Source: Callorhinchus milii
Lineage: Eukaryota
Reading direction: 5' to 3'
DNA length: 63,846 bases
NCBI RefSeq assembly: GCF_018977255.1
Contig: NW_024704771.1
Location: 3,658,155-3,722,000 of the forward strand
The position numbers and the translations under genes were made by a program. Each line of letters opens with the position of its first letter. Positions within the stretch are counted from its first letter, which is position 1. Of the stretch, positions 1 to 63,846 are shown in pieces. The notes under the pieces were generated by a model. The model worked only from the letters and a program-made list of their open reading frames with translations. It did no database searches and was not told the DNA's origin.

Positions 1-119
1 TGCGCACCCACACACCACATACACACACACCACATACTCACAGGGAGACCCTGATACCTACCATCCACCTGGTGAGCCGAACCCACACTTGTCACATGTT
101 ACATACACTTCAGGGGAAT

Positions 120-480
120 TAGGGGGATCTTATTGAAACATATAAGATTCTTAAAGGGCTGATAAAGTAGACACTGAGGGTCTGTTTCCCCTGGAAGGAG
201 AATCTATAACCAGGGGTCACAGTTTTAAAATTAAGGGTCAGCCTTTTAGAACAGAGTTGAGGAAACATTTCTTCACTCAGAGGGCAGTGACTTTATGGAA
301 TTCACAAGGCTGAGACTGATAGATTTTTAAAAAATAGAGGGATTGGGGGATATGGAGATACGGCAGGTAATTAGAGTTAGGTCAGAAGATCAGCCATGAG
401 CTTATCGAATGGCGGGGAAGGCTCGAGGGGCCAAATGGCCTTCTCCTGCTCCTAGTTCTTATGTTCTTAAACAACCAACT
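120..480 (+). mobile_element. CR1-type LINE 3' fragment
   Basis: Translates to the CR1 ORF2 C-terminus (GDLIETYKILKG..DKVD..LFPL.GES.TRGHSFKIKGQPFRTELRKHFFTQR) followed by the typical GGGCCAAATGGCCT tail. Confidence 0.8.
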
Positions 481-505
481 GGTGTCTACTGGGGGGAGGT
501 AAACG

Positions 506-870
506 GGGTCCTTGGAGTTGAACTGGCTCCAAGGTGACATTAGAATACATTGGAATATACAGCATAGAAACAGGCCATTCGGCCCAACTGGTCTACACCG
601 GTGTTTATGCTCCACGTGAGCCTCCTCCTGCCCTCCCTCAACGAAGCCTTTAAGCAGAACCTTCTATGTTTAGCAATGTGTGGAATGTGGGAATCGAGTC
701 GGGCCTCTGTGAGGGTCTCTAGTCCGGTTCCTGAATCAGTCGGGTCCACAGTATTCCAGGGCACTCACTGCTGATGACAGCACAGCCCGGCCTGGAAGGA
801 CAGACCAGACCCTGCGGGCAGGGAATCCTCCCACTCAACTCCTTGTTAACCCTGAGCCAAAGCTCTAACT
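506..870. repeat. Copy of an unclassified ~580-bp dispersed repeat, interrupted by a CR1-tail fragment at about 540-660
   Basis: Similar by eye to 16878-17160 (same orientation) and to 9375-9880 and 11600-11990 (inverted). Confidence 0.65.
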
Positions 871-1399
871 AACAGGTGGGGGGGGGGGGGGGGAGGGTGT
901 GTGTGGTCCTGGCCGGACAAGCAGCGGGAAAGCTCTCCTGGGTGAGGAACCGTGCCTAAGGTCTCGCCTAACCCGGGAATTGAACTCGGGTCCTTTCGCT
1001 TGCGAGGCGAGTGCACGAAGCACTACGTCTACACGACTCCATTTCAACCGCTCTGTCTTCTCCCTTCACACCAACTGCCTGTCAGACATCCCGTCCTGGA
1101 TGAGAGGGAACTTTCTAAAAATTGTCACATCGGCTTTGAAATTAAATATCCTCGTTTATAAATAGCTCAGGAACCAGAACACTGAGACCAACAGAGGGCT
1201 GACTTCATAACCTCATTCCATTCCCAACCACATCATCAACCGACTCAGCTCCAAGGAAACCCCACTTAACCCCTACCCCCACCCCCACCTTGGTCCCCGC
1301 AGACCTTTTCTCTCTCTGGTCTGCCTATTTTATTGAAATCTTCCCCCCCACCAACACCCCCCCACCCCCCACCCCCAACCCATCCCCAATTAACAGCTC

Positions 1400-1675
1400 T
1401 ATTCTCCTGCTTTGTTGCAATCCCCCTCTGTGTTTGGCATCATTAACACCTCTTTAACCCATCACCCCCCCCCCCGTCCTCTACCCCATTTCCTCCGTGT
1501 CTTCCTTGCCCTGCCTGCCCCCCACTTCTCTGTCAGCCCCTAAAAAGCCTCTCCCTCCCAACACGCCCCAGGTCTGACGAAGGGTCGTGGACCTGAAACG
1601 TTGACTCACTTTCCTTTCTCCGTAGATGCGGCCCTGACCTGCTGGGTGTTCCCAGCGACTTCTGCTTTTGGTTTT
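1400..1675 (+). mobile_element. Penelope-like element terminal fragment
   Basis: Nearly the same sequence as the tail (49030-49235) of the GIY-YIG-bearing element at 48362-49235; TCTGACGAAGGGTC..GAAACGTTGACTC motif. Confidence 0.65.
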
Positions 1676-2344
1676 CATGATAATCCTTGCATTTGATACG
1701 GCGCCTTATCACGTCTTCGATACCTCTCAAAGCGCTTCACAGAATATACCGTGCAGTGAATTGACTGTGTACTCTGCGGGCGAAACGCGGCAATCAATTG
1801 CCCACAGCGGCGGCCCGCAAACAGTCGTCGATCAAGTGACCAAATTATTCTTTTTTTGGGGGGGTATTATCCCCAGAAAAGCGATCGCCAATCAACTAAC
1901 AACCGGGTTCCTACTTAGCGCTGGGTAAACAGAGGCGTGTGTGTAAGGAAACTTGTCTAGGTCTAGCGTGTCTCGCTACAAGACTCGGAGCTGCTGAGGG
2001 AGGTGTCACAAAAGCATGTTTTTCTCTCTGGAGATGAGACAGTTGAGCTGATATAGAAGTGGTTAAGTTTACGGAACAATTCTATAAGGTTATTGTGTCA
2101 GTCTGTCTCAGTGGTAGCACTCTCTCTTTCTTTCCCTCTCACCTCTGAGTCAGGAAGTTGTGGGTTCAAGCCCCCACGTTGATGCTCCAACGCCCACTGT
2201 AATGTCAAAGTGTCTTGGCCAACAATCCTTCAAATAAAATTGGTCACTCACTCCAGGCTGTTGGTGAGACACACCGCTGTGCGAAAATTGGCTGCTGGTT
2301 TTTTTTGCCCACAAAATGCACAGTCTCTACACTTTACAGTATGT

Positions 2345-2655
2345 GGAGTCCCGTAGCTCAGTGGTTGCAACACTCGCCTTGGCAGCGAGAGACCTGGGTT
2401 CGATTCCCGGCAGGTCAGGGTGAAACCTTGGGCAAGTTTCCTAACTCCACACTCCTAATAATAATCCTTCCAAAAAAAAACCAATAATAAATTGGTCACT
2501 TCAACCCACGACTGTTTGTGGGGCAATTGGTGCGCAATTGGCTGCATTTCACCCACAAATATACAGTCAATTAACTTTACAATCTATTCTGTGAAGGGCT
2601 TTGAGACGTCTAGAAGACGTGATAAGGCTCTATATCAAATGCAAGGATTATTAAC
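2345..2655 (+). mobile_element. tRNA-Ala-derived SINE with L2-type tail
   Basis: A box TAGCTCAGTGG, B box GGTTCGATTCC, conserved body GACTGTTTGTGGG..GCAATTGGCTGC, tail AAATGCAAGGATTATT. More than 25 full or partial copies in the window. Confidence 0.85.
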
Positions 2656-2832
2656 GTTATAACCTGTGAAATACTTTGAGACGCATCAAAATGCAAAGAT
2701 TCTTATTATTAGCGCTTCGAGACATCCTCCCAATGTGAAGGTACTTTACCAATTGTAAGGATTATTTTTTTAGTTTCATTGAGATCAATTAAAGCTTTTT
2801 GACAATGCAATAAGGTGCTATATCAAAGCCAA

Positions 2833-3170
2833 GGAGTCCTGTAGCTCAGCGGTTACCGCGCTCGCCTCGCAAGCGAAAGGACCCGGGTTCAATTCCCGGG
2901 CAGAGCAAAACCTCAGACAGGTTTCCTTACTCCAATCGCCTCTGTTTACCAGCGTTAAGTAAGAACCCAGTCCTTAGTCAGTTGGCGGATCACTTTCCAG
3001 GGGTAATGATCCCACCAAAGAAAAATGATCTCGTCACTCGACACACGACTGTCTGTGGGACGCTGCTGTGCGCAATTGGCTGCTGCGTTATGCCCAAGAA
3101 ATACAGTCAATTCACTTTACAGTATATCCCGTGAATGGCTCTGAGAGGTGATGAGGTGCTGTAGCAAAAG
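2833..3170 (+). mobile_element. tRNA-Ala-derived SINE
   Basis: Same head and body as 2345-2655; anticodon-like arm CTCGC-CTCGCAA-GCGA. Confidence 0.85.
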
Positions 3171-4191
3171 CAAACATTATCCCATCTACGGTGAATGGGT
3201 TAACGCTGTTTTCATAACAAGCAATGACAGCTGCCTTTACATCCTGCGGGCAGTGCGATGTGAGATGGATAAAGGGCTGATTGCACAAACAGACATGTTG
3301 CAGCAGAGAATAATGTGACATTCGATGGCAGAAGGAATGTATTTTAAAGTTCACTTTCAATGAGCCCGAAATTAACGTAGCCTTAATCCTGTCATGACTT
3401 GCTGCTGTGTGAGTGAACCGATTGACCGTTGTGCTGAAGATTAATCACTTTAACCCCTTTTTGAAGGGTCTAAGATAGAGGACACCCCGAAAGCCTCCAC
3501 CCTTTGCCCCTTCCTTCCCCATCTTCAGGTCACGCCTGAAGACCACTGAGCCAGGCTGAGCCGCACATAGTAAGTTTCCTTACAACACAAACACACACAC
3601 GCACACGCACAGACACACACAGACACAAGACTCTTTTATTTAGCAGTAAGTAGAAAACTGGTTGTCGGTGGTTTGCTTTTCCAGGTTTAATAATCCCCTT
3701 TCAAAAAAACAACTTAAAAAAGATAAAAAATCGGGTCATTCAATCCGCGAGTGTTTGTGGGACGCCGCTGCGTGGGAATTGCCTGCCGTGTTTTGCTCAC
3801 GAAACGCACAAAATAAAATCCACTTTGCAATATAACGATCATAATATTAATAATCTTTGTATTTGACACAGCTCTTTATTGTGCTGTTGCGCTTCATAGA
3901 ATATGTTGGATATAAGAATGTAATCATTCACAGAATATATACTGTGTGAAGCGCTTTGAGACATCTCAACGATGAGGAAAGGCGTCATATCAAATGCAAG
4001 GATAATTATGATTATGCACTGAGCTATGTAAAGGGGTGGGTTGTAGGGGGGGAGAGAGAGAAGGGGGGAGAGCGGGGGGCGATGGAATGAGGGAGGGAAA
4101 GAGGGCGTTTGATTCCCTCTGTGTTTGTGACTCCAAATAGCTGCTATTAATATGATCTGCCCATCACAGGAGGGAGCTGTCTCTAACGGAC

Positions 4192-4197
4192 TATAAA
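4192..4197 (+). promoter_or_regulatory. TATA box of the galectin-like gene
   Basis: TATAAA in unique sequence 88 nt upstream of the ATG at 4280. Confidence 0.55.
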
Positions 4198-4279
4198 TAT
4201 CCCACAGCCCAGTCCTGGCCACCTCACTCTCTCTCGCAGCAGGTCTCCACGTACACGAAGATCGCTCTCTCAGGACGAG

Positions 4280-4312
4280 ATGTCTATCGAGCCACAATGG
4301 TGTTGGAATCCG
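4280..4312 (+). CDS. Galectin-like gene, coding exon 1 (MSIEPQWCWNP)
   Basis: ATG to phase-0 donor CCG|GTAAAG; resembles the short first exons ending in NP/SP of galectin-4/-9 type genes. Confidence 0.7.
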
Positions 4313-4400
4313 GTAAAGACGCTTTCTTCCTCGTAGACGGGGTTCGGCAGTTTGGGTCGCGGGGGTGTTACAAACTGCCGTGCGACGTAGAAATTTGGTG

Positions 4401-4770
4401 GGAGTCCTGTAGCTCAGCGGTTCCAGCACTCGCCTCGCCAGCGAGAGGATCCAGGTTTGATTCCTGGGCGGGGACGATAATTTAGGCAGATTTCCTTACC
4501 CCCACACGCCTCTGTTTTCCTAACAGTAAGTAGGAACCCGATTGTTAGCCCATTGGTGGATCACTTTACTGGGGATGATAATCCCTCCCCAAAAAATAAT
4601 GATTTGGTCACTTAATCTACGACTGTTTGTGGGACGCCGCTGTGCGCAATCGGCCGCCACATTTCGCCCACAGAATATACAGTCAATTGACTTTACAGTA
4701 TACCCTGTGAAGCGCTCTGAGACGTATCGAAGACGTGACAAGGCGCCGTATCAAATGCGAGGATTGTTAG
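4401..4770 (+). mobile_element. tRNA-Ala-derived SINE (galectin intron 1)
   Basis: Full head, body and tail; further copies at about 4917-5275 and 5545-5895. Confidence 0.85.
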
Positions 4771-5400
4771 TATTACTTTGCCTTGAGCTGTCCAGGAAAA
4801 AAAATTATGTGGGGTGACTTAACACAGTAAACCTCCCACAAGTCGAATCACTTGGGGAACCATCCATTTAATACGAGCTGTGAGTTATGTCAAACCTGCG
4901 ATGCAATGTCGGAAAGGAGTCCTGAGGCTCACTCGCCTCGCAAGCGAGAGGACCTGGGTCCAATTCCCGGGCGGGGGCAAAACCTTCGGCAAGTTTCCTC
5001 GCTCCACGCACCTCAACTGCAGCGACTGCAACTAGTAGGAACCCGGTGGTTAGTCGGTTGGCGGATCGCTTTCCCTGGGATAACAATCCCTTCGGAAAAA
5101 TAATTTAAGAAACAATAATAATTGGGCCACTCAATCCACGACTGCCGAGCGCAATTGGCTGCCGCCGATTTCACCCACAAAATACACAGTCGACCGCTTT
5201 ACAGTGTATTCTGTGAAGCGCTTTGAGACGCATCAACGGTGTGACTGTATCAAGTGCAAGGATTATTATTATAATCAAATAATTGTGCTTTATTGTGATC
5301 CAGATTTGTGGGAGCACAGGTGGGGGGGGGGGGGGGGGTGAGGGGGGGAGATTTTATTTCTCCCTCGTGTTGTTGAGTCCTGCCTTCCTCCCTCTTTCAG

Positions 5401-5489
5401 GAAACTCCTTTTACTAAGCAGTTTCCTGTGGAACTCAAGCAAGATATGATGATCGTGATGTGTGGAAAAGTACCTTCTGACGCCAAGAG
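5401..5489 (+). CDS. Galectin-like gene, exon 2 (ETPFTKQFPVELKQDMMIVMCGKVPSDAK)
   Basis: Polypyrimidine-CAG acceptor, AG|GTTAGA donor, 89 nt, phase 0-2; fits the galectin P-F...L..G..I.I.G.V pattern. Confidence 0.8.
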
Positions 5490-6100
5490 GTTAGATATTA
5501 CCTTCGTTAATTCTCTGCTGTAATCCCAATATATAATATGCTCAGTGGTGAGAGCGCTCGCCTCGCAGGCGAGAGGATTCGGGCCGGGCAAAAAAACTAA
5601 GGCAGGTTTCCTTACTCCACGCCGCGCGCCTCTATTTACCCGGCAGTAAGTGGGAGCCGGTCGTTAGTCGATTGGGGATCACTTTCCGGGGGTTATAATC
5701 CTTTAACTAAAAATGTGGTCACTCAATCCACGACCGCTTGTGGGACGCTGCTGTGCGCAATTCGCTGCCGTGTTTCGCCCTCAAAATGCACAAAGCGATT
5801 CACTTTGCAATATATGAAGCGCTTTGAGACGTCTCAATGACGTGATAAGGGGCGACATCAAATGCGGAGATTATTATTTTTATTATTATTATTTTATCTG
5901 GGGATTGTCAGTCAGAAGGGAAAATCTCTTCGCTTTTCAAATAATGCCATGGGATCTTTTTTGTCCACCTGAACAGGCACCCACATACACCCACATACAC
6001 CCACATACACCCCCACACACACACCCCACACACACACACACCCACACACAGACCCCCCCACACACACACACATACACACACATACACCCCCACACACACA

Positions 6101-6248
6101 NNNNNNNNNNNNNNNNNNNNNNNNNNNNNNNNNNNNNNNNNNNNNNNNNNNNNNNNNNNNNNNNNNNNNNNNNNNNNNNNNNNNNNNNNNNNNNNNNNNN
6201 NNNNNNNNNNNNNNNNNNNNNNNNNNNNNNNNNNNNNNNNNNNNNNNN
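6101..6248. other. Assembly gap (N run) after a CA-rich microsatellite
   Basis: Run of N. Confidence 1.
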
Positions 6249-6425
6249 AAGATTTATGCGTTTGTTTCTCTGTTTGTTTATTGTGTGTTATTACGTATTA
6301 TTTGTTACGCGTTATTTAATACGTATCGTTGATTACTGTTTGATGGGCTTCCCGCGTTCGACACGGTTCTGGGGGTGAGATATCTTCCTGGGTGTCAATC
6401 ATACCTGACCTCTCGTTCTCCCCAG

Positions 6426-6633
6426 TTTTGTCATTAACTTCCAGAAGGGTGAAGGAGCCAACGTGAAGATTCCCTTCCAGCTCGGGGTTTGTTTCCAAGA
6501 GAATTCCGAGAAATTCATGTTCAGTTCCAAGGAATCTGCCGACTGGGAGCCGATGCAAGATCGCCCCATCTCCCCGAGCATTAAAGGGACCAACTTCAAG
6601 CTCACGTTCCTCGTTTGGAGTAACTGTTTTCAG
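6426..6633 (+). CDS. Galectin-like gene, exon 3 (FVINFQKGEGANVKIPFQLGVCFQENSEKFMFSSKESADWEPMQDRPISPSIKGTNFKLTFLVWSNCFQ)
   Basis: CCCCAG acceptor, CAG|GTACAG donor, 208 nt, phase 2-0; aligns by eye with the central 'W' exon of galectin CRDs. Confidence 0.85.
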
Positions 6634-7039
6634 GTACAGCATCGACAACAATAACAGCAAATGACACTTGCGCAGCGCCTTTCACGTCGGGAGGACGTCC
6701 CAAGGCGCCCGACAGGCGAGGGCTCGCACCCGAGCCGGGGGTTGGGATCCAGTGGGTAATAATAATAATAATAATAATAATAATTCTTGCATTTGATATC
6801 CCGCTGTGCGCAATTGGCTGCTGTGTTTCGCCCACAAGATCCGTCCCTTTACAGTATGAATGGAATTGGTCGCTCAATCCACACCCGTTTGTGGTGCAAT
6901 TAATTGGCTGCCGCGTTTTACCTTCCAATACATTCTGTGAAGTGCTTCCAGACGCTAAAGCGCTACGTCAAACGCAGGATTATGAGTATTATTATTATTA
7001 TTTTGATATAAAAGACCGCCGTGTGTTTGCTGTGACCAG

Positions 7040-7171
7040 GTGGCCCTCAATGCCAAGCACATTCTGAAATACAACCACAACGAACGAGACTGGAAAGCCG
7101 ATGGGATAAACGTGTACGGAGACTTACAAGTGAAGGATTTCACTGTCTACGACATCGACTGCAAAAAAAAA
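7040..7171 (+). CDS. Galectin-like gene, exon 4 (VALNAKHILKYNHNERDWKADGINVYGDLQVKDFTVYDIDCKKK)
   Basis: CCAG acceptor, phase 0; matches the galectin C-terminal VAVNG.H..EY.HR...I..L.I.GD pattern; donor GTAAAT at 7172. Confidence 0.85.
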
Positions 7172-8105
7172 GTAAATATCTTGTGTCACATGGAACTCAC
7201 TGCCTGGTCCCCTCAGGCCCCCCGAGACCCTCGTCCTCTCCTTCATCGCTTCCAGGCTCGACTATGCCAACTCCCTGCACGTCGGCCGTCCCACCTCCTC
7301 CCTCCACAAGCCACAGATCGTCTACACTCTGCAGCTCGTGTCCTCCCCCGCACCAGGCTCCGCGACCTCATCACCGCCGTCCTCTCCCGGCTCCGCTGGC
7401 TCCCACCTCCTGGAGGATAGAGTTCGAAATCCTCGCCCTCACCTTCAAAGCCCTTCGCGGCCTTGTTCCTTCTTAATTCTGTGACCTGCTGACTCCATCC
7501 AAACCCGTCCGCTCCCTCCGCTCAGTGGGCTCCGGCCGGGGGTCCACGTCCCCCGGCTGTTAGTCGATTTAACGTGTAATAATCGCAATAATAATCCTCG
7601 CATTGGACGCAGCGCCTCATCACGTCGTTGAGACGTCTCGAAGCTCTTCACCCAATGTACCGTAAAGCAAATTGACTTTATATTTCGAGGGCGAAATACG
7701 GCAGCCAATTGCACACAGCAGCGTCCCACAAACAACTCTGGGTTGAGTGACATTTTTATGGAGAAATTGGAAAGCAATCGACCAATTGACTAACAACCAG
7801 GTCCCTTACTTAACAGGGGTAATAATCCTAACCCCACCCACAGCAGCCCCATCCCACACACCCCCCCCACACAAAATGTGGTCACTCAACTACTGTTTGT
7901 GGGACACTGTTGTGCGCAATTGGTTGCTGCATTTCACCCACAAAATATACAGTCACTACATTTTACAGTATATCCTGCAAAGCGCTTTGAGATGTCTCAC
8001 CTACCTGATAAGGTGCTGCATCAAAAGCAAAGGCTATTATTATTGCATGTTAAGTTATCTACATGTTAAAGTGAATATTAATTTATGATTTGGGGTTTAT
8101 TTCAG

Positions 8106-8117
8106 GTAAACAAGTGA
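8106..8117 (+). CDS. Galectin-like gene, probable terminal exon (VNK-stop)
   Basis: TTTATTTCAG acceptor, phase 0 compatible, unique 3' UTR and AATAAA at 8292-8297. Confidence 0.45.
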   Translation, partial: VNK

Positions 8118-8783
8118 GCAATGGATCAGGTATGAGGCACTGATCATCCACACAAATCTCCCGCGGCTGTTGTGTGTTTCACTCGGCGATTCTCTCCCAC
8201 CGTTTCCCTCCCGGTCGTAACATTTGGGAGTTGCTTTAACCTCCACCCACTCTCCCCGGACCCGATTGAAACATGACCATTTCTCATTGCTAATAAAAAA
8301 TAGTCTTGGACTCGCTTTCTTGTGTCGCTGCGTTGTTTTTGAAGGACAGTTTTGTGTTCCTGCTGTTTGCACTGTATTCTCTTGTATTGTGTTCGAGCGT
8401 TCGCCTCGCGCACGAGAAGACCTTGGTTCCGTTCCCGGGCAGGGCCAAACCTTAGGAAAGTTTCCTTACCCCACACACACGCCTCCGTTCAACTTAATCC
8501 ATCCCCCTCCCCAATAAAGCCCTCACTGTCCAAGACCTCATCCTGGATGAGCACAGAAACCTGGCTCCTCCAGTGACCCCATTCCCTGTTGCCGTCTCCC
8601 CTTTTTACCTCTCCCATCCCCAACCACTCCCCCCGCCACCAACCACCGTGGCGGCGGGGGGAGTGGGGTGACCCTCACCTCCTAAGCTTCCCTTGGTCTG
8701 TCCCCCTATTCCTCTGGGACTATTTTTCTTCCTTTGAGCAGATCCTCCTCTCCCCCCTTCAACCTGTCACCACCATCAGCCAT

Positions 8784-9110
8784 GTTTCACGGTGCGTCAG
8801 CGCCACGTAGTCGCCATAAAACGGTACTGCAGCCATTAGAATTATTTTTATGCGCTTGAAACGAGCCGTAAATGTCATTGAAAAATAAAATAACTTCACT
8901 CATGTTCAGCCATTAATTATTTACTTACCAGGAAAAAGAAACTGTAAAGAACAAACAGCGCAATTACACCTGAAACAAATGAACTTTCTTTAAACTGTGA
9001 TACGGCGATCAGCACCAGACGGTGGTGTTGCATCACAAAAATTGCGGCTGAAGTTCAGTGAAATGTTATCGCAAGTAATTATTTTTTTCTGTCTGGACGT
9101 GAATGGCCTT
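8784..9110. repeat. Dispersed repeat also present at 42660-42900 and 43790-44400
   Basis: Shared blocks GTTTCACGGTGC..CAGCGCCACGT..GGTACTGCAGC, GATTGAAAAATAAAATA..TTCACT..TGTTCAGC and GCGGCT.AAGTTCAGT. Confidence 0.6.
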
Positions 9111-9374
9111 TGAACCCATCTTGTCTGTCATTATTGTCAGCCGGGAGTAATAAGTGGCGGTTGCAGTCGCGCCGTTCACGGCGGGAGATAATTATGTGGG
9201 GAGGACAAGTTTGCAGGGCTGAGGGAGTGGGATAGATTTGGAAGCTCTTTAAAAAGAACCATCGCAGAACACGATGGGCCGAATGGCCTCCTTCTGCGTT
9301 GTATAATTCTCTGATTTTATGTCCCAAAGCACTGGACAGTCGGGGATTTGGACCCGAGCCGGGGCTGGTACATT

Positions 9375-9880
9375 ATTTTGGGAACAGCCGGGCGTCTGAC
9401 ACATGTGGAACCCATCACCGTTGCTTAAGGGTCTCCAAACCAAACTGAGAATTGCAGACCTCCCACCCACACCTGGAAATGCCAGAGAGAGACTATTAGA
9501 ATGGAATGAATGTGCTCTCTGTTCCTGGAGGGACACATCCTGTTGACCTCATTCCGGAGAGTAATTAGGCAGCGGTTTGCAAGAGTCAAAGGATTGAGAG
9601 CCCAGAATGTATGTTGTGGTAACAGCTCAAACCGCACAGTTTGCCATTCATATCGTCCGTTGTCTGGCAACCTTTCCCGCTGTTTGTCCAGCCAGGACCA
9701 CCCGACCTGTTAGGGCTTTGGCTGCAGGGTTAACAGGAGCTGAGTGTGGGGTCACTCCTTGCCCCCAGTGACCGGTCAGACCTTCCAGCTCCTGCTGATG
9801 AGCCGGGCCGGGCTGCGGGGCCATCAGCAGTTGAGGGCCCTGGAATCCTGCGGACTCGACCGGCTCAGAAATACACTGAA
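9375..9880. repeat. Copy of the unclassified ~580-bp dispersed repeat
   Basis: Co-linear with 11600-11990; inverted relative to 16878-17460. Confidence 0.7.
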
Positions 9881-10224
9881 TTCGCAGAATATACTGTAAA
9901 GTGTAGTAACTGCATATTTTGTGGATGAAACATGGCAGCCGATTGTGCGCGTAGTGCACATTTAGTCACTCAATCAGTCGTGGATTGAGTGACTAAATTA
10001 TTATATTTATTCATTTTGATGGGAATATTACCTCCAAAAAGTGATCCATAATCAACTAACAGAGGCGTGTGTGGGGATTAAGGAAACTTGCCTAACGTTT
10101 GTCTCCGACCGGGAATCAAACCCAGGTCCTCTCGCTTGCGAGGTGGGTGCTCTAACCACTGAGCTACAGGAACCCACAGGTCACAACACATATAATAATT
10201 AACATTACAATAATAATCATTGCC

Positions 10225-10930
10225 GCATCTTGTATCAGAGCTGGCGATCAGGGAGGATGGGATCGGGGAGGGGGATGACCGGAGACACAGTCGAAGAGGA
10301 GGGTCTTGAGACGGGTCTTGAAGGAGATAAGGGAGGGGGTGAGGGGAAGAGACTGTGGAATGAAGTTCCAGAGGGTGGGGGCAGAGTAGCGGAAGGCTCA
10401 CCCCCCCCCAATGGTGGGGTAGGTGAAGCGCAGGAAGTGAAGCAGGCCGGAGCCCGCTGAAAAGAGGGAGCGAACAGGATGGTAGGGGATTAGGAAGTCG
10501 CAGAGGAAGTGGGGAGCAAAGCCATGGAGGGCTTTAAAAATGAGGACCAGGATCTTGAACTGTATCCTCTGTGTAAGGGGAAGACAGTGGGCTGCGGTGA
10601 TGGGGGGACGGAGTTTAGTGTGGGTGATAGGGAACCAGTGGAGGCTGGCGAGGGCTGGGGTGATGGGGGTATGGAGTTTTGTGTGGGTGATAGGGAGCCA
10701 GTGGAGGCTGGCGAGGGCTGGGGTGATGGGGGGACGGAGTTTAGTGTGGGTGGTAGGGAGCCAGTGGAGGCTGGCGAGGGCTGGGGTGATGGGGGGACGG
10801 AGTTTTGTGCGGGTGAGTAGAGTTTGGAATTAGTTGTATTTTGGGGATGGTGGAGCTGGGAGATCAGCGAGGAGGGTATTGGAATAGTCCAGCCGGGATG
10901 TGACGAAGGCGTGGACGAGGGTTTCGGTTC
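10225..10930 (-). mobile_element. L2 LINE 3' fragment containing a 63-bp internal tandem repeat (about 10596-10810)
   Basis: Same L2 ORF2 end as 53305-54648 (minus-strand CAGTTCAAGATCCTGGTCCTC..TTTAAAGCCCTCCATGGC); unit starts at 10596, 10659, 10722, 10785. Confidence 0.75.
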
Positions 10931-11599
10931 TTACACACAGCCCGAGCTGTCTGGCACTGACAAATAACACAGTTGTTCACTATTTGCGGTTAACTGATTA
11001 GAAACAATCGAGAAGTACTGAAAAGCAAATATATTCGTAAATCCAACACAAAATACACAGTTTGAAGCACTTTGAGATGTCTCGATGGTGTGACAAGAAG
11101 TTATATCAAATGCAAAGATTATTATTGATAATACAGAGGCCTATTGCTGATAATAATGATATTGCAGGATTATTATTAATATTAATACAAATTGGCAAAA
11201 TATCTTTTGCTTGTAACACTGTGTTTAGCCCCACCAGCTGGGGATGCTGTGCTACCAATAACGAGGCAAAGTTTCTTGTGCGACACTATCAAAGCGTTGC
11301 TGCAGGAGTTTAATTTTATTTTTCACAGACAGACTCAAGCGAAGCTGTTTGGGATTAAAAATGCAATGCACGGCTTGAAAGGGCGGTGGAAGCTGATTCA
11401 ATAATAACTTTCAAAAGGGATTTGGATTTGAACTTGAAAAGGAAACATTTTCAGGGCCATGGGGTAAGAGCAGGGGAGTGGGACTAGTTGCTCTTTCTAA
11501 GAGCCCTCACAGGCACGATGGGCCGAATGGCCTCTCTCTCTGCTGTAAGATTTTATGACTCTTTGAAGTATGAAAATGAATACGGTTTGACAGGTTTTT

Positions 11600-11990
11600 G
11601 GGGGATCAGCCGGGCGTCTGACACACGTGGAAACCCATCACCGTGCTTTTGAGTCTCCAAAAGAAGCTGAGAATTCCACATACCCCACCTACACCTGGAA
11701 GTCCCAGCGAGGGATTGTTGGCATGGAATCCACACGCTCTCCCTGAGGGTCACATCCTGCTGACCAAATTCCAGAGAGTATTAGGCACAGGTTTGCAAGA
11801 GCCAAGGCTTGGGGGAGCCCAGAGTGTGCGTTGGGGTAACTGCTGGAGTCTAACCAGTTAAAACCACACAGTTTGCCACTGATATCACTGTCTCACAAGC
11901 TTTCCCACTGCTTTTCCAGCCAGAGCCACCCGACTTGTTAGTTCGGGCTTTGGCTGTAGGGTTAACAGGAGCTGAGGGGGTTCAGGGAAA
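11600..11990. repeat. Copy of the unclassified ~580-bp dispersed repeat
   Basis: Co-linear with 9375-9780. Confidence 0.7.
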
Positions 11991-12272
11991 CTCCTTATAC
12001 AGTAAGTGCAGTGGCTCAGTATTGACAATGTGCAGGAGCCGTGTCGCGGCTGCTCAGTGACGTTGGCCACAGACGGCGTTCCCTGCTCGGGGTACAATGT
12101 GGAGCTGACGTCTCCCAGGAAGACCCCGTGCTCTGCCCCGCCCTTCACTTCCCGTCACAAACTCAGCTCCAAACTGGTGTGGGGAAACGCACAGAATCAA
12201 ACACTCGGCATCGTCCAAACCTCCAGGTTATAACAGTCAAACAGAGGGAATGGCTGAGGGTTTTCCTCCTCA

Positions 12273-12805
12273 TTAACCTGTCACTGGGCAGATTCTCAGA
12301 GATTTTCCGTCATCCTTATGCCCGGGATTGAAGAGAGGATAAAGTTTATCAGTGAAAGTTTGGGAGAAAGTGTGGAGATGAGACATGTTGTCAGCGTTGT
12401 AAAATGTCACCTGTCCCTCCTCATAGTCCAGGTACACCCCGATCTTCCCGGGTCTCACTGTCAGCTTGAGGCGGGTGGGAGGTGAAGACAGAGCCCGATA
12501 GACACCTTCCCACAGCCAAGCACCCCAGACCCCGTCGTCTGGTGACCACGTGATTGGTCGTTTCCTGTTGACAGACTCTCTGCTCACTCCCACAGTCCAC
12601 TCAGTTTTGTTGCCCACCTGCACCTCCCAGTAATGTCTCCCTGATGTGAAGCCCTCAGATCCCAGGACAATGGGATCTTTACTAAACCTCTTCGGGGAGT
12701 CAGGGAGTGGCTGCCATTCGTCTCCACGTATCACACTGGTCAGGTCCTCAGACAGGATGAGCCGGGGATGGGCTGTGTCAGGATCCAGAGTCAGAGAGAC
12801 CGGAG
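12273..12805 (-). CDS. Butyrophilin-like gene A, terminal B30.2 (PRY-SPRY) exon
   Basis: [40 protein letters not shown] and LYPLFNP motifs; CAG acceptor, phase 1; open to TAA. Confidence 0.92.
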
Positions 12806-12879
12806 CTGAGTGAGAGAAATAACACAAAGTGGAGTGAGGGGGAAATCCACAAATTCAGACTTTGTGCAAAAACATCTGG

Positions 12880-13325
12880 GAACAAAGGCTCACAATGTGT
12901 GTAGTTGTGGGAGGTGTGTGGGTGTGTGTGGGGGTGGGGGGTGAGGGTGTGTGTGTGGGAATGTGAGGGTATATGTGTGTGGTGGGGGTGAGGGTGTGTG
13001 TGGGGGGGATGTTTGTGGGAGGGGGGCAATGTGAGGGTGTTTTGTGGGGGCAACGTGTATGGGGGGATGTGTGTGTGGGGGATGTAAACCCCCTTGGGTG
13101 TGGGGGAATGTGACGGTGTGTGAGAGTGGGGGGCTGAGGACGTGGGGGGGGTGTCAGGATGTTTGTGGGGGTGTTTAGGGTGTGTGGGGGGGCTGTGTTT
13201 TTTGGGAGGGGAATGTGTGTATGGGGGGGTGGAATGTGATGGTATGTGTGGATGTGAAGGTGTGTGCGCGTGGGGGAGATGTAAGGGCATGTGTGTGTGT
13301 GTGTGTGGTGGGGTGGGTGGGGGGG
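12880..13325. repeat. GT/G-rich low-complexity microsatellite
   Basis: Imperfect (GT)n and G runs. Confidence 0.9.
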
Positions 13326-13452
13326 AGGGCCCATGTGAATGTATTCATTCCACACATCACTGAGCTCCATTCAGACCCTCAGTCCCAGTGTTTAGCAATG
13401 AAGGCGACAGGTTTATGTGAATATTATGTTCTCTGGTTACTGAGACTCTTAC

Positions 13453-13479
13453 CTGCACAGTGGGTAAGCTTTCTCCTGT
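13453..13479 (-). CDS. BTN-like gene A, 27-nt cytoplasmic microexon (xRRKLTHCA)
   Basis: TTCCAG acceptor, GTAAGA donor, phase 1-1; identical exon in gene B at 29604-29630. Confidence 0.75.
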
Positions 13480-13569
13480 CTGGAAACAAGAAGAAAGGAG
13501 AGGTGATCAGGTCAGTGCTCTCGGCCATGTTTGTCCCCAGCCACAGATTTTAATGTGTGAGAGGCTGAA

Positions 13570-13900
13570 TAATAATAATAATAATAATAATAATCCTTGC
13601 ATTTGATATAGCGCTTTTCACGTCGGGAGGACGTCCCAAAGCGCTTCACAGAACACACTGTAAAGTGAATTGACTGTATATTTGTGGGCGAACGCGGCAG
13701 CCAATTGCGCACAGCAATGTCCCACAAACAGTCGTAGATTGAAAATGACCAATTTATTATTGTTTTTGGTTTTGGAGGGATTATTATTAGGCTCTGTGTG
13801 GAGTAAGGAAACTTGCCCAAGGTTTGGCCCTCTGCCTGGAATTGAACTCAGGTCTCTCGCTTGCAAAGCGAGTGCTCTAACCACTGAGCTACAGGACTCC
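13570..13900 (-). mobile_element. Young-subfamily tRNA-Ala SINE
   Basis: Near-identical to 35390-35709, 57062-57396 and (inverted) 52080-52405; anticodon loop TTTGCAA. Confidence 0.9.
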
Positions 13901-13969
13901 ACAAATATTAAATAAGGGGATAATTTTCTATACAAATTGTAGAGAAACAACAGGACCATAACACTGGAC

Positions 13970-14295
13970 TGTGATAAAGGTCGTGTGACCCAGGTTTGAT
14001 TCCAGGGCAAAGCCTTAAGCAAGTTTTCTTTCTCCACATACCTCTGTTTAAATAGCAGTAACTGGATGATTTGTTTGTTGATTTGCGGATCACTTTCGTG
14101 GGCAATTATCCCTCAAAAATAAATAATTTGATATTGTAATCCATGACTGTTTGTGGGATGCTGCTGTGCGCAATTGGCTGCCACATTTCACCCACAAAAT
14201 ATAGTCACTCCACTTTACAATATATTCTGTGAAGCGCTTTGAGAAGTCTCAATGACGTGATAAGGCGCTACATCAAATGCAAGGATTATTATTAT
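13970..14295 (+). mobile_element. tRNA-derived SINE, inverted relative to 13570-13900
   Basis: Degenerate head, conserved body and tail. Confidence 0.8.
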
Positions 14296-15299
14296 ATTGT
14301 GTTTCTGGTCCAACAAGGAGGGAGCAGCCCCAGAACTAACTCTAGGAAATGAAGTCAGGAAAGGAAGTCATGTCAGAAGGGAACATTGGTAAATAACGAC
14401 CGTCACACAATTAGAATTAATACCATAATCAAACCAGTTGGAAGAGTCTCAGGTAAAGGTTTGGACCGAAAAAGTAATGAGATGTGAGGGACCTGGAGTT
14501 CTAAATAGACCTAAATAGATATAACTGTGAAATATGTCAATGAGATTTCAGCACAACAGAAACAGTTGGTTGGTTTTGCTTACCCAGGCTTAGCTGAAGA
14601 GCTGTGGAATAGAAAATAAAATTGTTACCACCGAAAAATGGTTAAGACAGTAACAAACCTATTCTGAACATTGTATTATGGTGATGAATAATCTGCATCT
14701 TTACAACTTTAACCAGCGTTATAAATTACAGCAAATAAAACTCAACAGTTCACTATAATTCACCCGGGCTCTCGCCTCTGAGTCAGACGCCTGTCAGAGA
14801 CTTTCTCCACCTCCATAACATACCCACTTCCACCCCGACCTCCCCCTCGGGCCGCTGAGACCCTGATCCATGCATTCATGTTGTCCAGCCTAGATTATAC
14901 CAACTCTCTACTGCTGCACTATTTTCCCTTCATAAACTGCAGACTATGCAGAACTCTGCAGCTCGTGTCCTTTCCTGCACTGAGCTCTGCTCCCCATCAC
15001 CCCCATCTTTGCCCGGCTTCACTGGCTCCCCATCCGCCAGCGAATCGAGTTCAAGTTCCTCGACCTCACCTTCAAATCCCTCAATGTTCCACCCGACCTC
15101 TGCCACCTCCTCAAGGCTTCAAATACTATCACTGCCTCCACTCCGTGGCCACCAGCCTGCTTCACGTCCCCACCCTCCCCACCCACCATCAGTGGTCAGG
15201 CTTTCAGCCGATCTGCCCCCACTCTCTGGAGCCCGGAGTCTCTTCATCTCCTCCCCCTATTCACAATCATTGTTAAACTTCTTTTATATTGATATATAC

Positions 15300-15795
15300 A
15301 CACACCCTCAACCACCCACCCACCCTCACCCAGCCTCAGCCACCCACCCACCCACCATCACCCAGCCTCAGCCACCCACCCACCCACCATCACCCAGCCT
15401 CAGCCACCCACCCACCCACCATCACCCAGCCTCAGCCAACCACCCACCATCACCCAGCCTCAGCCACCCACCCACCCACCATCACCCAGCCTCAGCCACC
15501 CACCCACCCACCATCACCCAGCCTCAGCCAACCACCCACCCACCATCACCCAGCATTCAACCACCCACCCACCCACCATCACCCAGCCTCAGCCACCCAC
15601 CCACCCACCATCACCCAGCCTCAGCCAACCACCCACCCACCATCGCCCAGCCTCAGTCAACCACCCACCCACCATCACCAAGCCTCAGCCAACCACCCAC
15701 CCTCACCCGCCCGCCCTCAACCAACCACCCACCGACACTCACCCACCCACACCTACTCACCCACCCTCAACCACACTCACTCACCATCCACACTC
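15300..15795. repeat. C-rich minisatellite (unit about CACCCACCCACCATCACCCAGCCTCAGC)
   Basis: Direct tandem repetition. Confidence 0.9.
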
Positions 15796-16061
15796 ACCCA
15801 ATAAAAGGGTTATTCCCACAAACTGACGACGTACAAAAAACACACCCATGTTATTGCCACGAGCTAAACCCCTCTCTCTGTCTCTGTGGATTGTGAACTG
15901 GATTAGAATGATCCTGTGTTACTAGATCAACCTCTGACCCACACAATCACATAAAACTTTACCGGTCATTCTATATCAAAGTTTATAAAACTTATACTTT
16001 TACATGAAAACAAACTGTGTTCTGTGACTTATGATGAAAGAGATTATTGATGGGAATTTAC

Positions 16062-16181
16062 CATTGATATCTCTGCGCTGTTTTACACTGTAGCCGATAA
16101 GAACAATCAGCACCAATATGGCAAGTGCTAAGAACACTGAGGAAATCACCAAACCCACTGGCACTTTGGGAAAGAACTCGT
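16062..16181 (-). CDS. BTN-like gene A, transmembrane exon (DEFFPKVPVGLVISSVFLALAILVLIVLIGYSVKQRRDIN)
   Basis: 120 nt, phase 1-1, hydrophobic stretch followed by basic stop-transfer residues. Confidence 0.88.
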
Positions 16182-16877
16182 CTGTTGAGAAATGTAAATA
16201 GACATTTAAACATCTATTCTGATTTCAAACAGCTACCTATTTACCCACATGTGACTATACTACACACAACACAAGCCTTTCACACTCTATACGTATCTCT
16301 GTCCTGCTAATAGCAATGTCACATCTCACTGTTACATGAATATATTCCATTAAAATCACTGATGGGAGAGGAAAACATGGCTTCATCATCTCAGGGTTGG
16401 GATAGACATTGTAAACCCTAAAGTTCATTATCTAAATATATGAGTGTTAAACTAAGGGCTACAATTAACCTTATTACTCACCTCAATCGTTCCCAATATC
16501 CAATTCTCTTAATTTTACCGATGTAATTGTATAGGATGCTATAAATTTGTAATAAATAAATCTAAATATTAATTTACGTATCAAATGCAAGGATTTTTTA
16601 TTATAAATGTGTTTTATTGTCAGGTCAAACAATTTGGAGAGCAGGGCAGGCGAGGACAGGAAGCAGGCAGTGTTTGCTGAGGGGAGGCAGTGCCCAGGGA
16701 GGTAAGTTTAATAAAATATCTTTAACTCAAAAGTACTCAGCTGCTGGAGAAGGTTAATGCCACGTCAGCTCACTGGACACTTTTAAGAAACAGGTTGGAG
16801 CTGGAATGGAAGGTGGTGGGTTTGGTATTTTGAGAAGATGTGATCAAATGGGCTGAAGGGTTTTCTTTATCTGCAAT

Positions 16878-17460
16878 GGGGTCTCCTCGGAGCTGAACTG
16901 GCCCCAAGGTGAAATGTTTGGCAACGGAAAGTTGGAATCGAGCCAGGCCTCTGTGACGGTCTCTGGTCCGGTTCCTGAGCCGCAGTATTCCAGGGCACTC
17001 ACTGCTGATGGCTCCACAGCCCAGCCTGGCTCATCGGCAGGAGCTGGAAGGACCGACCACCCACTGGAGGCAGGGAATCATCCCACTCAGCTCCTGCAGC
17101 CAAACCCCTAACTAACAGGTAGGGTGGTCCTAGCTGGAGAAACAGTAGGAAAGCTTGCCTGACTATGATAGCAATGGTAAGCTGTATGGTTTTAGCTGAT
17201 TAGACTCTAGCAGTTACCCCAACACACACTATGGGGTCCCCAAGCCTTGGCTCTTGCCAACCTGTGCCTAATACTCTCCGGAATTAGGTCAGCAGGATGC
17301 ATCCCTCCAGGGAGAGAGTGCGCATTCCATTCTAACAGTCTGTCTCTGGGATTTCCATGTGTAGGTGGATGCCTGGAAATTCTCAGTTGGGTTTGGAGAC
17401 TCTTAAGCATCGAGATAGGTTTCTGAATGTGTCAGAAACACAGCTGACCAAACAAAATCC
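16878..17460. mobile_element. Unclassified 583-bp insertion, absent from the paralogous intron of gene B
   Basis: Its flanks join directly in gene B (about 33345-33480); candidate degenerate 9-bp TSD ATCTGCAAT (16869-16877) / ATCTGAACT (17461-17469). Confidence 0.65.
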
Positions 17461-17554
17461 ATCTGAACTGATCTTGTATTCACTTTGTTTCTTACAAAAC
17501 CAGCAGCACATCTATCAAACTGTCACTAATATCTCAGTCCATGTGGTCACTGAC

Positions 17555-17600
17555 CTGAGATGGAGTTTTCCTTCTTGTTCATTTCTCTCGAGACCTAGTG
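17555..17600 (-). pseudogene. Relic duplicate of the 3' end of the IgC exon, with its donor
   Basis: ATATCTCAGTCCATGTGGTCACTGACCTGAGAT occurs both here and at the functional IgC donor (17935). Confidence 0.6.
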
Positions 17601-17934
17601 ATGTTATTGACTCATTACTCACTGTATCCAAACAGTGTGAGGTAACAGTAAATAAATAGGCCAGGAGGATGCTGAGTTTTATTACCAAATCACCTCAACT
17701 CAACTCCCCAGAAACAATTGTGAAACAGCACAGTTCTCTGGTCAGGTCACACCTGGATATTATACACAGATCTGACCACCTCAAAATAATGACATCAGAA
17801 GGTCCTGAGGACAACGCAGAAAACTACAGAGGCTGATCCTCAATATCCTGGTTACATCTGATAGAAATCACTTCATGTGTTACAGAAACCAACACCATTT
17901 CTCACACAATATCTCAGTCCATGTGGTCACTGAC

Positions 17935-18207
17935 CTGAGATTTGGAATCTTGTTTCTTGTTCATCTTCTGAATTGCGAATCAGAAACCTGATCTTGTTGG
18001 TTGAATGTTTTATTTCTATTTGACTGTTAATGTTGAAGAGATCTTTAGAATTCTTGCTGACTGTCAAGTGACTGAGTTTTGTTAAGTTGTTTCCCTGATC
18101 ATCAACCCACAGAGCCTCTGGTGCTGGGAACCATCCACTGGATTCACACAGCAGCCTCACACCACCATTGTGTTCATCAACGTGAATCCAAGGCTGACTG
18201 CCAAGTC
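17935..18207 (-). CDS. BTN-like gene A, IgC exon (GLGSQPWIHVDEHNGGVRLLCESSGWFPAPEALW...KIRFLIRNSEDEQETRFQIS)
   Basis: 273 nt, phase 1-1; BTN-type LG S.P...G+RL.C.S.GWFP.P motif; second Cys replaced by Phe. Confidence 0.9.
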
Positions 18208-18776
18208 CTGCAAGAGACAGAAGATGTGAATCAGACATAATAATACTTGCATTTGATATAGTGCCTTATATCGTTGAGACGTCTCAAAGCGCTTCATAGA
18301 GTATACTTTGTGGGCGAAACACGGCAGACAATTGCGCAAAGCAGTGTCCCACAAACAGTCGTGGATTGAGGGTCAGATCAGTTCAGATGGATTGTTTTTA
18401 AAAAAGGGATTATTACACCCAGAAAGCGATCTGCTGATCGACTAACAACCAGGTTCCTATTTAATGGTAGGTAAACAGAGGCATGTGGTGTACGGAAATG
18501 TAAGGTTTTGCCCTGTCCAGGAATCAAATTCAGGTCCTCTCGCTTGTGGAGCAAGCACTCTAACCACACACGGAATGAACCATATTTACACACAGGACAT
18601 TACAGTCCAGTAACTTTACTGAAGCCACATTTGCAACATTCTGACTACATTTATACGGATTCGTTCGTTTTCCTGTGTATGTCACGCATTTTATTTTGAA
18701 CAGAAATAACATCAACAAATAATGAACACTTGTTGTACCCACAGATTATATAAAATAAATTGTAAACATTACTGAC

Positions 18777-19124
18777 CTATAACGTTCAAGTTTACCTCTG
18801 CCTCTTCGTGGAAACTGCCGAGCTGAACATAACACGTGTACTGTCCATTATCTGACCCCCGCACATCTTGCAGTCTGAGAGACACATTGCCGTTCATAAT
18901 CTCCTCTACAAACAGTCCTGTCCTGTGTCTGTAGGCTGTATCCTGCTCACTTGGCTGCTCATGTCCCTCATTGTATAAGATCACAGGGGAGTCGTATCTC
19001 GTCCTGAACCATCTCACCTCCAGACGCTCTAGTGACAGGTGTGTGGAACACTTACAGTCCAGGACAACATCCGAACCAGCAGTGGCTGGGACAGGGTGGT
19101 CAGGGCCACTGACTGTGAATCTCT
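18777..19124 (-). CDS. BTN-like gene A, IgV exon
   Basis: 348 nt, phase 1-1; F.V.GP..P+.A..G.DVVL.C, EVRWFR, YR.RT.L, GNVSLRL..VR.SD.G.Y.C motifs. Confidence 0.92.
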
Positions 19125-19479
19125 CTGTGAATCTCTCTGGTTAATAACAAACAATGGACACAATTAGGATTTTCAGAATCAAACTGACTCTGACAAACTC
19201 TGTCAATAGACAGTCACTCATGTTAGCAGTGTTAGGATACTCAGAGAAACCTCAGCAAATCTCTCAAACTGCCTGGTCAGGTTAGCCCATCAGGTGATGT
19301 CTCTCACAGGCTGGAAGGGTTGGAGACATTGGCTGTAAATTCACCTGAAGCCAGTTTGTACATAGCGTCTGTTAGACAGAGAAACAATACATTAGGCAGC
19401 TCATCGAGTCTGTGATAATACTGGAAGTCTCATGTGACAATTTTCATATATTGAAAGAGGGAAATCAACAGATTCCAAT

Positions 19480-20770
19480 ACAAAATGACATTTGTACAGC
19501 GCCTTTCAAGTCGAGAGGACGTCCTTAGGTGATGAATAGAAGAATCCGAGCGTTGGGGGGGGGAGGGGGTGAAGGGTTTGGGATGAGGGAGAGAGGTAGG
19601 AGGGCGGCTGAAGGCATGGTCGAAAAAGAGGGTCTTGAGATGTGCCTTGAAGGAGGCAATGGAGGGGGCAAGGTGAAGGGATGGTGGGATGGAGTTCCAA
19701 AGGGTGGGGCAGAGGCTGAAAGCTTGGCCGCTGATGGTAGGGCGGGTCGGACGGGAGACATGGAGCAGGCCAGAGCCTGTTGAATGGAGGGAGCGGGCAG
19801 TAGGTCAGTAGGTCAGAGAGGTAGGAGGGGGCAAGGTCATGGATGACCTTCAAAGTGAGGACGAGGATTTTGAATTCTATCCTCTGAGGGATGGGGATCC
19901 AGTGGAGTCGGGTGAGGGTGGGGAGGCATTCAGAACAGAGGCAGAGGGAAGCTAGGAGGGTGGAGACATCAGAGATGAATGTGGGGGAGGTGTTGGAGGG
20001 GTGTTAAATGAGCAGACTTTTTAGGGAAAGATTGGAGGGATGGAGGGAAAACAACCGACAACAACAAATTACATTTGTATAGCACCTTTCAATGTCGGTA
20101 GAACCCAGTCGCTGGACAGCCAGAGATTTGGACCCAAGCAAGGTGTGATCAAGAGGGATTGAGGACAGGGAGGGTAAGGTTTGGAAGGTGGCCGAAGACA
20201 CCAGCAAAGAGGGTCTTGAGACATGCCTTGAAGGAGCGAGCAAGACGAAGGGACTGTAGGATGGAAAGGGTGGGGGCAGAGAGGCTTAAAGCCTGACTGC
20301 CAATGGTGGTAGGGCGGGGGGGAAGGTTGTGGAGCAGGCCGGAGCTTGCTAAGCAGAGGGAGTGGACAGGTTGATATGGCGTTAGTAGTCATAGAGGTAG
20401 AAGGGAGCAAGGCCGTGGAGGACTTTAAAGGCTAGGATGAGGATTTTGAACTCTATCCTCTGGGGGAAGGGAAACCAGTAGAGCCAACCCGGGCCTGGTG
20501 CGAGAGAATACACAAACTGCAGAGTTCTGGTTGATCTGCAGCTTGCGGAGGGATGAGATGGGAAGGCTGACAAGCGGGAAGTTGGCATAGTCAAGCCTAG
20601 ATATAATAACCGTGTGGATGAGGGTTTCGGTGATCTGAGGGGAGAGGAAGCGGCGAAGCCGGGCGAGTTGCGGAAGTGGGGGAAGGCAGAATGGGTCATG
20701 GCACGGATGTGGGGTAGAAAAGACAGTTGAGGGTCAAAAAAGATGCCAAGGTTCCGGACTGGAGGGGTCC
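19480..20770 (-). mobile_element. Degenerate L2 LINE fragments
   Basis: L2 ORF2 C-terminal peptides (IEFKILILAFKVLHGLAP.YL) and L2 3' tail. Confidence 0.75.
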
Positions 20771-21277
20771 AAAGAGGGAGTGGGAGGAGAAGTGTGCGCG
20801 AAGTTGATTGGATATACTGTAAAGGGTAGTAACTGGCTTTTTGTGGGGGAATGCATCAGCCAATTTGTCCACAGCAGCATCCCACAAAAAGCCAGTAATA
20901 GGACAGTAATCCTGTCATGCGGAAAGTGCTCTCTCTCCCCAAAGTTGTCATCTGATGGCTACGATGGAAACTAACCAACTAACTCACAGACCTGTAGTTA
21001 TTTGCATTTGTTCCTTCTTCACATCTTGACTAATGGTCTGACATTCAATACTTTCCAATCTCCTGATCACAGAATCCAGTTGATGTCTATTGTACCTGAT
21101 GTATCTATCACCTCATTTGCCAGTGACCAATGTCATGTCTGAAAACTGAGGGAGAACATTAGCAGCTCTCAGTGTGTGAATCACACTCACTCACAGCCAC
21201 TGCCTTCAGCAGCTCTCCCTTTACCTTCAGCAATTTAACACCAACAGAAATCAAACAGATTCAATGTGTTTCCTTAC

Positions 21278-21335
21278 CAGTCAGTGAGAGGGGAAGCACA
21301 AGCCATAGGACCTGAATACCGTGTTTCCAGCTCAT
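21278..21335 (-). CDS. BTN-like gene A, signal peptide exon (MSWKHGIQVLWLVLPLSLT)
   Basis: ATG, 58 nt, phase-1 donor GTAAGG; same peptide in gene B. Confidence 0.85.
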
Positions 21336-22459
21336 CTTCTCGGGCCTTCACAATGAGATCAGAACTGGTCATAACACAGAAAATCAGGTAATTACACATT
21401 TGTGATCAAACATAATTAATAAAAATATGACACCTAACTAATAATTCTCTGGTCTTAGAACATGTACTTTGCTTTTAGAGACAAACAGGAAGAAATTCCC
21501 TTCTCTTTTGTAATATTGTTATGGGATCTTTAACTGGGGTGTTCTCATGAGGAACATGACTTTCCTATTTTATTTCCTGTTTTTCCTGGAGCTGAACCTT
21601 ACATTTGACAACCATCAGGATTACTATTTTTTACATGTCCAGTAAACTCCTGATAACTCGACCCTGGCTTAACTTGTCGCTATCACTCAGGTCATTCACA
21701 GCAAACCTGGCAAGAGAACATTTAGCAAACATCAAACTCCACAAAGTGAAACCAGGAAATGGTGTCTCGGTAACACAGGAAACACAGTTTGATGCTTTTT
21801 ATCACAATATAATTGTACATTTCAGAAATCAATTTCTGGCACTTACCTGTTGACCTTTTCATCGGAAGAGAAGAATCTTCTGTAATAAAAGTAAATTAAA
21901 TGTGTGTCCGGGTGGCGATGGCCGGTTTGTGGCCCAGGAACAAGTCACGGTCAGACTGAGGGGCGTCGCGCTCACACAACAGGGAGCGCGAGCTCTGGCT
22001 ACTCTCTGTCTGTCTGTCTCTCTTTCTCTGTCTCTCTGTCTGCCTTTCTTTCTTTCTCTCTCTCTCTCTGTCTTTCTCTTTCTTTCAAACCACTTCAGCT
22101 GTAGTTTCCTGGGATTAACATTTATTTATCTGTGTGAGAATGTTATCATTTATCTTCTAATGACAGTGTAATCCTGTTAATGTTCTATTTCCTGTAGCTA
22201 CAAGCATGTGTCTGTAAATGACTGAATGTCAGGGTGTGTCTGCAAGTTACTGAATGTGAGTGTGTCTGTAAGTTACTGAGTGTAAGTTACTGAATGCAAG
22301 TCTCGTTGTCCGTAACCACACCTAAATACCTGAACATCACTTTCTGGTGCATGGATTACTATTAATTTAATCACAATAAACTGTGCTGTAGAATTCGATT
22401 CTCTGTATCTGAGTTTACAATGTTGTGTGAGCTCAGATGTCTGTGTTTCATTTCTTTAG

Positions 22460-22482
22460 GAGGAAAGTTCTCGGAAGAGAAG
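22460..22482 (+). pseudogene. TRIM relic, 23-nt exon (EESSRKR)
   Basis: TTTAG acceptor and GTATGA donor; a 23-nt exon is characteristic of B30.2-type TRIM genes. Confidence 0.65.
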
Positions 22483-22578
22483 GTATGAAATATTCTTACA
22501 AAACATCCCCGGAATTGAATGCGCAAACCAAACACAATGTGTAGTTTCACTTTATAATGTGAACGTTTCTTATTTCAG

Positions 22579-22694
22579 GATCAGCGAGGAGGGTTCTGAG
22601 CTGTCAGTGTCTGAGGGTGATCTGCCGGTGGGGATATACAAAGGGCCTGTACAGTACGCAGTCTGGAGAGAGATAATACACAGCATCAGCCCAG
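22579..22694 (+). pseudogene. TRIM relic, 116-nt linker exon (ISEEGSELSVSEGDLPVGIYKGPVQYAVWREIIHSISP)
   Basis: Matches the G.+KGP+QY.VW+EM...I.P linker of fish/shark TRIM39-like proteins; phases fit both neighbours. Confidence 0.8.
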
Positions 22695-22828
22695 GTACAT
22701 GTCTCCCATTCTCAGACTGAAGGTGTGGGAATATCTGACAGTCACCTGGAACCTAAAAAAATTAAAGATTGTTGTTGATGAAATGTCACTGCAGGGACAC
22801 AGCCCAGGGCTCTTTACTCTTGTAGTTA

Positions 22829-22847
22829 CCGTCAGCAGGTGGCGCTG
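22829..22847 (+). promoter_or_regulatory. CTCF-like motif (CCGTCAGCAGGTGGCGCTG)
   Basis: Match to the CTCF core consensus by eye. Confidence 0.4.
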
Positions 22848-23074
22848 TGCCAGAGTTTTCACCAATAACGACCTCCACACTGTCACCAGCGCTCTCTACT
22901 GGCGGCGGTACACCATCAGTGCTGTTTATCCTGTATTCAGCAACTGACCCTCTGATGTGGATCTCTCACCGGCTCACACACTGCCCCCCTAGTGCCCCGC
23001 CTTCCCTCCTGCAGCCCTCCTGCTCGGTGACCCCACTCACTCCACTTTGTGTGATTTCTCTCTCTCTCTCTCAG

Positions 23075-23610
23075 CTCCGGCCGCTCTGACTCTGGATCCT
23101 GACACAGCCCATCCCCGGCTAATCCTGTCTGAGGACCTGACCAGTGAGCGACGGACGGAGACAAACAGCAGCTGGTCCCCGACTCCCGGAAGAGGTGTAG
23201 TTACTGGCCCTTTGTCCTGGGATCTGAGGGCTTCACATCAGGGAGACATTACTGGGAGGTGCAGGTGGGCAACAAGACTGCGTGGATTGTGGAAGTGGCC
23301 AGAGAGTCCATCAACAGGAACAGCAACATCACATGGACACCAGAGGGTGAGGTCTGGGCTGTGGGATGGAGCCTATGAGGCTATGACGTCATCTTTCACC
23401 CGCCTGCGCCTGACAGTGAGACCCGGGAAGATCGGGGTTTTCCTGGATTATGAGGAGGGACAGGTGATAATTTACAACGCTGATAACATGTCTCATCTCC
23501 ACACTTTCACTCAAACTTTCCATGAGAAAGTTTATCCTCTCTTCAGTCCCTTGTTTGATTCTGAGAATCTGCCCAGTGACAGGTTAATCAGGAGAAAATT
23601 TCACTTATAA
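23075..23610 (+). pseudogene. TRIM relic, B30.2 exon with two compensating frameshifts
   Basis: PRY start and SPRY end are in one frame; [19 protein letters not shown] is in another frame. Confidence 0.85.
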
Positions 23611-23629
23611 CCATGAGGTATGGTTATCA

Positions 23630-24195
23630 CCCTGACACACACACCCCTGACACACACACCTCTGACACACACACCCCTGACACACACACCCCTAACCCTC
23701 ACCCCCTGACACACACACCCCTAACCCTCACCCCTGACACACACCCCTAACCCTCACCCCCTGACACACACACCCGACACACACACCCCTGACACACACA
23801 CCCCTAACCCTCACCCCTGACACACACACACACCCCTGACCCTCACCCCCTGACACACACACACACACCCCTGACCCTCACCCCCCGACACACACACCCC
23901 TAACCCTCACCCCTGACACACACCCCTAACCCTCACCCCCTGACACACACCCCTGACCCTCACCCCCTGACACACACACCCCTAACCCTCACCCCCCGAC
24001 ACACATACGCCTGACCCTCACCACCTGACACACCCCTAACTGTCACCCCCTGACCCTCACCCCCTGACACACACACCCCTGACCCTCACCACCTGACACA
24101 CACACCCCTAACCCTCACCCCCCCAACACACACACCCCTGACCTTCACCCCTGACCCTCACCCCCTGACCCTCACCCCCTGACCCTCACCCCCCG
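23630..24195. repeat. Minisatellite built from CCCTAA/CCCTCA/CCCTGA hexamers plus (CA)n
   Basis: Direct reading, e.g. CCCCTAACCCTCACCCCTGACACACAC. Confidence 0.85.
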
Positions 24196-24429
24196 GGGCT
24201 CATGGCCACACGGCCTCCGAGTTGGGAATGTCGGTGTTGGTGTAGAAAACCCCTTTGATGTGAAGCTGTTGATAGTCACAGATAATGATAATGTATTTGA
24301 TGTCATTATATTATACAATAAGTGATTGAATCTTCATTGAAAGGATTTGCCACTGAATATGTAATGTATATAACAGTATATGTGCCATTGCTGTTGACTA
24401 TATTGACTTTATACCATATTCTCACCAGT

Positions 24430-25030
24430 TGGGGCGGAGGTGTCAGAGGGACCGTCGCTCGAGCGCTTTTCTGCCCTTCGGCGCTTCTGGAATGTTCCCG
24501 CCCTCCCCCGCGCATGCGCACCTTCCCGAGTCAGGTCCCGGGCGGAAAAGCGCGGGAGCGCGGGACCGAGTGACGGTTGGAGACGGGACACAGCGCGCAC
24601 GCGCGGGAAGGCGGGGCCGCGCGAGACGGAGAGCGGCGGGAACAGTGCGCATGCGCCGACACCACGTGACAGCCCCCGCTGGGCGTCAGGACCCGAGAAG
24701 AGCGCGAGAGTCGGTAAGTGAGGAGCGGAGGACCGACCCCGCGCTCCCCCCCCGGACCCCAACACACACACACACACAGTGACCGCACACCGACACCACA
24801 CACTCCACACACCGGTGGGAGCCGCTGAAGGCGGGAAACGGGGCAGAGAAGAAGCGAAAAGGCTGTGACAGGACAGCGGAGCCGTCACCGCCCCTCACAC
24901 AGACTGACACACACAGCGGGAACGGGAGGCAGTGGCTCCGGACACGGCTCTGGGCCTGAGAGCCGCGGTCTGACCACCTGCCACAGGCGGGAAGTGTGTG
25001 AAGGGACACAGTGGCCGCCACACACAGCGG
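24430..25030 (+). promoter_or_regulatory. CpG-island promoter with a probable non-coding first exon
   Basis: High CpG density; NRF1-type GCGCATGCGC at 24510-24519 and 24647-24656; GC box GGCGGGGC; E-box CACGTG at 24663-24668; donor G|GTAAGT at 24714. Confidence 0.65.
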
Positions 25031-25099
25031 GTCCTGGGAGTCACTGTCTGACCACCTCAGTTTAACAACAAACGCTGAGACTCATCACCTTCTCCCCAT

Positions 25100-25660
25100 C
25101 CTCACCCCCACCCCCACCCAGTGCCTCACCCACACCCCACCCAGTGCCTCACCCCCACCCGCCTCACCCCCACCCAGTGCCTCACCCACACCCCCACCCA
25201 GTGCCACACCCACACCCAGTGCCTCACCCCCACCCACACCCAGTGCCTCACCCACACCCAGTGCCTCACCCCCACCCAGTGCCTCACCCTCACCCCCACC
25301 CACACCCAGTGCCTCACCTTAACCCCCACCCACACCCAGTGCCTCACCTTAACCCCCACCCACACCCAGTGCCTCACCCACACCCCACCCAGTGCCTCAC
25401 CCCCACCCAGTGCCTCACCCACACCCCCACCCAGTGCCTCACCCCACCCAGTGCCTCACCCCCACCCAGTGCCTCACCCCCACCCAGTGCCTCACCCCCA
25501 CCCACACCCAGTGCCTCACCCTCACCCACACCCAGTGCCTCACCCTCACCCCCACCCACACCCAGTGCCTCACCCTCACCCCCACCCAGTGCCTCACCCA
25601 CACCCAGTGCCTCACCCCCACCCAGTGCCTCACCCTCACCCAGTGCCTCACCCTCACCCA
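25100..25660. repeat. C-rich minisatellite (unit about CCCACCCAGTGCCTCACC)
   Basis: Direct tandem repetition. Confidence 0.92.
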
Positions 25661-26489
25661 CAGACAGAGCAACAACAAAAATGTTCAGATATCAGGAGCC
25701 TGAATACTCAATCCTGATGTTTATTGTGTGAAATGTTACCAAATATTGATGTTGCTCTGTGCAAATTGGCAGCCACGAATGCACCAGTCACTTTACGGTA
25801 AATCTTATGAAGCACTTTGACACTTCCACTCAATATGAAATGCAAGCTTTATTGTATTATTACAGATTATAGAAGATGACACTGAAAATACACATTGTTT
25901 ATACACAGTGGGACAAGGCTGCACACGAGAGTGCAACATGTCACCTACTTTACAGTGAGATACTGTGAGATTTTAGTGAGATTCTGAGCACAGCCCCAAG
26001 TGTGAGACTGGGCATTGCTGGAGAGAAAGGTATCAGCCGATATCCCAGTCTCAGAGCGTGTGAGCTCACACACTGGATGGAAAGTCAGATTCTCTCGGCA
26101 CAGGGATGAGCTGGTGATGAGGGTCACATGCAGACAGACAAAGGGTTGCATTTTGCTCAACACACTCAGTGTCGGGTTCCTCTGATGCTCTGAATGATCT
26201 CAATGTGGATCATTAAGCTGTGGCTTTGCTGGTGGCTGATTGAGCGGCTACAGTGGCTCAGTATTGACACTGGAATGTGCAGGTGTCGCGGCTGCTCAGT
26301 GACATTGGCCACAGACGGCGTTCCCTGCTCGGGATTCCCTGACCCCGCTCAGCCCCGCCCTTCACTTCCTGTCACAAACTCAGCTCCAAACTGGTGTGAG
26401 GAAACGCACAGAATCAAACACTCGGCATCATCCAAACCTCCAGGTTATAAAAGTCAAACAGAGAGAATGGCTGAGGATTTTCCTCCTCA

Positions 26490-27034
26490 TTAATCTGTCA
26501 CTGGGCAGATTCTCAGAAGCTCAGAGTTTTCCCCACCATAATTATGCCAGGGATTGAAGAGAGGATAAAGTTTCTCTTTGAAAGTTTGGGTGAAAGTGTG
26601 GAGATGAGACATGTTATCAGCGTTGTAAAATATCACCTGTCCCCCCTCGTAGTCCAGGTACACCCCGATCTTCCCGGGTCTCACTGTCAGGTTGAGGCGG
26701 GTGAGAGGTGACGTCATAGCCTTATAGTCTCCGTCCCACAGCCACACAGCCCAGAACCCACCTTCTGTTGCCTCTGTGATTGCTTGTTTCCTGTTGATGG
26801 ACTCTCTGGCTACTCCCACAATCCACGCAGTCTTGTTGCCCACCTGCACCTCCCAGTAATGTCTCCCTGATGTGAAGCCCTCAGATCCCAGGACAATGAG
26901 ATAGTAACTAAACCTCTTTGGGGTGTCAGTGAGCTGCTGCTGACATTTGTCTCCGCATCGCACACTGGTCAGGTCCTCAGACAGGATGAGTCGGGGATGG
27001 GCTGTGTCAGGATCCAGAGTCAGAGAGGCCGGAG
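26490..27034 (-). CDS. Butyrophilin-like gene B, terminal B30.2 exon
   Basis: Same motifs as gene A; CAG acceptor, phase 1; 545 nt open to TAA. Confidence 0.92.
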
Positions 27035-27164
27035 CTGAGAGAGAGAGAAATAACACAAAGTGAAGTGAGGGGGAAATCCACAAATTTAGACTTTGTGTAC
27101 AAAAACTACACCTGGAAACAAAGGTCCAGTGTGTGCGGTGGGGGAGTTGTGTGGGTGGGGAGAG

Positions 27165-29440
27165 GGTATCAACCAGGGAACAGGCGATCCTGGGTCTTGT
27201 TTTATGTAATGAAATAGGGTTAATCAGCAATCTGGAAGTTAAGGCTCCTCCTCGAGGGCAGAGTGACCATAACATGATGGAATTTAGCATTAAGTTAGAG
27301 AGTGCTGTTAAGTCCGAAGCAAGGGTCTTAAATTTAAATAGAGCCAACTTTGCAGCTATTAGATTAAAGGATATGACAGTAGACCAGTAATGGTAAATCT
27401 TTAAAGATACAGTACATATTTCCCAGCGATCACATATTCCCTTGAGGAAAAAAGTACCACAGGAAAAATGGTTCAACCATGGCTAACTAGAGCAGAATAA
27501 AATTAAGAGAGCAGTAAACCTGAAGATTGGGAGGGCTTCAATGACCAACAAAGAAAGACTAAGAAACTGATTAGGAAGGAGAAAATGGATTTTGAGGGCA
27601 AACTCGCGAGGAATATAAAGACACACTGCAAGAGAGGATAAAGAGGAAGAGACTAACAAAAGTGAATGTTTGTCCAATACAGGCAGAGACAGGAGGAATT
27701 ATAATGGGGGGAAAAGATATGGCAGAGCCATTAAACAAATACTTTGCTTCTGTCTTCACATTAGAAGACACTGAAAACCTACCAAAAATAGAGGGGAACC
27801 AAGAGGCTAATGTTAGTGAGCAACTTAGGGAAATCAACATCAGTAAAGAATTAGTACTATGGAAAGTGTTGGGATTGAAAAATGACAAATCCCCTGGACC
27901 TGATGGTCTGCATCTTAGGGGTTTAAAAGAGGTGGCTACTGAGATAGTGGATGCCTTGTTTTTGAACTTCCAGAATTCTCTGGATTCTGGAACGATTCCC
28001 ATTGGTCGGAAGATCGCAAACGTAACACCACTATTTAAGAAGAGTGGGGGAGAGAAGATGGGGAACTATAGACCAGTCAGTCTGACATCGATGGGAGCAA
28101 AAATTCTCGAATCTTCAATTGGGGACTTCGTAGTAGTGTACTTAGAGGACCATAAAATGATTAGGCAGAGTCAAAATGGCTTTACAAAAGGGAAGTCACG
28201 CTTAACAAATATTTTAGAGTTTTTTGAGGATGTAACTAGCAGGTTAGATAGGCGGGAACCAGTAGATTATAATATATTTAGATTTTGAGAAGGCATTCAA
28301 CAAGGTCCCACATAAAAGGCTGCCACACTAGATGATGGCACATGGAATTAAAGGCAATATATTAGCATGGATCAAAGAGTGGCTAACGGGAAGAAAACAG
28401 AGTAGGGATAAATGGGTCCTTCTCAGCTTGGCAGGATCATTACTTGGGCCTCAACTATTTACAATCTATATCAATGATCTAGACGAGAACATAGAACTTA
28501 AAATATCTAAATGCGTGGATGATACTAAGCTAGGTGGGAGAGTAAACTCTGCGGAAGACACAAAAAGATTGCAAAGGGATTATAGATAGGCTAGGGTGAG
28601 TGGGCAAGAAGGTGGCAGATGGAATATAATGTGGGGAGGTATGAAGTTATTCACTTAGGTAGTTAAAAACAGAAAAGCAGATTATTTTCTTGAAGGGGAG
28701 GGAGGGATCTGAGGGATTTGAGTGTCCTTGTACACTAGTCACAAAATGTTAGTATGCAGGTACAGCAAGCAACGAGGAAGGCTAATGGCTTGTTGGCGTT
28801 TATTGCAAAAGGGTTAGAATACAAGAGTAGAGAAGTCTTGCTGCAACTGCATAAGGCCTTGGTGAGATCTCATCTAGAATATTTTGTGCAGTCTTGGCCT
28901 CCTTATTCAAGAAAGGACATAGAGGGGAAAGGACATAGAGGGGGTGCAACGTAGATTCACTAGGTTAGTTCCTGGGATGAGGGGGTTGACCTATGAGGCT
29001 AGGTTGAGTAAACTAGGCCTATATTCTCCAGAATATAGAAGATTTAGGTGTGATCTTGTAGAAACTTATAAGATTCTTATGGGGCTTGACAGAGTAAAAG
29101 TACATAATAATTCTTCCATTTGATATAGCGCTTTTCACGTCTTCTAAACGTCTCAAAGAACTTCACAGAATATGAATTCACAAAAGTGAATTTACTGTAA
29201 ATTTGTGGGAGAAACACGGCAGCCAATTGCGCCAATTTGTATCCCACAAATAGTCATGGATTGAAGTGACCAATTTATTATTGTTTTTTTCTTGAGAGAT
29301 TATTATCAGACGTAATAATTAGCAATTAGTAGACAGTGCGAGACCATTTCCCCTGGTAGGTGAATCTAGAACTAGGGGTCACAGTCTTAAGATTAAGGGT
29401 CAGTCTTTTCAAATAGAGGAAACACTACTCAGAGTGTAGT
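27165..29440 (+). mobile_element. CR1-type LINE ORF2 fragment (RT), degenerate, with a SINE inserted at about 29100-29310
   Basis: KSPGPDG, NVTPLFKK, GNYRPVSLTS, GFTKGKS.LTN..EFFE.VT and LGPQLFTIYINDLD motifs, broken by stops and frameshifts; absent from the gene A intron. Confidence 0.92.
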
Positions 29441-29603
29441 GAATTTCAGTATAAATTCCAGTATTACTGTGCTCATTCTACACGTCACTGACCAGTCGGT
29501 AACAGATTGCAGGAGTTCCATTCAGACCCTCAGTCCCAGTGATTAGCAATGAAGGCGACAGGTTTATGTGAATATTATGTTCTCTGGTTACTGAGACTCT
29601 TAC

Positions 29604-29630
29604 CTGCACAGTGGGTAAGCTTTCTCCTGT
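29604..29630 (-). CDS. BTN-like gene B, 27-nt microexon
   Basis: Identical to 13453-13479, with the same splice sites. Confidence 0.75.
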
Positions 29631-29749
29631 CTGGAAACAAGAAGAAAGAAGAGGTGATCAGGTCAGCGCTACACGGCTCTGTTTAACTTAATTCCACGTT
29701 ACCCCACCCACAGATTTTAATGTGTCAGAGGCTGAATATTAAATAAGTG

Positions 29750-30290
29750 AAGATTTTTTTTACACAAATAGGAGCGAGGTGTATGGTGGAGGGACTGTGG
29801 GATGGAGTTCCAGAGAATGGGGTCAGAGAGGCAGAAGGCCAGCCAACCAATGGTGGGGTGGGCGAGACGGGGAGCGCAAGGCCATGGAGGGCTTTGAAAG
29901 TGCGGAACAGAATCTTGAACTGTATCCTCTGTGTGATGGGAAACCCGTGGAGTCGGGCGAGAATGGAGGTGATAGGGTCACTGAGCCTGATTTGGTAGAG
30001 GACACAGGCTGCAGAGTTCTGGATGATCTGCAGCCTATGAAGGGAGGAGTTGGGGAGGTCGACAAGCGGGGAGTTTGCATAGTCGCACACTGATGTTATG
30101 AATGCGTGTATGAGACTCTCAGCAGCCTGTGGTGTGAGACAGTTGCGGAGCCGGGCCATGTTGCTGAGGTGGGGGAAGGCAGAGCAGGATATGGCACAGA
30201 TGTTGGGTAGAAAGGATAGTTGGGCTCAAATAAGATGCCAAGGATCTGGACTGGCTTAGCAAGGTGGAGTGTGTATCCTTGGATGGTGAG
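29750..30290 (-). mobile_element. L2 LINE fragment
   Basis: AAESLIHAFITS..DYANS, LQIIQNSAA, HGFPITQRIQFKIL. Confidence 0.8.
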
Positions 30291-31789
30291 GAAATGAAAT
30301 GAGGAAAGGATGTCATGTCAGAGGAGGGAACACTGGCAAACTACGTCTGTCGCACAATTAAAATTCATACAATAATCAAACGAGTTGGAAGAGTTCAGGA
30401 CTGAAACAGAAATGAGATGTGAGGGACCTAGAGTTAAAAAAAAAGACAGAAACAGACCGAAGTCAAACAGTGGTTAACTATCAAATACCAGATTGATAGG
30501 GGAGAAAAGAAACAATCGTATATGAAATAAAGGGATTCCTGCAAAAGCTTTGGATGAGAAATGACATAATATCTGTCAAAATAACAGATAATATTTTTCC
30601 AATGCTAAACACAGGCAGTTTAGAGAATTCGCACAGGTGTCATTCCATCACATTGTTTCGTTGCCTCACTCCATGTCATTGTCTTTAACTCTTTCTTGCC
30701 TTTGAGTCTCTCTAACTTTGGCCGTCTTCTAATGTTCACAGTTGATTATAGTTATAATTATAATTACAGTTAATGTATACTTTTCTCTCTGTCTCTCTAT
30801 GTAGCTTTCTCTGTGTCGCCTCTCTAACTGTTCAGTTAATTAACATTGACCTCTCTCGGTCTTGTCTCTCTGCTGGTTTATGATTGTGTGAAACACATTT
30901 CACAGTAAATATAATTATTTGGCGATGTGATGATCTGATAATCTGACAAAACGCTGATTGTTGATTCAGGTAAAAATCGGTTAATCTGGACAGAATGTCT
31001 CGCTGGTCACCACTGTGTCCACTCACTCGCCGCAAGAGTCTCCGGGATGGAGATGATTGTGGCTGAATGACAGTGGCCTCCAACCATTCACGAGTGAGGT
31101 GAGGCGGAGGAATGGGGAGAGAATGGGAGGAGTCAAATTGGGATTGATTGCTGATGGGAACGTTGATTAACTTTGGACGCCACATAAACCGGACAAAACG
31201 TCTAGTCCCGATGGGCCTGGTTTAAGCGGCTCCTCCTGTATGTCAATGAGATTGCTCAACAACAGAAACAGTTGGTTGGTTTTGCTTACCCAGTCTTAGC
31301 TGAAGAGCTGTTGAATAAAAACAAATTGTTACCACCGAAAAATGATTGGAGCAGCGACAAACATTCTGAATATTGCATTATGGTGATGAATAATCTGCAT
31401 CTTTACAACTTTAACCAACGTCAGCAAATACAACTCAACAGTTCACTACAATTCACCCGGGCTCTCACCTCCGAGTCAGAAGGTTGTGGGTTGAAGCCGC
31501 TGGTCAGAGACTTTCCCCACCTCCATAACATCACCCACTTCCACCACAACCTCCCACCACAGGCCGTTGAGACCCTAATCCACGCATTCATCACGTCCAG
31601 TCCAGATTACACCAACTCTCTGCTGCTGCACTATCTGCCTGTTCCCTTCACTGACTGGAACTCTGCAGCTCATGTCCTTTCCCTTCCTGGAGCCCCTTCC
31701 TGGAGCCCCTTCCTTAGCTACCTTCAAAATCCATCTCAAGACCTTCCTCTTTCACCGTATGTTCAGCCTCTAAACTGGGGATGTGTGGG

Positions 31790-32060
31790 ATGCTGTGTTG
31801 TGCTCTCCATCAGGTGAGAATTAAACCGAGGCCCCATCTGCCTGTTCAGACAGAGGTTAAAGATGCCATTGAACTAATTGAAAAGATAAGGGAGTTTGGG
31901 CCAGTGTCCTGGCCGATAATTCCCCAAATAAAAAAATTGATCAATCATTTTATGGCTGTTTGTGGGATGTTGCTGTACGCAAATTAGCTCCTGCATTTGA
32001 CTACATCACACTCAGTCACTGCAATTTACAGTGTATCCTGTGAAATGCTTTGCGACGTCT
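31790..32060 (+). mobile_element. Older DeuSINE/SacSINE1-like copy
   Basis: TTAAACCGAGGCCCCATCTGCC...AAAGATGCCAT...GCTGTTTGTGGGATGTTGCTGT; recognised from memory, needs a Dfam/Repbase check. Confidence 0.5.
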
Positions 32061-32458
32061 TCCTTTCGTGAAATTGATTATTATTGATAACAATTACTTG
32101 TACCTCATTCACAATTAATTTTCATCTTATGTATAGAACATGTTATGTAGAGAAAGATGAAGACAGATATATAGAATATACACATACATATAGATGGGGG
32201 GGAAAGGGTTATTACCATAAACTGACAACATACAAAAAACACACCCGTTATTGCCATGAGCTAACCCCTCGCTCTGTCTCTGTGGTTTGTGAACTAGATT
32301 AGAATGATCCGTTGTTATTAGATAAACCTCTGACCCACACATTCACGTAAAACTTTACCAGCTATTCTATATCAAAATTGATAAAATATAAAATATTTTT
32401 ACATGAAAACAAACTGTTCTCTGACTTGTGATGAGAGTCGTTACTGGTGGGAACGTAC

Positions 32459-32578
32459 CTTTAATCGCTCGGTGCTGTTTTACGCCATAATTGACAAGAA
32501 AACTCAGCACCAATATGGCAAGTCCTAAGAACACTGAGGAAACCACCAAACCCACTGGCACTTTGGGAAAGAACTCAT
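32459..32578 (-). CDS. BTN-like gene B, transmembrane exon (DEFFPKVPVGLVVSSVFLGLAILVLSFLVNYGVKQHRAIK)
   Basis: 120 nt, phase 1-1, paralogous to 16062-16181. Confidence 0.88.
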
Positions 32579-33499
32579 CTGTCGAGAAATGTAAAGAGAC
32601 ATTTAAACATCTATTCTGATATCAAACTACAAATGCTTATGTGACTGTTTTACACACAACACAAACCTCTCACATGCTACACTTATCTCTGTCCTGCTAA
32701 TAGCAATGTCACATCTCTCTGTTACATGAATCTATTTCATTGGTTTCATCATCTCGGGTGGTGTGGGGGGGAAATAGACATTATAAATCACCCAAAGTTC
32801 ATTATCCGAATTTATCACAGTGTTAAACTCACGGCTACAATTAACAACAAAAAATATATATTTGTATAATGCCTTTCACCTCAGGAGAATGTCCAAGGAG
32901 CTGGACAGTTAGTGTTTCGGACCCGAACTGGGGGTCAGCATTGGAGTTGGTGGAGGACAGGGGGGAAGCAGAATGTTCGAAAGCACGGTCAAAGAGGAGG
33001 GTCTTGAAGGAGGTAAGAAATAGGGCAAGGCGGAGGGACAGAAAGCTCGCCCGCCAGTGGTGGGGCGGGCGATGCGGGGGATGTGAAGCGGAGGGAGCAC
33101 ACAAGTTGGTACGGGGTTAGGAGGTCGCAGAGTTAAGGGGGAGCAAGGCCATGGAGGGCTTTGAAGGTGAGGACCAGGACCTTGAACTGCATCCTTTGTG
33201 TGATGAGAAACAAGTGGAGTTGGGCAAGGATGGGGTTGATAGGGTCGTGGTGCGTCAGAAGATGGGTTGCAGAGTACTGGATGATTTGCAGCCTATGGAG
33301 GGAGTCACTGGACACATTGACGAAACAGGTTGGTACTGCAATGGAAGGTGGTGGGTTTGGCATTTTGAGAAGATGAGATCAAACAGACAGAATGGTTTTC
33401 TTCATCTCAAATAATCTTGTATTCATTTGATGTGTTGCACAACTCAGCGACACATCTATCAGATTCTCACTAATATTTCAGGCTGATGTGGTCACTGAC

Positions 33500-33781
33500 C
33501 TGAGATTTGGAGATTTCCTTCTTGCTCATCTCTCAGTAACTTGCTGCGAATCAGACACCTGATCTTGTTGGTAGAATAATTTATTTCTATTTCACTTTGA
33601 ATATTGAGGAAACCCTCAGAATCCTTTCTAACTGTCAAGTTACTGAGTGTTGTTAAGTTGTTTCCCTGCACATCAACCCACAGAACTTCTGGTGCTGGGA
33701 ACCATCCATTGGATTCACACAGTAGCCTCACACCACCATTGTGGTGACCATCAACACGAACCAAAGGCTGACTGCCAAGAC
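33500..33781 (-). CDS. BTN-like gene B, IgC exon
   Basis: 282 nt, phase 1-1, both Cys present (LLCES, KIRCLI). Confidence 0.9.
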
Positions 33782-33930
33782 CTTGAAGGAAGCAGAAAAA
33801 TGTGAATCAAATATGCAATAAACAAGAATATAAAAAAGTTCTTGTTTGCAATTTGCTACACAAAATAATTTACAATTAATGATATTTACTCATATGTTAC
33901 ACATAATAAAAAGATCTAAACATTACTGAC

Positions 33931-34278
33931 TTGTAATCTGCAATTGTATATCTGCTTCATCATGCAATCCATCGTAGTCAACGTAACATGTAAAGGTTCC
34001 ATTATCTGATCCCCGCACATCTCGCAGTCTGAGAGACACATTGCCGTTCATAATCTCCTCTATAAACAGTTGTGTCCTGTGTCTGTAGGCTGTATCCTGC
34101 TCACTTGGCTGATCATGTCCCTCACTGTATAGATACACAGGGGAGTCGAATCTAGTCCTGAACCATCTCACCTCCAGACGCTCTAGTGACAGATGTGTAG
34201 AACACTTACAGTCCAGGACAACATCCGAACCAGCAGTGGCTGGGACAGGGTGGTCAGGGCCACTGACTGTGAATCTCT
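33931..34278 (-). CDS. BTN-like gene B, IgV exon
   Basis: 348 nt, phase 1-1, paralogous to 18777-19124. Confidence 0.92.
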
Positions 34279-35074
34279 CTGTGAATGCCTCTGGTTAATA
34301 ACAAACAATGGACACAATTAGGATTTTCAGAATCAAACTGACTCCGACAAACTCTGTCAATAGACAGTCACTCATGTTAGCAGTGTTAGGATACTCAGAG
34401 AAACCTCAGCAAATCTCTCAAACTGCCTGGTCAGGTTAGCCCATCAGGTGATGTCTCTCACAGGTTGGAAGGGTTGGAGACATCGGCTGTAGATTCACCT
34501 GAAGCCAAAGTTTGCACATAGCGTCTGTTACAGACAGAGAAGCAACAATACAATAAGCAGCTCATCGAGTCTGTGACAATATTTAAAGTCTTATGTGATA
34601 ATTTTCATACATTAAAAGAGGGAAATCAACAGAGTCCAATACAGAATTACATTTGTACAGTGCCTTTCACGTCGGGAGGACATCTCAAGGTGCTGGACAG
34701 TCAGGGATTTGGACCCGAATGGGCGGGGTGTGTGGAGGTGTAAGGGAGGGTGGAGGGCAGGGTGGTGGGTAGGAGGGTGGGCGAAGGCACAGTCGAAGAG
34801 GAGGGTCTTGATACGTGCCTTGAAGAAGGCAAGGGAGGGAACGAGAGGAAGAGACAGAGAAGGATGGAGTTCCAATGGATGGGGGCGCAGAGAGGCAGGT
34901 CACAGACGTAGGAGCGGGAAAGGCCAATGTCATGTCTGAAGACTGAGGGAGAACATTAGCAGCTCTCAGTGTGTGAATCACACTCACTCACAGCCACTGC
35001 CTTCAGCCGCTCTCCCTTTAGCTTCAGCAATTTAACACCAACAGAAATCAAACAGATTCAATGTGTTTCCTTAC

Positions 35075-35132
35075 CAGTCAGTGAGAGGGGAAGCACAAGC
35101 CACAGGACCTGAATACCGTGTTTCCAGCTCAT
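35075..35132 (-). CDS. BTN-like gene B, signal peptide exon
   Basis: 58 nt, MSWKHGIQVLWLVLPLSLT, donor GTAAGG. Confidence 0.85.
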
Positions 35133-35389
35133 CTTCTCGGGCCTTCACAATGAGATCAGAACTGGTCATAACATAGAAAATTAGGTAATTACACACAGAG
35201 ATTTGTGATCAAACAGAATTAATAAAAATATGACACATCATTAATTATTCTGATCTTAGAACATGTACTTTGCTTTTACAGACAAGCAGCAAGAAATTCC
35301 CTTCTCTTTTGTAATATTGTTATGGGATCTTTAACTGTGACACTGAGGCTCTACCGAGCCCTGCCCTGGGAGAACTCATGAGGTACATA

Positions 35390-35709
35390 ATAATAATAAT
35401 AATAATCCTTGCATTTGAAAAAGCGCTTTTCACGTCGGGAGGACGTCCCAAAGCGCTTCACAGAACACACTGTAAAGCGAATTGACTGTATATTTGTGGG
35501 TGAACGCGGCAGCCAATTGCGCACAGCAATGCCCCGCAAACAGTCGTAGATTGAAAATGACCTATTTATTATTGTTTTTGGTTTTGGAGGGATTATTATT
35601 AGGTGTGTGAAGTAAGGAAACTTGCCCCAAGGTTTGGCCCTCTGCCTGGAATTGAACTCAGGCCTCTCGCTTGCAAAGCGAGTGCTCTAACCGCTGGGCT
35701 ACGGGACTA
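35390..35709 (-). mobile_element. Young-subfamily tRNA-Ala SINE
   Basis: Near-identical to 13570-13900. Confidence 0.9.
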
Positions 35710-35986
35710 CAGAACATGTCCTTTCTATGTTATTATACAGAGAATGTCCCAGAGACAGAGAGAGAGAGAGGAATCCACAGAGATCTGAAATTGCAGAGAC
35801 ATTAGCTTCACACACAGAACACCTGTCATTAAAACTCTGGTATTAAAAAGTAAAGACCTTACCCCATTCCTCTGCTCAGGCGAACAATATGACCAGAAAG
35901 TCTGTCTCTCTTACGTTTCTCTGCAGTCAGGGACAAGAAGTTTCAAGACAACATAAAATGGCGTTGGTGAAACAAGGAAGAATGTT

Positions 35987-35998
35987 AGTTTCACTTTC
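35987..35998 (-). promoter_or_regulatory. ISRE/IRF element (GAAAGTGAAACT) upstream of gene B
   Basis: Consensus match, conserved in the paralogous block at 55240-55251. Confidence 0.55.
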
Positions 35999-37756
35999 GT
36001 TTATAAAGTTTTTTTTAAATTACAACAACAACAACAACAAGATTCCATTTATAAAGCGCCTTTCACGTCAGGAGGACGTCCCAAGGCGCTGATTACCAAA
36101 ATTACCAAATTACCAAAAGCGGAGACCCATACCAGGCTTAATATGTTGTGAACAACTCGTATTTTAGTATTTCATGAAACAATTTGTGTTTAAACCAGTA
36201 GTTTAAAGTACAACGTAAAATGGCATTGGTGAAACAAGGAAGAATGTTAGTTTTGACCCCAACTCGGGTCTGAAATGCTGTCACTGTCCAGAGCCTCGAG
36301 ATGTTCTCCCGACGTGAAAGGCGCTAAACAAATGTAATCTGGTTGTTGTATTTATACAGTGCCCTTCACGTAGGGCAGCATCTCAGGGTGTTTAACAGTG
36401 GCTCAGGCTGATGCCAAGCCGGGAAGGTGTGCGCGGGGGAGGGCGCGGGGGGAGGAGGGGGCGAAGAAGAAGGTCTTCATTCAGGATCTGAAAGAGGGGA
36501 AGGGTGGGAGCAAGGCAGAGGTAACGGGTGAGAGATTTCCAAAGCTCTGGGGTGCAGTGGCTGAACGTGCGGCCGCCAATGGCGGAGCGGAGTGGTCGAG
36601 GTACGAGCAGGAGGCCAGTGCCAGCCCAGCGAGCGGAGGCAGTGGGTAATGTAGTGGAGAGTAAGCAGGTCGGGGAGGTTGGGAGGTGTCAGGGAGTCAA
36701 GGGATCTGCGGACGAGTGAGAGGATCGTGATATTGATTTGTTCTGTGAGAGGGAGTTGAAGTTTAGTGTGTGTGAGAATAAATGCGGTGGAGTTTTAGAT
36801 GAGTTGTAGTCTGTGGATAGTGGAGTGACCAGTGAGGAGGGCATTAGAGTAGTCGAGGACGGAGATAACAGATCCAGGGACACGTACAAAAAATTGAACT
36901 CACCACAATTGCTGATGCTAACAGTTATTGGAGGAGATTGTTGGATTAATGGCTGTGTTTCTCTGATGTCTGTCTGTTTAACAACGTTATTATTCTTGCT
37001 CAGATTGTTCCTGTTCTCAGGACGGAGCGAATTTGGCCCCAGGGACACAATACCTCATCTGTGGAGTCCTGTAGAGTAGTGGTTAGCAAGCGAGAGAACC
37101 TGGGTTTCATTGCAAACTTTAGACAAGTTTCCTTACGCGACATGCCTTTGTTTACCATCAGTAAGCGGGAACTTACTACTTTCCGGGGGTAATGGTCCCT
37201 TCAAAAAAAAATGGTCACTCAATCCACATGTGTTTGTGGGACGCTGCTGTGTGCAATTGGCTGTCGCGTTTGGCCTACAAAATATACAGCCAATTCATTT
37301 CACCGTATATTCTGTGAAGTGCTTTGAGACGTCTCAAAGACACTATCAGCCGCTACATCAAATGCAAGGTTTAATGTTAACAATCATCATAATAATAATC
37401 CTTGAATTTGATACAGCGCATTATCACACCATTGAGACGTCTCGAAGCACTTCACAGCATGTCACCTACTGTATAGATATATTTGAGAGATTTTAGTGAG
37501 ATTCTGAGCACAGCCCCCGAGTGTGAGACTGGGCATTGCTGGAGAGAAGGGTATCAGCCGATATCCCTGTCTCAGAGCGTGTGAGCTCACACACTGGATG
37601 GAAAGTCAGATTCTCTCGGCACAGGGACGAGCTGGTGATGAGGGTTACATGCAGACAGACAGACAAAGAAGGTCACAGTGCAACACCACTGTCTAGCGGC
37701 AGTGAAGCGGTACCCCAGGTTTTAGTTATTTATTTGAACCCTGGAACTCACAGGAC

Positions 37757-38310
37757 AACAACAACAACAGAATTACATGTGTAAAGTGACTTTCACGTCG
37801 GGAGGACGTCCCGAGGGCCTGGACAGACAGACGGAACCGAGCTGGGGGTAGGGGTGGCGGGGAGGTGAGTGGTAGAGGGGGGAAGCAGGGAGTTCGAATG
37901 GGCGGTCGAAGAGGAGATGGGTCTTGAAGGTGGCGAAGGAGGGGTCGAGGCGGAGGGACTGCGGGATGGAGTTCCAGAGGGTGTGGGAGAATGGCGGAAG
38001 GCCCGTCCGTCCGCCGGGGCTAGCGAGGTGGGGGACGTGAAGCGGGGCCGGAGCCCGCTGAGCGGAGGGAGCAAACAGGATGGTAGAGGGTTAGGAGGTC
38101 GCAGAGGTAGGGGGAGCAAGACCATGGAGGGCTTTGAAGTTGAGGACCAGGATCTTGAACTGTATCCTCTGTGTAATGGGAAGCCAGTGGAGTCGGGCGA
38201 GGAGGGGGGTGATGGGGTCGCGGAGCCTGGTACGGGAGAGGACACGGGCTGCAGAGTCCTGGATGATCTGCAGCTTACGGAGGGAGGAGTTGGGGAGGCC
38301 GACAAGCAAT
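37757..38310 (-). mobile_element. L2 LINE 3' fragment
   Basis: LQIIQDSAARVL.RTRLRDPITPLLARLHWLPITQRIQFKILVL.FKALHGLAP and the L2 tail. Confidence 0.85.
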
Positions 38311-39483
38311 GAGTTTGCATGTAATGAAAGCAGGATAGACGATGGAGAGACCAGGATAGGATTCCTCTCCTCATTCCCCTCCTCACCTTTCCTCTGCGAC
38401 AAGAACTGCTGTTTCGCCCACAAAATGTATTAAGAAGCCCTAATATGCATTTAATAGAACAACTTCCATTTATATAGTGCCTTTCTCCTGAATCAGCCGT
38501 TCCTTTGGCCCAGCAAATACCAGCTTGTCCCCCCCCACCCACTACCCCACCTGCCCCATCATCGCCATTTTGCCTCTCTGACTGGAGAACCATCACCAGA
38601 GTCCCTCCGAATCGCTCCCTTTCAAGACACATCAAGACCTGACTCTTTGACCGCACGTTCTGTAATCTGCCTTCTCGTTTTGAGCAGTGTCACGGCATCT
38701 TGAAAGGATTCGTGAAAGGATTAATAAAACACAAACACAATGAAAAAATACAAGAGGTTGATGTAAAACTGTTTATAAAAATGATTTTCACATTGTCGTA
38801 GGGTTTAATCCTACAATCCCAGTATTAGGAGTGATCAGTATACAAGAACGGGCGTTTCGCCCTCAAAATGTACAGGCAATTCATTGACATCCTTTACCGA
38901 ATGCAAGTGGGTTGGGGAGTAAGCAGGTGGGAGAGGTGGGGAGGTGACGGGGATTGGTGGGGTGTGAAGACGAGTGAGAGGATCCTGAAATCGATCCGTT
39001 TGGTGATAGGGAGCCAGTGGAGCCTGGCGAGCGCTGGCTTGATGGGGGTACAGAGTTTAGTGCGGGTGAGTATGTGGGCAGCGGAGTTCTGGATTACAAT
39101 AATACAATTATTAGAGCATTTTATGTTTTAAAATGGACATAGGTAAGAAGAGAGAACTGGATAGGTATCTGGGGGTTTGCAGAGTTATGGGGAGAAAGCT
39201 GGTGATTGGGGTTAGTGAAAGTGACTTGCTCTGTCAAAGAGCCGGCACAGCCTCGATGGGCCGAATGGCCTCCTTCTGTGCCATAACATTCGATGAATCG
39301 ATGAATCGATGAATCTATGAATACCAAATCGTGAGAGGTCACGTCTCTCACAGAGAAATAACACACCTCGCGATAGTCACCCGATCAAATCTTTGAGTTC
39401 TGCAGAACCTTACGCCTATTTCGTACATTGAGTAAAAGCTTAAGATGATAACAGCTCAAAGACGATCAAAAGGGTCAGCAATT

Positions 39484-39968
39484 CTACACCACCGACTGGT
39501 CTTCTTCCTTGTTAACCGCACAGATTTTCAGAGGGTCAGAATTCGTACCCTTTTCATTTGATCCGGGGCAGAAGAGAGGATAAAGCCTCTCAGTGAAAGC
39601 GTGGGTGAAAGTGTGGAGGAGAGACATGTTATCAGCGTTGTAAAACGACACCCGCCCCCCCTCAAAGTCCAGGTAAATTCCGATCTTCCCGGGTTTCACA
39701 CTGAGGCTCAGCTTGGTGGAGGGTGAAGTAAGAGCCTGATAATCCTCCCCGTGGCTCAGTGACACAACCCAGAATCCGTTGTCAGGTGTGAGGGCGATGT
39801 TTTCATTCCTCTTGATGGACTCCCTGGCCACTCCGATAGTCCATGCCGTCTTTTTCCCGAGCTCCACCTCCCAGGAGTGTATCCCGGTTGCGAATCCGTT
39901 AAGCTTCTGTATGTCGGCTGTGGACGCATCAATTCCCAGGACAGCCCTGTGCGAACTGAACCTCTCTT
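39484..39968 (-). pseudogene. Divergent B30.2 exon lacking its PRY start and splice acceptor (probably from gene C)
   Basis: RFSSHRAVLG...GIHSWEV...IGIYLDFEGGRVSFYN...LYPLFCP open to stop; 5' end abuts an L2 3' fragment (about 39975-40270). Confidence 0.8.
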
Positions 39969-40714
39969 CTTCTTCCCCCACCCCCCCCCGACCCCAGCTC
40001 AGGTCTGAAATGCTGTGCACTGTATAGCGCCTTGGGACGCCCTCCCGACACAAAAGGCGCTATACCAATGCAATCTTGTTGTTGTTGTTGTTGTTGCCTC
40101 CTTCAAGGTCGGTCTCAAGACCCTTCTCTTCGATCGTGCCTTCAGTCGCCCTCCCACCTCTCTGCCTTCCCTCACCCCAACCCCACCCCCATCCCCCGTG
40201 CTCAGGTCCTGACCCCTGACTGTTCAGCGCTTTGGGACGTCCTCCCGACGTGAGCGACGCTCTATAGATAAATGTAATATTTTTGTTGTAATAGGGTCAC
40301 TGCCGATGTCACTTCCCGCTTTGCACCCGTTGAGCTTGTGTACAGCAGCGTCACACATACAAACACGGATTGATTGACTCCTGTTTTTTTGAGGGATTAT
40401 TACCCCCCAGAAAAATGATCCACCAATTGACTAGTAACCGGGTTCCTACTAACTGCTGAGCAAATAGAGGCGCGTGTGTGTGTGTGTGTGTGTATGTATC
40501 CGCGTGTGTGTGTCTGTGCGTGTCTGTGCGTGTGTGTGTGTGTGTGTGTGTGTGGAGTAAGGAAACTTGGAGTAAGGTTTGGCACCGCGCGGGAATCGAA
40601 CCCGTGTGCTCTCGCTTGCGAGGCGATTGCTCTAATCACAGCCCTACAGGACACCACGAGTACAATGTAATCGCGACTACATGACTGTCTTTCTCTCCCT
40701 GTCGTGTTTCTCAG

Positions 40715-40893
40715 GGCGAAGGGCCTGCGCAGGCGAGAGTCTGGCTAAAGCTGAACTCTTTCTCTTCTTCTCGACGCTGATGCAGAGATTCCGATTCCAG
40801 CCTCCGCCCGGAGTGACCGACCTTCCCCTCACGGCCATTGTCGGAATCACATCATCCCCGACACCTTACAAGCTCTGCGCTGTGCTCCGTTAG
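40715..40893 (+). pseudogene. Orphan cytochrome P450 family 2 terminal exon (GRRACAGESLAKAELFLFFSTLMQRFRFQPPPG...YKLCAVLR-stop)
   Basis: Heme-binding G.R.C.GE.LA..ELFLF motif, TTTCTCAG acceptor, phase 1, 179 nt; no upstream CYP exons found. Confidence 0.85.
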
Positions 40894-42949
40894 GAGTTGA
40901 GACAAACAACAACCAGAACTGTATCCCCCTTCACGTGCGAGTGGCGTCTCGGAGACCAAACACACACACAGGGACAATTAATAATAATAATAGAAATAAT
41001 AATAAGCTTTACATTTGGTACAGAGTCTTGTCACATCATTGAAACGTCTCAAAGTGCTTCACAGGAAATAATGTAAAGTGTAGTGACTGTGTAATTTGTA
41101 CTTTGTTCTGATTTGAACTAATTTTTTGTTGAACGGACAACTTAAAAAATGACACATTTGGTAAAAGCTCAGCTGAGCTGTGTGTGTGGTGTTTGTGGTG
41201 TGTGTGGGGTGTGGTGTGTGGGGGGGGATGTGGTGTGTGTAATGGTGTGTGTGGGGTGTGTGGGAGGGGGTCTGGTGTGGGAGGAGGTGTGGTGTGTGGT
41301 GTGTGTACATGTTTTGTTATCACAACAACAACTTATCTTTATAATAATAATAAATATCTTTGCATTTGATACAGCGCCTTATCACGTCTTCTCGACATCT
41401 CAAAGCACTTCACAGAATCTACTGTAACGTGAATTGACTGTATATTGTGGGCGAAACGTCCCTATATGGCGTCCCTCACGCAGGACAGCGTCTCGGAGCG
41501 CTTGTCAGTGGCGGAGCACGGCTCGGTGCCGGGGGAAAGGGGGGATGTGACCATAAGCAGTCGAAGAGGAAGGTTTTCAGACGCGACCTGGAAATGGGGA
41601 AGGAGAGAGGAAGGGAGTTCCAGAATTACGATAAATAGTTTGTTAAATTATCCGCAGCACAGCACAGAGCGCTCGCCTCGCAGGCGAGAGGACTCGGGTC
41701 GTGTTTGAAGCGCTTCGAGAGGTTCTGTGTGTGTATGTTTGTGTATGTTTGTGTGTCGGGGGTGGGGGGGAACTCTAGTTTGTGTGTGTCTCTGAGCCTT
41801 ATGTCCTCAGGGGTCCGACTACTTTCACTCGTTACGTTGAGAGCCTTAGCAAGTCTCGTGTCATCCCTTCATTCCCAGTAACTTCATCCCCGGTGAACCG
41901 TCTCCTGGCTTTCCGAGCAGCAGCACTCTGCCCCAATTCCTGCCGCGTGTTATTTCTGTTGATAATAATAATCCTTACATAAGATTTAGCGTCTTACCAC
42001 GTCGTTGCGACGTCTCAAATCGCTTGACAATATAGTGCAAAGTGGTTGACTGTGTAACAATAATCCTTCATTTGATGCAGTGCTTTATCACGTTGTTAAG
42101 ACGTCTCAAAGCGCTTCACAGAGTACACAGTACTGTAAATTGGAGTGAAGGTGCGTTTTGTGGGCAAAACGCGGCAGCCAATTGCACACAGCGGCGTCCC
42201 ACAAACAGTCGTGAATTGAGTGACCAAATTATTATTGTTTAAGGGATTATTACCAACAGAAAGCGATTCACCAACCGACTAACAACCGGATTCCTACTTA
42301 ACTCTGGATAAACAGAGGAACGTGTGTGTGGAGTGAGGAAACTCGCCGAACGTTTGTCCCCGACCGGGAATCTAACCCGAGTCCTCTCGCTTGCGAGTGC
42401 TCTAACCACTGAGCTACAGGAACCCACAGGTCACAACACATATAATAATTAACATTACAATAATAATCATTGTCGGATCTTGTAACAGAGCCGCACTGCG
42501 TCACCGAAGCATCTCAAACCGCTCCACGGAATTCACTGCAGCTCGGGTTTGATTCCCGGGCAGCGCACACAGTAACTCACAGGGCACGTGGTGCTGGAGG
42601 CCGTTCAAATGACTTTTCATTCACTAAATGTTTAATTGTATTCAGTGATTAACTATTTATTGAAATAATGCGTCGTAATCACCGTAATACGTTGTGGCTG
42701 TAAAGCGGTACCGCAGCGTTTAAAAATATTTTTATGTACATTCAACCAACTGTAAATGTGATTGAAAAATAAAATATTTTCACTAATGTTCAGCGATTGA
42801 CTCTTTAGTTAAAGGAAAAAGAAAATGCTGTAATTGTAACACAAATAATGTTGTTTTTACGGTGCAACAGCGCCACGTTGTGGTCGTGAGGCGGTACTGC
42901 AGCTAAACTGGGATTGAAAGTTTTCAGTCATTAACTTTTTAGTTAAAAT

Positions 42950-43190
42950 AACAGCAATAATAACAATAACAACAATAATAACAATAATAATCACAATAAC
43001 AACAACAATAATAACCACAATAATAATCACAATAACAACAATAATAATCACAATAATAATAACAATAATAATCACAATAACAACAATAATAATCACAATA
43101 ATAATAACAATAATAATCACAATAACAACAATAATAATCACAATAATAATAACAATAATAATCACGATAATAACAATAATGATAACAAGA
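42950..43190. repeat. (AAT/AAC/CAC)n microsatellite running into a gap
   Basis: Direct reading. Confidence 0.95.
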
Positions 43191-43391
43191 NNNNNNNNNN
43201 NNNNNNNNNNNNNNNNNNNNNNNNNNNNNNNNNNNNNNNNNNNNNNNNNNNNNNNNNNNNNNNNNNNNNNNNNNNNNNNNNNNNNNNNNNNNNNNNNNNN
43301 NNNNNNNNNNNNNNNNNNNNNNNNNNNNNNNNNNNNNNNNNNNNNNNNNNNNNNNNNNNNNNNNNNNNNNNNNNNNNNNNNNNNNNNNNNN
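43191..43391. other. Assembly gap (N run)
   Basis: Run of N. Confidence 1.
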
Positions 43392-43950
43392 ATAACAGCC
43401 AAAATAATAGCAATAATATGTTTATTAAAGATTATAAACGGTATTGGAGGCGATTTAAATTATTCTTCGCACACGAAATGTTTCTATCAATTGTATTAAG
43501 CGCTTCACCATTTATTTAAAATAAACACATGTGAACTATTGATTCAAATTATTGATTTATTATTATTATGTATTAATATTATTATTATTATTAATTATTA
43601 TGGATTCGATTCGTCAATTGCAGCACAACCTCAGAGAGGATACACTAAATAATAAACAATAAACAATAAACAATAAATAATAAACAATAAACGATAAATG
43701 ATAAATAATAAATAATAAATAATAAATAATAAATAATAAATAATAATAAATAAATTAAGTGTTATTTTAACCCTGTGGTGGTGTGGGGGGGAAACACAAC
43801 GACGTTGGGTTTCACGGTGCAACAGCGCTGCACTGTGGCTATAAAGTGCTTCTGCAGCGTTTTTAAATTACTTTTAAAGAATATGTTTTAAATAAATAAA
43901 TACAAAGAATGTGCCAATTAGTTGTGGGAATCCAATGAATTTCCTTTGCG

Positions 43951-43983
43951 CTGCAATACCGCGATCAGCCACCAGGTGGCGAC
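43951..43983 (+). promoter_or_regulatory. CTCF site with upstream module (CTGCAATACC-GCGATC-AGCCACCAGGTGGCGAC)
   Basis: Core CCACCAGGTGGCG plus a TGCAATACC upstream motif at about canonical spacing. Confidence 0.6.
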
Positions 43984-46983
43984 GTGTCATAGCTTTCGCG
44001 GTGCAACAGCGCCACGTTGTGGCTGCGAGGCGGTACTGCAGCATTTAAAAATATTTGTATGCATTATGGATTGAAGAGCTACAATTGTGATTGAAAAGTA
44101 AAATAGTTTCACTCACTATAAATATAATTTATATATATATAAATATATATATATAAATATAAATATATAAATAAATATATATATAAATATATAAATATAT
44201 ATAAATATAATTTCAGCCGTTAACTATTTAGTTAAAAGGAAAAAGAAAATGTAAAGAAGAAAAATGTTGCAATTGCGCACCTGACACTGGGGGCGGAGGG
44301 AAACAAATGAATTTTCTTTAACCTGTAATGCCACAAATAATGCGGCTAAAGTTCAGTCAGTGATAAAATCTAATTTTCTTTTCTGCCCGGAGGTTAATAG
44401 CCCACAGAGGGAGACATGGAACTCAATAGATTGATCACTTTCCGGCTGAATTGAACCGTGGGAAGCGTAGTCTTGATCCCATCACCACGTGCGCACTTTA
44501 CCGGCTGCAGTTAATCGCACAAAGCGCAGCGTCAATTATTGATTAATCGGATTATCTGTGGTTTATAGTTTAACTGCAACTCGGACTTTGGATGTGCCTC
44601 CAACCTTTTAGCGTTCTGTACCACCTCCGCCCCTGCCTCGCTCCCTCCCGCGCCTCCTTCAAGGCACGTCTCAAGACTCCTTCTCTTCAACCGTGTCTCC
44701 GGATCCCAACCCCCCAGCTCGGGCGCAAATCCCTGACTGTCCAGCACTTCGGGACGTCTTCTCGATGTCAAAGGTGTTGCGTAAAATGTCACTTGTTGTT
44801 GTTACGGCCTCAACTGATATAACGCATGTGAGTTTCACTGTGTTACAAATCTCCATCAGTCCTGTTCATCATCGTCATAATAATAATCCTTTCATTTGAT
44901 ACAGCGCCTTATCACTCCTTCGACACTGTACATACTGTAAGGTGCGGTGACTGTGTATTTTGTCGGCAAAACATACAAAGTCTGTTGTAACTTGTCGAAT
45001 TTTATTTAAAAACAGAAAGTGAGTGCGGGAAAGGAATATCACAAATTCAAAAACATAGAATAATATCACAGCTTCTTGGCAATGAATAATATGCAAAACA
45101 ATGCACGTATGAGTATAAAAAGATTGACTTGGACGGTTATGGTGATCTTGTGAGAAATGGCTTAAAATGTAGACACCGTGAATCAGCGCCATCTTAATAC
45201 TCCTTGCATTTGGCACAGTGTCTGATCACGTCGTTGAAACGCCTGAAAGCCCTGCACAGGATTTACTGTAAAGTGAATTGAATGTATACTTTGTGGGAGA
45301 AACATGGCAGCAAATTGCACACAAACGGTCATGGATTGAGGGACCAAATTATTTTTAAAAATCAAGGGCTTATTACCCCCCGGAAAGCGATCGCCTTCAC
45401 AGAATATACTACACGTTTTGAGGGCGAAACCCGGCAGCTGATTGAAGTGACCAATTCGTTACATTTTTTTGAAGGAATTTTTATCCCCGGAAAAGCAATC
45501 CGACTAACAACCAGGTTCCTACGTACTGTTGGGTAACATTCGCCGTGTCCGGGAATCGAACCCGGGTCTCTGGCTTGCGAGGCGAGAGCTCTATACACTG
45601 AGCTGCAGGACTCCACATAAACCCAGAGCCACACGTCAGGAAGCACCAAGACAACAGGACAAGAGACCAGAGGGTTAGTGTTACAGAGGGCGGTTTCAGG
45701 ACGCACTCCAGAAATTTATTTTTACACAGATTTGTAATCTTATCACATCTCAAAACGTTCACAGGAGTTACTGTAATGCACAGTGTATTGTTCGGCAAAT
45801 ATATATTTTACAGGTAGAGGAAGCAGCCAATTTTCACACAGCAACTGCCTATGAACAGCTTTGAAGCAAATGATCAATTGTTATATGGCCGGGACACAGG
45901 GAGAAACTCCCTTCGCTAAATTAGTACAATTAATGTGTGTTTTGCTCAGAGCTAATGTTTCGGGAGGATTTCGGGGCCTTGGAGAGGCTGCGGTTGGGAA
46001 TTTACAAGAATGATACCAGGGACTTCAATCACTGCGGAGAGACTAGAGAGGCCAGGATTGTCCTCCTGGGAGCAGAGAAGGTTGGGGGGAGATTTAATGG
46101 AGGTGTTCACGATGATGAGGGGTTTTTGATGGAGTAGAAAGTGCCTCTGGCCGGTGGGTCAGTAACCACAGGACACAGATTTAAGATAATTGGCAAAAGA
46201 ACCAGAAGGGAGTCGAGGAGAAAATATAAAACAGTTATGAGGTTAGAGCGGGGGAGTAGGACTCGTTGAATAGCTCCTTCAAAGAGCCAACGCAGACACG
46301 ATGGGCCGAATGGCCTCCTTCTGTGCTGTTAGATTCTGTGACTCTATTGCAGTTGGACAGGTATAGTGTTGAGTGAGACAGGAAATGCAAAGTGACACTC
46401 AGATCTGTTCCTGCTTTAATTTCACATCTGCACAGGAACAAGAGGAGGCCATTCGGTCCCTCGAGTCTGGCTACAACCACAACAACAACAAGCATTTTAT
46501 ACAGCAACAGTATATATATATATATTATATATATAATATATTGCGCAGGATAGCGTCTCAGACGCAGGGCCAGGAGGAGATCCGAGGTGTGACCTGGAGA
46601 TGGGGGAAGGAGGGGGCGAGGCGGAGGGATTGAGGGAGAGAGAGTGTTGAGAGTTGCAGGGCGCAGCGGATGAAAGCGCGGCCGACAACAGTGGGGCAGA
46701 GGGGGGGGGGGGGGGGGTGGGGGGGCGGGGGTCGAGCAGGACGCCGGAGCCAGCGGGTAGCGGAGCGGGGAGTAAGTAGGTCAGAGAGGTCGGGAGGTGC
46801 AGATGAAGCGATTTGAAGACAAAAACCCTGAAAAACAGTCAAACCCAGCGAAAAATCAACGTTTTCAGGACGGCCGGGTCGACCGGCAGTGACTTAAGAC
46901 GGCTTTAAGCTCTCGGTTTACTCTTAATCAGACAAATTACCAGCGTTCCAGAGTTGCTGCCACCGTCAGGAAACCAGGGGGCA

Positions 46984-47118
46984 GAAATAAGGGCACATTC
47001 TCTGCGTGAAACTGTCAGTGAAAGGTTTGGAGACGAGACACGTTATCAGCGTTGTAAGATGTTATCACCCGTCCCTCCTCATCCTCCAGGTAAACTCCGA
47101 CCTTCCCGGGTCTCAGTG
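46984..47118 (-). pseudogene. Isolated degenerate SPRY C-terminal fragment
   Basis: [32 protein letters not shown], then after a frameshift [12 protein letters not shown]. Confidence 0.75.
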
Positions 47119-48059
47119 GTTCTAAGCAGAGGTAGTCAGGAGGGGCTGTGTGTTCGGGGGGGCAGTCCTCAGCGGCAATTCTTCTGCAGCGAGAATCACA
47201 GGGTTAATTTGACAATAAATCATCGCGATAACAAGGCGCCTGATCGAGTTGTTTGAGACGTCTCAAAGCGCTTCGCAGGATACACTGTGAAGTGAACTGG
47301 CCGGGTATTTCGTGGGTGAAACGCAGTGGCCAATTACACACAGATGCGTCCGTCTGTCTGTCTGTCTGTCTGTGTCTGAAGGGATTATTACCCCAGGAAA
47401 GCGAAAAGGAATTAGCGCAGCCAATTGACTAACAACCAAGTTCTTACTTGCTGCTGGTTAAGTATAGACGTGCAGAGTAAGGAAACTTGCGGAAGGTTTT
47501 GCCCCGTCCTGACTGGGAATCGAACCCTGGTCATCACTTCCCAAAGCCCTGGGCAGTCAGGGATTTTCACCCGAATCGAAGGTTGGGATCAGGTGGGGTG
47601 GAGGGCAAAGAGGACGGGGGGGGGTAGGAAGGTAACTGAAGGTGCGAGCGAAGAGGGGGAATCTTGAGCCGGGGGGCTTTGAAAAAGGCGAGGGAGGGGA
47701 CGAGGGGACCGTGGGATGGAGTTCCAGAAGGTTGGGGCGGAGAGGCTGAAGGCTCGATCACTGATGGTGGGGTGGGCCGGGGGGGGGGGAAGGGGGCCGT
47801 GGAGCAGACCAGAGCCCACTGAGTGGAGAGAGCGCACAGGCCAGTGTGGGGTTAGCAAATCGTAGAGGTAGGGATTGAGGGGAAAGTGACTGATATTGGG
47901 AGTGAGGCTGAGGGCTGGAGACTGATAGAGACTGAGTGCTGGAGACTGAGGGGTAGAGACTGATAGAGACCGAGAAGAAGTAGAGACTGATAGAGACTGA
48001 GGGGTGGAGAATGATACAGAGATGCCGGTAAATCAGGAGACGTTGTACGTGGAACTTAC

Positions 48060-48077
48060 CCAGTTCTTTGTTAAGTT
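48060..48077 (-). CDS. BTN-like gene C, 18-nt heptad-like microexon (xLNKEL)
   Basis: Polypyrimidine-CAACAG acceptor, GTAAGT donor, phase 1-1. Confidence 0.55.
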
Positions 48078-48361
48078 CTGTTGGGCAAAAAAGAAAGTAA
48101 AGCGTGTATTAATCACCACGGCTTCTATTTCCAACTCCAACCTCCGTGTAATCATTTGCTGGTTGGTTTGGTGCCGGTTATTTATTATTATTATTATTTA
48201 TTGAGGCGATTATTAACCCCGGAAAGAGATCCGGCAATCGACTAACAACCGGGTTCTTAATTACCGCTGGTAAACAGAGGCGTGTGTGTGTGTGTGTGTG
48301 TCTGTCTGTGTGTGTCTGTGTCTGTGTGGCATAAACTGAGATGTCTTCCTTTTTCCTCGAC

Positions 48362-49235
48362 TGAGGATTGCCATCCACTCCCTATTTCCCGCAACTCTGC
48401 CCTCACCCCTTCTCCCTCTTCCCAGAAACCGCGATAGGGCCTCCCTGGTCCTCACCTTCTACCCCACCGGCCTCACCATCCAACAAATAATTCCCTGCCG
48501 TTTCCGGCACCTCTAGCGTGATCCACCGCTAAGCATATCTTTCCCTCCCCTTCCCTCTCATTCCGAAGGCACCATTCCCTCCGTGACTCCCCGGTCCATT
48601 CCCCCATCACCACCAACAGTGACCCTCCTCCCCCGGCACCTTCCCCACGTCAGTGCACTACCTGCCCTTTCACCTCTTCCTCTACACTGGGGAGACCAAA
48701 CGCGGATTGGGCGACCGATTTGCCGATCACCTCCGTTCTGTCCGTGAGCACAGCCCTGAGCTTTCGGGTTCTTGCCACTCTCCCTCCCACTCGCGCTCAG
48801 ACCTCTCCGTCCACGGTCTCCTTCCTGCGCCGTTCCAATGAGCCACAGCGCGAGCTCGAGGAACAGCACCTCACTTATCTGCCAGGGACCTTCCAGCCCT
48901 TTCCCCCTCCCCTTCCCTCCACTCTCCCCCTTCTGGGATCATTAGCACATCATCCGGATCCCAGACACACCTTCTACACTCTATGGTCTGCCTTTCTGCT
49001 GCAATTCCCCACCCCACCCCCTCCCCACCCATCCCTTTGTTTGGCATCATTAACACCTCTTTAACCCATCATCCCCTGTCCGCTGCCCCATTTTCTCTGT
49101 GTCTTCTTTGCCCTGCCTCCCCCCCACTTCTCTGTCAGCCCTTAAAAGCCTCTCCATCCCAACGCGCCCCAGTTCTGACGAAGGGTTACGGACCCAAAAC
49201 GTTGACTCACTTTCCTTTCCTTTCTCCATAGATGC
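48362..49235 (+). mobile_element. Penelope-like element 3' fragment (GIY-YIG endonuclease region and tail)
   Basis: YTGETKRGLGDRFADHLRSV; tail shared with 1400-1675. Confidence 0.8.
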
Positions 49236-49443
49236 CGCCCGGGAATCGAACCCGGGTCCTCTGGCTTGCGAGGCGAGTGCTCTAACCGCCACATTAAGGC
49301 ACTACGCTGCACTTAGTGCTACGTTAGGCGGCTTTGAGTCCAAAATTGGTTCTCGGAATGACTTGTGGTGCGGAGGGGGGAAATCACAGAGTTAGGAATG
49401 GGCCTGGAATGGTTGGGGCTCCCGGATTCGGATTGGAACGTAC

Positions 49444-49563
49444 CTTTGGTCTTTTTTTGTTGTTTCCAGATGAAGAACAAAACCCCACCGATCCCGGCCA
49501 GGAAAATGAAGAAGAACAACAAACAAAAGACCAGCCCCAGAGAGACACGGGGGAAAAAATAAT
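49444..49563 (-). CDS. BTN-like gene C, transmembrane exon (DYFFPRVSLGLVFCLLFFFIFLAGIGGVLFFIWKQQKKTK)
   Basis: 120 nt, phase 1-1; D.FFP+V start shared with genes A and B. Confidence 0.85.
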
Positions 49564-50091
49564 CTGAAAAGCAAAAGCGATAACGTGGATTAGGTTTGTA
49601 TTTCCCACCGACCTGAGTTACCCAAATGCACGGGGACACTTCCTCCTCCGGAAAACTAATACTCCTTACGTTTAGCCCGGCGTCTTTCACGTTGGGAGGA
49701 CGTTCCAAAGCCATTGCACGGGATTTAATAATAATAACAATCCTTGCGTTTGATATAGGGCCTCATCACGTCTTTGAGACGTCTCAAAGCGCTTCGCAGG
49801 ACACAACGCAAAGTGAATTGACTGTGTATTTTGTGGGTGAAACGCAGCAGGTAATTGAGCACAGCAGCGTCTCACACACAGTCGTGACCACATTATTAGT
49901 TACTTGGCTAACAACCAGGTTGCTACTTACCGCTAGACGGAGGCGTGTGTGTGGAACAAGGAAACGCGCCTAAGGTTTCGCCCCGACCGGGAATCGAACC
50001 CGGATCCTCTCGCTTGCGAGGCGAGCGCTCTCACCGCTGAGCTACTAACAGGGCTCCGCAAACTGGTCCCCGATATCACACGTCGACTGAC

Positions 50092-50370
50092 CTGCGATCT
50101 GGATTTTTCCTTCTGTTTTTTTCTTGGTTAAGCTGTCGATGAACAGGCAGCTGAACATGTTGCCGGAGCTCTCCGTGGCAATGATGGAGGTTTGCATCAT
50201 GATCAAGCCATTGGCAGAATTTCCTGTTGTGGTCTGTGCCGTCAGTTTGTGCTGTTTCCCATCCTCCCACGAGACCTCGGGCTGAGAACTCCATCCATCG
50301 GACTCGCACACAAGCTTGATCCCGTCGCCTTGGTATCCCGCCATGTGAATCCAAGGCTGACTGCCGAGAA
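50092..50370 (-). CDS. BTN-like gene C, IgC exon (VLGSQPWIHMAGYQGDGIKLVCESDGWSSQPEVSW...FSCLFIDSLTKKKTEGKIQIA)
   Basis: 279 nt, phase 1-1, both Cys present, BTN-type IgC. Confidence 0.88.
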
Positions 50371-50736
50371 CTGGGAGTGCACAGGGGGAACAGTTGGGAA
50401 CAGCAGCGGAAATCATTCAACGACGACTTATAAGAATTTACTCGGCGCAAGAAGAACAAGGACCAATCCAGTTCTCCTGCCACCAACCATCCTGGCAGTC
50501 GCTTGACATGTTGTGTCCCAAACTATACACCGCATCCCCCAGGATATTATTTCCCAACAGAAATCTATCTCATTTGTTCTTGAAAGAATCGACTGGTTCT
50601 TTTGCAGCTTCACTTAAATCCGCGTCCTATGGCTACCAACCGACCCACCAGAGGAAACAGTTATTCACTCTATCAAAACCCCTCACAACACGTCTCTTTC
50701 ACAGTCTAAAGCTAGGAATTCAACTCTTCCACTGAC

Positions 50737-50775
<39 letters not shown>

Positions 50776-51194
50776 CCTTGCAATTGATATAGCGCCTGAT
50801 CACGTCTTCCAGACATCTCAAAGCGCTTCGCAGAATATACTGTAAATATACTGAATTCACTGGATGTTTTGGGGGACGAAATGTTGCCACACAGCCCACG
50901 GCACATTGCGCACGGCAGCGTCCCACAAACAGTCACGGGTTGATTGGCCAAATTATTATTATTACTACTTTTGAAGGGATTATCACCGCCGGAAAAGTGA
51001 TCCGCCAATCGACTAACCCGGGTCCTCTCCCCCGCGAGGCGAGCCCTCTAACCACTGAGCCGCAGGACTCCACCACGATACGAAGGGTGAACCCACCCCA
51101 TGAGAGGACGCCAGAAGATCAGAAAGAAATGAATGTTTTTAACTCATGCGTTTTTTTTTTAAAAAAATCAAAGGGGTAAAATGTGTTTTCTTAC

Positions 51195-51252
51195 CAGACT
51201 GCGAGAGGCAAAGTACACCGCAAAGTATCTGAGCAAAATGTTTCCACGTCAT
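51195..51252 (-). CDS. BTN-like gene C, signal peptide exon (MTWKHFAQILCGVLCLSQS)
   Basis: 58 nt and M.WKH start as in genes A and B, donor GTAAGA. Confidence 0.8.
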
Positions 51253-51394
51253 TTCACCAGACATTCCTAAAGGAAATTAGAACTGGTTAGAACACAGCGA
51301 AGGTGATTAGAGACGGATATGAGTGAACTTCAAAATCTTTCTGTGACATTTCTGATCGCGCAGTACAACTCACACCAGTCGGGACCGTGACATT

Positions 51395-51427
<33 letters not shown>

Positions 51428-51974
51428 CCTTACGTTTGATACGGCGCCTTATCACGTCTCAAAGCGCTTCACAGAGTGTACTGTAAAGCGAATCAATTGC
51501 ACGTTTCGTGGGCGAAACGCAGCAGCCGATGGCGCGCAGTGGAGTCCCACGAGCGGTCGTGGATTGAGTGACCAAAATGTTATTTAACGGACCGTTGGCC
51601 CAGGACACCAGGAGCGAGAAACTCCCTTCTCTTTCCGAATAGTGTCAGGGGATCCATTGGTTTCCAGATACAAAATGGTTGCAAGTGTCCGTATAAAGTT
51701 TCTTTTTTTGTAGAATTATATTCCAACCCTGTTCTTCTTCTTCTTATTATTATAATTCTTATTAAGAATTATTTGAGCAAGAAAGACTGCACGGGCTGGA
51801 GCTCTCGTCTGCCGTTGAGATGAGGTGCTGAGGGAGGGCCTGATCGTTTCGGATCACGAGGTTAAATTAGTTTAACGCCGTGGGTTGGGATTACATCTGA
51901 TAAGAAGTTCTCAGAACTAGAGGGTGTGGTGTGGTTTGATTCCAGGGTTGGGGCGAAACGTTAGGCACTTTACT

Positions 51975-52010
<36 letters not shown>

Positions 52011-52079
52011 GTTGGTGGCGTTTCAGACACGCGATGAGGCGCTGCAGCACATAATACTGTTATAAATCAGCCTTTACGT

Positions 52080-52375
52080 GGCTCAGTGGTTAGAGCACTC
52101 GCTTTGCGAGTGAGAGACACGAGTTCAATTCCAGGCAGAGGGCCAAACCTCGGGCAAGTTTCCTTACTCCGCACAGAGCCTAATAATAATCCCTCCAAAA
52201 CCAAAAACAATAATAAATCGGTCATTTTCAATCCACGACTGTCTGCGGGACATCGCTGTGCGCCATCGGCTGCCGCGTTCGCCCACAACTATACAGTCAG
52301 TTCACTTTACAGTGTGTTCTGTGCGGCGCTTTGGGACGTCCTCCCGACGTGAACAGCGCTGTATCAAACGCGAGG

Positions 52376-52405
<30 letters not shown>
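52080..52405 (+). mobile_element. Young-subfamily tRNA-Ala SINE
   Basis: Reverse complement of the 13570-13900 type. Confidence 0.88.
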
Positions 52406-52407
<2 letters not shown>

Positions 52408-52649
52408 AAAATGGTCAAGAGCAGATCTTCAACGACAGTCAATAGGGCGGTGAGGCTGGGAAACGCATTGGCGGAGACTGTGGTCGATGCACAAAGTGGT
52501 CAGTGGAGGAAACGGACTCGTTGGGTGGATCCTCAGTGTTTCCGTGTTATTGTGGCTTCCATTGCTGCGCGGAGGGAGGGTCTGTCTCAGTCTGTCTCTG
52601 GCTTTTGCGGTTCAGTTCAGAGAGAGTTCCCCACTCCCTCGACACGCTC

Positions 52650-53180
52650 CCTCCCTCCCTCCCTCCCTCCCTCGCACACTCGGCCTCGCTCGCTCACTCA
52701 CTCCGAAGCTCACTCACGTACTCTTCCCTCGCTCACACACTCCCTCACTCACTCAGACTCACTCACATACAACGTCCTCCCTCATTCGCACTCCCTCACT
52801 CCCTCCCTGCCTCACGTACTCGCTCACCCACTCGCTACCTCACTCACACACTCCCTCCCTCACATACTCGCTCACACGCTCACTCACACTCCCTCCCTCA
52901 CTCACACCCTTACACACTCGCTCACACACACACTTACGCACTCTCGCGCACACTTCCTCTCACTCCCTCCCTCCCTCCCCCGCTCGCACCCTCACACAAA
53001 CACACACTCCCTCACTCCCACACTCACTCAAACCCTCCCTCACTCACGCACACACTCGCTCACACACTCACTCAAACACTCCCTCACTCACCCTCCTTCA
53101 CACACTCATTCCCTCCCACTCACTCCCTCCCTCCCACACTCCCTCCCACACTCACTCCCTCCCTCACACACACTCACTTA
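52650..53180. repeat. CT/CA-rich low-complexity repeat (CTCA/CTCC)n
   Basis: Direct reading. Confidence 0.9.
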
Positions 53181-53304
53181 CTCAATCCTGAGGTTATAGA
53201 GTCATTCGCAGTATTTTCAACCATATTGTTCGTACAGTAACATGTCCCCTCCCCACCTCCCCACCCCTTCTCTGTCTCCATCAGTCCCCTTCTCTATCCT
53301 CTCT

Positions 53305-54648
53305 CTCAACAACAACAACAACAACAAGATTCCATTTATAGAGCGCCTTTCACGTCAGGAGGACGTCCCAAGGCGCTGCACAGTTGGGTCATGACCCGAG
53401 CAGGGGGGAAATGGTCAGGGTGAGGGGAGGGAAGGGAGGGAGCGAGGAGGAGGAAGAGAGTCGAGAGGGGAGCTGAAGGCACGGTCAAAGAGAAAGGTTT
53501 TGAGACCGGCCTTGAAGGAGGAAAGGGAGGAAGCGGCGAAGGCACTGGGGGATGGAGTTCCAGAGCCTGGGGGCTGAGAGGCTGAAGGCCCGACCACCGA
53601 TGGTAGGGCGGTTGGGGCGGGGGACGTGGAGCAGACCGGAGCCAGAGGAACGGAGGGTACGGGCAGGTAGGTAGGGGGATAGTAGGTTGGAGAGGTAGGA
53701 GGGAGCAAGGCCGTGAATGGCCTTGTAGGTGAGGATGAGGATCTTGAAATCAATCCTCTGGGGGATGGGGAGCCAGTGGAGGCGAGCGAGGGTGGGAGTG
53801 ATGTGGTCGCGAAGCCTGGTGCGGGACAGTACACGAGCTGCAGAGTTCTGAATGACCTGCAGCTTGTGGAGGGAGGGCCGGGAAGGCCGGCGAGGAGAGA
53901 GTTCCCATAGTCCAGCCTTGAGGTGACAAAGGCGTGAACCAGGGTTTCAGCAGCGTGAGGGGTGAGGTAGTGCCGTAATCTGGCGATGTTCCGGAGGTGA
54001 TGGAAGGCGGTGCCAGTTGTGGTGCGGATGTGAGGGAGAAAGGACAGCTCAGGGTCGAACAAAACGCCGAGGTTCCTGACTGGCTTTGAGAGGTGGAGAG
54101 TGCAGCCTTGGATGCTGATGGTGTCAGCGCCTGAGGTGCGGAGGCGCTGACGTGAGCCAATCAGGAGGGCCTCGGTTTTTCGCACGTTGAGCTGAAGAAA
54201 GTTGTCTCTCGTCCAGGACTCGATGTCGGACAGGCAGCTGTCAGGACATCGGTGGTCGTGGAGTTGAGAGTAGAGGAGGAAAGGTAGAGTTGGGTGTCAT
54301 CCGCATACATGTGGAAGTTAACCCCATGTTTGCGGATGATGTCACCAAGGGGGAGCATATAGAGGGTGAAGAGGAGGGGACCGAGGACAGAGCCCTGAGG
54401 GACACCACATGAGACAGTACGGGGGGTGGAGGAGAAGCCATTCGTCGAGACAAAGTGAAGACGGTGAGAAAGGTACGACCTAAACCACTCAAGGACAGTG
54501 CCTTGAAGGTTGAGGTGGGAGGACAAGCGGTGGAGTAGGATAGCGTGGTCGACCGTATCGAATGCTGCCGATAGGTCGAGGAGGACGAGGAGACAGAGGG
54601 AGCCCTGGTCACAGATGGTCAGGATATCATTGGTGACCTTGACCAGGG
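53305..54648 (-). mobile_element. L2 LINE, 5'-truncated, RT C-terminal half, lightly frameshifted
   Basis: [54 protein letters not shown]; tail GCGCCTTGGGACGTCCTCCTGACGTGAAAAGGCGCT then (GTT)n. Confidence 0.93.
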
Positions 54649-55059
54649 CAGTTTCTCTCCCCCTCTCTGTGCCCCTCTCTCCCCCTCTCTGTGCCCCTCT
54701 CTCCCCCTCTCTGCGCCCCTCTGCCCCCTCCCTCTCTGTGCCCCTCTCTGTCTCTCTCCCTTTGGTTTTGGAGGGATTATTATTAGGGCTGTGTGTGTGG
54801 GGTAAAGAAACTTGCCCGAGGTTTGGCCCTGACCAGCCCTGAACTCAGGTCTCTCGCTTGCCCTCACCCTAAGCGAGTGCTCTAACCACTGACCCACAGG
54901 ACTCCTCTGGACAGAATAAAGAAACGACCAGAAAATATTAACCCCAGCAGAGTCGGTGGGGGGGGGAAGGCTGACAGTCTGCAACACAAGCGGAAATAAT
55001 TCAAGGAGGTTCCCAGAGAGAGACAGAGATCTGACCGTGTGGAGCCATCGGCTTCACAC

Positions 55060-55262
55060 ACACACACACAGAGAGAACCTGTCATTGAAACACTGCTCTT
55101 AAAAGCATCTATTAGTCTCCTCTCCTCAAGCGAACATATGACCCGAAAGTCCCCGTCTCTTACCTTTCTCTGCAGTCAGGGACGAGTGTTGCAAAGTACA
55201 ACATAAAATGGTGTTGGATGAAACGAGAAAGAATCTTTCAGTTTCACTTTCATTTTGAAAGG
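55060..55262 (-). promoter_or_regulatory. Paralogue of the gene B upstream block, including an ISRE at 55240-55251; probable promoter and 5' UTR exon of gene C
   Basis: Co-linear with 35750-36010 (ACCTGTCATT.AAAC, GCGAACA.TATGACC, CTCTTAC.TTTCTCTGCAGTCAGGGAC, ACATAAAATGG, AGTTTCACTTTC). Confidence 0.6.
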
Positions 55263-55399
55263 TTTTTTTTACATCAGTATAAGAATAGGATCAAGACGGA
55301 GGGAGGGGTGGGGTTGGAGGGTGGGGGGTGGGGGGGGCAACGGGGAGCGGTTGGGATAAGCGGGAGGACGCATCCAGAATCATGGCGGCGGGTAGAGGA

Positions 55400-55740
55400 G
55401 TGGGAGCGGGTGGGGAGGTCGGGGGTGAGCTGGTGGGGGAGATCGGGAGTGAGCGGGTGGGGAGATCGGGAGTGAGCGGGCGGGGGGGAGGTCGGGAGTG
55501 AGCGGGTGGGTGGGGGGTCGGGAGTGAGCGGGTGGGGGAGGTCGGGAGTGAGCGGGCGGGGGAGGTCGGGGGTGAGCGGGTGGGGTGGGGGGTCGGAAGT
55601 GAGCGGGGGAGGGGGGTCGGGGGTGAGCGGGTGGGGGAGGTCGGGGGTGAGCGGGTGGGGTGGGGGAGGTCGGGGTGAGCGGGTGGGGTGGGGGGTCGGG
55701 AGTGAGTGGGCGGGGGAGGTCGGGGGTGAGCGGGAGGTGT
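55400..55740. repeat. G-rich minisatellite (unit about GGTCGGGRGTGAGCGGGTGGG)
   Basis: Direct tandem repetition. Confidence 0.9.
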
Positions 55741-55959
55741 CAGGATGTGAAGGGATGTGCAGATGAGTGAGAGGATCTTGAAATGGAGTGGCCAGTCAAA
55801 TGGAGGCAGCGGGTTGTGGGCTGGGGTGAGGGTGAGGGTGGGGGTGGGGGGGGGGGGGTGAGCAGTCGGAGAAGTAGGGAGCTGCCAGGGTACGAAGGGA
55901 TATGGAAACGAGCGAGAGGATCTTGAGACCGGCAAAGAGGGCATTTGAAAAGCCCCCGC

Positions 55960-55990
<31 letters not shown>

Positions 55991-57061
55991 TCTGTGCCAC
56001 TCTCTCTCCCCCTCTCAGCCCCTCGAGTCGGGAGGCGATGAACTCGTGGGCTAACGTTTCGGCTGCTTCTGGGCTAAGGTACAGTCAGAGGCGAGCAATG
56101 CGGCAGAGGTGGAGGAAGGCGGTCCTGGTCAGGGAGGGACTGGACGAGGGGGAAGGAAGGACGGCGGCGGGTCGAACATGACCCCTGGGTTGCGTACCTC
56201 TTCGGTACGCCTGAGGGATAGGCCGGGGAGGTTGAGGAGGTCGGTGCCAGAGGATAGAAGACTGAGTGTGGCTTCCGTCTGGTCCCCCCACACTTCCTGC
56301 CCCACCATTGCCAGTCAGGTGTTCAGCATCTCTGCCCCCACACTCCGGAACTCTATCCCACAATCCCTCCGCCTCATCCCCTCTCTTCCCTCCTTCAAAT
56401 CCAGTCTGAAGACCTTCCTCTTTGATCGTGCCTTCAGCCAACCTCCCGCCCCCCACCCGCCCTCCTCTCCTTATGACCCCCCAACTCCCCGATTGCCCAA
56501 CGTGAAGGACGCTACACAAGTGTAACTTGTTGTGGTTGGAATAGTTTCTTTACAAAAATAATAAATTCGACCAAATGGTCCGATACGCAATGTAGATGCC
56601 AATCTTATTACACTTTATATTAGATTATTATGCTTTTTATTAGAATATTACACTTTATGTAATGATACGAGGTTTCCGCCCAAAATATGCCCGTGCTTTT
56701 CTCTGTCTCTACTTTGTTGCAGAATATATTAGTACAGATGTATCTCTCTTGAGCTCTGTGTGGTTTCCTCTGTTACTATTTCGTGGAATGTGCACCTCCT
56801 ATTTTTGCAGCTTAATTGAAATGTTTTTCTTAAAATGTAGCAGATCAACGATAGGCAATCCCTGAAAAAAAATATGCCCATGACACTCGCACAGTAGGGT
56901 CCCACAAACAGTCGTGGATTGAGTGACCAAATTGTTTTTTTTTCCTGCACTGAGCACTGTGGTCAGTCCTCCACACCTCGTGGTCACAAAGCTGGGATGA
57001 CCGTCACAGGAATTCTCAGATGCAGAGGCAGAAAGCATACACCATCCCTGGGTTTGAAATG

Positions 57062-57396
57062 ATAATAATAATAATAATAATAATAATAATCCTTGCATTT
57101 GATATTGCACTTTTCACGTCGGGAGGACGTCCCAAAGCGCTTCACAGAATATACTGTAAAGTGAATTGACTGTATATTTGTGGGCGAACGTGGCAGCCAA
57201 TGGCGCACAGCAATGTCCCACAAACAGTCGTGGATTGAAAATGACCAATTTATTATTGTTTTGGGTTTTGGAGGGATTATTATTAGGCTCTGTGTGGAGT
57301 AAGGAAACTTGCCCGAGGTTTGGCCCTCTGCCTGGAATTGAACTCAGGTCTCTCGCTTGCAAAGCGAGTGCTCTAACCACTGAGCTACAGGACTCC
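57062..57396 (-). mobile_element. Young-subfamily tRNA-Ala SINE
   Basis: Near-identical to 13570-13900. Confidence 0.9.
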
Positions 57397-58827
57397 ACAA
57401 TGATGGTGAAGCAGGATCCTCCCCTCTCTCTAACACTCTTCCCCGAAGCGTATGGGGAGAGAGCGGGGAGCGGGATATGTTTGGACAGCTCTTTCAAAAG
57501 CAGTCACGGGCACGATAGGCTGAATGGCTCCTTCTGTGCAGTCTAATTCTATGGTTCTATGATATCCCAACTCCCTTCCCAGCTTTCTCTGTGGGTCACA
57601 TCGTCTCTGAGATGTTCCCCTGTGATTAAGCACCTAATGAAGCGCGTATTGTTGCTGTCTCCCGTCAGCATCGATGGAAAGGTGTGAACTAAGGCCCAGA
57701 GACCCATCACCGCTTCTCTCGCAAACACACACCAGCACATCTCCCCAGTGTCCCTCAGTCACTACAGTCGCTCCGTGCTCCTCGACTCCCGCTGGCTTCG
57801 ACGCTGTCACTTGTGTGTTTCTCCGATTCTCTCCTGGCAGCTCTGTGCTGGGGGATGGTTCGATCCCCGGGGTAGAACGTGCAGTCACACAGCAGCTCAG
57901 GCTGTCTCACTCTGTGGAGTGGAGAGAGCATGAAGATCGCGATAGGTTCAGTTCCTGCTGATGGGCAAACTGATCAACAGCACTCAATCTCCTGAACAAT
58001 CTTCTCTACAACCAGACCATCCCCACCAGAACCATCCTCCTCTTCTCCCCCCCCCACATCATACATCCTCCTGTTACACACTCACACTCCCTCCACCCCA
58101 CCCCCCCCATTGCCACCCCCTATAGTTTCTCTCTATTGTCAAATCTCATCCTCGCTGTGTGCACCTCTATTAGGTCCCCTCTCAATCTTCTCTACTCAAG
58201 TGAAAACAGACCGGATTTTTCTCTTTATAACAAAGCCTCCCATTCCTGCTATCATTTTTGTAAATCTCCTCTGTACCCCTTTGGTCTGTTCAGGCCCCCC
58301 CCCCCGCACTTCCCGCCCCACCATTGCCGATTGGGCATTCAGCATCTCTGCCCCCCGCAATCTCTTCGCCTCACCCCTCTCTTGCCATGTTCAAGTCCCA
58401 TCTGAAGACCTTCCTCTTCGACCGTGCCTTCGGCCAACCACCCGCCCCCACCCCTCTGCCCTCCACCTTTCCTGACCCCAACTCCCAGCTCAGGTGCAAA
58501 AGCCCCTGACCATCCAGCGCCCTGGGACGTCTTTCTGACGTGAAGGGCACTATTGTAATTTGCTCCTTGCAAGATTCTGCCATTCAATTTTTTCTGCCAA
58601 AATGCATCAGCCGTCATGTCATTGACTTCATTTGCCACCAATCTGCCCATTGCATTGATCTATTTAAACCCCGCTACAGTGTCTAACCATCCTCCTCACT
58701 GTTCATCTAGTTTGGTATCATTTTCGAAGGTTGATACCATAACCTCACCAATTCTCCTGTTGTAACAGTTGATCAGATGTGGTTTCTGGAGTTAGAGAAA
58801 GCGTTGGTCTGAATGACAACGACTTAC

Positions 58828-59217
58828 CTCTTGTTACTGTCATACACACACGTTTCTTTAAGGGAGAATCCAGTGTCTCGTGGTTTATTTCACACAGGAA
58901 CTCGCGCTGGTCATGTGCATCTACGTCCACCTGAAAGGCGAGCCCAAAGCTACAGCTGACGGTCCTATCGTTGTTCTCGGTATATTCGGGGGACTTTATC
59001 TCATATTCAATCGCTGCAAAACGTATGCGTTGAACCGACGGCTTATATTCCGGTGGTCCATAGGATTCCTCCGAGAACGTGCGGATAATTCCCTTTGCTC
59101 CGATTCCCCATTTGACAGTCAATGCTTTGGGGCTGAACCGAGTGACAGTACAGATCAGAGTCTCGTGATCTCCGTGCTTCACTGGGCCAGGGTCCAACAG
59201 CTGGATATCCTGCGGTA
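58828..59217 (-). CDS. B7/NCR3LG1-like gene D, extended Ig C1 exon (130 codons)
   Basis: LICTVTRFSPKALTVKW...EFLCEINHETLDSPLKK; 390 nt, phase 1-1, TTAACAG acceptor, GTAAGT donor. Confidence 0.85.
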
Positions 59218-60007
59218 CTGTTAAGAAAATCTTGTTATCAAGATATCAATGGCGCCACGAAAAGAAATAGTGCAACTACTGTCCTTGTAAATCTTTACAA
59301 TTTCTTAGTATTGAAGGTCCTTTGAATGAATCTTTAACGCAAAAGGCACTATAGGGTTTTTTTTGGGGGGGCGGTCAGTCTGACAGATGCAAAAACCCAT
59401 CACCATGCTTGATATCCAAACCAAACTGAGAATTCCTTGCATCCCATATAGACAAACAGCTAGAAAGCCTTCAAAAAGGAGATAGTTCAGGGACAGAACA
59501 AATACATCCACACCAAGGGGAAAGGATGACTAAGGAAATCGGGATTAAAATAACACAGAAAAAGGAGATTTCTGATAAATGTCAGGTCCAAAATACTGAA
59601 GATAATCAAATAGAATATAGAAAGTACAGAGGAGAACTGAAAAAAGGAAATAATAGGGGCAAGGAGATTGTATGAGAAAAGATTAGCGGGAACCCTAAGG
59701 TATTTTATAAGCGTATAAAAGGTTAGTTGAAGGGGTCTGTGAGGGACCAACGAGGAAATCATACAGCACAGAAGGAGGCCATTCGGCCCATCGTGTTCTT
59801 TGAAAAGAGCTATCCAATTCAATCCCACTCCCCGCGCTCTCCCCCCAGGGGGCAAGGCGGAGGGATTGAGGGAGAGCTTTGGGGCGTTGCGGCTGAAGGC
59901 ACCGACAACGATATCGGCTTTGCCAGCCATAGAGGAGTCCAGAAGGTGGAGAGCAAACAACAGAGGAGCGACGAGAACAAGACTGATATCGTCCTCTGGG
60001 GTCTCAC

Positions 60008-60375
60008 CTCCTATGACGTGAAACCCGTGCTGGCTTCCCAGGTTCTCTGCGTTCTCGTCTCAATAACCCGATACACAAACTCCGCCCTGTCGTGTTTCCT
60101 TGCATCCGCGGGAAACGATATAAAGATGTTGGGTGAAAGCTCGGGGCAGCCCAAGGCGGTGAAGTGATTGATGGAATCTTCCAGTAACTTCAGCCTGTTT
60201 TCGGCTGAGTCTTCCCTTCCGTAATGCCTCTCCAGGACCTGGGTTTCGACGTCGTTTTTCCTTATGGCCAAGACACACTTCCTCGCTTGCAATGAACAGC
60301 CACGAAAGGAACAGATCCCACTGGTGAATTGGCCTTGCAGGGCCTCCGCTGGCTGCAGAAGTATCTGCACCTTAA
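60008..60375 (-). pseudogene. Gene D, degenerate C1-like exon with a 1-nt frameshift near its 3' end
   Basis: GICSFRGCS...DRAEFVYRVIETRTQRTWEASTG; 368 nt between a phase-1 acceptor and a GTGAGA donor (369 needed), giving TAG at 60011-60013. Confidence 0.6.
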
Positions 60376-62887
60376 CTGTAACAACAACAACGACACCTTG
60401 CATTTATATAGCGCCCTTCACGCAGGGCAGAGTTTCAGAGCGCTGGATTATTACAGCATCAAGCTCCAGTGCCCAGCCTAAGATTTTACATTGATGACTC
60501 GTATTTCAAGGGCGGGGGGGAGCGCTCAGTGACAATAATCGTGATAATAATGATAATAATAATCCTTGCATTTGATGTAGCGCCTTATCATGCCCTCGAG
60601 ACGTCTCAAAGCGCTTCACGGAACACACTGCAAAGCGAATTGTCTGAATAGTTTGCGGGCGAACCGCGGCAGCCGATTGAGAAATTAAGACTTTTTGAGA
60701 ATTTGATCAAATTCCGGATGCGCTGAAATGCTACATAGATAGAGCCGGAGTTCCCGTACGATATTTGTGCAAACGTTCTCTTACCTTTTGAAAAACACTT
60801 GAGGCATAAAGGAAGGTCGACCAGTTGCTTATATTTTATGATGATAAAATGACAAGAAGCGCCATCAGTAAAATCACAGCACAAGTGATAGAGAACCAGG
60901 AATACCACGGAAGGGATCCTTAAGGAAACAAATCACAGGATCAGAGCCAAATCTAATAATAGTAATGAATAACAATCCTTGCGTTTGATACAGCGCCTGA
61001 TCACGTCATTGAGACGACGTCTCCAAGAGCTTCGCAGACGACACTGGGAAGTTTATTGACTCTATATTTGGTGGGCAGCCAATTGCCCAGAGCAGCGTCC
61101 CACAAACAGTCATGGATTGAGTGACCAAGTTATTATTATTGTTATTTTTTTCTTTGAACGGATTATTACCCCAAGCAAAAGCGATCCGCCAACCGACTAA
61201 CAATCGGGTTCCAACTTGCTGCTGGGTAAACGGAGGCGTGTGGTGCGGAGTAAGGAAACGTGCCTGAGGTTTTGCCCTGCCCGGAAATTGAACCCAGGTC
61301 CTCTCACTTGCCAGGCGAGCGCACTAACCATTACGCTACAGGACTTCACAAAGGTAAACCAGATGATAATGATAAAATTATTCTAGCATTTCACAAGATT
61401 CCCCAGATTAATGCAGATGAAGAAAGCCTTTCAACCGATCTGATCTCATCTCTCCAGAAGGCCCACCCTACCATCCTCTCATCACAGCATCAAGCATCAA
61501 GTTCCAGTATCCTGGCCTCCGCCAACCATCCTGGCAACCTGTTCAGTCATTAATTACACGGATAACGAAATACTTCCTGGTGTCTGTTCTGAAATTGCCC
61601 TTTGCAACTCTGCAACGACAACGGATGACATTTATGCTGCGCCTTTCAAGTCAGGATGTCCCGAGGTGCTGGACGGTCAGGGAGCTGGTGGCTGCGATCA
61701 TGAGGGGTGTAGGGTGGGGAGGGTAAGGGCAGAAGGGTGACCGAAGCCACGGTCGATGAGGTGGGTCTTGAGACGGGTATTGAAGGCTGCAAGCGAGGGG
61801 GCAAGGCGGAGGGACTGCGGGATGGAATTTCAGAGGGTGGGGGGGGGGGGCAGAGAGATCGAAGGCCCGCCCGCCATAACGGTGGGGCGGACGAGCCAGA
61901 GAGACGTGCAGCAGGTTGGAGCCCATTGAGCGGAGGGAGCGGGAAGGATGGTAGGGGGGTTAGGGGGTCACAGAAGTAAGGATGACCAAGGCCATGGAGG
62001 GCTTTGAACGTGAGGACCAGGATCTTGAACCGTATCCTCTTGTTCTATCTTCTAAACTATTGCTCTGGGTTTATTTTTTCAATCCTATTTAAAATGTTAC
62101 GCTCTATAAAGTCCCCTCTGAGACGTTACATAGCTCCCCTCACACAAGGTAGCCTCCCAGAATCGCCGGCCCATGTCCTCTGGTTCCACCGTTCAGTTTA
62201 ACTTGTCTCCCGAGGCTCATAGCTCTGACATTAGGGATCATTTGTTTCGCTCTATTGCACTTCCTCTCGGGCCTGGGAAACCCCTTATGTTGCAGTGGCA
62301 AACAGTTTGCAGTATTTTGGTGCCAAACACCGTGACGTTGATAAAACGCCTTATCACGTGAAACATTCAGACGTGGGTCACGTAGAGTGCAGTGGCTGCA
62401 CATTTGTAGGCAAATGCTTCAGCCAATTTCTGCCTTAGTGCCTCAAACAGCCACGAAATAAGTGAGTCCGTTTTTTGGTTTGAGAATTACTGGCCAGGAT
62501 TTCTGTAGGTGGACTTAGTTAGAGGTGAGTCAGGCCCAGGCTGAAACCCGCACTTTTACTGGCGTTGAAATGTTTGTCGTTTTATAGACATGAGAGAACG
62601 TAGCACTCATTTGCTGGGACGATAACGAGTATAATTCTCTCCCCCCGAATTCCCTCACTGCACGTTTTCTCTCTTTACCTTCGAAAAACATTTATAAAAT
62701 CCATCTCTCTGCATCAGCATCCCCAAACTCTTCTTCTTCCTTTCAAATCCCCATCGTCTCTGTGAAGAGCTTCAAGACGTTCATCCAACTTGACCCTATA
62801 AGTGTTGTTCTACTCACCTAACTTTGGATCATTTGGGGATGGGAGGGTTGACTGTTACACTTTGGTTACCGTTACAGTGTGACTTAC

Positions 62888-63214
62888 CCATAACTGTGAT
62901 GGTCACTCTTTGTTTCACAAGAGTCTCGGACGCTTCATGTCTCACATGACAGATGTAACTGTCACCTCCCACCACTGGAGGCGCCCTTAGGGTTAGGACA
63001 TTGACAGCGCTGAAGGTCCCGTCGCTGTTCCTCACGGGATTCCCTCTCTGGATCTCCTGACCGGTCATCTCTTGCAGGGTCTCGACGGTTGAGATCTTGA
63101 ACCAGAGAATGGAAATTTCTTCCGGGTAGAAACCAGAGGCCTCGCAGCGCAATGATCTCCTGAACCCGGGCTTGAGCTCCAGCAGGGGTCCAACTGGGGG
63201 AACACTGGGGGAAG
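62888..63214 (-). CDS. Gene D, Ig C1 exon
   Basis: LRCEASGFYPEEISILW...NSDGTFSAVNVL...YICHVRHEA; 327 nt, phase 1-1. Confidence 0.9.
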
Positions 63215-63505
63215 CTGAACACAAGATAATGATTATTGTTAGAGGACAATCAGATGGAATGGCTGAACAAAGCCATTCAATATAATAAATAATAAAATTC
63301 GTGACTTCAAGCCACGACTGTTTGTGGGGACGCTGCTGTGGGCAATTTCGCCCACAAAATACACAGTCACTGCACTACAGTGTATCCTGTGAAGCGTTTT
63401 GAGACGTCTCGAAGACGTGATGAGGCGCTGTATCAAACGAGAGGATTATTATTGTTGCGATGACTGTCAAGCTTTGGAGGGAGAGTGGACAAGAGATAGA
63501 AGTAC

Positions 63506-63832
63506 CTGATATCCTTAAAGTGCAAGTGGCTGATCCCTCGTCGGGTGAGGCGATGACTGTACACTCGTAGTCTCCCTGATCTTCAATACCAACCTCAGGG
63601 AGGAACAGAGCTGCTTTGCCCTTTGCCAGCTCACCAGCAAACCGAGTGCCAACCCTGGACACACGAATGCCACCCTTAAAATACGAGATCACAAGCTCGT
63701 TGTTCCTCTTCCAGCTCACTAACAGGAACTGGGGTTCAACAGGTGCATCGGGGACAAAATCGCAGTTTATGGTCACGTTCGTCCCAACGGCCGTCTTCAG
63801 CATCTGTGGACTCAGCATCACTTTCAGAGCCA
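63506..63832 (-). CDS. Gene D, IgV exon (B7-H6/NCR3LG1, tapasin or SIRP-like V domain)
   Basis: LKV, NVTINC, VSWKR, G.AALFLP.V.IEDQGDYECTV..SP; 327 nt, phase 1-1; the signal exon would lie beyond the window. Confidence 0.85.
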
Positions 63833-63846
63833 CTAGGAAGAGATTC

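Follow-up and report, generated by a model that had tools for sequence, protein, structure and literature searches.

At one locus of the elephant shark, the chimaera Callorhinchus milii, lies a galectin-fold gene that appears to have lost its sugar-binding signature, which raises the question of whether it is a real and maintained gene, from which galectin it came and what its product may do. A window of 63,846 nucleotides was analyzed (contig NW_024704771.1 of RefSeq assembly GCF_018977255.1, positions 3,658,155 to 3,722,000, forward strand). A preliminary description of this DNA, made from the letters alone, had proposed four exons and a probable fifth (33+89+208+132+12 nt, about 157 amino acids), preceded by a TATA box and followed by a polyadenylation signal. 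The model was confirmed by GT...AG introns throughout and by identity to a database protein, and both signals were found. The locus is an intact five-exon gene on the plus strand with 474 nt of coding sequence and without internal stop. Coding exon 1 (4280..4312, 33 nt, phase 0, donor GT) encodes MSIEPQWCWNP, and a first coding exon of this length is present too in Carcharodon and Leucoraja. Exon 2 (5401..5489, 89 nt, bounded by AG and GT, ending in phase 2) covers strands S1-F2; an 89-nt exon is found at the equivalent position in the A and B families described below, in shark LGALSL and in a tandem-repeat galectin of S. canicula. Exon 3 (6426..6633, 208 nt) spans strands S3 to F4, and exon 4 (7040..7171) encodes strands F4-F5-S2-F1 together with the C-terminal Cys151, its length of 132 nt being kept in Carcharodon and S. 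torazame. The coding part of exon 5 (8106..8117, VNK and TGA) is required to match the 157-residue database protein, and Carcharodon has an equivalent terminal coding piece of 9 nt. All exons lie on the plus strand, as do the TATA-box-like putative promoter element TATAAATA (4192..4199, 88 nt before the ATG) and the AATAAA signal (8292..8297, about 175 nt past the stop), both read from the sequence. The predicted product of 157 amino acids matches RefSeq XP_007905084.1 and UniProt V9L9T8 (V9L9T8_CALMI) with 100% identity from end to end, and the same 3838 nt are covered by a gene on scaffold MU249860.1 of GCA_018977255.1. Support for expression comes from these database entries; the UniProt series of V9L9T8 presumably derives from cDNA. 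The galectin-fold gene is a real, intact C. milii gene.

An assembly gap of 148 N (6101..6248), preceded by a simple repeat of the CA/CCCACA type, interrupts intron 2 (5490-6425), with 611 nt of intron separating it from the donor and 177 nt from the acceptor. The gap is non-coding and its length does not affect the reading frame. Codon Ser41 is split across the junction, with its last base in exon 3, as exon 2 ends in phase 2. Protein alignments with galectin-8N and with the orthologues of sharks and skate show no gap at this point, and in these orthologues an 89-nt exon is likewise followed by one of 205 nt; hence no coding exon is missing, while a facultative exon may lie inside the gap.

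The predicted protein has a single domain and no signal peptide. Residues 14-144 matched positions 1-130 of the 132 in the PF00337 (Gal-bind_lectin) profile with an E-value of 2.5e-23 and 82.4 bits, against a cut-off of 22.1. The AF2 model contains 12 strands (pLDDT 81, pTM 0.79), and the best 50 Foldseek matches to it were all galectin CRDs (TM 0.74-0.83), with galectin-8N and 9N at the top (TM 0.76-0.83). The galectin fold claimed in the preliminary description is thus supported by both profile search and structure prediction, and the protein is modeled as a two-sheet beta-sandwich galectin domain. It had also been taken for a single-domain protein, and this too held: a tblastn search of the window for a second galectin domain recovered only the five exons as genuine, and the orthologues are likewise of 150-155 amino acids. 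Weak tblastn matches at 18.1 and 33.7 kb lie inside IgC exons of butyrophilin (BTN) type, on the opposite strand, and were discarded as chance.

Alignments to solved galectins placed the degenerate sugar site in exon 3. The motif H-x-N-x-R reads Q59-L-G61-V-C63, V-x-N reads M72-F-S74 and W-G-x-E-x-R reads W81-E-P-M84-Q-D86. Trp81 is the one residue retained out of seven sugar contacts, as had been proposed earlier, and the strict galectin signature is absent. The five cysteines claimed at the outset were counted at residues 8, 32, 63, 108 and 151.

Orthologues of the gene (family A) were found in great white shark (Carcharodon; 45-46% identity to the C. milii protein), cloudy catshark (S. torazame; 41%, with two gene copies) and little skate (Leucoraja; 41%). 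Their exon plans are 33/89/205/132(126). In the tree the A clade received support of 100/99, with a branching order that matches the species tree. A second family, B, comprises the C. milii 'galectin-8-like' gene (P0161) and its shark and ray orthologues. It is the sister paralogue of A (A+B, 100/99), is similar to it in size and taxonomic range, and has a plan (30/89/208/120) that was counted as the same. The sister of A+B was the N-CRD of the S. canicula tandem-repeat galectin XP_038642139 together with a Hemitrygon protein (95/91 in the first tree, 83/91 in the second). Retrieved sequences represented human LGALSL, chicken GRIFIN and human galectin-8 and 9, and human galectin-1, 2, 3C, 4N and 7 served as labelled landmarks only. 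By sequence comparison, family A occurs in cartilaginous fish only, the C. milii gene being its chimaera orthologue, and the N-terminal domain of a tandem-repeat galectin appears to be the source of both A and B. Some of the A orthologues may be old paralogues, because A evolves fast and its dS for the two sharks is three times as high as the dS of LGALSL.

The two families differ in the state of the sugar site. In B just two contacts differ, Glu being replaced by Gln and Arg by Glu, and the His, both Asn, one Arg and the Trp are retained, whereas four of the six losses are common to all A members and a fifth to all except skate. The change of His to Gln at residue 59 is specific to C. milii within A. 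Counted over all seven contacts, the S. canicula tandem-repeat sister keeps 7/7, B 5/7, the elasmobranch A proteins 2 to 3/7 and C. milii A 1/7. From this distribution, the loss of the site is mostly ancient and family-wide and not peculiar to the C. milii gene. Trp81 is invariant across all A and B members. Within A, S74, W81, M84, C32, C108 and C151 are invariant, compared with 26% invariant columns overall; A proteins contain five to eight cysteines, whereas B has one. The families also differ in location, the B gene sitting between SEC22A-like and adenylate-cyclase genes.

The gene had been described as maintained, and comparison across chondrichthyans agreed with this: orthologues are present in chimaera, sharks and skate, with omega of about 0.10-0.15. 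A codon model with a single value for the whole A family, not a branch value, gave omega 0.10-0.11, and the NG86 estimate for Carcharodon versus S. torazame was 0.13-0.15. For pairs including C. milii the NG86 method failed at saturated synonymous sites (pS 0.77-0.82), so that constraint on this branch is shown indirectly, by the intact reading frame, the splice sites and a normal branch length (0.44, versus elasmobranch paths of 0.41-0.59). The family evolves fast, chimaera and shark A proteins being about 45% identical, versus about 80% for LGALSL and for B (79-80%). These estimates indicate that A has been under purifying selection since before the chimaera/shark split.

Is the gene nevertheless a known galectin? 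NCBI names the protein galectin-8 (formerly 'galectin-9-like'), and it could be just that, or a truncated model of a tandem-repeat gene with a missed C-terminal CRD. The galectin-8 N-CRD is indeed the best match among solved structures and references (62 bits for the best sequence match; PDB E-values of 1e-12 to 1e-18), with 9N and 4N close by. All three share with the A protein the three-exon CRD plan and its long S3-F4 middle exon, and galectin-8N shares the N-terminal 'NP-x-x-PF' and 'VPSDA' stretches as well. The preliminary description had spoken of the exon plan of a galectin-4/9 N-CRD; the N-CRD plan stands, with a 208-nt middle exon and an intron in F4, while galectin-8N is by a small margin the nearest solved relative. 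However, identity to human galectin-8N is just 27%, and unlike tandem-repeat galectin-8 the A protein has neither a linker nor a second CRD and has six of the seven sugar contacts replaced. Its one domain is followed by the stop and AATAAA, no second CRD is present in the window, and the gene that follows at a distance of 4 kb is BTN-like and convergent. Of the residues that bind sialic acid in galectin-8N, Arg45 and Gln47 are aligned with Ser41 and Val43, and the position of Arg59 is deleted. The LGALS8 N-CRD clade (98/94 and 99/94) excludes both A and B, and C. milii has its true LGALS8 elsewhere, in tandem-repeat form (LOC121848525), beside actn2 and heatr1. Flanking of C. milii LGALS8 by actn2 (actn2b) and heatr1 has been described, with this synteny conserved in Chondrichthyes and Sarcopterygii (PMC10343441; PMC4989294). 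A galectin-8 identity is highly improbable on this evidence, and we give even less credence to orthology with a known non-lectin galectin, LGALSL (GRP/HSPC159) or GRIFIN. The resemblance is clear enough: LGALSL has a single galectin-fold domain without the lactose-binding residues or a signal peptide and is under purifying selection, and GRIFIN is a single-CRD family member that lost sugar binding in some lineages (mammals). When a single LGALSL or a single GRIFIN row was used, AU tests failed to reject such a grouping (p 0.17 each). With seven LGALSL rows, however, a joint clade was rejected (delta lnL 27.6, p-AU 0.017). C. milii, Carcharodon, Leucoraja and S. torazame each possess an LGALSL of their own, 63-69% identical to human, so that plain LGALSL orthology, against which the phylogeny was to be checked, is rejected. 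The A protein is 22% identical to C. milii LGALSL, and the residues lost are not the same, LGALSL lacking the Trp and keeping Asn and Glu. The middle exon measures 205-208 nt and runs to F4 in A and B, compared with 175-178 nt in shark LGALSL, where the intron lies 10 residues earlier. LGALSL, LGALSL2 and GRIFIN all belong to the CRD2 type, whose middle exon is short and stops in strand F3 (PMC10343441, section 3.3). In our tree, which took in seven LGALSL rows and one GRIFIN row and left LGALSL2 out, the LGALSL clade (100/100) contained C. milii LGALSL and was placed among CRD2 domains, clustering with galectin-8C. Chicken GRIFIN clustered with galectin-1/2/3, in line with its kinship to galectin-1/2 (PMC10343441), and shows 18% identity (25 bits) to the C. 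milii protein. Judged by tree position and exon plan, the C. milii gene is not LGALS8, LGALSL or GRIFIN.

Two further explanations concern the state of the protein rather than its identity. The gene could be a decaying or recently disabled copy under relaxed constraint, its frame open by chance; rapid evolution (45% identity to shark), the loss of His59 in C. milii alone and a repeat-rich, gapped locus full of SINEs would fit. Yet the 157-codon frame is intact over five exons with canonical splice sites, omega is 0.10-0.15, the C. milii branch is not lengthened and the protein is present in UniProt (V9L9T8). In addition, four of the six losses occur in all four lineages and a fifth in those other than skate, which dates them to more than 400 My by the usual dating, with frame and exon plan kept; decay is very unlikely. 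Retention as a lectin of changed specificity, with Trp81 and a reshaped groove binding another sugar or a modified glycan, has more in its favor and we rate it as unlikely only. Trp81 is invariant in A and B, the groove residues are conserved and not random, and some galectins whose signature is incomplete, galectin-10 among them, are reported to bind other sugars weakly. Against this, six of seven contacts are gone, including every hydrogen-bonding His, Asn, Arg and Glu, and the replacements Gly, Cys, Met and Ser are poor hydrogen-bond partners of sugar hydroxyls. Since Trp81 is kept, some carbohydrate or other ligand could still stack on it.

We favor, with a probability of roughly 0.7 for the account as a whole, an orthologue of family A that came from a tandem-repeat N-CRD and is a constrained, non-lectin galectin-related protein with a remodelled groove. 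On this account, a tandem-repeat galectin would have given rise to A and B when its N-terminal CRD, the one with the long middle exon, was duplicated prior to the separation of the chimaera and elasmobranch lineages. The ancestor of A would then have changed Asn to Gly/Ala, Asn to Ser, Glu to Met and Arg to Asp/Glu; Arg to Cys would have been added in chimaera and sharks and His to Gln in C. milii, the stacking Trp being kept throughout. Given the residues lost, canonical beta-galactoside binding would be gone from the A protein. Loss of these residues and retention under selection together suggest that the C. milii protein probably does something other than bind galactosides. It is most likely cytosolic or nuclear, and a ligand would be bound by the remodelled, more hydrophobic concave groove (Trp81, Met84, Met72, Cys63, Ser74), by the three invariant cysteines or by both. 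Such a ligand would be non-glycan or non-canonical, most likely a protein or peptide. A protein-binding or redox role may be considered, for which the invariant Cys 32, 108 and 151 and the conserved groove replacements speak.

Galectin-10, 13 and 16 have partly degenerate sites, and galectin-13 is a disulfide-linked dimer. Together with LGALS7 and LGALS14, their genes resemble family A as lineage-specific mono-CRD genes, here of amniotes, that carry the long-exon N-CRD of a tandem-repeat gene, and they share with A the single CRD and the long S3-F4 middle exon (89/208/132 in A); they derive from the LGALS4 N-CRD (PMC10343441, section 3.3). Family A differs in its independent origin in cartilaginous fish and its more complete site loss; no LGALS4 lies in the window, and galectin-7 and 4N grouped apart from A/B in the tree. 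According to a review, amniote LGALS7/10/13/14/16 are the only mono-CRD genes with an N-terminal-type exon plan among jawed vertebrates (PMC10343441). This rule needs amending for cartilaginous fish, which add families A and B, both absent from that review (PMC10343441). The A family would be a further independent case of a CRD that was copied from a tandem-repeat gene, shed its sugar contacts and then persisted for hundreds of millions of years, and the series from 7/7 over 5/7 and 2 to 3/7 to 1/7 can be used to ask what galectin folds do after they cease to be lectins. Our literature search found no paper describing the C. milii gene and none that brings galectins, sharks and galectin-related protein together; two reviews that touch on galectin, cartilaginous fish and butyrophilin proved unrelated. 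Entries for the gene already exist in RefSeq and UniProt, though it is misnamed there; 'galectin-8' is a misleading label in RefSeq and could contaminate phylogenies of galectin-8.

The galectin-fold gene lies tail to tail with a butyrophilin-like cluster, the nearest gene being 4 kb off. The presence of such a cluster had been claimed beforehand, and V-set, BTN-type C2-set_3 and PRY/SPRY exons were found. The neighboring butyrophilin-like gene (12276..19140, minus strand; IgV 18772-19140, BTN-type IgC 17930-18265, PRY/SPRY 12276-12854) has a product of 462 amino acids with V-set, C2-set_3, PRY and SPRY domains. In elasmobranchs, no called genes or BTN-like exons were found within 10 kb on either side of the A genes (Carcharodon, both S. 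torazame copies, Leucoraja) or of the tandem-repeat relative in S. canicula, a result that says little about synteny in genomes so large. A speculative and improbable reading is that the former groove (Trp81-x-Pro-Met84-x-Asp, Ser74, Cys63) and the three cysteines were rebuilt into a ligand site, making the protein a fast-evolving, cartilaginous-fish-specific intracellular adaptor or sensor that works with the neighboring B30.2 butyrophilin-like receptors. If true, this galectin-fold protein would be a partner of a new kind and more than another inactive lectin. The region around the C. milii locus is rich in repeats and contains many SINEs.

The galectin-fold gene at 4280-8117 (+) is made up of five coding stretches: 4280-4312 (33 nt), 5401-5489 (89 nt, stopping two bases into codon 41), 6426-6633 (208 nt, supplying the third base of that codon), 7040-7171 (132 nt) and 8106-8117 (12 nt, holding the TGA stop). 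When these were spliced, a CDS of 474 nt was obtained that is open from ATG to TGA and encodes 157 aa. Direct reading of 3800-8600, together with the splicing, revealed GT...AG borders at all introns, TATAAATA at 4192-4199 upstream of the ATG and AATAAA at 8292-8297 downstream of the stop. The preliminary description had proposed such a gene, without stops and with a TATA box and a polyA signal, and the model holds throughout. An assembly gap (N, 6101-6248) lies inside intron 2 (5490-6425), and hence its unknown length does not affect the frame. When the protein is aligned with galectin-8N and with its shark and skate orthologues, the junction of exons 2 and 3 is ungapped, and these orthologues share the order of an 89-nt exon followed by a 205-nt exon. 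Consequently, no coding exon is missing; an optional (facultative) exon may be concealed in the gap. The product is 100% identical over its full length to Callorhinchus milii XP_007905084.1 ('galectin-8', earlier 'galectin-9-like') and is also identical to UniProt V9L9T8_CALMI. In GCA_018977255.1 the locus lies on scaffold MU249860.1, again with a span of 3838 nt. RefSeq and UniProt thus already contain the gene model, where its name is misleading. For C. milii, UniProt entries of the V9K/V9L series presumably stem from cDNAs of the genome project, in which case V9L9T8 would be transcript evidence for all four splice junctions.

A single Gal-bind_lectin domain was detected by Pfam (residues 14-144, E 2.5e-23), and the closest solved structures are the N-terminal galectin domains (CRDs) of galectin-8, 9 and 4. 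An AlphaFold model built from a family alignment of seven sequences contains 12 strands (pLDDT 81, pTM 0.79), and Foldseek matches it to galectin-8N and 9N (TM 0.76-0.83). In a joint alignment, the canonical sugar contacts read Gln59 for His, Gly61 for Asn, Cys63 for Arg, Ser74 for Asn, Met84 for Glu and Asp86 for Arg, Trp81 being retained; the canonical Val of the V-x-N motif is Met72. Five cysteines are present, at positions 8, 32, 63, 108 and 151. Thus the claim of degenerate sugar motifs with Trp alone kept was confirmed residue by residue, as was the cysteine count, and every detail of the original observation stands.

In a complete HMMER search against 1.84 billion representatives, no relative outside cartilaginous fish exceeded 31% identity. 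Within this group, two families of single-domain relatives, A and B, were found. Family A comprises the C. milii protein, a Carcharodon XP entry named 'galectin-8-like' (P0159, 46% identity), two Scyliorhinus torazame sequences (P0151/P0020, 41-42%) and a Leucoraja sequence (P0019, 41%), and a degenerate sugar site is common to the family. Four of the six losses are present in all members (Asn to Gly/Ala, Asn to Ser, Glu to Met and Arg to Asp/Glu). The change of Arg to Cys occurs also in the sharks of family A, not in the skate, and within the family only C. milii has exchanged His for Gln. The loss of sugar contacts is thus mostly ancient and shared, the exchange of His for Gln being a later addition in C. 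milii. Family B, with members in C. milii (P0161), Carcharodon, Pristiophorus, Hemitrygon, Mobula and Cetorhinus, retains His, Asn, Arg, Asn and Trp, and carries Gln for Glu and Glu for Arg; together the families provide a graded natural series of sugar-site loss. Chimaera and shark sequences of family B are 79-80% identical. The C. milii B gene is located on scaffold MU249837.1 (genomic locus L005:10001-16224), flanked by SEC22A-like and adenylate-cyclase genes. With B, cartilaginous fish have another galectin family of single-CRD, N-terminal type, one that is absent from the 2023 review of galectin evolution (PMC10343441).

In maximum-likelihood trees of galectin CRDs, A formed a clade (100/99) whose branching order matches that of the species, the chimaera splitting off first and the skate next, as sister to the two sharks. 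A and B together also formed a clade (100/99), and its sister consisted of the N-terminal CRD of the S. canicula tandem-repeat galectin XP_038642139 (labelled 'galectin-9B-like/galectin-8-like') and a Hemitrygon protein, a placement supported at 95/91 and 83/91 in the first and second tree, respectively. All three were placed among N-terminal-type CRDs, and the query family appears to derive from a CRD of this type. LGALSL clustered with galectin-8C and GRIFIN with galectin-1/2/3. Exon plans read off the genomic loci were 33/89/208/132/12 nt for C. milii A, 33/89/205/132/9 nt for Carcharodon A, 33/89/205/126 nt for Leucoraja A and (33+89 fused or alternative start)/205/132/9 nt for S. torazame A, followed by 30/89/208/120 nt for C. 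milii B and 89/about 211/about 125 nt for the S. canicula tandem-repeat N-CRD. The middle exon of A and B terminates within strand F4, at '...NC(F/Y)Q|V', whereas that of shark LGALSL terminates 10 residues earlier, in '...DQPFR|LE'. This intron position settles the type of A and B as long, N-terminal, in agreement with the exon plan of a tandem-repeat galectin N-CRD that had been proposed. According to PMC10343441 (section 3.3), LGALS1, 2, 3, GRIFIN, LGALSL and LGALSL2 are of the short type and only LGALS7/10/13/14/16 are of the long type. A and B, which are missing from that review, add two more exceptions with the long plan.

The same data bear on whether the gene is simply an orthologue of LGALSL or GRIFIN. 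C. milii, Carcharodon, Leucoraja and S. torazame each possess their own LGALSL (63-69% identity to human), and the query shares 22% identity with that of C. milii. When A and B were constrained to group with seven LGALSL rows, the log-likelihood fell by 27.6 units (p-AU 0.017); with a single LGALSL or a single GRIFIN reference row, the constraint was not rejected (p-AU 0.17 each). An orthologue of LGALSL is contradicted by the separate LGALSL genes, by the seven-row test and by the intron position, and an orthologue of GRIFIN by the intron position and by the clustering of GRIFIN with galectin-1/2/3. A truncated galectin-8, as the RefSeq name might imply, is contradicted as well, the true C. 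milii LGALS8 being a tandem-repeat gene between actn2 and heatr1 (PMC10343441; PMC4989294). The reading as a decaying pseudogene is contradicted by the intact frame and splice sites and by the rates of evolution. In pairs with C. milii, synonymous sites are saturated (pS 0.77-0.82; pN 0.35-0.39), and hence Goldman-Yang omega values of 0.10 (four A genes) and 0.11 (with B) are rough. Between the A genes of Carcharodon and S. torazame, dN was 0.18-0.23, dS 1.35-1.54 and omega 0.13-0.15; LGALSL of the same two species, used as a yardstick, gave dN 0.035, dS 0.47 and omega 0.07. In the protein tree, the terminal branch of C. milii measures 0.44, against 0.41-0.59 for the paths that lead from that node to the elasmobranchs; it is not lengthened, and the branch lengths give no sign of recent relaxation on it. 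Invariant columns make up 26% of family A and include Ser74, Trp81 and Met84 as well as Cys32, Cys108 and Cys151; the replacement residues of the sugar site are therefore themselves conserved. The gene is under purifying selection, and the earlier view of a maintained gene is upheld. For great white shark versus cloudy catshark, dS of the A gene (loci L002 and L003) is about three times that of LGALSL (L008 and L009), an excess that could stem from ancient paralogues in a multi-copy region or from mutation that is faster at this locus. The A-family genes found all lie close to a chromosome end or on scaffolds not assigned to a chromosome; their location and the high dS suggest an unstable multi-copy region.

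The query is thus an intact single-CRD gene, already annotated, whose family is confined to cartilaginous fish. From the residues at the contact positions, we infer that canonical beta-galactoside binding is absent. The protein would be primarily cytosolic or nuclear, as are other galectins, since a signal peptide is absent, judging by its non-hydrophobic N-terminus. A remodelled, more hydrophobic groove and/or the conserved cysteines would bind a non-galactoside ligand, a protein or peptide being the most probable candidate. The foremost alternative is that the protein is still a lectin with changed specificity, which would make use of the retained Trp. Our literature search found no paper describing this family. 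Its kind is already known, namely galectin-related proteins that originate from a copied CRD with a lost sugar site, and nothing in the findings points to an unknown mechanism. The amniote LGALS7/10/13 group offers a parallel mode of origin; however, the family of cartilaginous fish has an independent origin and shows a more extensive loss of the site. The RefSeq name is hereby corrected, and the known galectins of vertebrates gain two families.

The galectin gene is convergent with a minus-strand butyrophilin (BTN)-like gene of 462 aa (IgV 18772-19140, BTN-type IgC 17930-18265, PRY/SPRY 12276-12854). A second BTN-like gene on the same strand (IgV 33926-34294, IgC 33495-33806, PRY/SPRY about 26496-27050) brings the complete-looking genes in the window, with IgV, BTN-type IgC and PRY/SPRY, to at least two, and more BTN-type pieces lie at 39487-40059, 46979-47149 and 50048-50416 (-). 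The 81% identity between the IgV exons of the two complete-looking genes points to a recent tandem duplication. A frame-shifted PRY/SPRY (B30.2) exon at about 22993-23607 (+), inverted relative to the other BTN-like genes, is probably a pseudo-exon, because its match is divided between two frames (23229-23372 and 23374-23586). At the end of the window, immunoglobulin exons at 58748-59245 and 62832-63845 (-) belong to a different IgSF gene that continues beyond it, as they are V-set and C1-set and not of the BTN C2-set_3 type. The BTN-like genes and these IgSF exons substantiate the reported position beside a BTN/B7 cluster.

Amid the BTN-like genes, an isolated open frame at 40636-40890 (+) resembles the C-terminus of cytochrome P450 (PF00067, E 1.6e-11) and includes a heme-binding FSxGxRxCxG-like motif. 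ARAGORN reported nine tRNA-like matches in the window (eight Ala, one Pro), at 2347-2418, 2836-2907, 4404-4475, 10100-10173, 13825-13897, 49980-50052, 52071-52145, 57321-57393 and 61273-61344. These matches mark the heads of a tRNA-derived SINE about 370 nt long, copies of which (repeat families D2-D7 and I1-I4) fill introns 1, 2 and 4 of the galectin gene and its flanks in either orientation, and intron 3 contains partial inverted matches. LINE-like reverse-transcriptase (RVT_1) fragments lie at 27596-28586 (+) and 54164-54844 (-), and a second assembly gap (43191-43391, 201 N) has AT-rich surroundings (GC 0.31, 42-44 kb). Long His/Pro/Thr-rich open frames at 12781-13370 and 15277-15893 derive from CA-rich and CCCAC-type simple repeats and were rejected as genes; the same repeats underlie a strong GC skew at 10-16 kb. 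By summed score, the HMMER list was headed by giant catfish proteins of 1400-3800 aa with 9-25 tandem galectin domains (P0002-P0011, from Ictalurus punctatus, I. furcatus and Ameiurus melas), for example XP_053533828.1 with 19 matched domains.

Follow-up and report, generated by a model that had tools for sequence, protein, structure and literature searches.

Known relatives of the cluster

The closest described relatives of the genes reported here are the mammalian butyrophilins and B7-H6 (NCR3LG1), the ligand of NKp30. BTN1A1, BTN2A1, BTN3A1 and BTNL3/BTNL8 share an architecture of IgV, BTN-type IgC, transmembrane (TM) segment, short heptad exons and PRY/SPRY, and most butyrophilins are heterodimers (PMC8813856). 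Chicken BG genes and the BTN-like expansions of teleosts and amphibians form lineage-specific multigene families marked by copy-number change, domain loss and hybrid genes (PMC8813856). B7-H6 consists of V, C1-set and TM parts. In the human protein these are followed by a long signalling tail, and B7H6/NKp30 in sharks was reportedly covered by Flajnik et al. in 2012.

The window, meaning the whole stretch of 63,846 nucleotides that was analysed, belongs to the elephant shark Callorhinchus milii (scaffold MU249860.1, ~3.66-3.72 Mb). It holds four adjacent genes on the minus strand, here called A to D, all of which already exist as RefSeq models (BTN1A1-like, BTN3A2-like, NCR3LG1-like). The locus is probably a ~50-kb section of the animal's own expanded butyrophilin-like family, adjoining the B7-H6-like gene D. 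An earlier note on this DNA gave exact coordinates, most of the anatomy it described is real, and its family assignments stand for A, B and C (BTN-like) and for D (B7-H6-like, with human B7-H6 as the best solved match). It had also put the cluster forward as the best candidate for an undescribed system, a view undercut by the RefSeq models for A to D and by the earlier publication of C. milii butyrophilins (PMC12841164).

A tandem pair and a truncated paralogue

Gene A (12273-21335, minus strand) is an intact butyrophilin-like gene of seven exons with a spliced CDS of 1389 nt (462 aa). These are a leader (21335-21278), IgV (19136-18777), IgC (18207-17935), TM (16181-16062), mini-exons of 18 nt (14601-14584) and 27 nt (13479-13453), and PRY/SPRY with the stop codon (12805-12273). 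Its splice sites are AG/GT throughout, Pfam returns V-set (1e-12), the BTN-type C2-set_3 (2e-18), PRY (6e-24) and SPRY (5e-26), and the product is identical to NCBI P0001, 'butyrophilin subfamily 1 member A1-like [C. milii]'. Its tandem paralogue, gene B (26490-35132, minus strand; CDS 1410 nt, 469 aa), is likewise intact in frame and has AG/GT at every splice site of its seven exons (35132-35075; IgV, 34290-33931; IgC, 33781-33500; TM, 32578-32459; 31307-31290; 29630-29604; PRY/SPRY, 27034-26490). The older RefSeq model of B (P0007) covers the whole gene, while the one now at NCBI (P0028, 372 aa) begins within IgV, so that the leader of B is a predicted one. The two full BTN-like genes of the earlier note are therefore both present.

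A and B encode type I membrane proteins with IgV, IgC, TM, two heptad mini-exons and PRY/SPRY. They share the mammalian exon plan, including phase-1 Ig exons and mini-exons of 18 and 27 nt, and B30.2 scores 165 bits against BTN3A1. Unlike the mammalian proteins, those encoded here have a very short juxtamembrane region with two mini-exons only. Nor are the C. milii genes one-to-one orthologues of mammalian butyrophilins, given that all 13 copies sampled from this species fall into a single species-specific clade (support 100/99), in which A and B are sisters and C groups with P0058 and P0061. Along the scaffold, paralogues lie at 0.73, 0.76, 2.27, 2.34 and 3.66-3.72 Mb.

A and B are intact tandem duplicates, with 80-94% DNA identity, 75-82% protein identity per domain, a dS of 0.175 and a dN/dS of 0.75 in all domains; this last value could alternatively reflect relaxed constraint on A and/or B. 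Divergence within the IgV exon is mosaic: since identity falls from 97% at the start to 62% in the final 60 nt while dS climbs from 0.10 to 0.82, gene conversion is suggested.

Gene C (47122-51264, minus strand) is truncated and has neither an IgV exon nor B30.2. Its exons encode a leader (51264-51195), IgC (50370-50092), TM (49563-49444), an 18-nt segment (48077-48060) and a 26-residue tail (47183-47122), and nothing more; the product agrees at every residue with NCBI P0122, 'butyrophilin subfamily 3 member A2-like' (182 aa), so that the IgV-less BTN-like gene seen earlier is confirmed. Judging from the tree, C is a paralogue of another subclade than A/B, whose IgV exon was lost and whose B30.2 exon decayed. 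Human BTN3A2, after which RefSeq names the gene, likewise has a short tail and no B30.2, its last exon having decayed, but C has lost IgV too, and independently of the primate event. We know of no characterised functional butyrophilin in which IgV is lost. Chicken BG genes show the opposite pattern, keeping IgV and losing IgC and B30.2, whereas C keeps IgC and loses IgV.

The most likely view of gene C is that it is transcribed but decaying. Whether it should be regarded as merely a transcribed pseudogene, with only A, B and D mattering and the cluster amounting to duplication debris of no coordinated function, is an evenly balanced question. The IgV exon is gone, and a tblastn search with paralogue P0058 recovers only a decayed remnant of the B30.2 exon (46917-47113, minus strand), its last ~65 residues spread across three frames with a stop codon; the annotated tail is a different reading frame of this same relic. 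SINE-like and LINE-like inserts fill the introns (the 824-bp intron between leader and IgC is mostly SINE-like repeat), and orphan exons nearby indicate decay in progress. On the other hand, the five retained exons all keep AG/GT sites and phase, the IgC cysteines are intact, and an acceptor site directly precedes the ATG. In addition, UniProt V9L1P8, which we take to be transcript-derived, has exactly the TM and tail of C, and a well-conserved ISRE and first-exon block lies upstream.

This block is one of two in the window. The ISRE consensus GAAANNGAAACT occurs three times against 0.28 expected. A promoter-like block with the untranslated first exon of gene B (35777-36020, minus strand) contains an exact ISRE, GAAAGTGAAACT, at 35987-35998 and a conserved splice donor beside 35916-35934. 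Its sole homologue within the window is a second such block with untranslated first exon at 55023-55274 (minus strand), which is 75% identical, has one 19-mer exactly in common with it and carries the ISRE GAAAGTGAAACTGAAA at 55236-55251. The second block lies 4 kb upstream of the start codon of C, with a LINE-like insert between, and we infer that it belongs to C across a 4-kb intron. The ISRE and donor of the B block also recur upstream of the paralogue at 2.34 Mb, 1.3 Mb away. Gene A has a degenerate site, TAAAGTGAAACT (22543-22554, minus strand), ~1.2 kb upstream of its start codon, with one mismatch to the consensus, flanks that align loosely with the B/C block and a splice donor that is not conserved. 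Of seven BTN-like genes compared, three (B, C and that of P0030) were thus found to have the ISRE-bearing first exon; it is degenerate at A and was absent within 10 kb of the other three.

The earlier claim of shared ISREs accordingly holds in part: the element is exact in B, C and one distant paralogue, where it is a candidate IRF/interferon input, but A has the one-mismatch copy only. Transcription of B, C and the distant paralogue would start at a conserved promoter, in which the ISRE may confer an IRF/interferon response. For gene D there is an ISRE-core site 266 bp ahead of the ATG, outside the window, and D may perhaps be IRF/interferon-responsive as well.

The B7-H6-like gene and the exons beyond its stop codon

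Gene D (60836-63832, minus strand) has its V (63832-63506), C1 (63214-62888) and TM (60918-60836) exons in the window and its leader exon ~1.3 kb past the window end. The in-window exons correspond to residues 20-263 of RefSeq XP_042200825, 'NCR3LG1-like isoform X1' (263 aa), and the exon at 60918-60836 reads GSLPWYSWFSITCAVILLMALLVILSS and then a stop codon, exactly as in that model. The layout is leader, V, C1, TM and a two-residue tail (Pfam V-set and C1-set). RefSeq and UniProt both name the gene NCR3LG1-like; among solved structures the top match per V-C unit is human B7-H6 (76.5 bits versus 46-47 for B7-H3), and the motifs CE.SGFYPE..I.W, DGTF and Y.C.VRH are common to both. D differs from human B7-H6 in its two-residue cytoplasmic tail in this assembly and in adjoining butyrophilin-like genes.

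The gene had previously been described as a multi-C1 B7-family gene in which no TM exon was detected and interpreted as a soluble decoy. Its B7-family V and C1 domains stand, but the decoy idea fails because D has a TM exon, which is followed by the stop codon. The additional C1 content rested on two features that both lie beyond this stop. The first is a 120-codon ORF (360 nt; 60017-60376, minus strand), an exon of older gene D models, which has no match in Pfam or the PDB and no relative among 1.84 billion representative proteins, where its own model is the only match; in the present assembly a stop codon stands ahead of its donor site. The second is an orphan C1-set exon (58829-59218, minus strand; Pfam 2e-06) with an insert of ~45 residues, good AG/GT sites and PDB matches to the two halves of C1 domains, which is absent from the current RefSeq gene but was part of the older models P0121 and P0126.

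Those older, fused models (535-561 aa), the only ones to include the two features, would make D a longer protein comprising V, C1, a hydrophobic segment, a novel 120-aa domain and a second C1, the short form here being the product of sequence errors or a null allele. The older RefSeq and Ensembl models read five exons in a single frame, with phase 1 at every junction and good splice sites, and the window departs from them by single-base length differences at two places only, where either assembly could be correct. We nevertheless consider the long form unlikely: an Ig C1 domain after the TM helix would be cytoplasmic, an implausible topology, the exons no longer figure in the RefSeq annotation now current, and the 120-aa segment has no homologue in the databases searched. 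A structure prediction was uninformative (mean pLDDT 35.6).

Loose exons, the assembly gap and the cluster as a whole

Several single exons lie among the genes. At 23032-23598 (plus strand) a butyrophilin B30.2 exon recurs in inverted orientation; this copy shares 82-84% DNA identity with those of A and B and has two frameshifts that place PRY and SPRY in different frames. This pseudo-exon is probably what the earlier note called a TRIM relic. That identification was not borne out, as a scan of all six frames of the window found no RING or B-box pattern. An orphan B30.2 fragment at 39499-39975 (minus strand; Pfam SPRY only, 3e-26), where the NCBI annotation has no gene, retains an intact SPRY; the first ~35 PRY residues are gone and a repeat adjoins its 5' end. 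Its identity to BTN-like B30.2 domains of C. milii and sharks is 49-61%, and its PDB scores are equal for pyrin, TRIM21 and BTN3A, so that its origin is not assignable on those scores. With the remnant in gene C, these two account for the loose SPRY fragments noted before. The lone final exon of a cytochrome P450 gene (40681-40893, plus strand; Pfam p450 9e-12) is a relic that preserves the heme-Cys motif and covers profile positions 407-461 only; the nine plus-strand ORFs upstream gave no matches. The inverted and 5'-truncated B30.2 exons, the orphan C1 exon and the orphan P450 exon are debris of duplication.

A galectin-like gene (6409-7170, plus strand) is represented by two exons, 6409-6651 and 7007-about 7170 (Pfam 2e-07 and 4e-04), and by a 157-aa product with PF00337 in the NCBI gene table. 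Compared with the galectin-9 N-CRD, it retains W alone, with substitutions at the H, N, R, N, E and R positions; the 5' part of the gene may be on the far side of a second gap, at 6101-6248. Like GRP/LGALSL and GRIFIN, galectin-related proteins with no lectin activity, it keeps the fold with most canonical sugar-binding residues substituted, but unlike them it is most similar to the CRDs of galectin-9, -3 and -8. The non-lectin galectin of the earlier note is therefore real, although at 6.4-7.2 kb it falls outside the cluster of 12273-63832 to which it had been assigned.

The most ambitious reading would unite A to D in an interferon-co-induced system acting on gamma-delta T cells or NKp30-bearing cells, with A and B as a heteromeric receptor-selecting pair, C as an IgC-only modulator and D as a soluble multi-C1 decoy. 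The genes are adjacent on one strand, and in mammals the genes for BTN/BTNL heteromers are neighbouring paralogues; B and C have an exact ISRE block in common; the ORF of C is intact, its splice sites are clean and RefSeq models it as a gene; and human BTN3A2 is functional even though it lacks B30.2. Against this, D is not soluble, and the extra C1 and the relative-less ORF lie past its stop codon. A and B are recent duplicates in a clade of at least 13 rather than a conserved pair of long standing, the shared ISRE exon is missing from A, and no TRIM gene is present. C has a visibly decaying B30.2 and no IgV, the domain that, to our knowledge, mediates every known contact between a butyrophilin and a receptor. 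We regard such a system as very unlikely.

A non-coding 45-bp-period minisatellite (42947-43420; TRF) contains an assembly gap of 201 N (43191-43391), which adjoins the repeat at 42947-43188. The first 27 bases past the gap match the repeat unit at 22 of 27 positions, a fit equalled in two of 500 shuffles; GC in this region is 0.31, and the sequence is likely to be continuous across the gap. Coding pieces come no closer than 2.3 kb on the left and 3.7 kb on the right, and no called gene spans the gap; therefore a reading frame across it is not at issue. That the arrangement is an artefact, through haplotypes placed one behind the other or a wrong join at the gap, is scarcely credible despite that gap and the abundance of repeats and paralogous exons, given that A and B are too divergent for alleles, that an older assembly already had them as separate genes (P0002, P0007) and that the minisatellite resumes past the gap.

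The cluster thus consists of known gene families with new members; it is of the fast-evolving kind that is typical of immune genes and does not amount to a new system. The birth-and-death evolution proposed earlier fits the tandem pair with its dS of 0.175, the pseudo-exons and the species-specific clade, and the family appears to evolve via tandem duplication, gene conversion, exon loss and repeat insertion. By analogy with their mammalian relatives, A, B and D may act as cell-surface ligands or regulators for lymphocyte receptors, and the B30.2 domains of A and B could serve as intracellular sensors or adaptors.

Butyrophilin-like genes A, B and C

Exact look-up places the window at ~3.66-3.72 Mb of the 4.1-Mb GenBank scaffold MU249860.1 (assembly GCA_018977255.1), in reverse orientation. 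Two genes on its minus strand, A (12273-21335) and B (26490-35132), each consist of seven exons with AG/GT at all junctions and follow the same plan of leader, IgV, IgC, transmembrane (TM), 18-nt, 27-nt and PRY/SPRY exons. A rough model of gene A gave a 97% match to ‘butyrophilin subfamily 1 member A1-like [Callorhinchus milii]’, and its translation of 462 aa is identical to the NCBI protein P0001. Gene B translates into 469 aa with no interruption; the older RefSeq model of this gene (P0007) is full length, and the current NCBI model (P0028, 372 aa) places the start methionine inside the IgV domain. The IgV exons of both genes are intact (Pfam V-set, 1e-12) and are followed by an IgC domain of the butyrophilin type (PF22705, C2-set_3), which scores 2e-18 in gene A and 3e-20 in the shortened gene C and is homologous in gene B. 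The TM exon of 120 nt encodes a hydrophobic stretch of ~23 residues, as judged by reading the sequence without a predictor. Short heptad-repeat exons come next (18 and 27 nt in A and B, 18 nt in C), and the C-terminal B30.2 domain of A and B is recognized by Pfam as PRY (6e-24) and SPRY (5e-26). This IgV-IgC-TM-PRY/SPRY plan is the defining architecture of butyrophilins (PMC8813856). An earlier note on this DNA had proposed two full butyrophilin-like genes, and both stand, intact and with all of these domains.

Conserved blocks of genes A and B are 80-94% identical at the DNA level, with a dS of 0.175 and a dN/dS of 0.6-0.83 in every domain. The two genes are tandem duplicates, and a haplotig artefact is rejected on their divergence. 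Similarity is uneven along the IgV exon (18777-19136 in A and 33931-34290 in B, both minus strand), which is 97% identical at its 5′ end and 62% identical over the last 60 nt (the F-G strands). Positive selection on this domain was rejected, the last 24 divergent codons being high in dS as well (0.82). Because synonymous divergence rises alongside the loss of identity, from 0.10 to 0.82, the pattern is ascribed to mosaic ancestry or gene conversion and not to selection; the step itself resembles the edge of a converted segment.

Gene C (47122-51264, minus strand) is a shortened member of the family. Its exons, traced with the C. milii butyrophilin-like paralogue P0058 as a guide, comprise a leader (51264-51195), IgC (50370-50092), TM (49563-49444), an 18-nt exon (48077-48060) and a tail (47183-47122), all on the minus strand, and the spliced product is the NCBI protein P0122, a ‘butyrophilin subfamily 3 member A2-like’ of 182 aa. 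The 824-bp intron between leader and IgC holds no IgV exon and is mostly SINE-like repeat, and of the B30.2 exon only the last ~65 residues are left, divided among three reading frames and interrupted by a stop codon. Gene C bears out the expectation of an IgV-less butyrophilin-like gene and has additionally lost B30.2; from what is left of its sequence it looks to be in decay. The UniProt entry V9L1P8 (P0123), which we take to be transcript-derived, is identical to gene C in its TM and tail and has its Ig part from a P0058-like paralogue. This match is weak evidence that the TM and tail exons of gene C may be transcribed. V9L1P8 may derive from a further gene, the third of near-identical sequence, or from transcripts that were assembled into a chimera.

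Three sites in the window carry the interferon-stimulated response element (ISRE) GAAANNGAAACT, against 0.28 expected. Two of the three lie on the gene strand, at 35987-35998 and 55240-55251. The blocks around these two are homologous, and neither has a further homologue in the window. One block is located 855 bp upstream of the gene B ATG and the other 4 kb upstream of the gene C ATG, which is preceded by an acceptor site. Both blocks end in a common splice donor, the 19-mer before it being identical, and they look like a promoter with an untranslated first exon. The same module of ISRE and donor is found 3.2 kb upstream of a paralogue gene 1.3 Mb away (P0030) and is absent within 10 kb of three other paralogues. 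Gene A has a one-mismatch ISRE site only, in a poorly conserved context. Consequently the shared ISREs that had been claimed hold for a subset of the genes (B, C and the P0030 gene) but not for gene A, and interferon inducibility of the ISRE-bearing subset is a reasonable inference. An ISRE-core site, GAAACAGAAAGC, was also observed at 9735-9746 of L006, the sequence extending past the window on the gene D side; it lies ~1.5 kb past the window end and precedes the gene D ATG by 266 bp.

The B7-H6-like gene D

Gene D (60836-63832, minus strand) encodes a V domain (63832-63506, Pfam V-set), a C1 domain (63214-62888, Pfam C1-set) and, from a phase-compatible exon 2 kb downstream of C1 (60918-60836), a TM segment, GSLPWYSWFSITCAVILLMALLVILSS, followed by a stop. 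The three exons equal residues 20-263 of RefSeq XP_042200825, named ‘natural cytotoxicity triggering receptor 3 ligand 1-like isoform X1’, and the leader is found ~1.3 kb past the window end. Among solved structures, the best match per V-C unit is human B7-H6 at 76.5 bits, with B7-H3 at 46-47 per unit; a homologue search with gene D returned its own cluster only. The V and C1 exons agree with the earlier description of the gene, in which a TM exon was lacking and the product was cast as a soluble decoy. The exon is present, and with the stop that follows it contradicts the decoy.

The gene D models in older RefSeq and Ensembl annotation run to 535-561 aa and fuse two further minus-strand exons to it, a 120-codon open reading frame (ORF) at 60376-60017 and a second C1-set exon at 59218-58829 with a ~45-residue insert. 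A real long form of gene D that includes both is unlikely: the 120-codon ORF does have good splice sites, but single-base length differences break the older models twice in this assembly, and it is topologically implausible for a TM helix to be followed by an Ig domain. The 120-aa segment has no relatives in Pfam or the PDB, and among 1.84 billion representative proteins it finds itself alone. Because of the stop after the TM segment, the ORF without relatives, the breaks and the implausible topology of the older models, gene D is read as encoding a short B7-H6-like protein anchored in the membrane, with the exons downstream as probable debris.

The two length differences, at ~60845-60850 and ~60014-60020 (minus strand), decide between a product of 263 aa and one of 535 aa, and could be polymorphism or assembly error. 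The 120-codon ORF and the orphan C1 exon may be either debris or a lineage-specific isoform. A structure predicted for P0121, an older gene D model, by AlphaFold2 without an alignment has the TM helix as its sole confident element (mean pLDDT 35.6). Since even the known Ig domains reach a pLDDT of only ~30, this prediction is uninformative on the 120-aa ORF.

Orphan exons, repeats and the galectin-like gene

Loose copies of the B30.2 exon lie between the genes. On the plus strand, the PRY/SPRY sequence of 23032-23598 duplicates a butyrophilin B30.2 exon in inverted orientation, with 82-84% DNA identity to it that takes in a short piece of intron, and is broken by two frameshifts. A six-frame search of the window for RING or B-box Cys/His patterns gave none, and Pfam found nothing relevant in the four plus-strand ORFs upstream of this copy. 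The reading of the copy as a TRIM relic is dropped because the RING/B-box search was empty. Another B30.2 fragment, truncated at its 5′ end, occupies 39499-39975 with no gene called around it. In a PDB search with the B30.2 exons, pyrin, TRIM21 and BTN3A score about equally, and for that reason B30.2 does not separate a butyrophilin from a TRIM/pyrin origin of the orphan fragment. The final exon of a cytochrome P450 gene, with its heme-binding Cys motif, stands on its own at 40681-40893 (plus strand), also between butyrophilin-like fragments; Pfam detected no other P450 exon in the nine plus-strand ORFs upstream of it.

The assembly is interrupted by Ns at 43191-43391. On the left, a minisatellite with a 45-bp period (42947-43188) runs into the gap, and of the first 27 bases on the right, 22 agree with its unit; among 500 shuffles, 2 scored as well. 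On this sequence match the two sides are probably continuous. The region has a GC content of 0.31, and ORFs across it are low-complexity strings only. The closest coding sequence on the left is the P450 relic, at a distance of 2.3 kb, and on the right the last exon of gene C, at 3.7 kb. As the NCBI gene table for 37-61 kb has no gene spanning the gap and the ORFs are of low complexity, no reading frame depends on it.

Repeats are widespread. Many SINE-like copies occur throughout the window, including a 190-member ORF cluster. A LINE-like reverse-transcriptase fragment with a weak Pfam RVT_1 match lies in an intron of gene B (27596-28589, plus strand), and another LINE-like fragment, with a YADDTQL-type motif seen by eye, lies upstream of gene C (53415-54612, minus strand). 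GC-rich low-complexity tracts (24000-26000, 52400-53200 and 55300-55950) contain, on either strand, long ORFs with many P, H, T and S residues; these are spurious and not genes.

A galectin-like gene, located through the NCBI gene table, encodes a 157-aa product with PF00337 on the plus strand. The fold is recognized in two exons (PF00337, 2e-07 and 4e-04), with PDB matches to galectin-9, -3, -8 and -4; tblastn of the window with an approximate human galectin-1 query gave no match. Compared with the N-terminal carbohydrate-recognition domain of galectin-9, only W is kept of the sugar-binding set H, N, R, N, W, E and R, the replacements being H to Q, N to G, R to C, N to S, E to M and R to D. 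The non-lectin galectin assigned to the cluster is real, but at 6.4-7.2 kb it lies outside the claimed range of 12273-63832. A second run of Ns (6101-6248), also outside this range, shortly precedes the core exon of the galectin-like gene, and one or more 5′ exons may be beyond it.

The cluster in its family context

Further butyrophilin-like genes occur on the same scaffold, which carries them at 0.73, 0.76, 2.27, 2.34 and 3.66-3.72 Mb. In a maximum-likelihood tree with elasmobranch, ray-finned fish and tetrapod sequences for comparison and no human sequence, all 13 sampled C. milii sequences fall into one clade (100/99) that contains none of the others. Within it, A is sister to B, and the closest company of C is the paralogues P0058 and P0061. 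Because the C. milii sequences form their own clade, the names BTN1A1-like and BTN3A2-like do not denote orthology; the tree, as sampled, shows no one-to-one relation to a named mammalian member such as BTN1A1 or BTN3A2. The history of the cluster fits birth-and-death evolution with some gene conversion. All four genes (A-D) are already RefSeq models under the family names that the earlier note proposed. Some of the annotation is problematic: the RefSeq names suggest an orthology to mammalian genes that finds no support in the tree, gene B is cut short in its current model, and gene D is fused to further exons in its older ones.

The cartilaginous-fish origin given for this DNA is right, the species being a chimaera. 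Flajnik et al. in 2012 reportedly traced B7H6 and NKp30 ‘from sharks to mammals’, a work cited in the elephant-shark genome paper. According to a 2026 survey (PMC12841164), C. milii has butyrophilins, which lie elsewhere than on the chromosome that carries MHC class I. No description was found of an ISRE-bearing first exon, of a member lacking both IgV and B30.2, or of adjacency of B7-H6-like and butyrophilin-like genes in C. milii.

The earlier note was largely accurate in what it observed, erring on the TM exon, the TRIM and the galectin coordinates, and its interpretation at the family level is right. Its ‘system’ of paired receptors, modulator and decoy is unsupported, with one part contradicted. 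The cluster, with four genes already modelled as members of known families, is not an undescribed system; it consists of new members of those families in a typical fast-evolving immune cluster, and it is no new kind of system. A more speculative reading, to which we give little credence, is that the locus would be the remnant of an ancient interferon-inducible ‘stress-ligand’ cluster, from which the butyrophilin and B7-H6 lineages split by tandem duplication and the IgC-TM product of gene C would serve as a modulator of pairing or trafficking. Under this reading, the conserved ISRE-bearing first exon would drive several genes beside a B7-H6-like gene. Human BTN3A2, which lacks B30.2, modulates the pairing or trafficking of full-length chains in this way.

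The locus offers a clean worked example of birth-and-death evolution, since it combines two intact genes, one member that is losing domains and several orphan exons. The adjacency of B7-H6-like and butyrophilin-like genes would support a common tandem origin of both families. If the regulation suggested by the ISREs is true, interferon/IRF control of butyrophilin-type ligands would be older than the split from bony vertebrates.
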